A DNA stretch of 64,000 nt from Vitrella brassicaformis CCMP3155. Lineage: Eukaryota > Protista > Chromerida. Location of the stretch: positions 1 through 64,000 of the forward strand of contig CDMY01000450.1 of assembly GCA_001179505.1 (NCBI GenBank), written 5' to 3'. The notes under the pieces are model-generated. The model saw only the letters and a program-made list of their open reading frames with translations, searched no databases and was not told the origin of the DNA. A program made the translations under genes and the position numbers. Position 1 is the stretch's first letter; each line of letters starts with the position of its first letter. Shown here in pieces: positions 1-64,000 of this stretch.

Positions 1-688
1 AAAATCACCGCACAAAAGCACATAACCATCCTCAGCCAGTTGCTCACACAGCAGGGTGAAGGCACTCCACCACTCACCACCCTGGCCGTCGTCATCGGGG
101 CGCATGAAAGGAGGCACGTAGCAGGCAAGCAGAAACACTGGGCGATCCAGACCGAACAACTGCTGGTCCGCTCTCAGTATGACTACATTAGAAAGTGGCG
201 TCTCTCGACGTGTGAGCAGGTGAAAGACACGCGTACTCGTGTACCACGCAACCCCGCCCGACTTGACTTGTTTGTTCGCCGAACTACTGTACAAGAGGGC
301 ACGTGGCGAAGACCAGCAAGTATAGCCAGTGAGAGCCACAGGCGGGTCATCCTCGTCCTGTTTCGTCTCAATAAAAGCGAGAAAGTCATAACGAACGCGT
401 TTGCAACCATCCCACGTACACAAGTCATCCAGCAAGTCACCATATGCACGGAACTTCGCCGCTAAGTCCTGGATATTCAAACACAGAAACGTGAAGGCCG
501 GCAGCGAAGAGCTGGCCGGCGTCATGGCGATCGACGCAATGCATGGTGGAATCAGCAACCCCTGCGAATTTAAGCTCGCAAACGGCGATCGCTCCACAGA
601 GAAAACCCGTGTCTATTTGCTTTGGTGCAAGTGTTGGTGCTGCACAGACCGCTGCCATCACAACCGCCTGGCAAAATAGACTTCTGCA

Positions 689-3545
689 ATGGGGAGGCCG
701 CTGCATGCGCTTCATTCCCTCGGGGCCTTTCTCTGCCGCCTCTCACTCATCCTCCGCGCCCTTTCCCTCCTCTGCCTGGCGCATTGCAGCCGTGACCTGC
801 CTGTTCACTGCCTACATGGCGACTTGCTCGGCGAGTGGCTCTTCCACATCGGTGAGTGGCTGGACTGTGATGGCGGCAAGGCTGACCCCTTCTGTGGCTT
901 CTCCCTGCCCGATTCTGAGGACGCCCACGACGAGCAGACGCCGCCCATCTCCACGTCGAGCAAGTTTCATGAGAAGAGGAGAGTGACGGGGAAGCTGGAG
1001 AGAATCGACGTGAGTATGGGAGACGGAGCGGCGGGGATATGGACACCGGTATATGACGAGGGGATTCATATGGAGACACTTCTCAAGAAGGACAAGCCGC
1101 ACACTCTATGGTTCGCTTCTTCAAGTATAGAACGACAACCACACAGGAACGGCAGCGGGTTGAGAACTCGTTTTGCGACACCACACTCGTGGGGTGGTGG
1201 CTGGAGCTTCCCCCTGAGCTCCTTCCTGCCTCCCCACACAAGAACGTCACCAGCAGAGACATGGCATCCGTCGCGCAGGCGACCATCAAGTCGTTCGAAC
1301 ACATGCAGCGACACGACATCACCAGCGGCTGCTTCTACGCTGAGAGAGTCAAGGCCGCCAAGGACAGCCCTCAGCCTCTGAGTGGCCTATCTCCTACATA
1401 CGCCCGCAACGGGGGCGACAACAGCTGGAGGGATGCGCGGGGCGGCGACTGTGTGTCTCACGATGTGTCGTCATTTGTGGAGAATGGAGGAGATGTTTTT
1501 GTCTCCAGCTGGGACCAAGACGACGAGGTGAGGTGCTCTCAGAGTCACAACAAAAAGGACCCTCTGCATCTTTCGTGTCATCCATCATCTATCTATTGCT
1601 GTCCGGGCTGTCTGTCTGTCTGTCTGTCTGTCTGCAGCGCGAGAGGGTCCCGTCTGTGAGCCACGGTGGCAGGAGACACAAGAGACGCGGCAAGATCGAC
1701 TCGAGGCTGAAGGCTCCCGGACAAGCAGCTTCCACCAGGAAACCATGGGATCGGAAGCACTTCAGCTGGCGCAGCAAAGCAGACGTCGAAGAGAGGGTCA
1801 GTGAGTGGACGCATGGAGGGAATACATACAAACAGACAACACCTTTGAGACAGACACAGGCTTGTTCTTCTATGCCCTCTGTCCAGACAGGCATTGCCTT
1901 CCCCGATGACGGTTGGGACCATATCAACGGTCTGGTTCCCCCTCCCCCAGACCAGCGTACGTGTGGTTCATGCTACGCTTACGCCACCACATCCATGATC
2001 ACGGCAAGGTGGGCCCAGACAGCCACCTTGTGCACCAGCACCCGTGCACTGCACATCAATGCCGCTTTCATCTCTCTCGCAGGTTATGGCTTCGATACAT
2101 AAACGAGAAGGAGGTGTTCAGGAGACTGAGGGCATCGCCAGAACACGTACATGAGGGACAGACAGGGAGAGACAGCGGCACCCCCATTCCACTGACTGAT
2201 ACGATCGATCCATGCCTTCAGGCATACAAGTGCAGCGTCTACAACCAAGGCTGCAAGGGCGGCTACCCCTTCCTCGTTGGCAAATTCACTAACGAAGTCG
2301 GCCTTAGATCTGAGCAGTGCGTCAGCGCCACCCGGGAGCAGCTCACGAGAACAAACACCACACAACTCAGCCACAGTGACGCCCTACTCGACGCGCACAT
2401 GTGCAATCTCCTCGGCGGCCAGATCAGCCCCCGAGGAGCCCTGGACTGTCGCCTGCCCGAGCAGCCGCTGGTGGACCCATTGCCGGAGGAGTGTGCGTAT
2501 GTGATCCACGTCTCTCAGTGGACGTATGTGGGCAGCAAGGGGGTCATGTCTATGTGCTCTGAGGAGGCCCTGAGGGAGGAGATATGGCGGGCAGGGCCGG
2601 TCACGGTGTCGATTGAGCCCGAAGGTGGGTGGGCGGAGACATCAGGTGGCACACGATACTATCAATGTGGGATGGATGGATGGCTTGTGTGTGTTGGTGT
2701 GGGTGTGGTGACAGGTGCGTTCAACGCGTATCGCGGCGGGATTCTGAATGCGACCTACCTGCCTGAGAAGAAGGCAGTGGGCAAGGACGACCTCAGCTGG
2801 CAAAAGGTAGATCGGTCAGCGGAGACACGCACAACACAGCTAGAGGCATGAAACTCATCCATCTGGTCGTCTGTCTGTCTGTCTGTCTGTCTGCAGGTGG
2901 ACCACTCTGTGTTGCTGGTGGGGTGGAGTGAGGACCAACACAAAGAAGAGAAGTATTGGGTCGTCCAGAACTCATGGTCGGTCGGTCGGTCAGCACACAG
3001 ACAACAGACAGACCAGGCCATGCACACAAACATTTTTCCCTTGTGTATGTCCTGAACTGAACAGGGGCAGCGTGTGGGGTGAGGACGGCTACATGCGGAT
3101 ACTGCGTGGGGCGGAGGAGCTGTCTGTAGAGTTCAAGGGTGTGGCTGCCGAGGTGGCGCTGTACAAGAGCGACGACCCGTCACGGCCGGCGAGGAGGGGG
3201 GGGGATGCTCGTGCCGTATGTCAGCGCATCGTAAATCAATCGACCAGGAGTGGAGTGCATCGTGAATGGGTGATGCGATCCATGGGGTGTGGTGTGTGTA
3301 CGGTAGTGGTCCGTTTGCGTCTGCCTGTCAAGGCCAAGCCACGACCATTACGTCTCATCTTTGTCTGTCTGTGTGTGCGGTCCAACTCGTACCAACGTCC
3401 GTCAGTCAGGCATTGTGCAACCACAGCAGGCAAAGCAAGTCCCACCTCATGGATACAGCTTGCACAGCCGCCAGATCTCAACGAGAATATTCTCTCTCTG
3501 AATACTCCCGCCAAGATCCTGAAGCTGTTCAAGACATATCCATGA
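689..3545 (+). CDS. CTSC: Cathepsin C / dipeptidyl aminopeptidase (DPAP), papain family C1A, multi-exon; 3' end approximate; apparent -1 frameshift near 1117
   Basis: Signal peptide followed by exclusion-domain start DLPVHCLHGDLLGEWLFHIG; GIWTPVYDEG and (WFA)FFKY motifs; catalytic QRTCGSCYAY, QGCKGGYP, KVDHSVLLVGW (spliced), YWVVQNSW, WGEDGYMRI. Confidence 0.9.
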
Positions 3546-3689
3546 GGAAGAGACAGCTTTCTGAAGCCACCCACGCAGTCACCGAAAAAGCGGCGCGTTA
3601 CGTCACGTCACAAATAAATAGTCACGATTTACATCCTTCGCCCACCCACCCACCATCCACCCACCACCCTGGGCCATGTATGCATTTCT

Positions 3690-4873
3690 CTATCTGAATG
3701 CCAGTCCGTGCTCAGTGTAGAAGTAGTCGGCACACTGGCGGTACAAAAGGTTCACAGCTCCCTCGTTGTCAAACACCACGTCGGCACGCCGCAGCTTCTC
3801 GTCGCGCGAACTCTGACTCCTGATCGATGAATGCCACACACACAAGACAAGACAGCACAGCACCAGACACCACACACATTGCCCAACAACCAAACCAGCC
3901 CTCTCCCCTCCCCTCCCATCCCATCTTCTGACCTGATCTGCCTCTCGACCCTCTCGGGCGGCGTGTGGACTCTCTCCATGACGCGTCTGGCCTGGGTGCC
4001 CTCGGTGACATCCACCAGTAGGATGGGGCTGCACAGCCAGTGCATGCCCGTCTCGAACAGCAGGGGGGCTTCGATGGCCACCCACCGGTGGAACCGCAGG
4101 AGGCGGGCCGTGATGAGCTTGAACATGAGGCGGTTGGTGATGAAGGGGTGGGTGATGGCGCTGAGCTTCTTGCGCACTGCGTCGCCACGGTTGGGGTCGG
4201 AACTCCACGCCAAAGCAGCCATCTTCTCGCGGTCGATGTCACCTGGACATCACACGAACAGGGAGACCGACTTGGGCGTCTGTCTGTGTGTGTTGTGTGT
4301 GTTAGGTATGTGCCCACCGCCCCGCACATACCTGATTCGGTGAGTATGGAGCGTCCGAATGCCTTGACGAGGGCACGGTGGGCGGGGTGGTTCTTGACGA
4401 GTATCTCTCTGCTGATCTGGTCGCAATCGAGGACGATGAACCCATTGTCACGCATGAACTTGCCTGCACAACCACACACCACAACCACACACACAGCCAC
4501 ACTGCCAGCCATGCTCATTCATCCATCCACCTTGGTCAGTCAGTCACCCAACCAACCATCCCTCTCTCTCTCCCTCACCGAGTGTGCTTTTGCCGCTGCC
4601 AATGCCTCCCGTGATTCCGAACACGCACAGCCTGGAGCCGATGATGTGCAGCACCAGGCCCCATAGGCCGTATGCGGGGCTCACAAGGGCGCTGAAGATC
4701 TCCCCCCCCACGGCGATGCTCAGGATGCCAAAGTATGCTGTCGGCGACTTCAGCAAGCCCTTCTTACGGAACGCTGTCTTTCGTCTGAGGAGACCCAGTG
4801 GAAGCTGGCACAGAGCGAAGAGTCCAGCGAACACGGCTGGCAGGATGGACGAGTTGCGCACAGGAAGAGCCAT
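3690..4873 (-). CDS. DPCK: Dephospho-CoA kinase with hydrophobic N-terminal extension, multi-exon
   Basis: P-loop FGITGGIGSGKST, LDCDQISRE, LSAITHPFI, IEAPLLFE, EKLRRADVVFDNEG; GT-AG junctions join these in frame. Confidence 0.93.
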
Positions 4874-5110
4874 GTTTAGATGAGATCCCACCCTCCTTCC
4901 CAGCAAAGCTACTAAGCTCGCAAATGCGTGTGGAGATCTTTTCAGAAAAAACGCATTGATTCGTCACCAGTACCTTGCTTGTGAGGGAGGAGGTGCGGCA
5001 GGGGGAAGATCTCATCTCGTTTCGAGTGTTTGGATCTTCGCCGAGGTCGCATCGACAGGAGGAGACGGTTCGAGAGGCCCGGAGGGCGCCGGGCGCCTCC
5101 CGACGACAGC

Positions 5111-6483
5111 ATGAGAGGTGTGGAGCGGTTCCTTATGCGCAGCGGCCTTCGCAATCATCTATCTATCTCATTCGTCTGTGTGTGGTGATCTTACAGGATA
5201 CAGCGTTCTCTTCGTCGGCAACTCAACCAGAGGTCAGCACAGCACAGCACAGCACAGCACTCAGCAACAGCGCACAGCGATGCCAGTGTGTTCAGTGAGC
5301 GGTTGGCATTTGCCGGCTGACGCGACGCGTGTGGTGTGTGATTCATTCATTCATTCAGATGGCCACACTGAGTATCAGCTGAAGGTGGTGGACCCCGAGA
5401 ACACCAGCTGGTTCACACAGAAGCGGTACCGGGAGATCCGGGAGCTGCACGACCAGCTCAAACTCAGATTCCCACAAGAACTACAATGGGTAAGGAAGGG
5501 AACCAGCCAGTCGACACACACACACGCGAGAAATCAGACAGACAAAATTGCGTGTGTGGGTGTGGCCGGTTCGGTGTGTGCGCAGTTTCCCCCGAAGCGG
5601 TTGTTCAACAACATGGACAGCGCGTTCATCAACGAGCGTCAGCACCAGCTGCAGCTCTACCTCAACAAGGTCCTGCAGCTAGACCCAACGTGCTCGGTTA
5701 AAGTCCTCAGGAAGTTCCTGGAAATCAAACCCAAACCAGGTTACTAAATGCACTTCACGGGCGCCCTGACACACCCATGCATGGTTTCCTTCGGTTGTGC
5801 AGAGCCCGGTCGTTTAGCGTATGGCATCGAGTCTGCCACGGCCCACCAGCTGCTGCTGGACCGTGCGTCAGGTCAGTTCCTGGACCTGTCGCAGACGCCC
5901 CAGCCCTTGGACGCCACCGAGGCTGAGCAGAAGGCCTCCAACTACAGCCAGGTCTTCTCACGGATGTCACAGCTGTCGGTCGGCCCGCACAACACACTGC
6001 CCTTCCAGCCACAGTTCAAGCAGGCCAACTTCAGCGCTGAACAGGTGGGTATGGTGTGCTGTGCTGTCGATGGTGATGCTGATTGATCAATCGGTGGATT
6101 GGCTTGCGGGGCGCTGTGCTTTGTTTGTCATTCAGATGGAGGAGCAGATATCGAAGCCCTCGCTGGCGCAGACAGGTAGGCGCAGTTAGGAGATCAAGAT
6201 CTCGAGCGCGGCGGGTGGGGCGGGCGGCACTGCATCTGTCTGTCTGTCTGTGTTTGTGTTCAGACGGCCGTGTGGTGAGTGATGCGTTGGATGAGCTGTG
6301 CGTCATACTGTCGACCAACAGGAGGATAGAGGTCGGTAAACAAACACACACACACACTGCGGTCGATGGGCATTCCGATTGATCCCCTCTGTATGTATGT
6401 CATCTATCTGTGTCCTATAGGGGCTGGACGACATCATTGTGCCCTTCCCACCGATCGTTGTCCCCCTCAGCTCGGCAAGCTGA
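5111..6483 (+). CDS. PX (phox homology) domain protein, multi-exon
   Basis: Spliced MRGYSVLFVGNSTRDGHTEYQLKV..KRYREIRELHDQLKLRFP..FPPKRLFNNMDSAFINERQHQLQLYLNKVL, a canonical PX signature; last exon 6421-6483 ends in TGA. Confidence 0.85.
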
Positions 6484-7399
6484 CGCACACATGACATGCA
6501 TCGTTGGTTGCAAGAGAGAGAAGTTTTGACGACGCACGGTACGGTGAGTACTCACTGCACTGGCTGACATGTGGCTGTAAAGATGGTGATGTAGGTAGCG
6601 TAGAGAGAGAGAGACGGGCCTGCCTGCCTGCCTGCCTGTGTTTTTTGGTCACACACATTACATTCATGACCGTGCATGTGTGCCGATGATCGCTGCAGAG
6701 AGTGGTAGGGGGAGGGAGGGATGGGTGGATGGATGGATGGATGGATGGCGAGCACTGGGTGGTACCTACCTACCTGGGCACACAGCCAGAGTGCCGCGAA
6801 CCCACGGGTGTGGTGTTGGTGGTGTTTCAAGCCAACACATGGATGGCGTGATGGGATGGATGGCGTGATGTGATTTGATGACGATGCACGATGCACGATC
6901 TACGCAGACAGACCCATTCATTCATGGAAAGCTTCAATGGACTCACTCAGACGCCGTCATCACATGCATGTCATGTCCGTCCACCCATCCATCCATCGGT
7001 CTGTCTGTCTGCACCAGGCAGGCACCAGAGCGTGATACTCAGCGCCACCGACACACACACACACACACATCCATCCCATCGAGCGTGGTTGAGCTTAGCT
7101 TGGTACGGGTCAGTCAGTCAGGGAAAGCAGGCAGGCTTTGGCAGCCTCCTTCCCTCCATCCCTACTCGATCAAGCTCCCCTCCCACATGTCAGTCAATCA
7201 AACTCCCATACAAACAAATACTCACGGTCATGTCACGCCCAACACATGCACTCAATGCACAAATCACTTACTCGTCTGGTCTCGTCCGCATGATGTGATA
7301 AAAGCACTCCATCACGCCACACACATCAACGTATTAACGAATTGGATGGGCACGTGTCTATCGTATGGAAGAGATGAAAGAAAGTAACACCACTGCTAG

Positions 7400-10300
7400 C
7401 TAGGCCTTGGCCTCCGCCGTTTTGCCCGTCGGCTCCTCCTGCATCGTGTCAAAGCTCTCACTGCTCGCCGCTCTCCCGCTGCTGCTGGACGGTGTCTCTT
7501 CTGACGGAGGGGGTGGGTCAGATGTCGCAGCCCGGTCCTCTGGTGCATCCGTCGGTGGCGGCTGGTTGACGCCAGGGGATGACGACGAGTAATACGCATA
7601 GCTGGCCGTCACCTGCATGGGAGGACGGATGATGGAATTGAATGCTGTCAGCCCTGACAGCCTCCTTGGCTGTCTGTCTTGTCTGGCTGACCGACCTGTA
7701 AGAGGTTGTTGAGTCTGTCGAGCATGGTTTTGGGTTCGTCTAGGATGCCCGCAGCGATGCACGCGTTGTCGTACAGCTGCTCCGTCAACATCTGCAGGAT
7801 ACATAGCAGATACATACGCCACAGACAATACTCATGGCTTCACGCTTGTGGCCATCCATCGCTGCGTGCGGTGGGGTGGCTGTCTTGCCTGTGCAATGTC
7901 AGGTTGTGATGTCTGCAGGTGGTAGAGGGAGGTGGTGAGCTCGTGGCCAGGGTTCAACTCCAATGTCACCGGCAGATTGGCCAGATCTGCTTATCGTCGA
8001 TAAATAAATATGACACACAGAGAACAGAGAGGCACACGGCAGTTCCATTCCACGCGGCTCTTGTAGTGTCGGTTTGGGTGTGTGTGCGTGTTACTTGAGG
8101 GTCCTTCCTCGCTGCCCTTCATCATGCTCTTCATCATCTTCCTGCACACACACACACACGAATCCACAGCAAACCACCAGGTGGTGTCAACTATCCTGAG
8201 TGTGTATGTGACCTCATGGTAGATGAGAGGAATCCCGTGACGACGGCGGGGCTCTTGGTCAGCCGAGAGGAGAACTTGATGGCCGTCACACGGTTCCCCA
8301 ACACACCCTGATATATGCACCATGACACGGCCAGCACACAGAACAATCCGTTTTGAGTGTCGTGTCTGCTGGCTCGAGATGCTTGCGGTTCACACAAGTG
8401 TACCTTGATGTAGCCCTCGAGTTGGCTCTGCTGCTCCGAAGACAACGCCGGCCTCTCCACCTGTCAGTCGCGTCGCGCGCACACACGAAGCAAAGCACCC
8501 GTCCGTCCGTCAGGTTGCTAAGTGACGAGGGTGAGTGGTGTATGAGTGAGTCCATTCATTTGCATGCATACGTCTTTCTTGTCCTCAGCCTTGGTCTCTT
8601 CGTCGGCCTCTGCTTCTTGCTCCTCCTCGAGTAGTGGCTCGAAGTCATCCTCGGGGCTGTCCACCGCAACCAGCTTCTTGCCATCGTAGTTCTGATATGA
8701 TGGCAAAGAGAGCGACACATACACCACAAGGGGTCGCTTGGTGGACACGGGGCTCTGGCCAACCTAACCTACCTGCAGGTTCATGGCGACGAACTCATCA
8801 ATCTCGTCATACATCAGGAGCACATTCCTGCAGGGAAGGGAAGACATTCACATGGGTGACATGGGTGGGTGTACAGGGCAGGCCCTCCCTGGTGTGGCTT
8901 CTCCCTCCCCCCTCCCTCCCACCTACCCACCTGTCTTTCTGGAGGAACTGCTCCATGTACGGTGAGGCCAGTGCGGTCTGCCGGTTGGTCGCACACATGT
9001 AGTAGATGTTCTCCTGCTTGGCCTTCATCGACTTGACGTACCTGCAGGGAGGGAGGACACACAAACCACACACAAACCACACACGCGTCGCGGGGGACAC
9101 ACAGACACGTCACGCACACATGACGGACGGCACCATAGCTACCACCATCATGATATATGCTGTTTGGTTGCCCACCCACTCACTCTTCGAGTGAAATGTA
9201 TTCCTTGGGAGGCTTCTGCGAGCACTCGTATCGCAGCAGCTTGACGAGTTGGTTCTTGTGTGCGCCGCCTGTGCCGCCGGTGGAAGTCTCCTGCTGGCCC
9301 ATGTCCTCGAGCAGCCCCTCCTTGAGGTAGCTGCTGAACTTGTGGTAGAACTGAAGGAACTTCTTGCCGTCTCTCTGGGACTGTCAGATACACAATAAGA
9401 AGGAACCGATGCAACGACGAGACACGACCCACGTGTTGGCGGGGATGATAGGTAGATAGCTCCCTCACCTCTTCGTCGAAGAATTTGAGTATCCGCCTAA
9501 CGACGGCATAGCTGAGCTTCTCCATCAGCCGAGTGTCCTGCATGTTTTCCCTGCTGATGTTCAGGGGGAGGTCCTCGCAGTCGATGACCCCCCGGATGAA
9601 CCCCAGCCACCGAGGAATCACCCTCGACGCCGACTTCTGAACCAACACGCGCCTGATCAGCCAGCCACGCACAGACAGACACCAACACATACAATAGAAT
9701 GCGCCGGCGCAGCCGTGTGTGTATGTTTCCCACCCACCCACCCCGCCCCGCCCCGGCCACCTTGAGTGCAGGGCGACGCTGACTTCTCTGTCAGTCTGCT
9801 TCTGGAAGATCCGCACGGGTGCGTCCTCGGGAATGTAAAACAGCGACTGAGTCAGCCAGCCACAGAGAGGGAGGCCACACAGACAGAGGCAGGCCCGCCC
9901 TGTGTTGTCTGTCGATTGTCTTGTCTGTGTGGCACAGCACACGCTGTCTTGTCTGTCTTACTCACCTTGATGGACAGCGGGGCGTCGGTGTTGAACCTCA
10001 GTGTATAGAGGGGCTCACCATACGTCGTGTTGCCCAGAAACCTGACAGACATTAGCGATCGACCATGCCATGGACCAGCAAGGAGTGCAGCCCGTTGTGC
10101 CCGTTGTGTGCGTGTGTGAATGCCCACGTACCTCAAGAACTCCTTGTGCTCTTCCTCCGATACGCTGGACTTGAGCCACAAGGCCTCCTGTGGGTTCAGC
10201 CTCGTCTCGTCAGTCCCTTCCTTCAGGTACAGCGGGAAGCTGCACAAATGAGTAAGGCACACACATGAGCACACAGTATCTGCCCTACCCCCCATCCATC

Positions 10301-11688
10301 ACATGTGCCTGCTGTGGCTCCCTCCCTCCCTGCCCACCTGATGAAGCTGGAGAAATGTTCGGCCTTGGTTTTGCAGTTCTGGGGGTTGGCGAACTCCAGG
10401 CAGTCGGGCTTCAGGTGACACACAATGCGGCTGCCGCGGGCAGGCGCCTCATCCAGGGGGCACTCACTGACCACACCAACACAACCAGCACACAAACCGG
10501 ATGGATGGATGCCGTGCCTGGGAGGAGGAAGGACCACGTGTGTGCCGACTGACCGTATGTTGAAGGAGCCCAGGCCGTCCGAGGTCCAGTGCCACGCAGA
10601 TGCGCCCTTGTCGGCATCAAAGTGACGGGTGAAGACCTCCACCTTGTCCGACACGATGAATGACGAGTAGAAGCCCACCCCGAACTGACCGATGAGGGCC
10701 TGGGCCCGCTCACTCTCGCCCCCACTGGCAGCCTTGTTGGCCTCCTCGATGAACTTGCGGGAGCCCGACTTGGCGATGGTGCCGAGGTTGTCGATGCAGT
10801 CCTCCCTCGTCATGCCCACACCGCTGTCCTGCAGACGCAGACAGATGGGCCGAGAGGATGGGATGGGCTGCTTCGTGTGTGTGGAGTGGAGAGTCTGCCG
10901 TCTGACTGACCTCGATGGTGAACGTTTTTGCGGCAGGGTCTGCCGATATGACGATCCTCAGGGCACCCTCCTCCTCAGGCACCGATGGGGCTGCACACGG
11001 TGGTCGGTGCGAGTCGAGTCGTGTTGCCAGCCAGTATCTATCCATTCGTTGGAGCCTTGCAAGCTTACCTTGCCCCGAGACCTGTAGGAATCTGAGTTTC
11101 TCCAGCGCATCACTGGCATTCGATATCAACTCACGGATGAACACCTGAGCGATGGATGCCATGCCGACCACACACACACACACACACACACAAACACGCA
11201 AACACACTGCCTGTCCAGCTCAGCTCAGCTCGTTGCAGCCCCTCCCTTCCCATCCGGACTTCTTTGTCGGTGTAGAGAGAGTGTGTGACGATGTGCAGCA
11301 GCTTCTGCGTCTCAGCGCGGAACTCCATCGTCTCCCCGCCCTCCCCCTCACCCGCAGATGTGCTGAGAAACCGACAGGAGTGGCGCAACGCACAGCTGGT
11401 GGGGAGGGGGGCACCGGGCGCTGAGCGGTCAATGCCATGGAGTGTGCTTGGCAGTGCTGCGAAATGCCGTGATGCAGCGATCTGTTGTGCTGCCAGGAAG
11501 CCTCGAACGACACTGCCGGAGGCTGAGGGAACACGCACCCTGAAGATACACAGACAGACAGACAGACAGGCAAAGCAGCAGATAAAGAGGTGGGATTGAT
11601 AGATCTGTGCGTGCGTTCTGTTGAGGCATGCAGAGGCCGCTTCTGCCTGCCTCGGTGGCCTGGCGTACCTGAGAGAGCTGCGGATCAT
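7400..11688 (-). CDS. TRAP1: Mitochondrial HSP90 (TRAP1/HSP75), multi-exon
   Basis: Arg/Ser-rich presequence ([19 protein letters not shown]), [71 protein letters not shown]; no C-terminal MEEVD. Confidence 0.92.
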
Positions 11689-12006
11689 TGCCTTGCAATG
11701 AGTGCGATCGAATGGCGCCTTCTTGTGAGATCCTTGTGCTTTGCAGCAGGGCCCTTAGCGCCGCGGGGGGGGAGTGAAAGAAGACGCGTTCTTGGCAAAT
11801 GGTTCCTTCCTGCGAGCTAAGCTCGCAATCTGGGGAGGCTGGCGATTTGATCCTTCTGAGGACAGCTGAGGACGGTAGGATATCAGACAGAGCGTGTTCG
11901 AGGCGTGTGCGTCGCGCTTTTACCCAGAGGTGGCCGTTCAATGCGCCGACTTGATCGTTCTACGCTGAGTTCCACCCAAGGATCCCATGGATGAGACGGA
12001 GGCAAG

Positions 12007-15000
12007 ATGAACCACACCGCGGCCTTCCAGAGCAGCCATTACATGCACGGAAATGGCTCAAAGATCACGATGCAACCTCTCGCCGCACAAGTGGATGCGT
12101 ACGTCAAGGGCCTGCCTCGAGAGGAGACCATGTCTTACGAGCGGCTGTGGGTGGCTGCCGGCTGTCCGATGGCCAACAATCGGCTGGAGGGCCGCGCCGC
12201 ATTCGAGTTCCTGACCAAGAGCGGCCTCTCGCGTGAAGTGCTGCGGGGCGTGTGGGAGCTGGCTGACGTGCAGAAGAGGCATGCACTCATGTGGAATGAA
12301 TTCGTCCTGGCCATGAGGATCATCGCAGCCCACCAGCACGGCACCAAGGTCAGACAGAGGGCGACGGACGCAGCCAGCACCTTCTTATATAATGGGATCG
12401 ATCACTTCGTTTCGGCTGGCTCGCTGTGTGGCTGGGAGTGTGTGTCAGGTGTCATCTGTGGAGGAGCTCCTTGCCATGCGCCACCCTCCCGTGCCCTTCT
12501 CCTTCATCCCGCGGTTCCAGGGCGTCTCCCTGCCGTCCCCACCACCACTTGTGCCCGAGCAAGCCCCCTCACGACTCGACGTGCAAGCAGCGCCAGCGGT
12601 CATCCGGCCCACGCCTGGCGGTGGCGGTGTGGCGGTGAAGGCTGCTAGTGCGATGGATGACTTGCTGTCGTTTGACGAAGGGCCGGCCGTCACTGCGGCG
12701 GCTGTTCCCATGCCCTCTGCCCCCGAGGCGGCGACAAGTGGTGAGAGGGTCGACAAGAAAGCAGCAGAGGCGGAGATGCCTGTGAGTGACACCAGAGAGA
12801 CGGCGCAGAAGCGCAAGGAAGACATGGTGGCGGAGCTCATGAGCAAAGCGGTGAGTGAGTGAGGGACAGAATCAGAGTCAGTCAGGAAACCTACGGCCTA
12901 AAGGATTGACGACCACAGCCGTTCTTCGTGAGTGACTGGGGCGCCTTTCTCTCTGCTCTCAGATGACGTCGTGGCGTGACGAGTACGACAAAAGGCGGAC
13001 ACCACTCTCGCAGCTCGCTGGCTCCAAGGGCGACTTGCTGGGCAGCGGGTCCCCAAAAGCCACCAGCAACGGCAAGTCGCTGCCGAGCATCCCCCCTCCC
13101 GCAGCCAGTGAGGCCAAGACAGCGTCTGACTGGGCCGCATTTGACGAGGGTGACGCCCTCTTCACCTCACACGATCCCTTTGGAAAGGCGTCAGCTGAGG
13201 CACAGGGCAGAGGGGACAGGTGGGCCAAGATGGCGGCATTTGACGAGCTTCTCGAGCCAGCACCACAGCCAGCAGTGGCAGCCCCACCTCAGATTGCTGA
13301 CAGCGGCGGCTGGGCGGCCTTCGATGCAACACCACAACAGCAGGAGGCACCTGGGGCCCCGCCGGCCGCTGGTGCTGGCGCTGCTACTGACGAATGGGCC
13401 GAGTTCGGCGACTTTTCATCTTCTCCATCCGTCCCGCCCCTGGCTGAGAGAGACGTTGCCAAGCCCATGCCTCCCCCACCCCCTCCCCCACCCCCTCCAC
13501 CAGAGGCAAGGCCATCTCGGCCTTCACCTCCCCCGCCACCACCGCTACCAGTACCAGCTGCCCCACCCGTCTCTGCCTCTCAAGCCCCCAAAGAGAAGCC
13601 CTCGTCTCCCCGGCCATTGAGTGAATTGTCCATATCGGCCGACACCGTCGCCGCCTCGAGCAATTCTCAGCTGCCCGCATCCGACGACCCCTTCAAGTCT
13701 ATCGCAATGGAGGAAAGTGGCGGCACCAAGGGCGGCGGGTCCCTCGACAGCGCCGAGTGGGGCTTCGCTTCGCCTGGTGCGGCAGCTGGGCGGCTGCCCG
13801 ACTTCTCGGGTGCCGACAGCTGGGCTGCCACAAAGGACAAGAGGGACGAGGAGGAGATGCTTCCCTTCCCATCGACAGCAGGAGCACTAGCTATCCCGCC
13901 TCCAGCAGACCAGTTCTTCGCTGACTTCGACGACGGCCCCAAGACGTCAGAAGGCGCCCTTCCCCCTTCCAGTGGCATGCTCATGGACGACGTGTGGAAA
14001 GATCTGGGCGGATCTGACAAGCGGACCCCGTCGCCTCAGCCCTCCGATGGGGGCGACAGCGGCAGCCCATCCGGCAGCCCCCCACGATACGACGTCAAAC
14101 CGAGCGACATCGCGCATTCGTCTGGAGGGACGGACGCCATCTTTCCCGATCCATTTGAGGCTCTGGGGAACGGCCACAGGCCAAGCGATGAGGCAGCCGA
14201 CGCAGTCCGTTTGAGCGCCACTCCCACCCTTGACACAACAGCTCTCAAGATCGACCCGGTGCTGCCGCCGACCATCTCTCTCACCGCCCCTGCTGCCGCT
14301 GCCGAGTCATGGGATGCCTTCGACGACTTGATCCACCCGCACCCCCCCTCCGCCCCCCTCTCGCCCCCCCAGGATCAGCACATGGCTCATCCAGCGCGTG
14401 AAGGCGACGTGGCCCCCAGCATCAGGGCCGATGACATGCCAGGTCTGGTCAAGTGGTGGGGTGTGGCAGAGGCGCTGCTACTCAAGGTGCTCAGGACAGG
14501 GGGGCTGTCGCAGGAGGGGGGAGAGGAGGGGGAGGGGGCAGGCTGCGTGCCCCTCGGCGTCATGCGAGAGTTCGACCGCACGGTGCCGATGCTCGAGGCC
14601 CACCACAGTGAGTCCCATCGCAGGACAGACAAGCCGCCCCAGCTTCCAGCCCCCTCTGTCCGCCACAGACACGAGGTCACCGCAGCCATGGCGTCCTACG
14701 CCGAGAGAGTCGAACACGCCAGGAGCCGCAGAAGCGTCAGGCGGGCATCGGCATCAGCAGGGGGTGACGACGCCACGGCAAGCAGCCCCGACGTGTTGGG
14801 TGTCGGCCACAGTTTGGGGCTGGCCTTTCTGCACGAGCAACTGGATAAGCCGCTGGTCAAGCAGCTGGGGCGAGTGGGTGAGTCGCTGCGCAGTCTGCAC
14901 CGAGAGTCCGAGAGGAAGAGGGAGGAGAGGGAGAAGGGGAGACAGGACGGCAGGAGGCTGCCCAGGGTGAGTGACGCGCAGCAGCTGCTGCACGAGAGAC

Positions 15001-16363
15001 TCGCAGAGCTGGCAAGGCTGTACAAGGCGGCAAGGTCAGTAGGTGACCACACACACACACACACACACAGACGCCTGCACATGCACGCAGTCAGTCACAC
15101 TGTGTCTGTCTTCTGGGTTAAACAGGGTGTGGGTTGGCGTCATCACCTCTCTCCAGCTCCTGGATGAGTTCGATGCCCACGAGGGGCCGAGGTCGTCGAG
15201 GGAATTTGCAGACCCCTTCGCATCAGCCACACCTGCGCCTACATCCACCACCACGGCTGGCCGAGCCTCTGATCCATGCCTTGCCGCACTGCGGACGACC
15301 CTCCGAGCAGCCACCGAGCTCAAAAGACTCCTGAGAGACATACAGAACCAGGTATGGTGCATAGAGCACATGGACAGACAAGAGCCGATGGCTGCTCTTT
15401 GCCTCAATTCAGGTTGCGTGTTCGAGCCAGCTGGCCGTCGACCCCCACCGCAAGGCCCCTCCTGCCGCCGAGAAGCCCATCGATCTGAGCGATCCATCCG
15501 ACCAACGAGAGCTCGCCCGCAACGCCGGTTTCCAGAACTTGATCCGTGGCTGCGCTACGCTTTATCGGCTGCTATGGCGCCTCAACGTCGTGGCTTCGCC
15601 ATTCCTGTTCCCTCCAGCCACCGACCTGCAGCGACTCGCCCACATAAGGCGACACGTCTTCAGGGAGGGGGCGGCTGCGACGGGGAGCGGGCCATCGCCC
15701 CTGCATCTCTCGGCTGGTGGGCGGAAGGAGTGGGTGGATGTGTCTGAGCGGGTCAGCGCGGCGCTGGAAGAGGCGGCCGAGATGTGGAACAGCCTGCTGA
15801 GTCAGCTCAAGCCCTTCTTCGACCCCAAACAACAGCCGTGTGGGAGTGATTCGGGCGTCGCGACCACATCTAAGGAGAGGAGGGAGGGGGCGAGGATGTG
15901 TGTGGTGCTGGGAAGGGCCTCGTTCCCTGGGCAGGGCTTCGAGTCGATCGACAGTCTGTTCCCCAAATGGTCGTCTGGAGCTGTGGTGACGTCAACGTCG
16001 GCCACGTCTGATGCCGCATGCCCCTTCTCTGTGACCTTCTGGGAGACATTGTCTGAGAGCGAAGAGCAGCTCCCCGAACAACCGAGCAGGACCCTCTGTT
16101 CGCTGTGTTGCCTGAGGGCAGCCTCCCCCTCGTCGGTGTCGCCTGTTGCCTCATCGAGTGGGGGTGTGGGTGTTGGTGATGTGGGCACCAGTCGGCAGGT
16201 GACGCTGTCGCATCCCTTTGATGAGGTCAGCCTGGGCGTGGAGCCGCCTGCGTCGGCCGTGTGGATGGGCCACCTGTTCCACACCGCCTGCATCAACTTC
16301 TGGATGTCTCATGTGGACGTGGGAGGCGCTGCAGCCCTGCCAGATGTGCCGCTGCACCGATAG
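12007..16363 (+). CDS. SYNRG: Synergin-gamma-like EH-domain clathrin adaptor accessory protein, multi-exon
   Basis: N-terminal EH domain (LEGRAAFEFLTKSGLSREVLRGVWELADV..EFVLAMRII); disordered middle with WAAF/WAEF/FGDF/FADF/DPF motifs; C-terminal CSLCCL..GHLFHTACINFW..LPDV resembles the synergin-gamma tail (HQYHASCANFW..LPDLL). Confidence 0.8.
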
Positions 16364-17097
16364 GCAGACAACGGGATCGATCTGCGTCTGTTGGCTGGCT
16401 GATATGATGGCTGGGTGGCTGGCTGGCTGGCTGGCTGATCGATGGTTGGTTGATAGGGCGCAAGCTTGACGAACGAATGAATGAATGGCCATGCTGGCTG
16501 GGAGAGCGGTCATCTTGCAGCCCACCGATGTGATCACTGTGCGTGGGAGCGTGCGTGTGTGTGGATGCATCGACCTCTGTGTAGTGTGTGACGGATGGAT
16601 GTGTGCAGCACGCACATTTCGTTTCTTGTGCCTTGCAATCCATGCATGACGTGAATTCATGGCAAGTCGCTAAGTCAAGCTGCAGTGTAACATACACATG
16701 CACTCGCAAGGATGACCCATCGGCACTCAACACGTCAGCACACCACGGCAACACTGTCTTTTTCACCTAACGTCATGGATGTCCGGCGTCTCCCGCAACA
16801 GACGCACTTCTCTGTAAGAACCGGCATGAACTATTCTCCCCTCCCTCCCTGACCAGCTCGTCCCTCGTCATGGTGCTCGGAGCCTCTCTTCATCTACACC
16901 CTTTCTACACAACTGCAGCCATGCGCTGGCGGGTGGGCAGCCTGGCTGACTGGCTCACGGCCTCTTTGACATGGTGTCACCACATGCACATTCTCCCCAG
17001 GCACCCCCACTGTAACCATCACAACCGATTCTACCTGCCTAAGCTTCCCATCCCTCCCCTCCCGTCTCTGCTAAGTCGTCATGGCGCCAGTGGTCGG

Positions 17098-18872
17098 CTA
17101 GTTGATGCCGAGTGGCTTGAAGAGGCCGATGTCGTTGACCCACCCCAACTGACCCCAACCGAACTGACAGTCGTCATTCCCCAGGTGGGTGTTGAAGCCC
17201 TTGACCACACCAGTCAGCCCATAGCGGGCCGCCTCGACCAGCCGCGCCCGATGCACCACCTCGCGCAGACCCACCCGCCGCACACGAGGCCCCTCTCTGA
17301 CGGCGAAGCACTGGAGGGGCACCCGCACCACCCGGCCGCCCACATTGGCCATGCCGCCGATGACCTCCTCATTGCCGGCCGTCTTGGTCGCCGCGCACTT
17401 GACGAAGTGCTGCATGGCCCTCTTGATGCGGTGGGCCACCACTGGCTGCCCGAGGGTGATGGTGTCGACGGCCTCTGGCTCGTGCAGGAAGGCACCGATC
17501 TTCCAGGCCACCTGGGCCGTCGCATCCGTGAGGGCAAATGGGGAGGGGGCAGCAGGGGCATGTGCTGCAGCAGCAGTGGATGTGTCAGTGGGGGTGGTGG
17601 GCGGGGCGGGGCGGGCGAGGGGCAGCAGCCACGTCAGCATGTTGGCGGCGTCACGCTGTGGGCAAAGGGCGCCGTTGACGCCGTCCATGACGGCCTGGGG
17701 CAGCTCGTCGTTGAGGACGGTGAGGTACTCGGCCAACACCACACCGTGGGCCTCTCGTGACTCCTGGCGAGCATTGGCCGGCAGCTGTTGTGGGGTTTGG
17801 ACCATGTCGATGGCAGCCCCGATGTCAGCAGTGCGCGGATGGCCCGCTGCATCCCGCTGACCGTCTCATCACGCTGCTCGGACCGGGCCTGACGCTGCCA
17901 GACGGCGACCTTGATGGCAGCGATGCCCAAAGGCGTCTGGTGGGCGCCGAAAGGCCAGTGAGCTGTAGCTGTGTTGATGTGTGCGGGGCTGAGGTGCTGG
18001 CACAGCCACTCGATCACGTGATACGGAGACGTGACTGCTGCTCGCTGAAGGGGCTGAAACATCGGCTGCTGCTGTGGGGCCGTGAGGCTGGCGCCGTTGT
18101 CCATCATTAGCTGGAGGTAGCCGTGGATGAAGGCTCGCGAATATACGCGGCCCACACTGGCTGCACGAAGGATAACACTCCAGTCACCATCTGCCGCTGC
18201 CTCGGTGGCGAGGCAGGGGTTGAGCTTGACGAGGTGCTTGTAGATGGCCATCAGGGCCGCCTCATACTGCTCAGTCACGCGCACCCCACCTGGCAGTAAA
18301 GCCACCTGCCGCCCTTGCAGAGCCGCTCCGTTGGCCACGAGGGTCTTGAGCGCCGTCAGGTTGGCCGCACGCACCGCCACTCTGATGGGCTTGGGCTTGA
18401 GCCAGTCCGTGGAGATCCGCGCAGCAGGTGCTGGTGACGTGGGTGGCTCATTGAGCCCGACGCCCTCCTGGATGAGAGCCGACAGGACGCCCGTTTGCGT
18501 CTCACGCGATGGCCAGAGCGGCAGCACCAGCCGTCCACCGATCGCGAGCCACACCGCGGCGCATTCGAGCGCCGTGGGAGTGCTCCAGTCGTCGATGGCC
18601 AGCGTCAGCAGACAGACACGCCGCCGATACGCGGCATCACTCCGCGAGGTGATGAGGTCAATGCAGACCCGTGGGTCGGCCCCCTTGCGGACGAGCTGTC
18701 GGATGCCGTCAGGTGTGATTGTGCGTCGCATGATGCCCTGGACGAGCCGCTTGGTGGCATTGCTGGTGTTGGGCGGGAACAGTGCCTCCACCTTCTCTAT
18801 CTTCACCTCCTGCTGCTGCGGCTGCGGGTGTGGCTGCTGTGGTTGCTGTCCGGCTGATGATGAAGCCGACAT
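17098..18872 (-). pseudogene. Ankyrin-like expanded-family gene, copy 1; -1 frameshift at 17817-17820 (real lesion or assembly error)
   Basis: ORFs 17634..18890 and 17098..17805 together align to intact copy 2; sense strand reads TCGGGGCTGCC where copy 3 has TCGGGGGCAGCC. Confidence 0.85.
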
Positions 18873-19509
18873 GATGATCAAATCCTGCACACAGCAGAAC
18901 CACGCACAACGCTCAGACTTGGTTTAAGGTGTTGTGCTGCGCTGCTGTACCGCAGAATTGGGCACTGACGAATGGCTCCTCAGATGCCGTCACCCTGAGC
19001 CGAGTCAGTCACCCCAGTGAGGTGAGCTGCACACAAGCAGCTCGAGATGTTCGGCAGCCCTCGGTCGCTTCCTTTGCGGCCCTGCGTACCTGATCGATCT
19101 ACTGTGAGAGCTCGGTGCTTACTTCTCCTCGGAGCGCCACGAACGGCAACAATGCTGCCTGCAGGAAAACACAGAGGTAGATGCATACCATGGCCAGATC
19201 TGCATCTTAATCTCTTTCCCTACCAGAGATCTACGGTAGTGTAGGTTTCCGCCCTCCCCTCCCATGTCCGTGTTGCAGGTTAGGGTGCTCTGTGAAACCG
19301 CTACCCTTTCTCTTTTCTTGAGGTCAAGCTCGCAATCGCTGTGCGTACGCGGTTTCTTCTCCCCTTCCTCCTCTCCTCTCCCGAGCACGAGTGCGTCATC
19401 TGTTCCATATCGGTGCGTTTTCTCAGCCGTTTTCCAGCCTGGTGGGCACAGGCCAGGTCACGCACAGGCCAGGAACCAGACAGAGAGGGGGGGGGGGGGG
19501 GGGGGGGGG

Positions 19510-19809
19510 NNNNNNNNNNNNNNNNNNNNNNNNNNNNNNNNNNNNNNNNNNNNNNNNNNNNNNNNNNNNNNNNNNNNNNNNNNNNNNNNNNNNNNNNNNN
19601 NNNNNNNNNNNNNNNNNNNNNNNNNNNNNNNNNNNNNNNNNNNNNNNNNNNNNNNNNNNNNNNNNNNNNNNNNNNNNNNNNNNNNNNNNNNNNNNNNNNN
19701 NNNNNNNNNNNNNNNNNNNNNNNNNNNNNNNNNNNNNNNNNNNNNNNNNNNNNNNNNNNNNNNNNNNNNNNNNNNNNNNNNNNNNNNNNNNNNNNNNNNN
19801 NNNNNNNNN
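19510..19809. other. Assembly gap (300 N) flanked by poly-G runs
   Basis: N run; G-tracts at 19487-19509 and 19810-19819. Confidence 0.99.
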
Positions 19810-19916
19810 GGGGGGGGGGCGGAGGGCAGGAAAGGCGGCGAATGAAGTCGAGTGAAATCGTGTGCACCGTTGTAGATTTCCTGCCTGCCTGCAGGTGACA
19901 TTGGATTGTGGTCAGG

Positions 19917-20718
19917 ATGGTGATGAACCACTACGAGCGACTCGGCATCTCGAAGGATGCCACGAAGGAGCAAATCAGGAAGGCCTACTACAGCAAGAGC
20001 AAGAAGGTACGCCGCACCGTGCTGCCAAATGGCCTGTGCAGTGGCCACTCCTTCCCTCTGGCTGGCTTGGTGTTGCAGACACACCCTGACAAGGGCGGCA
20101 CGAAAGAGGCCTTTCAGAAGGTGAACGAGGCTCATGAGGTCCTCTCGAATGCCAAGAAGCGCCGCCAATATGATCTCACACGTACGGAGCACCCAAATGA
20201 CACTCTTCCACTCTGCCACTCTGTGTGTGTGGGGGGTGTCCTGCATGTGCTGGTGTCCTCTCAGTCGCTGGTGGCGTTCGGAAGACCACAACGAAGAAAA
20301 CAACCAAGAGCACATCGTCGCGGTCGAGCGCCAATGGTGCTTCGCGCGCCTCTCGACCGACCAACAATGAAAGCAACACCCACATGGGCTTCGGGAAGTA
20401 CTTCGACCGCACATACGCCTGGGTTGAACGGTACGCATGATAACATGAAAACAACACCACTGAAGGGACATGGCTCTCCTCTCCGCCTGTGTCAGAAACG
20501 CTCCTGGCTACGTCGACTACGTTCTTCGTCAGGGCCGCTCCCGCTACAACATAGCGGCCTACAACCGATCCTACGAGTACTGCAAAGGCAAGTACGGGGC
20601 GGCGGCCGCCCCCCGATACACCTACAGGTACAACTTCGGCTACGGATACGGCTATGGCGGCTTCTTCGATGTCATGGGGGATTGGGGCGATGACGGGTAC
20701 GATTACTTCCCGTGGTAA
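19917..20718 (+). CDS. J-domain (DnaJ type C) protein with small MGFGKY motif and Tyr/Gly-rich tail, 4 exons
   Basis: NHYERLGISKDATKEQIRKAYYSKSKK|THPDKGGTKEAFQKVNEAHEVLSNAKKRRQYD with intact HPD; splices in frame to MGFGKYFDRTYAWVER|NAPGYVDYVL..YDYFPW*. Confidence 0.88.
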
Positions 20719-20759
20719 CCGCGTTTTCTGATGAGGTCTGGCATGGGGTCAGTGGTGGG

Positions 20760-21116
20760 CGAATGAGCGAGTGGGTGGGGATAAGAAATGCGCGCAGAGT
20801 TGCGTGCAGATGTCGCATAGAATGCATTTTTGCACTGTCATTCGTAGCCGATTGGCTGGCTGTCTTGTGGCCTACCCGTCCGTCTGTCCATATGTCTGCG
20901 GGTGGATGTGAGTGCATAGTGTATGGCGTGAGATAACACTGTTGTTCTCTATCGTTTTCTCCGTCGTTTTCCCCTTCCTACACACAGTCAGCCACCGTGA
21001 ATGAGCGAGTCGAGATAAGAAATGCGCGCAGAGTTGCGTGCAGGTGGGGGAGGAGTGGGTGGGTGGGTATCTGCATGGCCCGAGTGCAGCCGTATGCAGC
21101 CGATTGGCTGGCTGGT
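20760..21116. repeat. Local direct duplication of a ~110 bp non-coding segment
   Basis: ATGAGCGAGT..GATAAGAAATGCGCGCAGAGTTGCGTGCAG..AGCCGATTGGCTGGCTG occurs at ~20762-20862 and ~21001-21114. Confidence 0.85.
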
Positions 21117-21619
21117 GTATGTCCGTCAGCAGCAAAGTGGTCAGTCAGTCGTATGCACCAACCACCCGTGTGTGTCTTGTGTGTACAAATATGTGTTTAC
21201 TTTGTGTGTGGGACCCTCTCTCTTCGAAGTAAACTCTCTCGAAATAAACCGGGATGACACCGAAAACACAGATGGCCCAGGATGACACGAATGCAGGGCG
21301 TGTCACCGCTGCACACACGACACCGATCCTTCTATGAATACATCAACACGCAGTCATCCGTGTGGGTGAGGAAGACGTCACCTACTGACACACACAACCA
21401 ACAGTCAGGCGCTCCTCGCCCACTGCCTCTCTACATAACTACAGGCTGGCAGACAATCACTCACATACACACATAGACGAACACGGCCTCTTTGACATGG
21501 TCCCTTCACATGCACACTCTCCCTAGGCACCCCACTGTAACCACCAGAATCGACTCTACCTGCCTAAGCTTCCCATCTCTCCCTCCCCTCTCTACATCAT
21601 CATGGTGGCCGTCAGCCGG

Positions 21620-23383
21620 CTAGTTGATGCCCAGCGGCTGGAAGAGGCCGATGTCGTTGACCCACCCCAATTGCCCCCAACCGAACTGACAGTCGTCGTT
21701 GCCCAGGTGGGTGTTGAAGCCCTTGACCACACCAGTCAGCCCATACCGGGCCGCCTCGTCCAGCCGAGCCCGATGCACCACCTCGCGCAGACCCACCCGC
21801 CGCACAGTCGGCCCCTCTGTGACGGCGAAGCACTGGAGGGGCACCCGCACCACCTGGCTGCCCACATTGGCCATGCCGCCGATGACCTCCTCATTGCCGG
21901 CCGTCTTCGTCGCCGCGCACTTGACGAAGTGCTGCATGGCCCTCTTGATGCGGTGGGCCACCACGGCCTGCCCGAGGGTGATGGTGTCGACGGCCTCTGG
22001 CTCGTGCAGGAAGGCACCGATCTCCCAGGCCACCTGGGCCGTCGCATCCGTGAGGGCAAATGGGGAGGGGGCAGCGGGGGCATGTGCTGCAGCAGCAGTG
22101 GATGTGTCAGTGGAGGTGGTGGGTGGGGCGGGGCGGGCAAGGGGCAGCAGGCGCGTCAGCATGTTGGCGGCGTCTCGCTGTGGAGAGAGGGCGCCGTTGA
22201 CGCCGTCCATGACGGCCTGGGGCAGCTCGTCGTTGAGGACGGTGAGGTACTCGGCCAACACCACACCGTGAGCATCTCGAGCCGCCTGGTTGACGTTGGG
22301 CCGCAGCTGCTGGGCAGTCTGCACCATGTCGATGGCTGCGGCCGACGTCAGCAGTGTGCGGATGGCCCGCTGCATCCCGCTGACCGTCTCGTCACGCGGC
22401 ACAAAGGGATTCTCCTCCTCACCATCATCATCTTGGCTGCGCAAGTCGGTGACCCTCATGGCAGCCATCTCCAAGGCCCTCTGGTGGACTCCTCTCCTTG
22501 CTGTGGTGTTGATCTGGGTGGGGCTGAGGTGCTGGCAGAGCCACTCGATCACGTGATACGACGAAGAGAACGCTGCTCGATACAGGGGCTGAAACATCGC
22601 CGGCTGCTGTGTGAGGCTGGCGCCGTTGTCTTTCATCAGCTGCAGATAGCTGCGGATGAACTTGTCCGAGTAGATGGGGCCCACACAGGCGGCCGAATGG
22701 ATGACATTCCAGTCACCATTTGTTGGCTCGGTGGCGAGGGAGGGGTCGAGCTCGACGAGGTAGGTGTAGATGGCCATCAGGGCCGCCTCATACTGCTCGC
22801 TGGTGCGCACCTCACATGGCAGGGAGGCCAGCTGCCGCCCCAGAGAAGGTGCTCCGTTGGCCACGAGGGTCTTGACGGCCGTCAGGTTGTCTGCCCGCAC
22901 CGCCACCGTGATGGGAGCGATAGCTCGAGAGCGTCGTGGCGGTGGCGTGGGTGGCCCACTGAGCCCGACGCCCTCCTGGATGAGAGCCGATAGGACGGCC
23001 GCCTGCACCTCACGCGATGGCCAGAGCGGCAGCACGAGCCGTGCTCCTGGGCATAGCTCGGCTTCGAGCGCCGTGGGAGTGCTCCAGTCGTCGATGGCCA
23101 CTGACAGCAGACACACTCGCAGCCGAAACTCCTCCTCATCATCACCCCACGTGGTGATGAAGTCAATGCACACGGCAGGGTCGGCCCCGTCGCGGACGAG
23201 CCGCCGGATGTCGTCAGGTGTGATTGTGCGTCGCATGATGCCCTCGATGAACCGCTTGGTGGCATTGCTGGTGCCGCCGGGGACACGGATCTTCACCTTC
23301 TGGATCTTCATCTCCTGCTGCTGCTGCTGCGGCTGCGGGTGTGGCTGCTGTGGTTGCTGTCCGGCTGATGATGAAGCCGACAT
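21620..23383 (-). CDS. Ankyrin-like expanded-family gene, copy 2; intact, intronless CDS
   Basis: Uninterrupted ORF from MSASSSAGQQPQQ to ..GWGQLGWVNDIGLFQPLGIN*; ankyrin-like helices (RRLVRDGADP, VIHSAACVG..LQLMKDNGASL, LYRAAFSSSYHVIEWL). Confidence 0.9.
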   Translation of the reverse strand: MSASSSAGQQPQQPHPQPQQQQQEMKIQKVKIRVPGGTSNATKRFIEGIMRRTITPDDIRRLVRDGADPAVCIDFITTWGDDEEEFRLRVCLLSVAIDDWSTPTALEAELCPGARLVLPLWPSREVQAAVLSALIQEGVGLSGPPTPPPRRSRAIAPITVAVRADNLTAVKTLVANGAPSLGRQLASLPCEVRTSEQYEAALMAIYTYLVELDPSLATEPTNGDWNVIHSAACVGPIYSDKFIRSYLQLMKDNGASLTQQPAMFQPLYRAAFSSSYHVIEWLCQHLSPTQINTTARRGVHQRALEMAAMRVTDLRSQDDDGEEENPFVPRDETVSGMQRAIRTLLTSAAAIDMVQTAQQLRPNVNQAARDAHGVVLAEYLTVLNDELPQAVMDGVNGALSPQRDAANMLTRLLPLARPAPPTTSTDTSTAAAAHAPAAPSPFALTDATAQVAWEIGAFLHEPEAVDTITLGQAVVAHRIKRAMQHFVKCAATKTAGNEEVIGGMANVGSQVVRVPLQCFAVTEGPTVRRVGLREVVHRARLDEAARYGLTGVVKGFNTHLGNDDCQFGWGQLGWVNDIGLFQPLGIN

Positions 23384-23612
23384 GATGATCAGATCCTGCA
23401 CACAGCAGAACCACGCCCAACGCTCAAAGGCGGAAAGTGACTTCCGTGCAGCAACGAGGGTGTCAGCCACTTACGTCGGGATCTTCGTCACTGTTGTGCT
23501 AATAGAAAGCGAAACTCGGCTGGACGCACACGAACAAGGCCCTTCGTGTCCGCGTCGTCCACATCATTTCGTGGTCCTTTGCGTTGGTACCTAATTTTAA
23601 TATTCCGCAAAA

Positions 23613-23633
23613 GCAGGGTTTGGGTTGTAGGGT
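23613..23633. promoter_or_regulatory. Telomere-like bipartite motif GCAGGGTTT-GGGT-TGTAGGGT upstream of family copy 2
   Basis: Near-identical to 61722-61741 and to the reverse complement of 59866-59889. Confidence 0.55.
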
Positions 23634-24208
23634 ATGGTTTCGTTTGCACACTGTACGGAATCGCTGCGAGAGGCGCGAGGAGAAAGGCTGCAGGCAGGGC
23701 CCTAAGGATGGCTGTGGGGTCCTGAGGCTGGCCGGAGGGAGGAGATGAACACACAGGTCCACCTCAGGGGCCATTATTGACCACCACTGAGAGAGCGAGA
23801 CGCCTCGGAGGATTCGAAGCGGGCGGCGGAGACCAAGATGGAGCTATAAGGAGGGTGATTGTCTTCTCTTCCCCTCTCCCTCCCTCTCTGTCGTGAGTAG
23901 CCTCGTCAACGCGACCACTGTCCTCTCTGTGTCCGTCCTTCGTGCCGATCGCAGCCTTCCTTGTTGACAAGGAGGCACCCACCCATCTCCGCCCAGACCA
24001 AGACAGACAGCAAGAAGCTGCCAGTCCATCATCTTTTTCCCACCCCTTCTTTCTTACTTGGGTCGTCATCATCTGCTGCCGCTGGCTGATCCGACATCGT
24101 CACGTCATGCGTCGTTACTGCTGCTGACGGCAAGGGTGTGGTTGATTGTAATTGGTCCGACCATCTATCTATCCTATATTATCAGCGAGAAGGGGCCATG
24201 CTCCTAGA

Positions 24209-27133
24209 ATGCCTTCCCCCACGGCGAGAGTAGGGAGAAAGCGACCATACGACGCGATCCGAAGCCTGATATCGCTCCCTACAGCCTCGTGCATCGCCGC
24301 CACCCCGCCCAGCACCTCGCCGACCCACCTGCCCGGCACGCCGTCGTTCAACTCGTCCACCGTGCACATGATGGACGCGTCCTTCTGCTTCCCTGCCGCC
24401 GATGTCATGGACTGGTCGGCAGGCGAGGGCGAGGCGGAGGGGGAAGGACGAGAGGGAGAAGGAGAGGTGGGCAAGGAGGGGCAGGCAGCGTCGCCCATGC
24501 ATCTCGATAGGAGGACTGCGAGGAGGGTCACATTCCAAGCAGAGGCCGTCAAAGTATCACCAGGTAACGAAATGAGTGAGTGCAGAGGAGGGGAGGGGGA
24601 GGGAGTGTCGCTTCATTCGTATCACTTTTTAATCACCACTTTTCTTCCTCCCTCTGCGTGTGTCGTGTGTTTTTGTCATGTGTGCTGTCTGTCATGTCAG
24701 AGGATGGTTGTGTTGATGACGTGACGTCAGTGTCGATCGAGAAGGCGATGGAGGGTCTCACCAGCACTCTGCCCGTCTGCCTCACGTCCGGCGGCATCTT
24801 CCACATGGGCGAGGTCGACCCCCCACCATCCGTATCCCACTCACACCAAACAGACAAGCCCTGTGGCAAGAAGACGCGCCCCCTCATGCCCCCAGCCCCC
24901 CCACCCACCCCCGCACCCACACCAACAGTCAGGTCCGACTCGCGGAACAACACCCCCACGGCATCACACGCCACCCAAGGCCCTCAGCCGTCCTCATCGG
25001 TGCCCACCACTGCCCCCCCATCAGTTACTCACACGGCCGAAAGGCCGCCGGCGTCAGCTCGGGAGAAGGAGAGGCCGCCAGCAAGGGCGCCGGCTGCGTC
25101 GCGGTTCTCCCAGGCGCTGAGGGGGTTGGCGCTGCCGCATGGGCGGAGCGGGACGACTGTGTCGACGTATGACACGCAGACGGCCACTGAGGACAGCGGC
25201 AGGAAGGCGAACACGTCGAGGGAGAGGGCAGAGGGCGACGGGCCGGCCGGCCAGCAGAGGAAGGGCAACAGTCTGTTCGGCCGCGGACAGAAGGGTGGTG
25301 CGGCGCATGCAAATGGCAGTGCGGCGAGGGGTGTCTTGTCACCTGGAGGTGGTGGCGGCGGTGGCCATGGTGAGGGCACGAGCCGGCTGGCGATGGCGCT
25401 GTCGTTCAAGTGGGGCAAGCTCCACTTCGCCCAGACCAACAAGAGCAAGGAGCCGCACAAGAGCGCCGAGGTCGTCAAGGACACATGCCAGCCCCCCCAT
25501 CAGCATCAGCATCATCTGGAGAAGGATGCCTCCATCCCTCCCCTGTCCCCACCTGTTGGCCCCAGCCCAAGTGCGTCACCCGAGCTGCCCACATCCCCCC
25601 CCTCCCCGTCCGTGTGCGCAGCAGAAGGCGGCAGCACCAAGAACAGCAAGGCCGCCAACCACGTGCCGTCGTCGCCGGCCTTCCCCGGCTGCACCAGCAG
25701 CTGCTGTGGCTGCTCGCCCCCACAGATCCTCGGGCAGCTGGGGGGGCACCCCGATCCAGCGACAGAGAGCCAGACCAACAGCAATCAGACGCAGTGGATG
25801 TCCCCAGAGCGGCAGGGTGGCACCATTGCGGCGTATGTCAATCACGGTGGTCCTGCTGCCGCACCTGATGCCGCCGATGCCGTCCGTAACGAGACGGGCG
25901 GCGATCAGGAGAGGGAGGGGCATGGCGAGGGCATGGTGGGGGACACGGACATGAGGGACGAGGAGGGCAGGGGGGACGGCATGTGCGAGGACCACCACCC
26001 CCCCCACACACACCAGCCGCCGTCACTCCAGCTGCCGATCCCATCATCGCAACCAGTCGAGGGGGAGGAGACCTCCGGTGCCGTGGAGGCCGACGCAGAG
26101 GAGGGCGATGTGTGCGACGACCACTTCGAGAAGGAGGCGTGGATGGCCAACCTGCAGAGCATCCTCGTCACCCGGGAGCAGCTCATGGGCCTGTTGCGGG
26201 ACGTCCCTCTGGAGGTGCTGCAGGGCCAGCCCCCATCCATGCCCTCAGCCACGCCCACGTCACAACCCGCCTCCACCCCACACCAAGGCAGCAGCGCCAC
26301 GGCGGGCCCTTTCCCCCCCTCACCAGACACCATCCCCTCACCCCTCCTCGACCCACCCACAGACCAAGACAACGACACCGAGGTTGCGCGGGCAGACCCC
26401 TCACACGCATGTTGGCGGGCAGGCGACCGCACGAGCCAGTCGGCGGGCCAGCCGGCTACCAGCGACGAGGGCGGCAAGGGCGCCGGTGGGTGTGGGGAGG
26501 TCGAGACGGCCGTGCGTGGCGCGATCGGCCGTCTGTGTCGCGACTACGTGTGTCTGCTATTCCATTCGCTGAGCGTCAAGGTGGTGGTGGCCAAACCCGA
26601 GACAGAGACCATTCCCCTCCCCGCCCCCACGAGCACCATCAGCAGCAACAGCGAGGACACTGCCATGCGCAGCCCGTCGTCGACCAACAAGGCGAGCCAG
26701 TCCCCGGCAAAAGGGCAGGGGAAGGTCTATGCGCTGGCCGTCAGCCAGGGCTCCTACTGGGGCCCGCCCTACCAGCTCGACGGTGGGTGGCGGGGGGTCA
26801 TCAGGGGGCCGGGCTTCGAGGAGCGCTTCACCACCATGTCGCTGCGGCTGCGAATTTTGGCGGTGCCCCCGAGCGGCAGTGGCGTCAAGCTCCCGCTGCA
26901 TGGCGTGTCGACTCAGCCTGTCGAGAGGTGTGACCTGGAGACTGCCTACCGGACCTGGCGGCTGCAGGGGAGCCCGCCGCGGGAGCTGGCCCCGCAGCAG
27001 CTCAACAGGAGGAGGGCGGCTTTCACGGCACTACAGCGGTTCGCCAAGGACCTGCAGGAGGTTCAGAGACAGGTGGGTGCGGGAGGGACGAAATTGAGGA
27101 GGGCAATACACGCACATCACACGTGATTCATTT

Positions 27134-27171
<38 letters not shown>

Positions 27172-27527
27172 GTGTGTGTGTGTGTCAGCTGCCAACTCTT
27201 CGTTTCGGTGACGCTGAGACAGAGGCAGCGTTCGGTGGGCCTGGAAGTTTGGCCTACACGGAGGTGGGGGGGCTGCTCAAGGCCATGCAGAAGCACCTCT
27301 ACACCGCATTCACGCACCTGCGGCCACACGCAGCCACGGACCAGCACGCCCACCCCCACACAAACCCCCACAGCCACCAACAGCAGCAGACCGACGCAGA
27401 CATGGCCGTGAGCAGCAAAGGTGGCGCCGAGGACATGATGACGGACGTGCAGACGCAGGCCGACTCCCACTCGAGCAGCAGCGCGTCACTCGTGCAGGAG
27501 GGGGACGGGAGGGAGGGCGGTATGTGA
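24209..27527 (+). CDS. Large, mostly disordered hypothetical protein with RVxF motif, 3 exons
   Basis: Exons 24209-24563, 24701-~27080 and 27189-27527 join in frame at GT-AG sites; ~800-codon open central exon; RRTARRVTF motif. Confidence 0.65.
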
Positions 27528-27529
27528 GC

Positions 27530-30500
27530 ATGTCATGGGACGATGGAAGGGTCTGATGGTCTGATGGTGTGATTGTGTGGTGTGCGTGCTGGAGAGTCCA
27601 ATTTTACGTACACATCTTCTCTTGTCGGTGTTGGCGTAGAGGGCAGGGAGAGGGACGGGAGGGAGGGGAGGGGAAGGATTGTGTGTTGTTTGGCTCCCTC
27701 ACTCATTCATCCGTCGGCAGTTCTGTTGGATGGCGGGGCGGAGGGTAGGGTACCTGGTTGGTCGCGTGTTGGATTTGGAAACATACAAGTAGATAGAGGG
27801 CATTCACTCTCACTCAGGCTCTCTCTCTCTCTCTCTCTCTCGTCTGTCCGTCTGTCTGTCTGTCTGTCTGTCCTACCTTGGCTGTCACGGCGCCATGATA
27901 AGCGTTTGCGCTGCTACTGCTGTCTGTCGGTTCACACACGTACTTGGATGCTCCCTCACCTCATCATCATCAACTTCTCTCTGGGCGAATGGGCGAGGCT
28001 CCACACACAACTTTTTTGGTGCAGGAGCCTGCTATCACACCGACCAACAGAGAGAGAGAGAGAGAGGGATGGCTGATAGCTGTTGGCTGCTGGATGGATG
28101 GATGGATGGTGCCTGCCTGCCTGCCTGTCTGCTTCGCACAGTCACTGCTGCACATACAGACAGACAGACGTCGATGTCACTCTTGGTCGGCACACACAGC
28201 GAAGGAAGGCGCTCTATGTCTATGCGTGTGTGAGTGAGTGTGGGTGTGAGTGTGAGTGTGTGTGCGTGTGCGTATGTGTCTACGGTGTCCTGGGTGCCTT
28301 TTTTGTTTACTTGTTTTGGCGGATAGGATACAGACCTGGGCTCTCGTAGATCACACACACACATCTGTAGGCTGGCTGACGCACGCAATCAATACACACC
28401 ACACCACACTACACCATAGCATCACATTGCACAGACACACACACACACACACACATACACGAATAGGATCTGGACAGACAGGCGCATCACGGCGTGGCGT
28501 GTGCAGGCAGGCAGGCAGGGAGCTTTACTTCTGTCTTTCTGCGTTTTTTCGCGAGTGAGTGAGTAGTAGTGAGTGGCGCAATGCAATCCTCCCCGCCCCT
28601 CCCTCCCTGCTATCTATATTTTTGTCGGTTTCCGAAGACTGGCTGGCTGGGTGGCTGATGATTGGGTCGATCAATACGCCTTTTTTCCCTCCCTCCCTCC
28701 CTCTCTACTCTACGTGTAGCAATCCATCCGCCCGTGCACTGAGTGAGTATCATCCATCCATCATGTCGTTCGGTCGCGTAGAGGGTCACAGATTAGCTAC
28801 ACACACACATACACATACACACACATGCCCACTGCAGACACCCATCCACCCATCCACTTGTCTTGTTGTTGTGTTTTCTCCCGCCGTCTGTCTGTCTGTC
28901 TGTCTGTCGGTTTGTGTCTGTGTGTCTCTCTTGCTGCCTGCCTGCCTGCCGTCATTCCATCCACGAGGGTCCACCTCATCTCGCTCGTCAAGATGTCACT
29001 CACGCTGTCTGTCTGTGTTGTGTGTCTTTTTTCGCTCTCTCCGATACGATACGTGCGTGGACCAGGGTATGCCATGCCGGTGTGTGGTGTGTGGATGGAT
29101 GGATGGATGGAATCAATAGTGAGCGAGCGAGGCAGCTGCTAGTCAGTCGATTGATCACACAATTTTCACTCCCTCACCTTAGTTGGCTGGCTGCTGTATT
29201 GGGGAACGGTGCGATGAGGGACAGGGAATTTTCGCTTTACGACCATGACCATGCTGACCATGCTGTGTGTATGCGTCTCCCTGCTTCCCTCCCTCTGCCA
29301 GTCAGTCAGCCGAGCCCGTGCAGCTTCATCATGATCCATTCATTCCCACGACAGCCAGCAGAGCAGACCGTCTTGTGGACATTTTTCTATCCATGCGTCC
29401 AGGCAGGCAGGCAGGCAGTCGGGTCACTCACGTTCATTTCACTCATTCATTCATTCATCTGGACACACACACACACACACACATACTCATACTCATACTC
29501 ACACAAACTGTCTGCATGAGTGTCTTGACTGACTTGAGGTGGTGGAGGGGGCGGACGGATGCAGCACGCGACAGACAGACAGACCAGCGGAGGAAGGAAG
29601 AGACAGAACGGAACGGAACAAACGAATGAGTGAGTGGGTGGGCGGGGGTGTGGCCGGGGGTTTGTGTGGGTTAGTGACCCTACTCTTGTGTGTGGGTGTG
29701 TGCGTCGGTCGGTCGTCTTGATGGAACGGAATGACTGCCTTTTTCTCAATTGTGTATTGTATGTATTGTCGTGTGGTGTAGATGTGTGTGTGTGTGTGTG
29801 TGTGAGGTGTGAGTCTCCACTGCTCTAGCTGCTCTGCTCTGGATGGATGGATGGCTGACGGGAGGGAGTGAGGGAGGGAGGGTCACTTTCTCTACCTAAT
29901 GCTATCTGTCTGTCTACACACATAAGTACATGAGAGCATGGAGTCGTTTGTTTGGTGGTTTGGTTTGCTTACTGGCATGGCATGGATTGGATGGCGCGGA
30001 ACGATCTTGTTGCGGTGATGGTGTGGTGTGGTGTGTCTCTGTGTGTGTCTCTGTGTGTGTGTCTGTGTGTGTCTCTGTGTGTGTTGGCTCCGCACGCTGT
30101 CTGTCTTTCTTCAGTCATCATTTGTCTGCTGCATACCTACCTACACACATACTCACGCGAGACACATCGCGACTACCTACCTATAGCTGACATAGAGAAA
30201 TATGAGGGCCGGCTGGCTGTTGTGATGTGTTGTGTTGTGTTGTGTGCTGTAAGTGCGTGAGTGCGTCTGACATGGCATGGCATGGCATGGTATGAGGAGC
30301 AAAGAATCTCCGCAAAGAAGGAAAGGCAAAAGACAGATCGACAGATCGACAGAAAGACATTCATCACTTACATACTTCCTTACACACATGCTTACATACA
30401 TCTAGATCTAGTGGCTTAGTGTGTGCCTTGCCTGCCTGCCTGCCTGCCTGTGTGTGTCTCACTCACTCAGTGTCTTTGTCAATCAATCGGTCCCCATTCC

Positions 30501-31700
30501 ACCACACAGACAGACATACACGAGAACAGACAGACCTTAACGAGCGCTATGCGTGCGTGCAAAGATGCGAGGCCTCCCAGCGCGGCAGACGAATAGACTG
30601 CTGTGTCCTGCCCCTACTCACTCGCCCTCCCGCCCCGCCCCGCCTCTCTGGCTGCACTGCATGCCCTGCGTGCCGTGCAAGCTGTTCCGTCCACCACTGT
30701 GTGCTCTGCTCCTCTCCTCTGTCTGTCTGACTGCTTACTGCTGTCTTATTCTTCTTTCGTTCGTTTGATGCTTTCATGGCTGGATGTGTGGGTGTGTGGA
30801 TGTGCGTGAGTGACTCCTCAGCACGAACAGCGCTGATGGCAGACAGACAGACAGACAGACGAAGAAATGAACGAATGGACGAATGGACGAACGGCTGGCT
30901 GTATTTATATTCCTTCCCACTAACTAAAGTGCATGCGATGCGCGTCTTTCTTGTTTGTTTGTGCTGTTTCTTTCATTATTTCCCTAGCTAGCTGCATGCC
31001 CCGATTGACTGACGTGATGCGTGCCGTGTGAGCGCCATGCATCCTTCCAGCCTCACAGTTCTGGCTGGAGGGGAGGGGCGGGTGGATCGATAGATACCAA
31101 CCAACGAATGAATGAATGAACGAATGGATGGATGGCCTTTGGGTGGATTGATTGAATGATGTCATGTCCTCTATCGCACGGTGTACATACATACTTATTT
31201 GATATCTTGGAGGGGCCGGGGGGTGGCGGGTGGGGGAATAATGAATGGGCGGGTGAGTGGCCAGGCAGGCAGGCAGGCAGGCACACACGTGCGCACCGCA
31301 CCCAATTGACAGAGAAAGAAAGAGTAGAGCGCAGCGCGTGTCTCATTTACAGACAGCGATTGGTCTGTGGTCGTCTTGATGCCTGGCTGGGTGCGGTGCA
31401 TGGCTGCAGTGACGTGACGCGACGTGCGAGACACCCACCGATCGATCGATATGTGCGTGCAGTGCAGTGCAGTGCATTGAATGCATTGATGGAGCGAGCG
31501 ATAGATTGACAAATCCTTTTTTGTCGTAAGTCGCTTCGACGTGCCTGCATGTCAGTCATGTGTGTGAGTGAGACGACAGGACAGCTGCCTGGCTGGCTGC
31601 CTGGCCTGGCTGGCTGGGTCCCTCCCTTCATCCAAGGGAATAACTGACGGCAGTGATGCTTTCTATGCATGTATGGTATGTCGATAGATAAATACCTCAG
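27530..31700. repeat. Microsatellite-dense non-coding region ((TCTG)n, (CA)n, (GA)n, (GGAT)n, (GCCT)n, (GAAT)n)
   Basis: No ORF with protein-like composition; dense simple repeats throughout. Confidence 0.75.
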
Positions 31701-31763
31701 TCAGTCCCTCACGTACAAAAGTCAGTACATCCACCAGACGACACAAACTCAGCTGTCGGTCTT

Positions 31764-34529
31764 CTAATCGCCACCATCGGCACCGGCATCGGCATCAGTC
31801 TTAGCTCTCTTCTCGCGATGCTCCTGTAGCCCGCACAGAGACCAAGAAGAAACACCCACACCAACAAACAGATCAAAAGCATCTTCATCTGTTGATGCAT
31901 GCGCCGCGCCGCGCACCCACCAGTGCTTCTCCGTCGGCCGCCCCTTCTGCTTCCTCGTCCAGTCCCAGATCCATGTCGATGTCAATCTCCTCGTCAGCAC
32001 CGCCCTGATACACACACACATCCGGATGCAGTCAATACCACATCGATCCGATGCGCTGCCTGGCTCACCGCAGCTGGTCTCGGGGCAGGAGGAGGTGGTG
32101 GTGGTGGTGGTGGGCGGGCAAACAGAGGAGGGGCAGGTGGCTGCCGTGGTGGTGCTTGTGGCCTTGGTGGTGGGGCGTGTTGGTCTCTGGCATCCCATGT
32201 ATCTTCGAGACTCAGCAGCCGCAGGAAGGCTCTCCGCTGGCCAGGGAGGTCTCGATAGTCCCCGTCGGGCGACGTCCAGTGGGGCCACCGGCCATCTGAG
32301 GGGATGGGCGATTCGATTGGTCCACACACAAAGGCAGGCCCGGTACGTCCGCGTGTCGTGTTCGTGTCGTGTGAGTGTACCTTGCGCGTCCTGTTGCAGC
32401 CTCTCCTGCACATGGACGCGGTCATCGTCAGTCGGCGCACTGGACGAACCAACGAACGAACGAACGAACGAAGGAATATGGAACGAACAGCAGACAGAGG
32501 GTGTCACGTCACCCTTGTGTTGGTATGGTATGCTCTGTGTGTGCGCTGCGTACTGCACCGACCGTACCAGGTGTTGTGGGGCCTGTTGTGGGGCCCATAT
32601 GGGATGTTCGGGTGGTTCGCACGCAGGATTGACAGCCACTCGGCATCGTAACTGCACCATACAGACGCGCAGAGAGAAACACCCGCACCTCACTCATCCC
32701 ATCCACAGACCAGACCCTTTTCCTCTCTGTTTCTCCAACGAACCGAATGCACAGCGGCTCAGAAGGTCCACTGCTCTCCTGCTGGGCGGATGACGCTTCT
32801 TGTGCAGCCCCGGCAGCATCGGCTCCTGCAGCTGCTGCTGCTGCTGAATCGCCTTGGGCATCCACGAGCGCGCTGCCATCGCTGCCATCGTTGTGGATGA
32901 GCCAGTGGCCAGCAGGGCATGTGTCAGACGGCATGTCGATGTCCAGGATCTGCAGGAAGGCTCCAGGCCGACGCTCATGCACCTTGTCCAGCGCCAGAAA
33001 CCTGGACAAACAACACAACACACACAGGCGTAGAGATAGATTGGTGGGGTGATGTGATGGGGATCTCGATACATACGAACCTGGTTGCCTGGTGCCTCTG
33101 GTTAGGGTTGTTTCCATTGGGTGGCTGGTGGTGTGGGATAATCGACGCGAACTTGACGTGGAGGTGGGCCGAGAACCAGAACCGGCTGCACGCAAGCAAG
33201 GAGGGAGGAGCACCACACATCACATCATATCACATCGCATTCGGTCCCTCCCTCGCCTTGTTGTGTTCACTTACGGTTTCATTTGCCTGAGCAGCAGCAT
33301 GGCGGGAGTGTTGCCGAGCTGGTTCCTGTCCAGCTGCAACCAAGTGCAATAAAGGAAGGCGATGCGTGAATGTGCGTGTTGGTCTCTTGGTCTGGTGCAC
33401 TCACGTCATCTTTGAAGAATGGCTTCTTCTGAATGAGGCCCTGACGGTCACCATAGTCCACCACACCTGCAGGCCACGCACACACGCACTCACCCGCCAC
33501 TCATTGCATGGCATGAGCAGGCGCGTCCCGGCTCGGTGCGTGTCGTGTCGTGTGTACCGTTTGGCCAGTCGTGGCTGAGCATGACATCCACAGGCTCTCT
33601 CACCTATAGTCATACACATAATCAAATCACCTACCTGTCAATGAACACTGCATCAATAGCCAGCCTGTTCCTCTCCATTGCTGATCTGCCGACCTCGCCC
33701 AGTTTCTTGATCTCGAACTCCCGCGTGTGGCATGCCGTCCGCCGGGTCGAGTCGTCATACGGGATCTTCTCAAAGTAACCTGCACTCACACACACAGACA
33801 GACAGACACGTCACACACGTCACACACGTGAGTGTAATGAATGTACATTGCTTCTCTCCACCCACTGACCACCGAGTGTGACTGACTGACCTTTGTTGTA
33901 GTCGTACGGCTTGTAGATACCCGAGTAGCCTCCGATACGCAGATCCCCCACACGGACCACACCACTAGAGCCCAGGAAGAAGATGTTGGGCGCCACCCAG
34001 CCGCCGAAATACCTGAACGAGCAGAGCAGATCAACATCAAGTACCACTGGCAACCGACTGCCCGTGCTGTTGATGCCCATGAGTGGGAGCGTACAGTTCT
34101 GAGAGGACGTTGGGTGCCTCATGGTTGCCTCCGACGAAGATGGTGAGGCATGGTGCCGTCTTGGCGCCCGAGTAGTATTCATGGAAGTCCATCATCTTGC
34201 GATACTTGGGAGGCATCGTCTGCCACTGCATGTCAGACTCAAAACGCGCCGACTGCACACACCGGATCACACACCGAATGCCTCGCAGTCCGAGTGGACG
34301 CTGTGTCTGAGGGATCTTGCCTGGAAGTCTCCACACATGAGCAGGAGGTCAACGGGCACTCCATCCCTCTGGCTGACGTCCTCCAGGGCACGATAGATGG
34401 CGTTGAGTTCGCCGTGGCAGCAGCCTTCAACACCAACCTGGAGAGAAGAAATGAAAGCACAAGCCGCACATTGCAATGACAGCAGAAGGTGCATCCAGCC
34501 GGAGCACAAGCATCCCATCTCACCCGCAT
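31764..34529 (-). CDS. DBR1: RNA lariat debranching enzyme, multi-exon
   Basis: MR|[23 protein letters not shown]|[74 protein letters not shown]; acidic C-terminal tail. Confidence 0.95.
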
Positions 34530-34828
34530 CGTCGATGGACCACCCGCTCTAAAAACCACCCGCTTCAAAAACCAGATCTTGCGTGGCAGCAGTGAAAGGC
34601 ATCGCAGGCCGAGCGGGAGTAGTTTTCCTTCCCCTTCCCCTCTGCCTTCCCCTCTCGAGCAGCGGTTTCAGGGAGGACACTACCCTCCGTCTGCGAGCTT
34701 AGAGAGGAAAGGGGAGAAGACAGAAAAGGGGAGAGACGAGAAAGAGGCTGTCTGGCGAACTGTCCTGAGGCATCTATCACGTGTCCATCGGCATCTATTC
34801 ATCAGCTCACGTTTGTTCAAGCCACAAC

Positions 34829-35654
34829 ATGAGCATCGTCACATCGCCCCACAACGGTAGGGCCGCCCTGCTGATTCCCCTGCTGATTCCCCTCGATGAC
34901 TCCTCTCGTCACGATCGCGCTGCTCTGCCGGATCTGCCAGAGGCCAAAAAGGTGAGACCGGGAAAACAGGCCAATGCGTCCATCCTTTGTGCTCATTCCG
35001 TGTGTTCTTTTGCTGCTTACAGCCCGGCTGGATCAACTTCTGTGCGCTCGTCGTGACCCACCAGCTGTGGTACTTCGTTCCGCTGCTGTTTGCCGTGGTC
35101 CCTTCGTCCGCTGTGGCGTGGGTGGGCCTGTCTCTCGCGGCAACTTGCTGTATAGCGGCGTGCGAGTGGTCGTACTGCAAGGGGATGGCCGTTGTGGCGG
35201 CGTCATGCGGTGCATACTTCCCCCCAACGGCAAGGCGGCGTGCTACGCGGCAAGCCACATCATAACATTGCTGTGGACAAATGCTCTACTCAACTACCTT
35301 CCCTACCATTGTGATAGTCTTTCTGTGGTTTCCCTGGTGGTTTTGGCTCTGGCCGCTGTGTGTCTGCGGTGCGGTCGCTGTGTCGTTTCGTGTGACGAGG
35401 CTCCACGCGAGCGTGAACTCTCCCTTGAGGAGGCAATGGAAGTAGTGCGTGTAGAGGCGATTCAAGTGGCGAAGATTCAAGAGGCGAAGAACGCCGTGTA
35501 CCGTGTGGCCGACTGGTGTGTCGTTCTGCCACTACTGTGCATGTCATTGTTGGCCGGTCAGATGCTGATCTGGTGGATCTACATGGGAATCTTTCTCTTC
35601 GCTGAGCTGGTTCGGTGCTGTCGTGGTCTGTGTGATGACACGATTTCTCAGTAG
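34829..35654 (+). CDS. Hypothetical multi-pass membrane protein; apparent -1 frameshift at G-run 35181-35184
   Basis: Exon 1 MSIVTSPH..LPEAKK| then hydrophobic PGWINFCALVV..CEWSYCKG; a second frame continues DGRCGGVMRCILPP..WWIYMGIFLFAELV; several TM-like Cys-rich stretches. Confidence 0.5.
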
Positions 35655-36464
35655 CTGACTGCACGGGCACGGGATCGCGCAATCGGCGCGCTGCACGGAG
35701 GTCTTCTACGGGTTGTGTTGCATGCCATGAGACGGATGAGGTGTTGTGTGAGGTAGGTAGCTATAGGTGGTGTGTGAAGATCCTCTGTCAAGACATGTAC
35801 GCATCCATTGTGTACACGAACAATGCATCTCTACATGGATCGTGTATACGTACCGTGTTGCTGCATGTTGCTGTCGTTCATGTCGGAGAGATCTGACGTG
35901 AGGGCGAAGTAGAGAGTACGTTGGACGATCATGAACCAGTTCCTTTGTTTGATGAAATTGATGAGTCAATCCACTCATTCATTCGTTCAGTCATCTCACT
36001 CAGGTCGAGCAGCTGTGCCTCGGTGTACTCACACACACGCACACATGCACACCGCTTTGCGCCAGTTGACGACCTGTGTTGTCTGACAGACTGACTGACT
36101 GACAGACTGACGATGGATGGATTGATGGATATGCATGGATGCGGAGCAAAACAACAAGACAAGGCACAAGGCGGGACGGACAATGCTGTGGTCATGTACT
36201 GACTGATGCATGTACATACATACACGATTCTGGCTGGGGGAAATGGTTTCGTCTTTGCAATGCGCACCGGTCTGTTCCTGCGTCAGAAGGTGTCTCCATA
36301 CTCACCTTATCTGACCGAGGAGCAGATCGAGGCAGCAGACGAGAAACGACTCAAATCGCGGCCTGTTCATCAGCATCAGCTCCTCCTGTGGGCGTCTCGG
36401 GCGTGTGTCCCCGTAAAACCGAACTCGGTTTGGGGGCTTCTTTCAGGTTGTTTGTGCGGCTGCA

Positions 36465-39400
36465 ATGGCTACATCCGCCCCGTCATCGCGTCAGGGCGGC
36501 CCAAGTCAGCCAGTCGTCCCCCATGATAGTGAAGGAACCTCGACGGGAACAGGAAGCAGCTCGGGTTCGTGCCACAACAGTTCTTACAACACCAACATGT
36601 CCAGCAGCCCACCGTCTCCCTCTCCACTCGCTTTAGCGGCCGGCGGAGCCCAGAGCGGACCCTTCGCGCCCAACGGACCTGCCCCCATGCAGACCAGCAG
36701 TCCAAGGGCTCCCTCAGACCAAGCTCCCCTTCACCAACAGCACCAGCAACCTCAGCAGTCATCTATCAAGCCGTCTGAGCCCCAGTCCTTCGCCCACCCC
36801 TTTGCCGTCCCCACCACCGTCCCCCCAAATGCGGCCCATCCGTTCAGCGTGCCGCCAGTGCCGCGCTACCCCCCTCCCCCGCCCTCCCCCTCGCCAGGAA
36901 GCGCAGGCGATTCGCCGACGAGCACTGCCAGCAGCATGCACACACCGTATCGCAGGGAGCCGACCCTGATCCAGTCGGTTGCCGACATCAACGACATCTA
37001 CCAGATGAACGAGAAACTCGGCAGCGGATAGTAAGCTAATGACCACACAGCACAATGGGGCCAGAGAAACATGTTATGTGCATCGATTGCATTCGTGTGG
37101 TGTTTGGTGCAGCACTGGGGAAGTGTTTGACGCCGTGTGCCTGCGGACCGACCAGCAGCGCGCCATCAAACGCATCCACAAGACACGGCAGAAGTACATA
37201 GCACCCACACCCCCACATGGACACACAACACACACGCTCTCTCTGATTGCATCTCTCATTCTGTCCATCCAGGTTGGTTGTGGACGAGTCGTACTTCCGT
37301 GACATCTACGACTTCATCATTTGCCGCGGCCACCCCAACTTGGTCAACATCCGTGAGGTGCTCGAGGACTCCGAACACTTCTACATCGTGATGGAGAAGT
37401 GCAAGGGGCCCGACTTGGTGGACTTCGTGAAGTCGTTCGAGCCGGGCGGCATCCCGGAAGCGGACTGCAAGCGGATCATGAAGAACATACTCGCTGCTGT
37501 CCGACACCTGCATCAGCATAGGGTAAGCGAGTGGGGCAATGGAGGGATGGGTGGGTGGCCGACCTGGTGCCACGTGTCTCCGCTCCCTCCGCCAATCATC
37601 TATCTCATTTCTCCACCTCTCCGTATGTGTGATGTGTGATGTGTGGATGTGTGTGTTGGTCTGTCAGCTTCTGCATCGTGATATCAAGCTTGATAATGTG
37701 ATATTCCAGGACAGGCCTCGGAATGGAGGTCAGGTGGTGCTCCTGGACTTCGATATGTGTATGTTTATCGACCGAGCCGACCCCCCCAAGACCGTCGAGA
37801 AGGAGGACAAGGTCTCTGTAGCCGGCACACCAAGATACACGGTCAGTAAGGAAAGCAGGGAGGGACACAAAAAGACGGGCAATCAGTGAGGATGCCTGTG
37901 GCTGTGTGTGTGCAGGCGCCTGAGTGTTACAAGGGTCAGTACACCCCAGCGTCTGACCTCTGGTCGTGCGGCGTAATCCTGTAAGTCAGACAGCTAGACA
38001 TTGAGACACCAATGTCATCAAACCATCAACACACACAAGCATGCCGTGATGTGTGCAGGTACGCGTTGCTCACTCGTCGCTTCCCGTTCAACCTGACCCA
38101 GTGCAAAAGCAACCAGGAAGTGCAGGAGGTCCTCAGACAGGTAAGAATGAGTGCGAGATGCTTTGCACACGCAATGGATTCCTATGCTTATGTCCCATTC
38201 ATCTGTCTGTGTGTGTGTCAGGGTGTCAAGTTCGAGGACGCCGTGGTGCAGCGGTTCCCGGCGGCCACCGACCTCATAAGCTGGCTCCTCACCTACAACC
38301 CCAATGACAGACTATCCTCAGGTAGATCACACAGAGACTAAAGTTCTGCCACCTGGGTGCCGTGGGAGACGTGCCTGTGTCATGTGTGTGTCAGCTCAAG
38401 AGGCGTTGGATCATTTCTGGTTTAGACCGTCCCTCTTGGGCCGTCCCTACCCCCTCATCAAGGCGCCACCGCCCCCACCAGGGATGTGTCAGGCCCCCCC
38501 TGGCATGGCGCCCCCTGGCATGGCGCCCCCTGGCATGGCGGCCCCTGGCATGTCGCCCGCCGGTGGAGCCCAGGGCAGAACCTTCGCGCCAAACGGACCT
38601 GCCCCCATGCAGACCAGCAGCCCAGAGGCCATCTCACACTTAGCTCTCCTCCACCAACAGCAGCCGCCGTCATCCCTCCAGCCGTCTGAGCCCTCGTCCT
38701 TCGCCCACGGCCCCTTTGGCCTCCCCACCACCGTCCCCCCAAATGTGGCCCATCCGTTCAGCGTGCCGCCAGTGCCGCGCTACCCCCCTCCCCCGCCCTC
38801 CCCCTCGCCAGGAAGCGCAGGCGATTCGCCGACGAGCACTGCCAGCAGCATGCACACGCCGCATCGCAGGGAGCCGACCCTGATCCAGTCGGTTGCCGAC
38901 ATCAACGACATCTACCAGATGAACGAGGAATTCGGCAGCGGACAGTAAGCTAATGACCACACAGCACAATGGGGCCAGAGAAACATGTTATGTGCATCGA
39001 TCATTCGTGTGGTGTTTGGTGCAGCACTGGGGAAGTGTTTGACGCCGTGTGCCTGCGGACCGACCAGCAGCGCGCCATCAAGCGCATCCACAAGACACGC
39101 CAGAAGTACATACCACCCGCACCCCCACATACACACATCCGGTTCCCTGGACATACACGCTCTCTCTGATTGCATCTCTCATTCTGTCCATCCAGGTTGG
39201 TTGCGAATGAGTCGTACTTCCGTGATATCTACGACTTCATCATTCGCCGCGGCCACCCCAACATGGTCGAGATCCGTGAGGTGCTCGAGGACCCCGAGCA
39301 CTTCTACATCGTGATGGAAAAGTGCGAGGGGGCTGACCTGGTGGACTTCGTGAAGTCGTTCGAGCCGGGCGGCATCCCTGAGGCGGACTGCAAGCGGATC

Positions 39401-40641
39401 ATGAAGGACATACTCTCTGCTGTCCGACACCTGCATGAGCATAGGGTAAGTGGGTGGGGCAATGGAGGGAGGGATGGATGGGTGGGTGGCCCACCTGCGC
39501 ATGTCTCCCTCCCCACCAATCATCTCACTTGTCCATCTCTCCCTGCGGTGTGTGTGTCAGCTACTGCATCGTGATATCAAGATGGACAACGTGCTTTTCA
39601 AGGACCGGCCTGGAGGTCAGGTGGTGCTCCTGGACTTCGATATGTGCATGTTTATCGACCGAGCCGACTCCCCCAAGACCGTCGAGGAGGAGGACAAGGT
39701 CTCTGTAGTCGGCACAAGAGAGTACATGGTACGCAACAAGGGAAGCAAGCAAGACAGCAGCAACGGGCAGACAGTGGGGAAGATGTCTTCGGCTGTCTGT
39801 GTGTGTGCAGACTCCTGAGTGTTACAAGGGTCAGAAGGGTCAGTACACCCAGGCGTCAGACCTCTGGGGATGCGGCGTCATCCTGTAAGTCAGAGAGAGA
39901 GAGACACCAATGTCATCAAACCATCAACACACACAAATCATCATCACACCCTCTGTGTGTGCAGGTACGTGTTAATCACTGGTAATTTCCCATTCATCCT
40001 GTCCGAGTGCAAAAGCAGCCGGGAAGTGCGAAGGGTTCTCAGACAGGTAAGGATGAGCGCGAGACGCTTTACACACACACAACGGATTCATATGCTCGCG
40101 CGTGTGTCAGGGTTTCCTCAAGTTCGAGGACGCCGTAGTGCAGCGTTTCCCTGCTGCCACCGACCTCATAAGCTGGCTCCTCACCTACCACCCCAATGAC
40201 AGACTATCCTCAGGTAGATCGCACAGAGAGAGGAGCTCTGCCACCTAGGTGCCGTGGGAGACGTGCCTGTGTCACGTGTGTGTTGTGTCAGCTCAAGAGG
40301 CGTTGGATCATTCCTGGTTTGGACCGTCCCTCTTGGGCGAGCCCTGCCCCCTCACCATGCCAACCATGTGGCCCCCTGGCATGTCGCCCCCTGGCATGTC
40401 GCCCCCTGGCATGTCGCCCCCTGGCATGTCGCCCCCTGGCATGGCGCCCCCTGGCATGGCGCCCCCTGGCATGGCGCCCCCTGGCATGGCGCCCCCTGGC
40501 ATGGCGCCCCCCGGCAGCTCCCCTGTGCACAACCCATTCGCCCACGTGTCGCCGAACCCATCGCCATCCCCGCTGACGCCGCGAGCACAATCGCTGGAGC
40601 TGCCCCACGACGGCCACCCCGTCCACCCACATCGGCAGCCA
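36465..40641 (+). CDS. CAMK-type Ser/Thr kinase gene with two tandem kinase domains (DFD instead of DFG); may continue to ~42270
   Basis: Two ~1.9 kb exon-intron units, each GSG(Y/H)TGEV, RAIKRI, HP..FYIVMEKC, LLHRDIK(L/M)DN, LLDFDMC, GT..Y.|(A/T)PECY, SDLW.CGVIL, AQEALDH.WF; ORF 38304..38948 runs from the end of domain A into the start of domain B without a stop. Confidence 0.88.
38496..38555 (+). repeat. 15-bp coding minisatellite (PPGM[A/S] x4) at the kinase duplication junction
   Basis: CCCCCTGGCATGGCG units. Confidence 0.9.
40372..40515 (+). repeat. 15-bp coding minisatellite: PPGMS x4, PPGMA x5, plus a partial unit
   Basis: CCCCCTGGCATG(T/G)CG tandem array. Confidence 0.95.
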
Positions 40642-40740
40642 GTAAGCAGATGAGATGCGCACAGCAACACGAAAGATTTGGGGGGGAGATTATTTGGAAT
40701 GTGTTGTGACTTCGTGTGTGCCTGTGAGTGTCCGATGCAG

Positions 40741-42274
40741 GCCCTGACAGTTGAGATGGGGAACCATGCGTCCAATCAGAGCCAGGGCAGCTCACCCACC
40801 CCGCAGCCCAGCCCCACTCACCAGCAGCAACGCCACAACACATCCGGGAGCGACAGTGCGGAGGGCCTCATCTCGCCCAACGCCATCAGCCGTCTGGACC
40901 AGGCCATCAGACACACCGTGGATGGTGACATGGGTGGGGAGGGGCTGGTGTCCATGGGGCTGGTCGGCATGGGCCATGAGGGCGGTGACGACGGGCGGGG
41001 GATGGACATGGACGAGGCGGACGGCCGCTCATTCACTGACGCACACAGCAACCTGGGAGCCGGCACTGCTGGTACGTCAGGAAAGGCACCACAATACCCC
41101 CTCCCACCACACTCGTCAGAGGTAGTTCTGTGCCATGCCTTTGTCGTGTTGTGTGCAGAGTTGATGAGTCCGGCCTTCTCTCACTCGACCGGCCCGGCTG
41201 ATGTGACCAATTTCAGCAGCACAGCCCCATCACTGCAGCAGCCCCCATCACTGCAGCAGCCCCAGGCACTGCCCCAGCCAGGCATTCCATCGCAGAAGAG
41301 AAGTGCAGCGCTGACCGCCGCCGCTGGGCAGCAGCAGCGGCAGCAGCAGAACTTCTTCGCGTTGATCCCGTCCTCTCTATCGCTCATGGATGAGGGGCAG
41401 GGTGCCAGTGGGGCGGGGCGGGGGCAGGGACAGGATGCATCTAGCAGCATCACTGGCACAGGTGGGTGGGTCTGACGGTTGGCTTGGTGGTGCTCGCTCA
41501 TGTGTCTCGGTCGTGTCTCATTCTGGTCGATCAGGTGGTGCCAAGTTGGTTCCGATCGGTCGCACCTGGCAGACGGGCAGTGCTGCCAGTACTGCGGAGC
41601 CCCAGACGAATCCCAAGCAAGAGTCACCCAGTGTGGCATGTAAGTGAAAAATTGGCTGATCAATCACCAATGGGACGCACTTTTGCGTGTCTCTTTCCTC
41701 CTTTGCTTTTTCAACCCAGGTTGTGAGTTGCTGAGCCCGACGCTCGGTCACGGCACTATGACGGTGGGCAGCAGCGGGTCAGCTCTCTTCGACTCATCTC
41801 ACGTGGCCACCCTCGCACTCTCCCACACCCCCCAGTCCCTATGGCCAGGCATCACACACTTGGGCCCCCACATCCAGGGCAACGGGAGTGGGGGTATCCT
41901 CGCCCCGTGGGAAGACTCACGGCCACAGACCATGACGGCACTGCTGACCGGGGCCGCTGGGCAGCAGCAGCAGGACTCGTTCACGTGGCCTCGGTCATCT
42001 CTGTCGCTCATGGATGAGGGGAAAGGTGCCACTGGGACGGGGATGGGACAAGGAATGGCTGGCAGGGCACAGGATGCATCTAGCAGCTCCACTGGCACAG
42101 GTGGGTGGGTCTGAAGGTTGGCTTGGTGGTGCTCGCTCATGTGTCTCGGTTGTGTCTCGTTCTGGTCGATCAGGTGGTGCCAAGTTGGTTTCAATGAGTC
42201 GCAGTCGGCAGAGTAAGGGTGGTGCCGGGCTGTGTATGTGCATGGGGAGTGGGTTGTGCGCTGCATGTCAATGA
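40741..42274 (+). CDS. Low-complexity coding exons, either the kinase C-terminal tail or a separate MGNHAS-initiated protein; contains an exon-intron duplication
   Basis: Acceptor at 40740 is in phase with donor at 40642; ATG 40756 gives MGNHASNQ; duplicated unit ~41310-41555 vs ~41940-42190. Confidence 0.5.
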
Positions 42275-42741
42275 AAATTCATGTCTTTGTGGGCCCGGTA
42301 CATGATGGCTGCTTAATGGGAGACACACGACGGATACACCCACGAGCAATGGGAAACACTGACGTGCCACGATGCAATGCGCTGAGCGGACAGAGACGTC
42401 TTTTCGTTGAGCAATGAAGACCACTATCCCACTTCACTCACACACGTGTTCGCTAACAGCCATCGTCCTCACACCCGAGCACACCCTCCTGGCTCCATCC
42501 ATCCAGCCAGCCAGCCAGCCAGCGGCGGAGATATTTGTGTGCACTTTCAACAGATATAAAATGCAGGCAACGATCATTTGGTGACGAAGGATTCTCTGGC
42601 CTTTACGCTCGGTGGTCTGCAGTCAAGCCACAAATTCACAGCCACAAATTCACAGCGGGGCGGTGTCTTCCCTTCCCTCTTCATTGCCAGTAGATTGCTG
42701 CTGCTGGCCGGGGGCTGCGGGTGTCATGCCGGGAGGAGCCG

Positions 42742-43600
42742 TCAGGCCAGGCTGCGGCGGTGGGTCCCTGCTGCTGGCGAGGGGCTGGTCTTAGACGCTT
42801 CAGATGATCCGATACCGTCTTCACTGGCGTTGAGGAAGGATTGAAGCGAAGTGAGGGGGAACAGACAGAGGGCGCCGGCACACAGACAGACAGAGACATC
42901 GCCACAATTTTCCTTTCCTGCCGCGATCTGCTTTGTCTTGGCTATGCGGGATCCGGAAGGCTGGCATATACAAGGATAGGAAACAATGATGGAAAGGAAA
43001 GATACAGCGGATGTGTCACATGTCGTGTGTGCCATGATATATGAGACAAGCCTACCATGAGTGTCTGTGCCGCCGCACGCACTTTCCACGACGCTGTCAG
43101 GTCGTTCCCAGCAGCCAACAACAACCTAGAGAAATGGAGACAAACAAAGAGGAATCAGAGGCACACACAAAGAGACGCCAAGCTCTGTCTGTGTCGGTAT
43201 AGTGTAGGAGGGTACCTTGCTGTGCCGCAGTACTTCGTTCTTCCCCTTGGCCTGCACCTCCAATGCCTCAGGTGCCTTGATGGCCTGCTGCAGCTGCACC
43301 TCCACCAGCCTCTTGACCTTTATGTGCCTGTCATTCTCGGCTGAGGCGGTCAAGAGCACCACTCATGTGGCTGGCGGTGTAGCCACGGGCACTCCTCGAG
43401 AGACCCAAGGTCGCCGTGCAGCTGCCTCACACACGCCTGGTCACCTGTGAGCGCACGCCGGGCCTGCAGGCGGTTGTTGTCTGCCCGCAGGCGATCGGCC
43501 TCCTTCTCCTCCCTCGCCCGTCTGACAAAGTCTTCGTTGGCGCTCTGAGGCTTCTGATAAAGTGTAGCAAAAGGAATGCTCTAATTGTTCATCGCGTCGT
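42742..43600 (-). CDS. Possible small multi-exon hypothetical gene
   Basis: Coding-like segments (EDFVRRAREEKEADRLRADNNRLQARR; HIKVKRLVEVQLQQAIKAPEALEV; LLLAAGNDLTASWKVRAAAQTLM) bounded by splice-like sites; full frame not resolved. Confidence 0.35.
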
Positions 43601-44901
43601 CTCCAATTGTTTGTCTCACATTCTCGACGGTTTTTTCTTGCCGTTCGCTCTTTTTTTTCCGTAGCTGATTCCGTTGCGGTTCTGCTCGGACACGTCAAGA
43701 CGTCATTTGCCGTCACGTTGCGTGTGCTCCAGCATATCTCGAGGCGGCTCTTCCGATCTCAAGCACGCTCCCAACCATCATTCACGAGGCAGTCAGAGTC
43801 AGCGCATCAGTGAGTAAAGCCAATGGGCGCGGTGAGCGCTTCTACTCTCCCAACCAACCTCACTGATGCGCCTTGCTTCATTGTCTCCAGCTGAAGAGCT
43901 TGGAAGCGAAGAGGAAAAAACGGCTAGCAGCAAACCCTGATCGGACGTCTCAGGCCCGGTTGCATTCTCCCATATGTAAACGGATGGTCTCTTCACATCG
44001 TACTTGCTGTGGCAGCGCTTATTACCTGTTCTGGTCACGCATTATGAACGCGACCGACATGCTCGCCGCAATTGGCGAGAAACAGGGAGGATGAAGGGAC
44101 ACATGTGCGATGACCGACCAACAGGCACCCCACCAATCGTTTAGGGCAGGCACGGGGACTGACACAGGCACGCACCATACGTTGCTCTCTCAAAAGACAA
44201 AGACAAAGACGAGCAGACGGCCGCCCGGGCCGCTCCCTGTCTATCGATCGGTGTATGAACGCCACACACATATGCATCATGTACACGAACCGCGTCAGCC
44301 CCAACGACACGCACACACACACACACACACAGGGAGTCTCATGGTGAGGGAGAGGGAGAGGGAGAGGGAGAGAAGAGGACAAGAGACCAGCCACGCACTG
44401 CTCAGGCAAGACAGGCAGGGGGAGGGACACAAGAAAACGGCTAGTAGGTATGCATGTGTGAAATATGAGACTAGATGGAGACTAGAATGAGACTACATTG
44501 ACCGACACACTGCACCCTACAAAACCGACTGGAGCCTTAAAAACACATACACAATTCTCGCCTCTGGATCGACTGCACAGCACAGCACAGCACTCGGGAG
44601 CCCCGTGCAGCACACAAGCAAGCCCACAGACCGCCCCGGCCGGCCCTTATGCATCCCCCAAATTAATCCCTCACTTCCCTTTGAGAAACACAGAAAATAC
44701 TCATTCGAGCGCTAGCTAATTAGCCACGACACGACACAGCCCCGCCATGAATGCAATGCCATCCATCCATCCACCTACCTGCACCCTGTAAGGACATATG
44801 CACGTCTGTCTACTTCTGCAAGCCTTGCTCCTTCTCAGCGCCGCCCCACGCAGACAACCGACCCAACAGCTCATCGCGAGCACCGCTGTCACCCAGATAG
44901 C

Positions 44902-47900
44902 CTACACAAACGCATGGATACCATCTAGGAGGTACCCACACTCGCAAATCTTTTCACGTGTGCCAGGTATACCGTGGTTGGACAAGTAGCCGTCCGGCCG
45001 GATGAGAGCGAACGCCCCACAGCGTCCAGTGCCCACCCTCACGCCGCCCGCATAGATACCTGTGTAGTCGATGGACGCCTCTGCTCTTACGCCGGTGGTC
45101 GTGGCCGCTGGTGGGGGAGAGTTGTGCTGCGGCTTTCTGAGTGGCACCTGGCCGCACTCTGAGGCGGGATTGTGGAGCATCCTGATGGGGTCCATCAGCT
45201 TGGACCATGGGGAGGGGGAGGGGTCCTCTTGAAGGGACAGCTTGAAACGGTTAACGACCTGGATGATTAAACCGCCAGCCGATAGTCTGTCCGTGTCGAT
45301 CTTATTATTGTCCCTTTTCTGCTCACCTCTCCCTCCGCGTCCCAGCCGACGAACAGCTCGTTATCTTCCACGGCACGGTCCAGCCTACCGACAGACACCA
45401 ACACAGAACACACACAAAAAGAAAAACAGTGGTTAGTCATTTCCCTCGCTGCACACCACACCCCCTCTCTGTCCTCATCACTTTCTCGCCATGAGCTCGG
45501 TCAGGAAGGCCACGCAGTCGGCATTGGAAGAGGCCGCGTCATGCACGCCACCACCACCACCCTCGCACCACGACTCGCCAAACGCCGGCAGCTCGCCCAC
45601 CTGAGCAGCTGTAGCTGCAGGTGGATACTGTGTTGGCGGAGGCAGAGAAGCGAACCGCTGGGAGAGCAAGGGCAGTACTGGAATGATGCTCGCCTTGCCG
45701 GCTGTCAGGACAAAGACGGCCCTGATGGGAACATGGGTGCCGTAGGTGATGGAGTTGAACGGGCGAATGGCATGACATGCGAATGTGGTGGCCTCTTCGA
45801 GCATAGAGGCCAACACACCTGACAAACCAAAGCAACGACACACAGTGGGCGGGCGCATACATGCATTGCACTGACGACCTCCTTGCCTTCATTTACCTAC
45901 CTGCGTCGATGACTGAAGTGAGTGAAGGTGGTAGCTCCCCGGATGACTCGACGGATCGGGGAGACAAAATGCGCTGCGGTCCAGTGTGGGCAGCCGTCGG
46001 GTCGAATGGCAGCCGCACACACACCAGCAGCGTGTGGTGGGGGCCCGACAGCAACTGATGACACACAGCACAGCAACACGACGGGCGGGCGGTGGGGGAG
46101 GGACACCGTTTGTAGTCTGTGTCCCGTTTCGTTCGCTCACCTGATGCAGTCTCACGAAGGACATGTTGGTGCCGTCGTCCATCTTGGCCAGCATGGCATC
46201 AGGTGCTCGTTGGCCAGGCCTCAGAGACCCGGACATCCACACACGACCACACACCGCTCTGCAGCGACAACAAGGAGACAACAGGCCATTGAACGCATTC
46301 TCACTCTCTGCAGCAAGCCATAATAGTCTCTCTGACGTGTTGGCCGGGTAGCTGATGTTGATCTGTGCCGCCTTGCAGGTGAGGGCCTCGTTGACGGAGC
46401 TGAAGCCGATGAGTGTTGGGCAGAAGGCCTTGATCGCCCAGCGCACCCATTTACTCCCACTCGCAATCGACCGGCATGGTGTTGTCGTGATCAGACGGGC
46501 GTGGCCTATGCAGACAGACAGATGGAAGCATAGAGGTCGGTGGGGATGACGGACGGACAGAAGAGGTCAAGGCTTGGGTGCGCACTCACCGCCGACGGCT
46601 CTCCGCTCCTGGTCATATGTGTCAAGGAGGGCGTCGGGGGCAGAGCCCTTGACAACCAAAGCCAACTTCCACCTGAACCACAGAACAGACAGACCACACG
46701 AGTGAATGGAGGTCCATTCCTCCACGAATCCCTCTCTCACTCACCCGAGGTTGTACGCGTCTTGAATGGCGTCGTTCAGCCCCTGAAAATAAACAACACA
46801 CGACAGGCATGGATCCATCCATCCATCCATCCATCTCATGCTTGTCCTTGAGACGCACCTGATGCAGCAGAGGTGGGTGCATGACGGCAGCTCCGCCGGC
46901 CACGAGGACGTTGCCCCGCCTAAATGACGTCACCGATCGCGACACTATCTCGCTCCTGCTGATCGAGTTGATGCGAACCAAACGGCTGGATGGAACAGCC
47001 TGGACGCACCACCACATAGTGGCCGGGTGAACTCTATCCGACTGACCATCCTGACCCCACCCACCTACCTTTTGGATCATGAATTCTAGTTCTTCCCTCG
47101 TCGGCAAAACCAGCTCCCCCTCCTCAATCGCCTCGCCCTTCTCGTCCTTGTCACCCACATCACTGCGCTTGGGCGGCTGGGGCGACAAGAACGCCGTTAG
47201 CGCAGTCCCCTGAGTGCTGATCGATGGGCTGCGGAGTGGCGGCGCGTGCAGGTACCATCGCTGGTTGCTGCTGGCGGGGCTGCTGATGTCCTCGCTGATG
47301 GACCTGCTGTTGGTGGCCACCGGGCAGTCCGTTGGAGGCGCTGTCGTCGTACTGGCCGAGTCGTCTGTGGGCGGCAGTAGCAGCTGAACGGGCGCCTGTG
47401 CCTGTCTGGCTTTGTCGACGGGCCGATGGACAGTCAGATGCCACCTGGAGCCCTCTTCTGATGTGACGCCCTTCTCAAGGCCGACAGCGCACATGGCCAC
47501 ACCGTCGCCCAGGAGCATATTGTACTTAGCATCATCAATGTTTAAACTCCAGTGCTGCGCACAAGACAGACAACTCGCATGCCGTCCTTCTTTGCCATGT
47601 TTTGTCAGTACCAACCAGGTTGACGTCAGCGGTGATAAAGGAGCCCGCACTCATCCGGGTGGCAGTGGACTTGAACTTGACGCTTTCCCTTACGAATGAG
47701 TCGAACCCGTCAGCGCCCACACAATACTTGCATCGGATGCTATGGCCCTCGTTCAGCAGCGTCACGAGAATCTCGTTGCTGCCGTCATTGGCCACCGTGA
47801 TGTCGCACACGAAGTCGTCGGCGATGATCCGACTCGAGTCGAGGCGCTCCCGCAGGATGGACTTGAGATCGCGCTGACAACCAACGAAGAAACAAGGCAA

Positions 47901-48425
47901 TGGTACGGGCATGAATGACACAGACATCTCGATATGGGTACCTGCTCGAGTGTGACAGGCAAGGAGAAGATCGACGACTGCTTGATGACGGAAGAGTCGT
48001 ATAGCCAGTCGACGCAGAGGTCGCCGTACAGATAGACCCTCTCTCCTGTCTGCACTCTGCCCCTGCGCATGATCTCGCTGCTGACATCCAGATCTGCATA
48101 CACACAACACGCCAGCAAACACAACCATTAATTATATGCCGCATGTCATGTGCCAGCATGTGACTGAGCGTCTCCCTCGTTTGCTCCGCTGACCTTCAAA
48201 CATCTCCAGGCTCCTCGGCTGCAGTATGACGTCTCCATACCCTTCGGCATCACCACTGTCAGCGAGTAGCTGGCTCTCCCTGGCGCCCATATGAGCTGCA
48301 CTCGATGCGCTGCTGTGCTCAACAAGGACGAAATCCACCCCTCTCCGTTGCAGATCGCACGCCAAAGTAAGCGCAGTCACAGTGCTGCCGATGACGACGG
48401 CGTCCACAGACCCGACGTCTGCCAT
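44902..48425 (-). CDS. FAD-dependent monooxygenase family protein (PheA/TfdB-like) with degenerate FAD-binding motifs, multi-exon
   Basis: DAVVIGSTVTALTLACDLQRRGVDFVLVE, LQPRSLEMF, YCVGADGFDSFVRE, VLVAGGAAVMHPP, GLNDAIQDAYNLG|WKLALVVKGSAPDALLDTYDQERR, PGQRAPDA, ALIRPDGY. Confidence 0.88.
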
Positions 48426-48999
48426 CCTGTAGTCCGCTGGCAGCCCCAGGCGCCGACACAGAGCTACTCAACAGCGATCAAAGTCTCTTGACACGTCGAG
48501 CGATGTGTTGTCCTGCGTGTGGAAGAGGGATGTGTTGTTGTGGCAGATCTTCAGCGCGCCTCACATAAGCTCGCATATTTCGGATCGCGAGGGGGAAAAA
48601 CACTCCCAGGTTCTCAGCGTTCAAGCGGCGTGAACAGCTCAGTCGACGCACAAGAAGAAGATTTCAGCCTCCATTGCACCCGCATATGGTGCATGAATTC
48701 ATCGCGAGAGGTGCGGAGTTCCAGCGATGGTGTTTCATGGCCTCATGGTTGTGGAGCGGTCTTCATCGCGCCTGCTCTCCCAATGTGCCGTCACGCCAAG
48801 ATTCGGGCTGCCCATGGCGGGCAAGTCGGAGGAATGTGCACGAGAGGGTGATGATGCAGATGCCGCCGGCGAGGACCCTTTCATGTTTGCTTTGAGGCTA
48901 TCGGGACGGCTGCAGCTTCTCATCCACTCTGGTAAGCCGAGAGAAGGAAGATCCATACCGAAGTGACGTTGCAACCCATCTTCGTCTTTGCTCTCAGGT

Positions 49000-50438
49000 G
49001 TGTCGTCACTTCAGCTATCTTCGACGGTCACGGTGAACATCGTCGGCCTCGACATCACCCACTCACCCGATCCGCCCCACACAGCGGCGACCACCACCAC
49101 CCCAACAGAGGACTCATCTCCCCTCGTCGTCCTCATCTTCGCCCATCCGACCTTCCCCCTGTCAGTGGCTCTCGCCATCAGCAGGGCGTATGTGCAGCAG
49201 TACGGGAGGGTGAAGCATCTGGATGGAGGGCAGGACGGGGGTGAAAGCGAGAGGGGACAGCCTGTGGCATTGCGGTGGCGTGGGGCTCCCCCGAAGGACC
49301 ATGTGATGGAGCATGTTGTCAGGCAGGTGAGTGGAGGAGGGGTGGGGAGTCAACATGTACATCCATCTGTCTGTCTATCACGTCATTGGCAGAGTCGGAA
49401 TGTGTTCCTCTCCTGGATGCATCGGCAAGCGGCATTGCTTACCCAGCCGCCGACGTCCCCTCTTCCCTCGATGCTCCTCTTTGCCCTTCCCCCATCCAGC
49501 CTCCCAACCGCCCCATCCGTCCCGCCAACATCACGGAGATCCCCCCTTCGCTGCCTCTGCTGCCTTCCATTGTCCGTATGTGGCTGTCGTCGGCGGCGGG
49601 AGGCGAAAGAGAAGGTGCCCGAGACGAGAGAAGAGGAGCGGCATGTTTGGGTGAGGCGGTCGGACTCGGCGGACTTGTCACCTGTACCGCCTGGCCTGAC
49701 ACAGCAGTGGACAGAGGCCTTGATGGCTGAGCGGACTGGTGATGGCCCCTGGACCACTCATGCCGTCCTTCAGCCAGCAGCAACAGCAAAGGAGGCACCT
49801 TCGGCAGCCACCGTCCAATCACAGGGCCAGGAGAAAGCTGGCGATCGCACCAAGCAAGCCAAGAGGCGGCCATCGTGGTCGAGCTGGCTGTCCGTCGTGC
49901 CGTCGGCGAAGGCCAAGAAGGCGCAGCGAAGGAGGCCACGCAAGAGGTCGGCAAAGGTGTCTTCGGTAGTGGTTGACGGCCATGATGCTGGCGAGGTCGA
50001 TGGTGGTGCCGATGCTGAGGCGCCTGCACCACGGGTGGTGTGGGGGGATGGGGCTGGTGACGAGACCGCAGCAGTCGAGAACAAGCGCCCTGCGGCAGTG
50101 AGGCTGCGCGTGGTCGGCATGAACAGGTGAGAGACCAGACAGATGGAGGGCACGAGCATCTGAATGCACTTGGCTTGGCTTTTGTTGTATGCATGTCTGG
50201 ATGCAGTGTTGCCATCGCCGTACCAGAGCCTGATCATTCAGGGGCAGACCTTGGTGCGCTGAAAGAAGACTCCGCTGTGATGGAGCTGACGACCAGCGTG
50301 CCAGGGGATGGCAGCGACGAGCAGAAAAGACATAGGGGCGGTCGGTGTGTGTCTGTGGAGTGCATGGCGCTGGCTCTGCGGCCTGCTCTAGAGGTGTGGG
50401 ATGCCTTCGAGAGGCAGATGGGCGTGACGTGTACATAG
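49000..50438 (+). CDS. Hypothetical protein, multi-exon; 5' end uncertain
   Basis: Protein-like segments (VNIVGLDIT..PLVVLIFAHPTFPLSVALAISRAYVQQYG; AVRLRVVGMNR|; ALALRPALEVWDAFERQMGVTCT*) separated by GT-AG introns. Confidence 0.5.
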
Positions 50439-50571
50439 AGGTGGACAGGCAGGGCCCGAGACACTAGTGCCGGTTGTGTACAGACAAACTCATTCACTCA
50501 TGTGATGTGAATGAATGGGGTTGAGACCAACCGATGAGTGGACAAGTCTCACAGCAATGTCGCTGACAAGG

Positions 50572-52172
50572 TCAAGCATTCCCTCGGATTCTGGTGCAGG
50601 CGAGAGAAGACCCTTCATCAAAATACAAAATGTAGGCAGGGATCGGATCGCACGAACATGTATGCGCATCTGAATTGATGTCTCTGCCAATTATGAAATG
50701 TAGGCAGCCCTCCACCGGCTGCGTCGACTCCTCCTCCCCCTGAAGCTGCACCTGCTGCTCCTGCTGCACCGAGGCGGCGGGCAGCGGGGCCAGGCCAGCG
50801 AAACGCGACCCTGCACAGCACACACAGAACAGACAGAGGCAGGACCTTCTTCCTTCCCTCGCTTCCTCTCTCTATCCGTGTGTATATCAATGGGTATATA
50901 TATGTATCACCGCTGGTCCACTGGCGACCTTGAGACTCCTCAGACACCTTGGCTGCAAACGCAATGCATCAATGTGTGGGTCAACACGTGAGGGCAGGTG
51001 TTCGTATCTTCCTCCTTACCGTCCTCCCATGGAGCACGCTGCTCAGCCGACAACTGAGACACACCTACAGACAGACAGACAGACAGAAAAGTGTAGTTGG
51101 ACGAGAGTGACAGGTGTGCCATTCCATTCGATCCATCCATCACCCTTGTCCTTCTCCATGGGAAGTCCCTGCACACGCACGACACGACACGACTGCAGTG
51201 AATTTTCTGGGGCGCTGTGTGTTGGCTAACGCACCATGAAGATGATGTTTTCTTTGGCCTCTGTGCTCTTGGACTGGATGACATCCGCCACGTCCAACGC
51301 CGTGGCCTGACAACATGAGAGGGCCATACGTACACATTCAGGCACGCTCCACACTCTCCCCGTGTCTCTTTCCAAGCTCACCGCTTGATCGAACGAGAAT
51401 GTCTCCTGGGTGCCGCCATGCGTGTCAATGAGTATCGACCTGAACGGCACGCACAGAAAGTGTGAGAGCTGCATTACCCTTGAACACACTTACGTGTGAG
51501 CTAGCGTGAGTGTTTCGATGCCTGCGTAGTCGAAGTTGAGCAGCAAAACTGACAAACAGAAGAAGAGAGGACGAACATGAAGTAGATGAGTTATGTGGGG
51601 CGCGTTTGTGTCAGCTCACTCTCCTCGCCCTCCTCGCCCAGTGTGACGAACTTGATGGCCGACGCCGTGGCGATGAGACAACCCTGGGCAGACACACAGA
51701 TGGAAGTGGCTATCACGTCCTCTCCTTTCCCCTGCCTGGATGACGTCGCCGGTGTGAGTGAGGATACCAACTCCGAAGAAACGCACATCCCTGCGGAAGG
51801 AATGTCGACGTATCATCATCATGTCTCTGTGCATTCCATGTGTTTATGTGTGTGGATGCCCACCCGTTGGCTGACGAGGAGGAGGGCTGGCCTTGCGACG
51901 ACTCGAGGGCGCCCATCGACAGATTCGCACCTAAAAACAACGCAGCGCCAGCCATTTCAGCATTCCCGCCGCCTTCGCCACTGCACACACTCACCAGCGA
52001 TGGCCAGGTTCTCGAACTTGCCCGAGATGGACCCTTTGCCACACACAGAGGTAGGATCCATCCATCCATCCATCCATGCGGTGTGAGTACCTTCCTCAGC
52101 GGGATCCACAGCACCAGTCGCCTTCCCCTCCACGGTGGGCTGATCCTGCGCCGCACCAGCCTTGTCCATCAT
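50572..52172 (-). CDS. Hypothetical protein, multi-exon; possibly PH/GRAM-like fold (weak)
   Basis: Exons MMDKAGAAQ..EE|GSISGKFENLAIA|GANLSMG..ANG|DVRFFGVGILTHTGDVIQ..GCLIATASAIKFV..SILIDTHGGTQETFSFDQAVSLE; 3' end uncertain. Confidence 0.45.
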
Positions 52173-52394
52173 AGCTCCTTCTTCTCTTCCTGCCGTACAA
52201 ACGATGGTTCTGGCCGATCGCATCGGTGCGAGCTTGTTTGGCGAGGCTGCTGACGGGAAAGAGCCATCGTCTGCCACGTCCAACGACCCACGTTGCAGCC
52301 GTATAGATCTCTGGTAGGTGACCGAATGCAGCTTCAATATGGGACAATGATGGACGAATGGCTCTGTCGTATGCAGATCTCTCAGGGAGGGCCA

Positions 52395-54288
52395 ATGGCG
52401 CATCCCCCCCACTCCTACCACGTGTCCTTCTCGCCGGCGTTCGGCCAGACGAGCCACGAGCTGGTGCTGCTGGAGCTGACAGACGACATCCAGAGGAGCC
52501 TCGAGGAGGGCAGGGACGTCTTCATCAAGGGCGACCCTGCGGCTGATGGCGATGCCGTCCTCTGCACTGACGACAAGACCTACGAGCTGCGCATCAACGA
52601 GACCTCCAACCCCAAATTCCTCGCCGTCCCCTGTGAGCCACCCCCCGGCCCGATCCCTCCCACCGTGCCCCAGGCCGACTGCACTGAGACACTCCCCATG
52701 GCCAGCGGCACCACCCCGATGGACGTAGACCCGCCTCAGGGCGCCGCGGCTGCAGCTGCAGGGGCTGAGGAGGCGCAGAAGGGCGATGGTGATGGTGGCG
52801 TGGAGGAGCGGGGCCTGATCATCATGTCGAAGTGCCTGTCGGAGATCTCGCCCATCCCGACGGTCCCTCGCGTGACGCAAGTAGGAAGGGTGCTGCAGCA
52901 GATCAAGTTGCAGGGGCAGCAGCTGGACGAGGGTGACCAGGAGGGCCGTGCTCGTCTCCGACGGCGCAGCACGACGGCAGCGCTGGCGTATGACGTGCAG
53001 GCGTCGCGGAGTCAGCTGGAGGCCTACCTGGCGGCGCAGAACAACTTGGTGGAGATCGAGGGTGAGTGGCGTGTCATCGATGAGGACCACGTGTACAGCA
53101 CCATCGACCTGACACTCAGCCATGTGACCGCGGGGCGGTTCCCGGCCGATGCCATCCCTCTTCACGACCTGTGTGACGCCCTCAAAGACACCGATGACGA
53201 CACACAAGGGGCCGACAAGGGTACCCGGCCGCACACTAGCATACGACAGCACAAATATGAATGCGCCACGTGCTTGTGCTTTCCTTTCCCTGTGCAGGTC
53301 AGTTTGACACATCGCCGGAGGTCGTGCACAAGATCCTGACGCCCTACCTGATCCCTCCCCCCCTCCTCCAGCCCCCCTCCAGCAACCCCACACTGGCCCT
53401 CGACCGCACCCAGGTGCAGCGCTTCATCGGCCTGAACGTCCTCTACACCAACAAGAAGTCAGGCGAGGAGCACCTGACCACAGAGGCCTTCAAGCAGCGT
53501 TGGAGGCAGAAGATGGGGCCGTGGACCAACGAGCAGCAGCAGGAGGGTGCTTCGCGTGGAGGGGGAGGTGGGGTGGCGACGAGCCCGTCGGGGTGGAGTC
53601 AGGGTCGCAGTAGCGGTAGCATAGAGCGTGATGGAGCGGATTGGGAGGGACTGCCGATCGATCTGCTGAGCGGGCAGTATTACCTGCTGTTCGAGGAGCA
53701 GCAGCTGCCGGTGGTGGTCTACATGGACGAGAAAGCCCTAGCCATCGACCCCAAACAGCGACTCCAGGTAGGTATGATTGGCTCGCCAAGAGAGGGCGGG
53801 ACGATGCGATGAGGGAGGGGGAATGTGTACAGGCAATTGATTGGTTCATTCATTAGTCCCTCCCTGTCTGTCTGTGTGTCTGTGTGTGTGATGTGCGCTC
53901 GTCTTCAGGCGATGATAGACGTCAAGTCGGTGTGGACGCGGCGCGAGCTGCATGGGTACCTGTCGCCCGTCCTTCCGCCGCACACCAAACTCGACTCATT
54001 CATCATGGACAACACACGAGTAAGAGGCCAAGAGAGAGCAACGTGCGTGCAACACACCAACACCCCGGCGTCCGTCCCTGCCTCTCCCTCCCTGTGTGTA
54101 TATGTCAGCCGACTGACATCACGGTTGTGTTGCGTGAGGAGAAGGACGAGGCCGGCAACTCGGTGCAGGAGACGGTGGTGGTCAAGGCCTACACGAGCAA
54201 GCTGCTGACCAAGAGGGACATGGACGCACGCAAGAAGGCCCTCGCCGAGAGCCGCAAGGCACGCGAGCAGGAGTATCTATACTCCTGA
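52395..54288 (+). CDS. DCC1: Sister chromatid cohesion protein DCC1 (Ctf18-RFC subunit), multi-exon
   Basis: LVLLELTDDIQRSLEEGRDVFIKGD..DAVLCTDDKTYELRINETSN; IEGEWRVID; LAIDPKQRLQ|AMIDVKSVWTRRELHGYL. Confidence 0.87.
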
Positions 54289-54732
54289 ATGTGTAGCTAT
54301 AGTGGGTGGGGTAGGTGCCTCATTCACATATGATGTGCATAGCATAGCGAGAGAGAGAGATGCATCCCAAGTAGGTGTGTGTTGTGCGGACTCGTACGTG
54401 AGTGTCGGTTTACATTACGGGTCCTTGAGTTGACATGGTCCTCGAGAGTGTAAAGTCTGTGCTGCTCGTGAGGGAAGCAAGCCATGCAGACACGCAGACG
54501 CAACACGCCAGCGGCCGAGCCGATCCTCCATGTGCAAGCACAATCAGAGAAGCACGGCAACGAACACGAGATACAAACATGGTCGCGCACATCCAGTCTG
54601 CCTGGGCTTTATCGACAATCTATGCATGCTACGCACTCCTCGACCACAGAGCATGCCAGCGGAAGAAAGGAAGTCAGTCAACACTGGGGATCAGGGGGGG
54701 AGCACACCGAGAAAGAGGCGGACTAGGCGGAC

Positions 54733-54791
54733 TCAGATCTTGGCCTTGTAGACCTTCTGGATCATCTCGGGGCTCATCTTGATCAGCTTCT

Positions 54792-54823
<32 letters not shown>

Positions 54824-55375
54824 CACACACTCTGATGTGATGCCCACATGCCGTCCGTCTTTCCACTTATCTCTCTCTCCCTGCTCGCTCACCTGCTTGG
54901 CTTTCTTGTGCCACTTGCGGATCTTGCTGCTGTCCTTGATGACCTGCACCGCGCCCTTGCCCAGCGCCTTGACCTCATTCTCGGCCTTGCGCTTCTCCTT
55001 CTCCTTGCGCTTCTCCGCCACCTTCTTCCGCCTGTCGGCCCGCTGCTGCTTCATCTCCCGCTCGAACGCCTTCATGTCGTCCTTCTTGCGCTTGGCCGCC
55101 CGCCGGTCCTCATAGGACTGCTGCCGATGCGCAAAGTTGGCCGCCATCTTCTTGCTCGCCCGCTGCCGCACCTCAGCGTGGTCGTGCTTCCAGACTCTGC
55201 CGCTGCGTGGCCGGCCGATCTTGGCCCTCTCTGCTCCAGCCGGCTTGGTCTTCTTCTGGATGTCTTTCTTGACTCTCTTGATGGCTCGGTCCTCTGGTGT
55301 TTTCTTGGTCGCTGACGCCGTTGAGGGCGGCGCCTCTGCCTCCATAGGAGTGGGACCATCGCTTGGTGACGCCAT
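54733..55375 (-). CDS. CCDC86: CCDC86/Cgr1-like nucleolar coiled-coil protein, 2 exons
   Basis: GRPRSGRVWK, highly basic coiled coil, KRKAENEVKA..VQVIKDSSKIRKWHKKAKQ|KLIKM. Confidence 0.85.
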
Positions 55376-55615
55376 TGCCGGCAGGCACGACAGAAGGGGA
55401 TAGATGTGACCACTTTTCTTGCTCTAATGTCAGGGATGGTCCTCAGAGTGCTCCACAAGTCCTCAGATCACTCCCAAGCCCTCCAAGGGAAGGAAGCTCG
55501 CAGATGTGCGAGCTTGGGCTTGAGCTTGCAGATCTCCCCCTGGGCGCACTCTACGCTGTAGAATTTTCTCTATTTGGTTTCTCAACAGGTATTTCGGCAA
55601 TCGTCGCCTCAGCTA

Positions 55616-57313
55616 ATGGATTCGGAAGGGAGTTTTGCCACCAAGAGCATCCATGCCGGCTCCAAGCCTCGCGTGAACCACTCCATGGTCTGTCCCATCT
55701 TCCAGAGGTGAGCACACGGCTGCAGCAAGACACCCATGCATAGATCTGCACAGATCATTCATCGTGTGGGTCTGTCTGCTTCCAGCGCCACTTATGAGCA
55801 ACCGTCGCTGGATCAGAGATACGAGGACATCAAGTACCTGCGGCTCAACAACAGCCCCACACACGAGCACCTGGATGCCAAGATCGGCCAGCTGGAGAAT
55901 GGAACGGCCTTGGTCCTCAGCTCGGGTATGGAAGATACGACCGGCACTCACTGAAGTGTATGTGGTGCTGTCTGCCTCAGGTATGGCGGCCATTACGACG
56001 TCGCTGCTGGCTTTGTGCTCGTCGGGGGATCACATCCTGATGCAGGACCCTTGCTATGGCGCATCAACTGTTTTCGCCACTCACGACTTGACCAGGTTTG
56101 GCATGGACGTCACCTTCTTCAACAGCTTCGACGTCCAGAGGTGGGTACACACGCAATCAAGCTGCTCGCGAATTGACAGGCCACTGCTCGCTTCCCCCTC
56201 CTTGCCGTCCGTCAGTATCGATGAGGTGCTGTCGCTGCTGCGGCCCTCCACCCGGGTGATCTACGTCGAGTCGATCGCCAACCCCCTCACGCGCATCCCC
56301 AACATGCCGGTCATCATCGAGGCGGCAAAGCTGTTCGGCGAGCGGCACGGCACACGCATCATCACCATGATCGACAACACCTTCGCCACGCCCTACAACT
56401 TCCGCCCGCTGGACTGCGGAATCGACGTGGTGCTCCACTCGGGCACCAAATACTTGAACGGCCATTCCGACATCTGTGCAGGTACACCAATCACATCGAT
56501 GGCATGTGGGATGGATGGAGGGAAGGGCGATCGTCATTTCCTTTTCTCTATCTTACTTACTGCTGCGTGCCGTGCAGGTGTGGTTGTGGTGCGCGACAAG
56601 TCTCTGATGGAGAAGATACAGACCATGGCGACACACCTCGGGCCGTGCCTTGACCCCAACTCGTGCTTCCTTCTCGACCGAGGCCTCAAGACCCTCCCAC
56701 TCCGCATCCAGCAGCACAATGACAACGCCCTCCGACTCGCACAGTTCCTCGAGAGCCATCAATCCGTTGCGAGAGTCAACTATCCAGGTCGGCCACACCC
56801 ACACACAACCATGCCTCCTCTATCGCTCCCTCATCTGTGTGTGCAGGCCTCGAGAGCCACAAGGACCACGCCAGGGCCCTGTCGCTCTTCACTCCGCACC
56901 AAAGTCATCACGGCAAGGTCACCGACGGCACGGCCAATGGCACAGACGGCCATGGGTCATCCGTAGGGTGCGGCGGCATGCTGTCGTTCGAGCTGGCCAG
57001 CGCATCCCTCGAAGCAGCTGGGAGATTCGTTTACGCGTTGCAAGTGGCGACGATGGCGCCGTCTCTGGGGTCTGTCGAGACACTTGTGACCATCCCTGCA
57101 CGATCTTCGCATGCCGGTGCGGTGAGGGGGTGAAAGCCGGGAGGAAGGAAGTTCTCGCGCCCTCTGTCTTATGTGCGTGTGTCATATGCAGGCCTGTCTG
57201 CTGAGGAGCGTCAGCGAGCGGGTGTGTCGGAGTCGCTCATCAGGGTCTCGGTCGGATTGGAAGGCATCGAGGACCTCATCGAGGACTTTCAGACGGCGCT
57301 CAAGCAAGTGTAG
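55616..57313 (+). CDS. PLP-dependent Cys/Met metabolism enzyme (cystathionine gamma-lyase/methionine gamma-lyase family), multi-exon
   Basis: FATKSIHAG, PIFQ|SATY, YLRLNNSPT, SSGMAAI, YVESIANP, IDNTFATP, HSGTKYLNGHSD (PLP lysine), GGMLSF, SLGSVETL, LIRVSVGLEGIEDLIEDF. Confidence 0.93.
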
Positions 57314-57847
57314 GTCGCCGGTGGAATGGACGAATCGGTGGAGGGAGGGGTGTTTGGCCAAGAGGGCCAAACGCGCGAGATATTTGAGTTTTTGCTGTTG
57401 CCATGCTGCGTTTTGTTTGGTCAATCCATGTGTGTGCATTGCATGATTGATGAATGGCGAGACGTGTTTGTCTGTGTGTGGACGGACGGCTGACACGGCG
57501 CCGTGTGGACAAATGATTCAACCATCGTGGCCGGTGCGTCCAATGCGACTAATCAAATCACACACACACGCACACACGCGCGCGCACGCACACAGACATA
57601 CGAATGCTTTCACACCAGTCGGCGGCCGACTGACAGGCAAATGTCAGTTGAGCGGTATCTGCACACATCGCTGACCCATCCCATAGCCGCGCTAACACAC
57701 CCAACTAGCCAGACAGACTAAGGCAGCACCATCTCGCGTCATCACACCTACGCAGCACTTGACAACCACTGCCCCTGTCTAGTCATCCTGTCTCCCCCTC
57801 CCACCCGCGCGCCCTCCCTGCTGGGTCGTCGTGGGGTCCTCGGCCGG

Positions 57848-59484
57848 CTAGTTGATGCCCAGCGGCTGGAAGAGGCCGATGTCGTTGACCCACCCCAGCT
57901 GACCCCAACCGAACTGACAGTCGTCGTTGCCCAGGTGGCTGTTGAAGCCCTTGACCACACCAGTCAGCCCATATCGGGCCGCCTCGTCCAGCCGAGCCCG
58001 ATGCACCACCTCACGCAGACCCACCCGCCGCACAGTCGGCCCCTCTCTGACGGCGAAGCACTGGAGGGGCACCCGCACCACCCGGCCGCCCACATTGGCC
58101 ATGCCGCCGATGACCTCCTCATTGTCGGCCGTCTTGGTCGCCGCGCACTTGACGAAGCGCTGCATGGCCCTCTTGATGCGGTGGGCCACCACGGGCTGCC
58201 CGAGGGTGATGGTGTCAACGGCCTCTGGCTCGTGGAGGAAGGCACCGATCTTCCAGGCCACCTGGGCCGTCGCATCCGTGAGGGCAAATGGGGAGGGGGC
58301 AGCGGGGGCATGTGCTGCAGCAGCAGTGGATGTGTCAGTGGCGGTGGTGGGTGGGGCGGGGCGGGCGAGGGGCAGCAGGCGCGTCAGCACGCTGGCGGCG
58401 TCTCGCTGGGGATTGAGGGCGCCGTTGACGCCGTCCATGACGGCCTTGGGCAGCTTGTCGTTGAGGACGGTGAGGTACTCGGCCAACACCACACTGTGCG
58501 CATCTCGAGCTTGCTGCCTGGCGTCGGGTGGCAGCTGCTGTGGAGTCCGCACCATGGCGATGGCTGCCCCCGATGTCAGGAGTGTGCGGATGGCCCGCTG
58601 CATCCCGCTGACCGTCGCATCACGCGGCACTAAGGGATCCTCCTCACCATCATCTTGGCTGCGCAACTCGGCGACCCTCCTGGCAGCGATGCCCAAAGGC
58701 GTCCGGTGGAAGCGAAAGGGCCATGGATCTGTGGCTGTTTTGATCTGTGCGGGGCTGAGATGCTGACACAGCCACTCGATCACGTGATAGGACGAGTTGC
58801 GTGCCGCCTCCGGCAGGACCGCCGACTCGTCGATGCTGGCGCCGTTGTCCATCATCAGCTGCAGGTAGCCGTGGATGAAGCCCTCCGAGTAGGTGCGGCC
58901 AACCATGGCTGCACGATGGATGACATTGCTGCCAACAATTGCCTCGTTGGCGAGGGAGGGGTCGAGCTTGACGAGGTAGGTGTAGATGCCCATCATGGCC
59001 GCCTCGTACTGTTCGCTGGAACGCACCCCCCGTCGCAGGAAGGCCAGCTTCCGCCCTCTCAGATCCGCCCCGCTGGCCACGAGGATCTTGACGGCCGTCA
59101 GGTTGGCCACAGCGGCAGCACCAGCCGTCCAGCGTCCGTGCCCGGCAACCCGATGCCTAGGGGGGCTTCGAGCGCCGTGGGAGTGCTCCAGTCGTCGATG
59201 GCCAATGACAGCAGACACACTCGCAGCCAACGCTCGTAGCGCTCGTGACCAGAGGTCCAGGTGGTGATGAGGTCAATGCACACTCGTGGGTCGGCCCCCT
59301 TGCGAATGAGCCGCTGGATGCCGTCAGGTGTGATTGTGCGTCGCAGGATGCCCTGGACGAGCCGCTTGGTGGCCGCATTGGTGCCGGGCGGGAAGCGGAC
59401 CTTCACATTCTCTATCACATACGGCTGCTGCTGTGGCTGCTGTGGTTGCTGTGGTTGCTGTCCGGCTGGTGATGAAGCGGACAT
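57848..59484 (-). pseudogene. Ankyrin-like expanded-family gene, copy 3; frameshifting internal deletion (148 bp relative to copy 1)
   Basis: N-terminal ORF ends ..RLVLPLWPT*; the rest is in another frame; the segment between two TGGCC sites present in copy 1 (18362, 18510) is collapsed to one TGGCC at 59104-59108. Confidence 0.88.
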
Positions 59485-59865
59485 GATCCTCAAAATCTGC
59501 ACACAGCAGAGCCACGAATACAGAGTGTTGTCATCGCACTCGGTGTGGCGCATTGTGCTGCGCTGCTGTACCTGAGAAATGGGCACTGACGAACCCCGTG
59601 ACGCTCCGATGAGGCAGTCACGTCGAGGAACCTACTCCTGCGCACCTGATCTACTGCAAGGGCTCGTCAGTCCGTCGGCAGCTGGCTGCTGACTCCTCCG
59701 AAGCTATGAAACAACAACAGTGCTACCTGCAAGGACAGGCAGAAGCGCACATGCAACCGTTGCTTTTGGCCAGATCTGCATCTTTACCTCTTCCCCGCCT
59801 ACCAGAGATCCACAACGATGTTTGAAAGCTTCACTCCGGGAGGGCAAGCGATCTGCGGGGTCTAA

Positions 59866-59889
59866 ACCCTACACAACCACAAACCCTGC
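59866..59889. promoter_or_regulatory. Telomere-like bipartite motif ACCCTACA-N7-AAACCCTGC just upstream of SHMT
   Basis: Reverse-complement version of the motifs at 23613 and 61722. Confidence 0.55.
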
Positions 59890-59913
59890 AGTGGGAAACC
59901 AGGTGGGAAAGTC

Positions 59914-61563
59914 ATGCCTTTCTCCTCCCTTCCCGTTTGTGCTTTTGCCTTTGCGGCCACACCGAATGGTTCGCCATCCGTCCATCACAGGCCGACTCTT
60001 CCGCGGCTCGTGAAAGCAAGATGCACCCATGGCTCACGACGCAGCCATGCCGCCACTGAGGGACCGCAAAGCAACAGAGGAGCTGATCTGCGGCTCTTTC
60101 ATCCATCCTTGTTTCCCCCATTGCTCTTCCAAAGACCCCGACGGAGTCGGCTTCATGCAAGTGCACCGGCGGCTTCCCTGGTCCAGCCATCGGAGCCTGC
60201 CACTCTCAGCCATGCGCCGGCAATCAGCACACAAGATCCCGAAATGGCAGAGATCTTGGCAGCGGAGGAACGGAGGCAGGCCGGGTCGCTCGAGCTTATA
60301 GCAAGCGAGAACTTCGTTTCACCTGCTGTGCTGGAGGCTCTCGGGTCTGTGTTGACGAACAAGTACTCTGAGGGGCGCCCTGGTGCTCGCTTCTACGGCG
60401 GCAATCAGCACATCGACACACTGGAGAGGCTCTGCGAGAGGCGGGCGCTGGAGCTGTTTGGTCTGCTGCCGGCAGGGGAGGGCGAGGAACCGCAGTGGGG
60501 CGTCAACGTGCAGCCGTATTCGGGCAGCCCGGCCAACTTCGCTGTCTATACTGCCCTGCTGCGTCCGCATGATCGCATCATGGGTCTTGACCTACCCGAC
60601 GGCGGCCACCTCTCACACGGCTACGCCACCCCAAAGCGACGCGTGTCGGCCACGTCTATCTACTTCGAGAGCATGCCCTATCGCGTCGACCCACAAACTG
60701 GCCTCATTGACTATGACGACCTGGAGAGGCTGGCGCTGGTCTTCCGCCCCCGCTTGCTGATTGCCGGTGCGAGTGCGTATCCGCGAGACTGGGACTATGG
60801 TCGGATGCGACGAATTGCCGATTCGTGTGGGGCATACCTGATGGCCGACATGGCGCACATCAGTGGTCTGGTGGCTGCCGGCGAAGCCAAGAGCCCCTTC
60901 GAGCACTGCGATGTCGTCACGTCCACGACACACAAGTCTTTGAGGGGCCCTCGGTCGGGCATCATCTTCTACCGCTCTCACCTCAAGGACGCCATCGACA
61001 ATGCGGTCTTTCCGGCGCTGCAAGGCGGCCCGCACAACAACAACATCGGTGCTCTGGCTGTGGCACTCAAAGAGGCCAACAGTGAGGCATTCAGAAACTA
61101 CGCCAAGGCCGTCAAGGCAAATGCGAAAGCGCTGGCGTCTTCTCTGCTGGACTACGGCTACACCCTGTCTTCCAACGGCACCGATAACCACATCGTTCTG
61201 TGGGATCTGCGCCCTCTCAACCTTACTGGCAGCAAACTCGAGAAGCTCCTGGAGCGTATGCATGTGACGGCCAACCGGAACACCATCCCCGGTGACCGCA
61301 ATGCGGTCGCCCCCCGTGGCTTGCGGCTCGGCACGCCTGCATTGACAACACGAGGTCTAAGGGAGGATGACTTCCGGTGGATAGCCACGCTCCTTGACGA
61401 GGCGGTGCAGCTGGCGTGCGAGATTCAGGGCGAGAGGCAGGGCATGAAGCTGGTGGACTTCGTGGCGGCAATGGACCAAGAGCCCTACGCCAGCCAGCTG
61501 GAGGGGATGAGGCAGAGAGTGCTGGACAAGCTGAGCGGGTTCCCGATGATGCATAAGCAGTGA
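59914..61563 (+). CDS. SHMT: Serine hydroxymethyltransferase, eukaryotic type, intronless, ~110-aa N-terminal extension
   Basis: [100 protein letters not shown]. Confidence 0.97.
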
Positions 61564-61721
61564 GGATGGATGGGCAGGGTTGCACGGGTGCATCTTGCTC
61601 TGTGCACAGACAGACGTACACTGGATGGTCACTGTCTGCAAGGCAGACAGACTGTGTGCAATTGTGACGTCAAATGTGTTTGAGTTGAGTGAAGGTACAG
61701 TTGTGCATGCGAGTCAATCTG

Positions 61722-61760
61722 GCAGGGTTTGGGTGTAGGGTAAGAAACCCCTACCCTACA
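61722..61760. promoter_or_regulatory. Telomere-like motif GCAGGGTTTGGGTGTAGGGT plus adjacent ACCCTACA (8-bp hairpin stem), between SHMT and the HPR gene
   Basis: TGTAGGGT(61734-61741)..ACCCTACA(61753-61760) inverted repeat; ~30-65 bp upstream of ATG 61789. Confidence 0.55.
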
Positions 61761-61788
61761 TACGACTGTTTTCACTTTTCCCAAGTTC

Positions 61789-64000
61789 ATGGCCCTGCCG
61801 CCTGCGCAATGGAGCAGGCAAATGAGGCGAAGATCTGCAACGATCTGCGATGCTTCATCCGCTCTCACTCATCCCTTCGTCACGCAGCATCGTGGCCTCC
61901 ACACCTGCCGTCCGTCGTTGGCCCGCGTGACTGTCATCCCGATGGAAGTGGCGCCATCACAGCCGCAGAGGCTGCACCCTGTAAGAAATGACTGACACAT
62001 GAGTGAAGCAAAGATCCCGATTGCTTTGCCTGTTTTTTTCTTTTCACTCAGGATCTGCCTCCGATACGCGAGATCAACTCGCTCACTCGGCCGCAGGTCA
62101 TTGCCGCACTCAAAGGTGGGCAAGTCTTCGACAGACAAAAGCTCAGCAGTTTGTTGACTCATTCATGCGCGTGTGTGATCTCTTGTCAGCTGCGGACCAG
62201 ACTGGCGGCGTGGATGATGACTACTGGGAGTGTCTGCTCGACCGCACACGGCAACTCGCACCGCAGCTCCTGCCCGACGACCTCAGGAGAGTCTATCGCT
62301 CCCTCGCTTCGTAGCCGACGCACACGTGCACACGGCGACCTTCTGTGAATGAGTGGGTATCTGTCCGTGTCAGTGCGAAGCGTCACGACTTGGCCACTGG
62401 CACTGCCCTCAATCGGCGGCTCCGCGAGGTCGTCCATTCGTTGTCGCTGGACCAAATAGGTAGTGCACGGCTACACCACATCACATCACGGCATGCCGGA
62501 CAATGAGCTCGGACTTATTCGTTCCTGGTGTGTCCATCATGATTGTGCAGCCAGGATTCTGTTCTGCCTCCAGGAGATGCAGTGGCGGCCCACATGGAGC
62601 ATCCTAAAAATGATGGAAAAGGCAGAAAAGGTGAGCGCACCGATGCATGAAACCGCTCCTGTGTACGTACCGTCTGTCTGTCCTTATCGCTGTCCAGGAT
62701 CTCCACGAGGCGACTCCCAAGCAGCTTCGCGAGATTGTGGCAACGTTTGTCCGGCTGCACATCCCCATCAGCTCTGATTTCTACCAGGCGCTGCTCAAGA
62801 AGGTCGGTGACTACGTCCCGCGAGTCGTCAAACAGTTCGAACCAGCTGACTTTGCGGTGAGTGAGTGAGTGAGTGAGTGGGAATGGGCCTTCGTCTATGT
62901 CACGGCATTATATTGGAGGCTCCTGCAGGTGATCCTCAACGCGTACGCTCAGTTGGGGCTGAGGCACGAAAAGGTTAGCAAAAGGAGAAGAAGAAAAGCA
63001 GCGTCGACCAAGAAGGGCGGTTCTGTGTCCCTTCTTGATTGCAGCTGTTTGACGTGTGCGCCCACCACGCGTCCTATCAGCTGGACAAGTTCTCAGCGCT
63101 GGTGAGCCAGAAGGATATTTGCCTTCCATCCGTATCCAATGCACGTTCCTTGCACCGGGTCGGGTGTGGTGTGTGTCCTCAGCAATTGGCTCTGACGATC
63201 AACGCCTACGCGCGGATGCAGATACGCCGGCTGATGCTGCTCAGGTACGCCCGTCAGTCACGACACAGCCCTTGGCAAAATCTATCTATGCTGTACATTC
63301 ACCCGTGTCAATGTATTGTGTCATTCATTTAGGTCTGTTGCTGACCAGGTGGTGGCTCGTGCCGACGAGTTGAGCCCTCAGAACATGTCAAACATCGTCA
63401 ATGCATTCGCCAAACTGGAATACACCGACCCACACGTGTTCGATGAGATCGCGCCGAGGGTACGGTGCGAGCATCGCTGTGCACATGAGGAGTGCAATCA
63501 GCGTGCATCCATCGTGCGTGTTTGTCGCTATAGGTGTCAGTGAAGGTCCGTCACTTCAGCCCGCAGCAGCTGTCCAATGTGGCCAACGCCTTCGCGAAGG
63601 CGGGCATCAAGAATGATGTGGGCTGCAAGACGAAGAAGCGAGCGCCGCCATCAATCATGTCCGGCATGCATGTTGGTTGCGTGTGTTGTTGTAGGTGTTG
63701 TTTGATCGCATCGCCAAGATGTCCATACGCGTCATGGACAGATTCAAAGCACAGTAAGAAATGCACGCAGCTCACAGCGGTGTACGTAACATAACCTTTT
63801 CTGTTTGCCCATCCAGGGAGGTGGCCAATTTGGCAAATGCGTATGCCAAGCTGGAGTACGCAAACAAGCCCCTGTTCGCAGCCATTGCAGGTAGCACGCC
63901 ACGCCCCCATCCTGATCTGATCTTGTGCTTGCTGGACTAAGGCATCCGCTTTTGTGTTCTTCCTCTCTCTGCAGATGAGACGATATGGCGTGGCACTGTG
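61789..64000 (+). CDS. Heptatricopeptide-repeat (HPR; OPR/FASTK-like) RNA-binding protein, organelle-targeted, truncated by window end
   Basis: Arg/Ser-rich N-terminus; spliced repeats of exactly 37 aa: LSPQNMSNIVNAFAKLEYTDPHVFDEIAPRVSVKVRH / FSPQQLSNVANAFAKAGIKNDVLFDRIAKMSIRVMDR / FKAQEVANLANAYAKLEY.. Confidence 0.88.

Follow-up and report, generated by a model that had tools for sequence, protein, structure and literature searches.

Three neighboring ankyrin gene copies in Vitrella brassicaformis, probable modular adaptors from a very large family with an orphan C-terminal domain

Copies in the window and their lesions

A 64,000-nt stretch of contig CDMY01000450.1 of Vitrella brassicaformis CCMP3155 (the window) carries three ankyrin-like units with variable repeats and C-terminal ends that look almost alike, raising the questions of what family they represent, why their ends are so similar, and whether, as an initial annotation proposed, they form a rapidly diversifying recognition family acting in ubiquitination. 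The ORF list, self-comparison, and DNA alignment placed the three homologous units on the minus strand at 17098-18872 (copy 1), 21620-23383 (copy 2), and 57848-59484 (copy 3), where that annotation had located them, and the variable repeat peptides it quoted were present in the ORF translations. It had described all three CDSs as intronless, but an uninterrupted reading frame exists in copy 2 alone, with one coding exon running from the ATG at 23383 to the TAG stop at 21620-21622 and encoding 587 aa. The copy 2 protein, which forms the first row of alignments A1-A3, had no exact-sequence match in the public protein collection searched.

Copies 1 and 3 are both frameshifted. In copy 1, a G run at ~17818/17819 has lost 1 nt, which splits the gene into overlapping ORFs in different frames (17098-17805 and 17634-18890); it is either a pseudogene or the product of a homopolymer sequencing error. 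Copy 3 has lost 148 nt at 59110/59111 (130 nt relative to copy 2), a frameshifting deletion that takes out parts of repeats 2-3 and leaves the ORFs 57848-59230 and 59098-59586 in different frames (ORF list, alignment), and it is likely a pseudogene. The public gene models mask these lesions with artificial introns: CEM13960.1 (copy 1) skips 17764-17855, a 92-nt "intron" that bridges the lesion at the cost of conserved codons, and CEM13978.1 (copy 3) skips 77 nt at 59033-59109. With two of the three copies damaged, the locus may supply at most one functional gene. An assembly gap at 19510-19809, inside an intergenic poly-G tract outside all copies, separates copy 1 from a DnaJ-like gene and makes only the real spacing of copies 1 and 2 uncertain.

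Family size, distribution, and architecture

The three units are far from the whole family. Collecting the genomic copies, as the initial annotation had suggested for what it took to be a three-copy family, gave 77 matches of full-length type, and a profile of the C-terminal module matched at least 168 places in the genome, perhaps ~0.7% of the 22,817 genes of Vitrella with broken copies counted. Many copies lie in tandem arrays and others are dispersed over many contigs. Stops or frameshifts were detected in about one in five matches genome-wide, while among the 150 tail matches listed most were in open frames of 500-750 aa and only nine had an internal stop. Silent-site divergence between the closer paralogues was 0.2-0.4. 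In a library of 1.84 billion representative proteins, the family matched 67 protein clusters, and all 20 that were looked up led back to Vitrella itself, to transcripts of Vitrella type, or to an ENA contig with 90% identity to a Vitrella contig (C425); judging from these 20 of 67 clusters, the combination of ankyrin head and orphan tail appears to be restricted to V. brassicaformis, a coral-associated alga. The pairing of an ankyrin head with one and the same non-ankyrin tail was seen in 22 full-length copies and in six of the eight longer members examined that matched the tail clearly; these six had ankyrin as their only Pfam family, and the other two had none. No signal peptide was evident in the family proteins. 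The phrase "ankyrin repeat" is absent from the genome paper (PMC4501334) by literature term count.

Ankyrin head and orphan tail

The central core, described earlier as ankyrin-like, is a true ankyrin solenoid. In copy 2 it occupies residues ~38-350 (22334-23272, minus strand) and comprises some seven repeats, of which two carry insertions. The family profile matched DARPins and ankyrins (E 1e-29), and Pfam Ank_2 was matched by all 22 aligned members at E <= 0.1 (best E 1.8e-11; copy 2 E 0.041), the ankyrin match of copy 2 searched alone being sub-threshold. The AF2 model of the head had a pLDDT mostly >85 up to about residue 290 and lower values (60-94) beyond, and Foldseek matched the head to DARPin, AnkB, and FEM1 structures with probability 1.00.

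The C-terminal part is an orphan module of 222 aa, corresponding to residues 366-587 of copy 2 (21623-22288, minus strand). A first full-length fold gave it a pLDDT of only ~30, and a deeper alignment of the tail alone yielded a confident AF2 model (pLDDT 85, pTM 0.81), although the 51 aligned sequences were closely related (Neff ~2.8). In this model a long helix is followed by a P/A/T-rich disordered linker and a helical bundle with a 4-strand beta meander. The modelling of the C-terminal module that the initial annotation had called for thus produced a confident alpha/beta domain without a known match. The 51 tails had no family match in Pfam and no sequence match in the PDB, and the tail had no structural match in the structure libraries, including solved, predicted viral (BFVD), and metagenomic models, although with the whole-tail model a known fold of its alpha/beta core may have been missed. 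None of these searches identified the C-terminus as a known transposase or enzyme domain. Such a confident fold, with no relative either in the structure libraries searched or in the set of 1.84 billion representative proteins, makes the tail a candidate for a new domain family. Apparent relatives among bacterial defence or effector families were only ankyrin-driven noise and were rejected.

Gene conversion in the 3' half

The conserved C-terminal end was confirmed at the DNA level, with the last ~220 codons 92-96% identical among the three copies and the repeat core ~78% identical. Divergence is therefore not uniform along the protein, and the tail is more conserved than the head family-wide. 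The near-identity within the window, however, largely reflects gene conversion rather than deep constraint. A recombination or conversion breakpoint was located at 22268-22272 on the minus strand (copy 2 codon 372; ~17748 in copy 1 and ~58498 in copy 3), at the same site in all three copy pairs (maximum chi-square on third codon positions, permutation p <= 0.002). At this point, third-position mismatch falls from 0.22-0.24 to 0.04-0.08, and dS drops 3- to 5-fold (at window position 22270), from 0.30-0.42 in the core to 0.07-0.13 in the tail. Between members of the subfamily, which also has copies on contigs C255 and C236, tail DNA distances were 0.04-0.09, rising to 0.21-0.26 against the sister subfamily; the corresponding head distances were 0.16-0.28 and 0.24-0.37. 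In the head tree, copy 3 was paired with the C236 copy with 100% bootstrap support, a pairing missing from the tail tree. Silent-site divergence and tree topology thus differ by segment and distances are not proportional across subfamilies, as under concerted evolution, showing that the tail is near-invariant in the window largely because conversion homogenizes the 3' half within subfamilies.

Selection on the head and the preferred reading

Omega, from parsimony counts on one tree although the family recombines, and with repeat positions assigned by hand from TPLH-like anchors, was 0.71 for the head and 0.50 for the tail, indicating that purifying selection acts on the tail and, in part, on the head. 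The canonical ankyrin target-binding positions had an omega of 1.12 compared with 0.65 at the other head positions (Fisher p 2.5e-10), and the framework TPLH-AA positions had an omega of 0.49. This excess was position-specific, being lacking at neighboring, similarly exposed positions; slid position sets gave 0.61-0.93, and the 99th percentile of random site sets (0.97) remained below the value of the binding positions. The site-wise dN/dS analysis proposed earlier thus revealed an excess for the binding positions as a set, and no individual site was convincing for positive selection, at low power. The claim of a rapidly diversifying recognition family is accordingly supported in part: the concentration of replacements on binding positions fits it, but an omega close to 1 at the surface is compatible with relaxed constraint no less than with diversifying selection.

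Taken together, the window probably holds three neighbors, of which one is intact and two are damaged, from a very large Vitrella-restricted family that joins ankyrin repeats to an orphan tail and whose products would act as modular adaptors. We read it as a family of fast-diversifying binders with a common orphan docking or effector domain. The family has grown by tandem and dispersed duplication and has lost members through frameshifts and deletions, with paralogues swapping sequence and conversion homogenizing the tail (and the 3' flank for copies 1 and 2) within subfamilies. The target-contact positions of the head change at about the silent-site rate or above it, on a constrained framework. 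In the adaptor reading, a diversifying ankyrin surface would bind varied partners, and the common tail might couple all these heads to one partner or activity, by docking or possibly by catalysis.

Alternative explanations

A fairly unlikely alternative is that the family is simply decaying under weak constraint and holds no diversified recognition, its surface changes reflecting relaxation and its tails being alike by conversion only. The high overall omega of head and tail, the lesions in two of the three window copies and in about one in five matches genome-wide, and the lack of any strongly significant single site are in line with this. Nevertheless, the predominance of long open frames among the 150 tail matches listed, despite a silent divergence of 0.2-0.4, argues against it, as does the selection evident from the constrained TPLH-AA framework and the invariant tail residues, and the binding-position excess is specific to those positions.

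An extension of the modular adaptor reading, offered tentatively and on balance improbable, is that these genes, far more than 100 in number, constitute an undescribed intracellular recognition repertoire, in which a diversifying ankyrin face would be joined to a structurally new effector or signalling domain kept uniform by conversion. This would parallel immune-type receptor families and might play a role against viruses, bacteria, or the coral host.

Less probable still is that the tail itself is an enzyme of a new kind, such as a Cys-dependent hydrolase or transferase, aimed by the ankyrin heads at different substrates. In support, Asn132, Cys153, and Glu178 of the tail are invariant, Gln152, Arg168, Glu169, and Asp177 are near-invariant, and a Cys-His-His-Cys set (Cys153, His172, His194, and Cys200) occurs in 39 of the 51 tails; Arg38 and Arg113 are likewise invariant or near-invariant. 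However, the tail matched no enzyme in either fold or sequence, and the conserved charged residues may be structural or belong to an interface. A zinc site formed by the Cys-His-His-Cys set was rejected as a defining feature of the domain, given its restriction to 39 of 51 tails and the loss of His172, His194, and Cys200 together throughout one divergent subfamily. A papain- or transglutaminase-like core was also rejected, since the best Atlas row had a TM of 0.34, no better than noise, and the Cys is located at a strand rather than at a helix start.

The possibility that the copies are a selfish or foreign cassette, either a transposable-element ORF or endogenized giant-virus ankyrin genes spreading as a 2-kb unit, is suggested by their high number, their dispersal over many contigs, the many damaged copies, and the single coding exon within an intron-rich genome. 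It is very unlikely. Upstream, homology between copies reaches ~45 nt, to an acceptor-like site; downstream, it reaches no more than 140 nt. The conserved 5' flank spans 23384-23426 in copy 2, 18873-18915 in copy 1, and 59485-59516 in copy 3 (all minus strand), and the acceptor-like motif TGTGCAG is kept in the window copies ~14 nt before the ATG. A paralogue on contig C262 is transcribed with four short spliced 5' exons and an acceptor 6 nt before its ATG; by analogy, the conserved 5' flank may be the 3' end of an intron in the 5' UTR. The description of the genes as intronless therefore applies to the single-exon CDS and not to the paralogue transcript. On the 3' side, copies 1 and 2 share a flank (16956-17097 and 21482-21619, minus strand; 84% identity by blastn) that copy 3 does not have.

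Transcription and splicing of family members were further documented by MMETSP-type transcripts. One protein (P0011, from transcript L031) has the ankyrin head without the tail, but as it may be a chimeric assembly it was used for 5' splice structure only. Metagenome scans contained no window-copy transcripts, which has no bearing on expression given that records near this genome may be absent there. Also against a selfish cassette, no repeats flanking copy 2 appeared in a general self-comparison of the window, and reverse transcriptase, integrase, transposase, and viral hallmark domains were absent from the members searched, ankyrin being the sole significant Pfam family in those examined. 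In addition, the tail is unmatched among the predicted viral structures of BFVD, each of the 20 clusters looked up, out of 67, traced to Vitrella, many copies stand in tandem arrays, and the Vitrella genome contains only 1.5 Mb of transposable elements (PMC4501334).

Finally, a substrate adaptor of SCF-type ubiquitin ligases, with an F-box- or PRANC-like tail binding Skp1 or Elongin C, is disfavored and hardly credible: the ankyrin head, shorter conserved tail, and large expansion do resemble the ANK-PRANC proteins of poxviruses, Wolbachia, and giant viruses as well as ASB and FEM1, and FEM1B and FEM1C were among the Foldseek matches of the head (through the ankyrin repeats only), but F-box, F-box-like, and PRANC families (PF00646, PF12937, and PF09372) had no match in the 51 tails at E <= 10 or in full-length members, and neither did SOCS-box, BTB, and U-box. 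Searches of the same kind detected Vitrella's own F-boxes, with 15 F-box-like matches above cut-off, all at other loci, and an hhalign comparison of the tail profile (A3) with these F-boxes (A4) gave a probability of 2.6%. The helix cited earlier as F-box-like is part of the larger 222-aa alpha/beta domain, which differs from a 45-aa three-helix box. An F-box or PRANC identity of the tail was consequently rejected, and a ubiquitin-adaptor function of the family is unsupported.

Comparison with known systems

ANK-PRANC/F-box proteins occur in poxviruses, Wolbachia, Rickettsia, and giant viruses. Like them, the Vitrella family combines a variable N-terminal ankyrin array with a conserved C-terminal module, large lineage-specific expansions, and frequent broken copies, but its tail is a 222-aa alpha/beta unit lacking an F-box or PRANC signal, and its genes, unlike those for viral or bacterial effectors, sit in the nuclear genome of a free-living alga and carry spliced 5' UTRs. 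A substrate-binding ankyrin head with a common C-terminal docking element is likewise the layout of the cullin-RING receptors ASB (ankyrin + SOCS box) and FEM1; in Vitrella, however, no SOCS or VHL box was detected, copies are more numerous by an order of magnitude, and the genes evolve in concert in their 3' halves.

Families shaped by birth-and-death and gene conversion include Giardia "protein 21.1" and the ankyrin expansions of Trichomonas and Symbiodiniaceae. The Vitrella family resembles these sets of hundreds of lineage-specific protist ankyrin genes and differs from them in carrying the same non-ankyrin tail in all 22 full-length copies and in six of the eight longer members examined. 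Among free-living organisms, chromerids are closest to the apicomplexan parasites, a group that leans heavily on lineage-specific, recombining multigene families, and the Vitrella ankyrin family illustrates how such repertoires can arise outside parasitism.

Gene structure of the window copies

Analysis by six-frame ORF listing and self-comparison of the window confirmed that the minus strand carries three homologous units, at 17098-18872 (copy 1), 21620-23383 (copy 2), and 57848-59484 (copy 3). The ORF listing revealed a single open frame of 587 codons, counted from the ATG, for copy 2 (21620-23383), and, for copy 1, two overlapping minus-strand ORFs (17098-17805 and 17634-18890) that differ in frame. 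A three-way DNA alignment located a single base absent from a G run of copy 1 at ~17818/17819, and alignment of copy 3 uncovered a frame-shifting deletion at 59110/59111 (148 nt relative to copy 1 and 130 nt relative to copy 2). Public annotation (models CEM13960.1 and CEM13978.1) regains frame by omitting 17764-17855 and 59033-59109; because both skipped stretches align with coding sequence of the intact copy 2, these introns were treated as artificial. Copies 1 and 3 were left unrepaired and unjoined, and their pieces were searched one by one. The exact protein of copy 2 was absent from the protein collection searched.

The family had been described as intronless, which holds for the CDS but probably not for the gene. 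The transcript contig of the paralogue on genome contig C262 comprised four short 5' exons followed by a large exon, with a polypyrimidine-CAG acceptor 6 nt upstream of the ATG, and the window copies had ~45 nt of upstream sequence in common, including TGTGCAG ~14 nt before the ATG; the gene is therefore likely to contain introns upstream of an uninterrupted CDS. At the closest paralogue off the contig (L002, contig C255, 1131-1197 and 1585-3321), the first ~63 nt of the CDS lay ~390 nt upstream of the remainder, reflecting either an intron or an insertion within the coding region. In addition, a divergently oriented paralogue (L033, contig C262, ~2790, minus strand) begins Met-Gly-Cys, a dual acylation-type motif; a Met-Gly start was seen in two members of the main subfamily, and Met-Ala or Met-Ser in most. 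No signal-peptide-like hydrophobic stretch was apparent at the N-termini, as judged by eye.

Size and distribution of the family

The observation of three copies is real yet incomplete, and as a family count it was off by two orders of magnitude. The copy 2 protein gave 77 matches in the Vitrella genome, most of them full-length at ~40% identity with open frames of ~570-630 aa, and a profile of the 222-aa C-terminal module (the tail) gave at least 168 matches at E <= 1e-5, a lower bound with 150 of 294 candidates scored. These tail matches were scattered across many contigs and formed arrays on C295, C200, C571, and C336. Run by HMMER in full against a library of 1.84 billion representative proteins, the tail profile retrieved 67 clusters, and all 20 that were looked up were Vitrella or Vitrella-type transcripts. 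The sole ENA metagenome protein (P0076) was a true, divergent member (hhalign 98.8%; full-length alignment). Its contig (L032; ENA ERZ893784, contig k147_3441252) showed 90% identity over 3.6 kb to Vitrella contig C425, indicating that P0076 derives from a close Vitrella relative and that the environmental sample held a second Vitrella-like genotype. The L032 member falls in a divergent subfamily with other copies on C482, C363, and C453. By term count, the phrase 'ankyrin repeat' was absent from the genome paper (PMC4501334), and no published account of the family emerged from a literature search.

Ankyrin head and its diversification

The proposed ankyrin-like nature of the N-terminal repeat core (the head) was borne out. 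Copy 2 by itself gave sub-threshold ankyrin matches only, and all 22 aligned members matched Pfam Ank_2 at E <= 0.1. The family profile matched DARPins and ankyrins (E 1e-29), the AF2 head model had pLDDT mostly >85 up to ~residue 290, and Foldseek matched the head to DARPins, AnkB, and FEM1 with probability 1.00.

By parsimony counting on a codon tree of 22 sequences, a single tree although the family recombines, omega was 0.71 in the head and 0.50 in the tail. Repeats were anchored on the TPLH-like motif, with registers assigned by hand, and binding positions were those randomised in DARPins (2, 3, 5, 13, 14, and 33). At these canonical positions omega reached 1.12 (N 410, S 109), compared with 0.65 at the remaining head sites (Fisher P = 2.5e-10) and 0.49 in the TPLH-AA framework. 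Shifting the binding set by 1-4 residues gave 0.61-0.93, and 2000 random 30-site sets had a mean of 0.71 and a 99th percentile of 0.97. The excess arose in repeats 3 and 5-7 (omega 1.13-1.6). An omega near 1 at the binding positions is not in itself proof of positive selection.

Homogenisation of the tail

The tail had been noted as near-invariant; it is the more conserved part family-wide (mean column identity in full-length copies 67% vs 52% for the whole protein), but it is not invariant, as its identity drops to 44% with 51 sequences. Among the window copies, dS was 0.30-0.42 in the core vs 0.07-0.13 in the tail, and omega was 0.53-0.77 and 0.27-0.52, respectively. All three pairs shared one breakpoint, at codon 372 of copy 2 (window 22270; maximum chi-square on third codon positions, P <= 0.002). 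Moreover, tail DNA distance was 0.04-0.09 inside the subfamily of copies 1-3 and the C255 and C236 copies, and 0.21-0.26 between it and its sister subfamily (C248a, C248b, and C262), while the corresponding head distances were 0.16-0.28 and 0.24-0.37. This pattern cannot arise from a constant rate ratio but can arise if the 3' half evolves in concert. Copy 3 and the C236 copy were paired at 100% bootstrap in the head tree, a pairing absent from the tail tree, and the tail-to-head dS ratio had a median of 0.62 over 231 pairs of intact paralogues.

An orphan tail domain

The AF2 tail model from 51 sequences (pLDDT 85, pTM 0.81) consists of a helix of 49 residues, a disordered linker rich in P/A/T, more helices, a meander of four strands, one more helix, and two short strands; invariant residues include Trp88, Asn132, Gly137, Cys153, and Glu178. 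None of the 51 tails matched Pfam at E <= 10, and no match was found among PDB sequences, viral models, or language-model look-alikes, nor for the tail model by Foldseek against the PDB or in the ESM Atlas (TM <= 0.37). In eight scanned longer members whose tail match was clear, Pfam detected ankyrin alone in six, nothing in two, and other domains in none. In the largest (main) subfamily, the 'disordered' linker is His/Pro/Ser-rich and nearly identical among paralogues (columns 550-590 of the family alignment, copy 2 as first row); this is suggestive of a short functional motif that would be missing from the window's subfamily.

The initial annotation had loosely likened a helix of the tail to an F-box-like motif. 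Signals of F-box, PRANC, SOCS-box, BTB, or U-box were absent from all 51 tails, the PF12937 model scored at least 15 F-boxes over its cut-off at other places in the genome, and profile comparison of aligned Vitrella F-boxes with the tail gave 2.6% probability. The helix cited as F-box-like is one element of a larger domain in the tail model. A ubiquitin-adaptor role is highly improbable. The data are best read as a birth-and-death family of modular ankyrin proteins specific to Vitrella, whose binding face is diversifying and whose orphan tail is homogenised by gene conversion; we hold the descriptive part of this reading with high confidence, while the case for an adaptor mechanism is evenly balanced.

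Surroundings of the copies

An assembly gap (19510-19809) falls inside a poly-G tract, with copy 1 to one side of it and a DnaJ-like gene to the other, and affects no copy; its two borders (19488-19819) carry runs of 22 G and 10 G, and the assembly was probably broken by the long tract. The start of the ORF situated between copy 1 and copy 2 (19908-20693, plus strand) resembles DnaJ (J-domain), and its J-domain motif around HPD seems interrupted, probably by an intron. A serine hydroxymethyltransferase (single ORF 59914-61563, plus strand, 549 aa) stands head to head with the copy 3 ATG, and the 430 nt between them (59484-59914) leave scant space for 5' exons like those of a paralogue, which fits copy 3 being a dead copy. 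Furthermore, each of the three copies is overlapped on the opposite strand by a long ORF (16870-17760, 21602-22993, and 57935-58633, plus strand); these ORFs were taken for by-products of GC-rich codon usage rather than genes.
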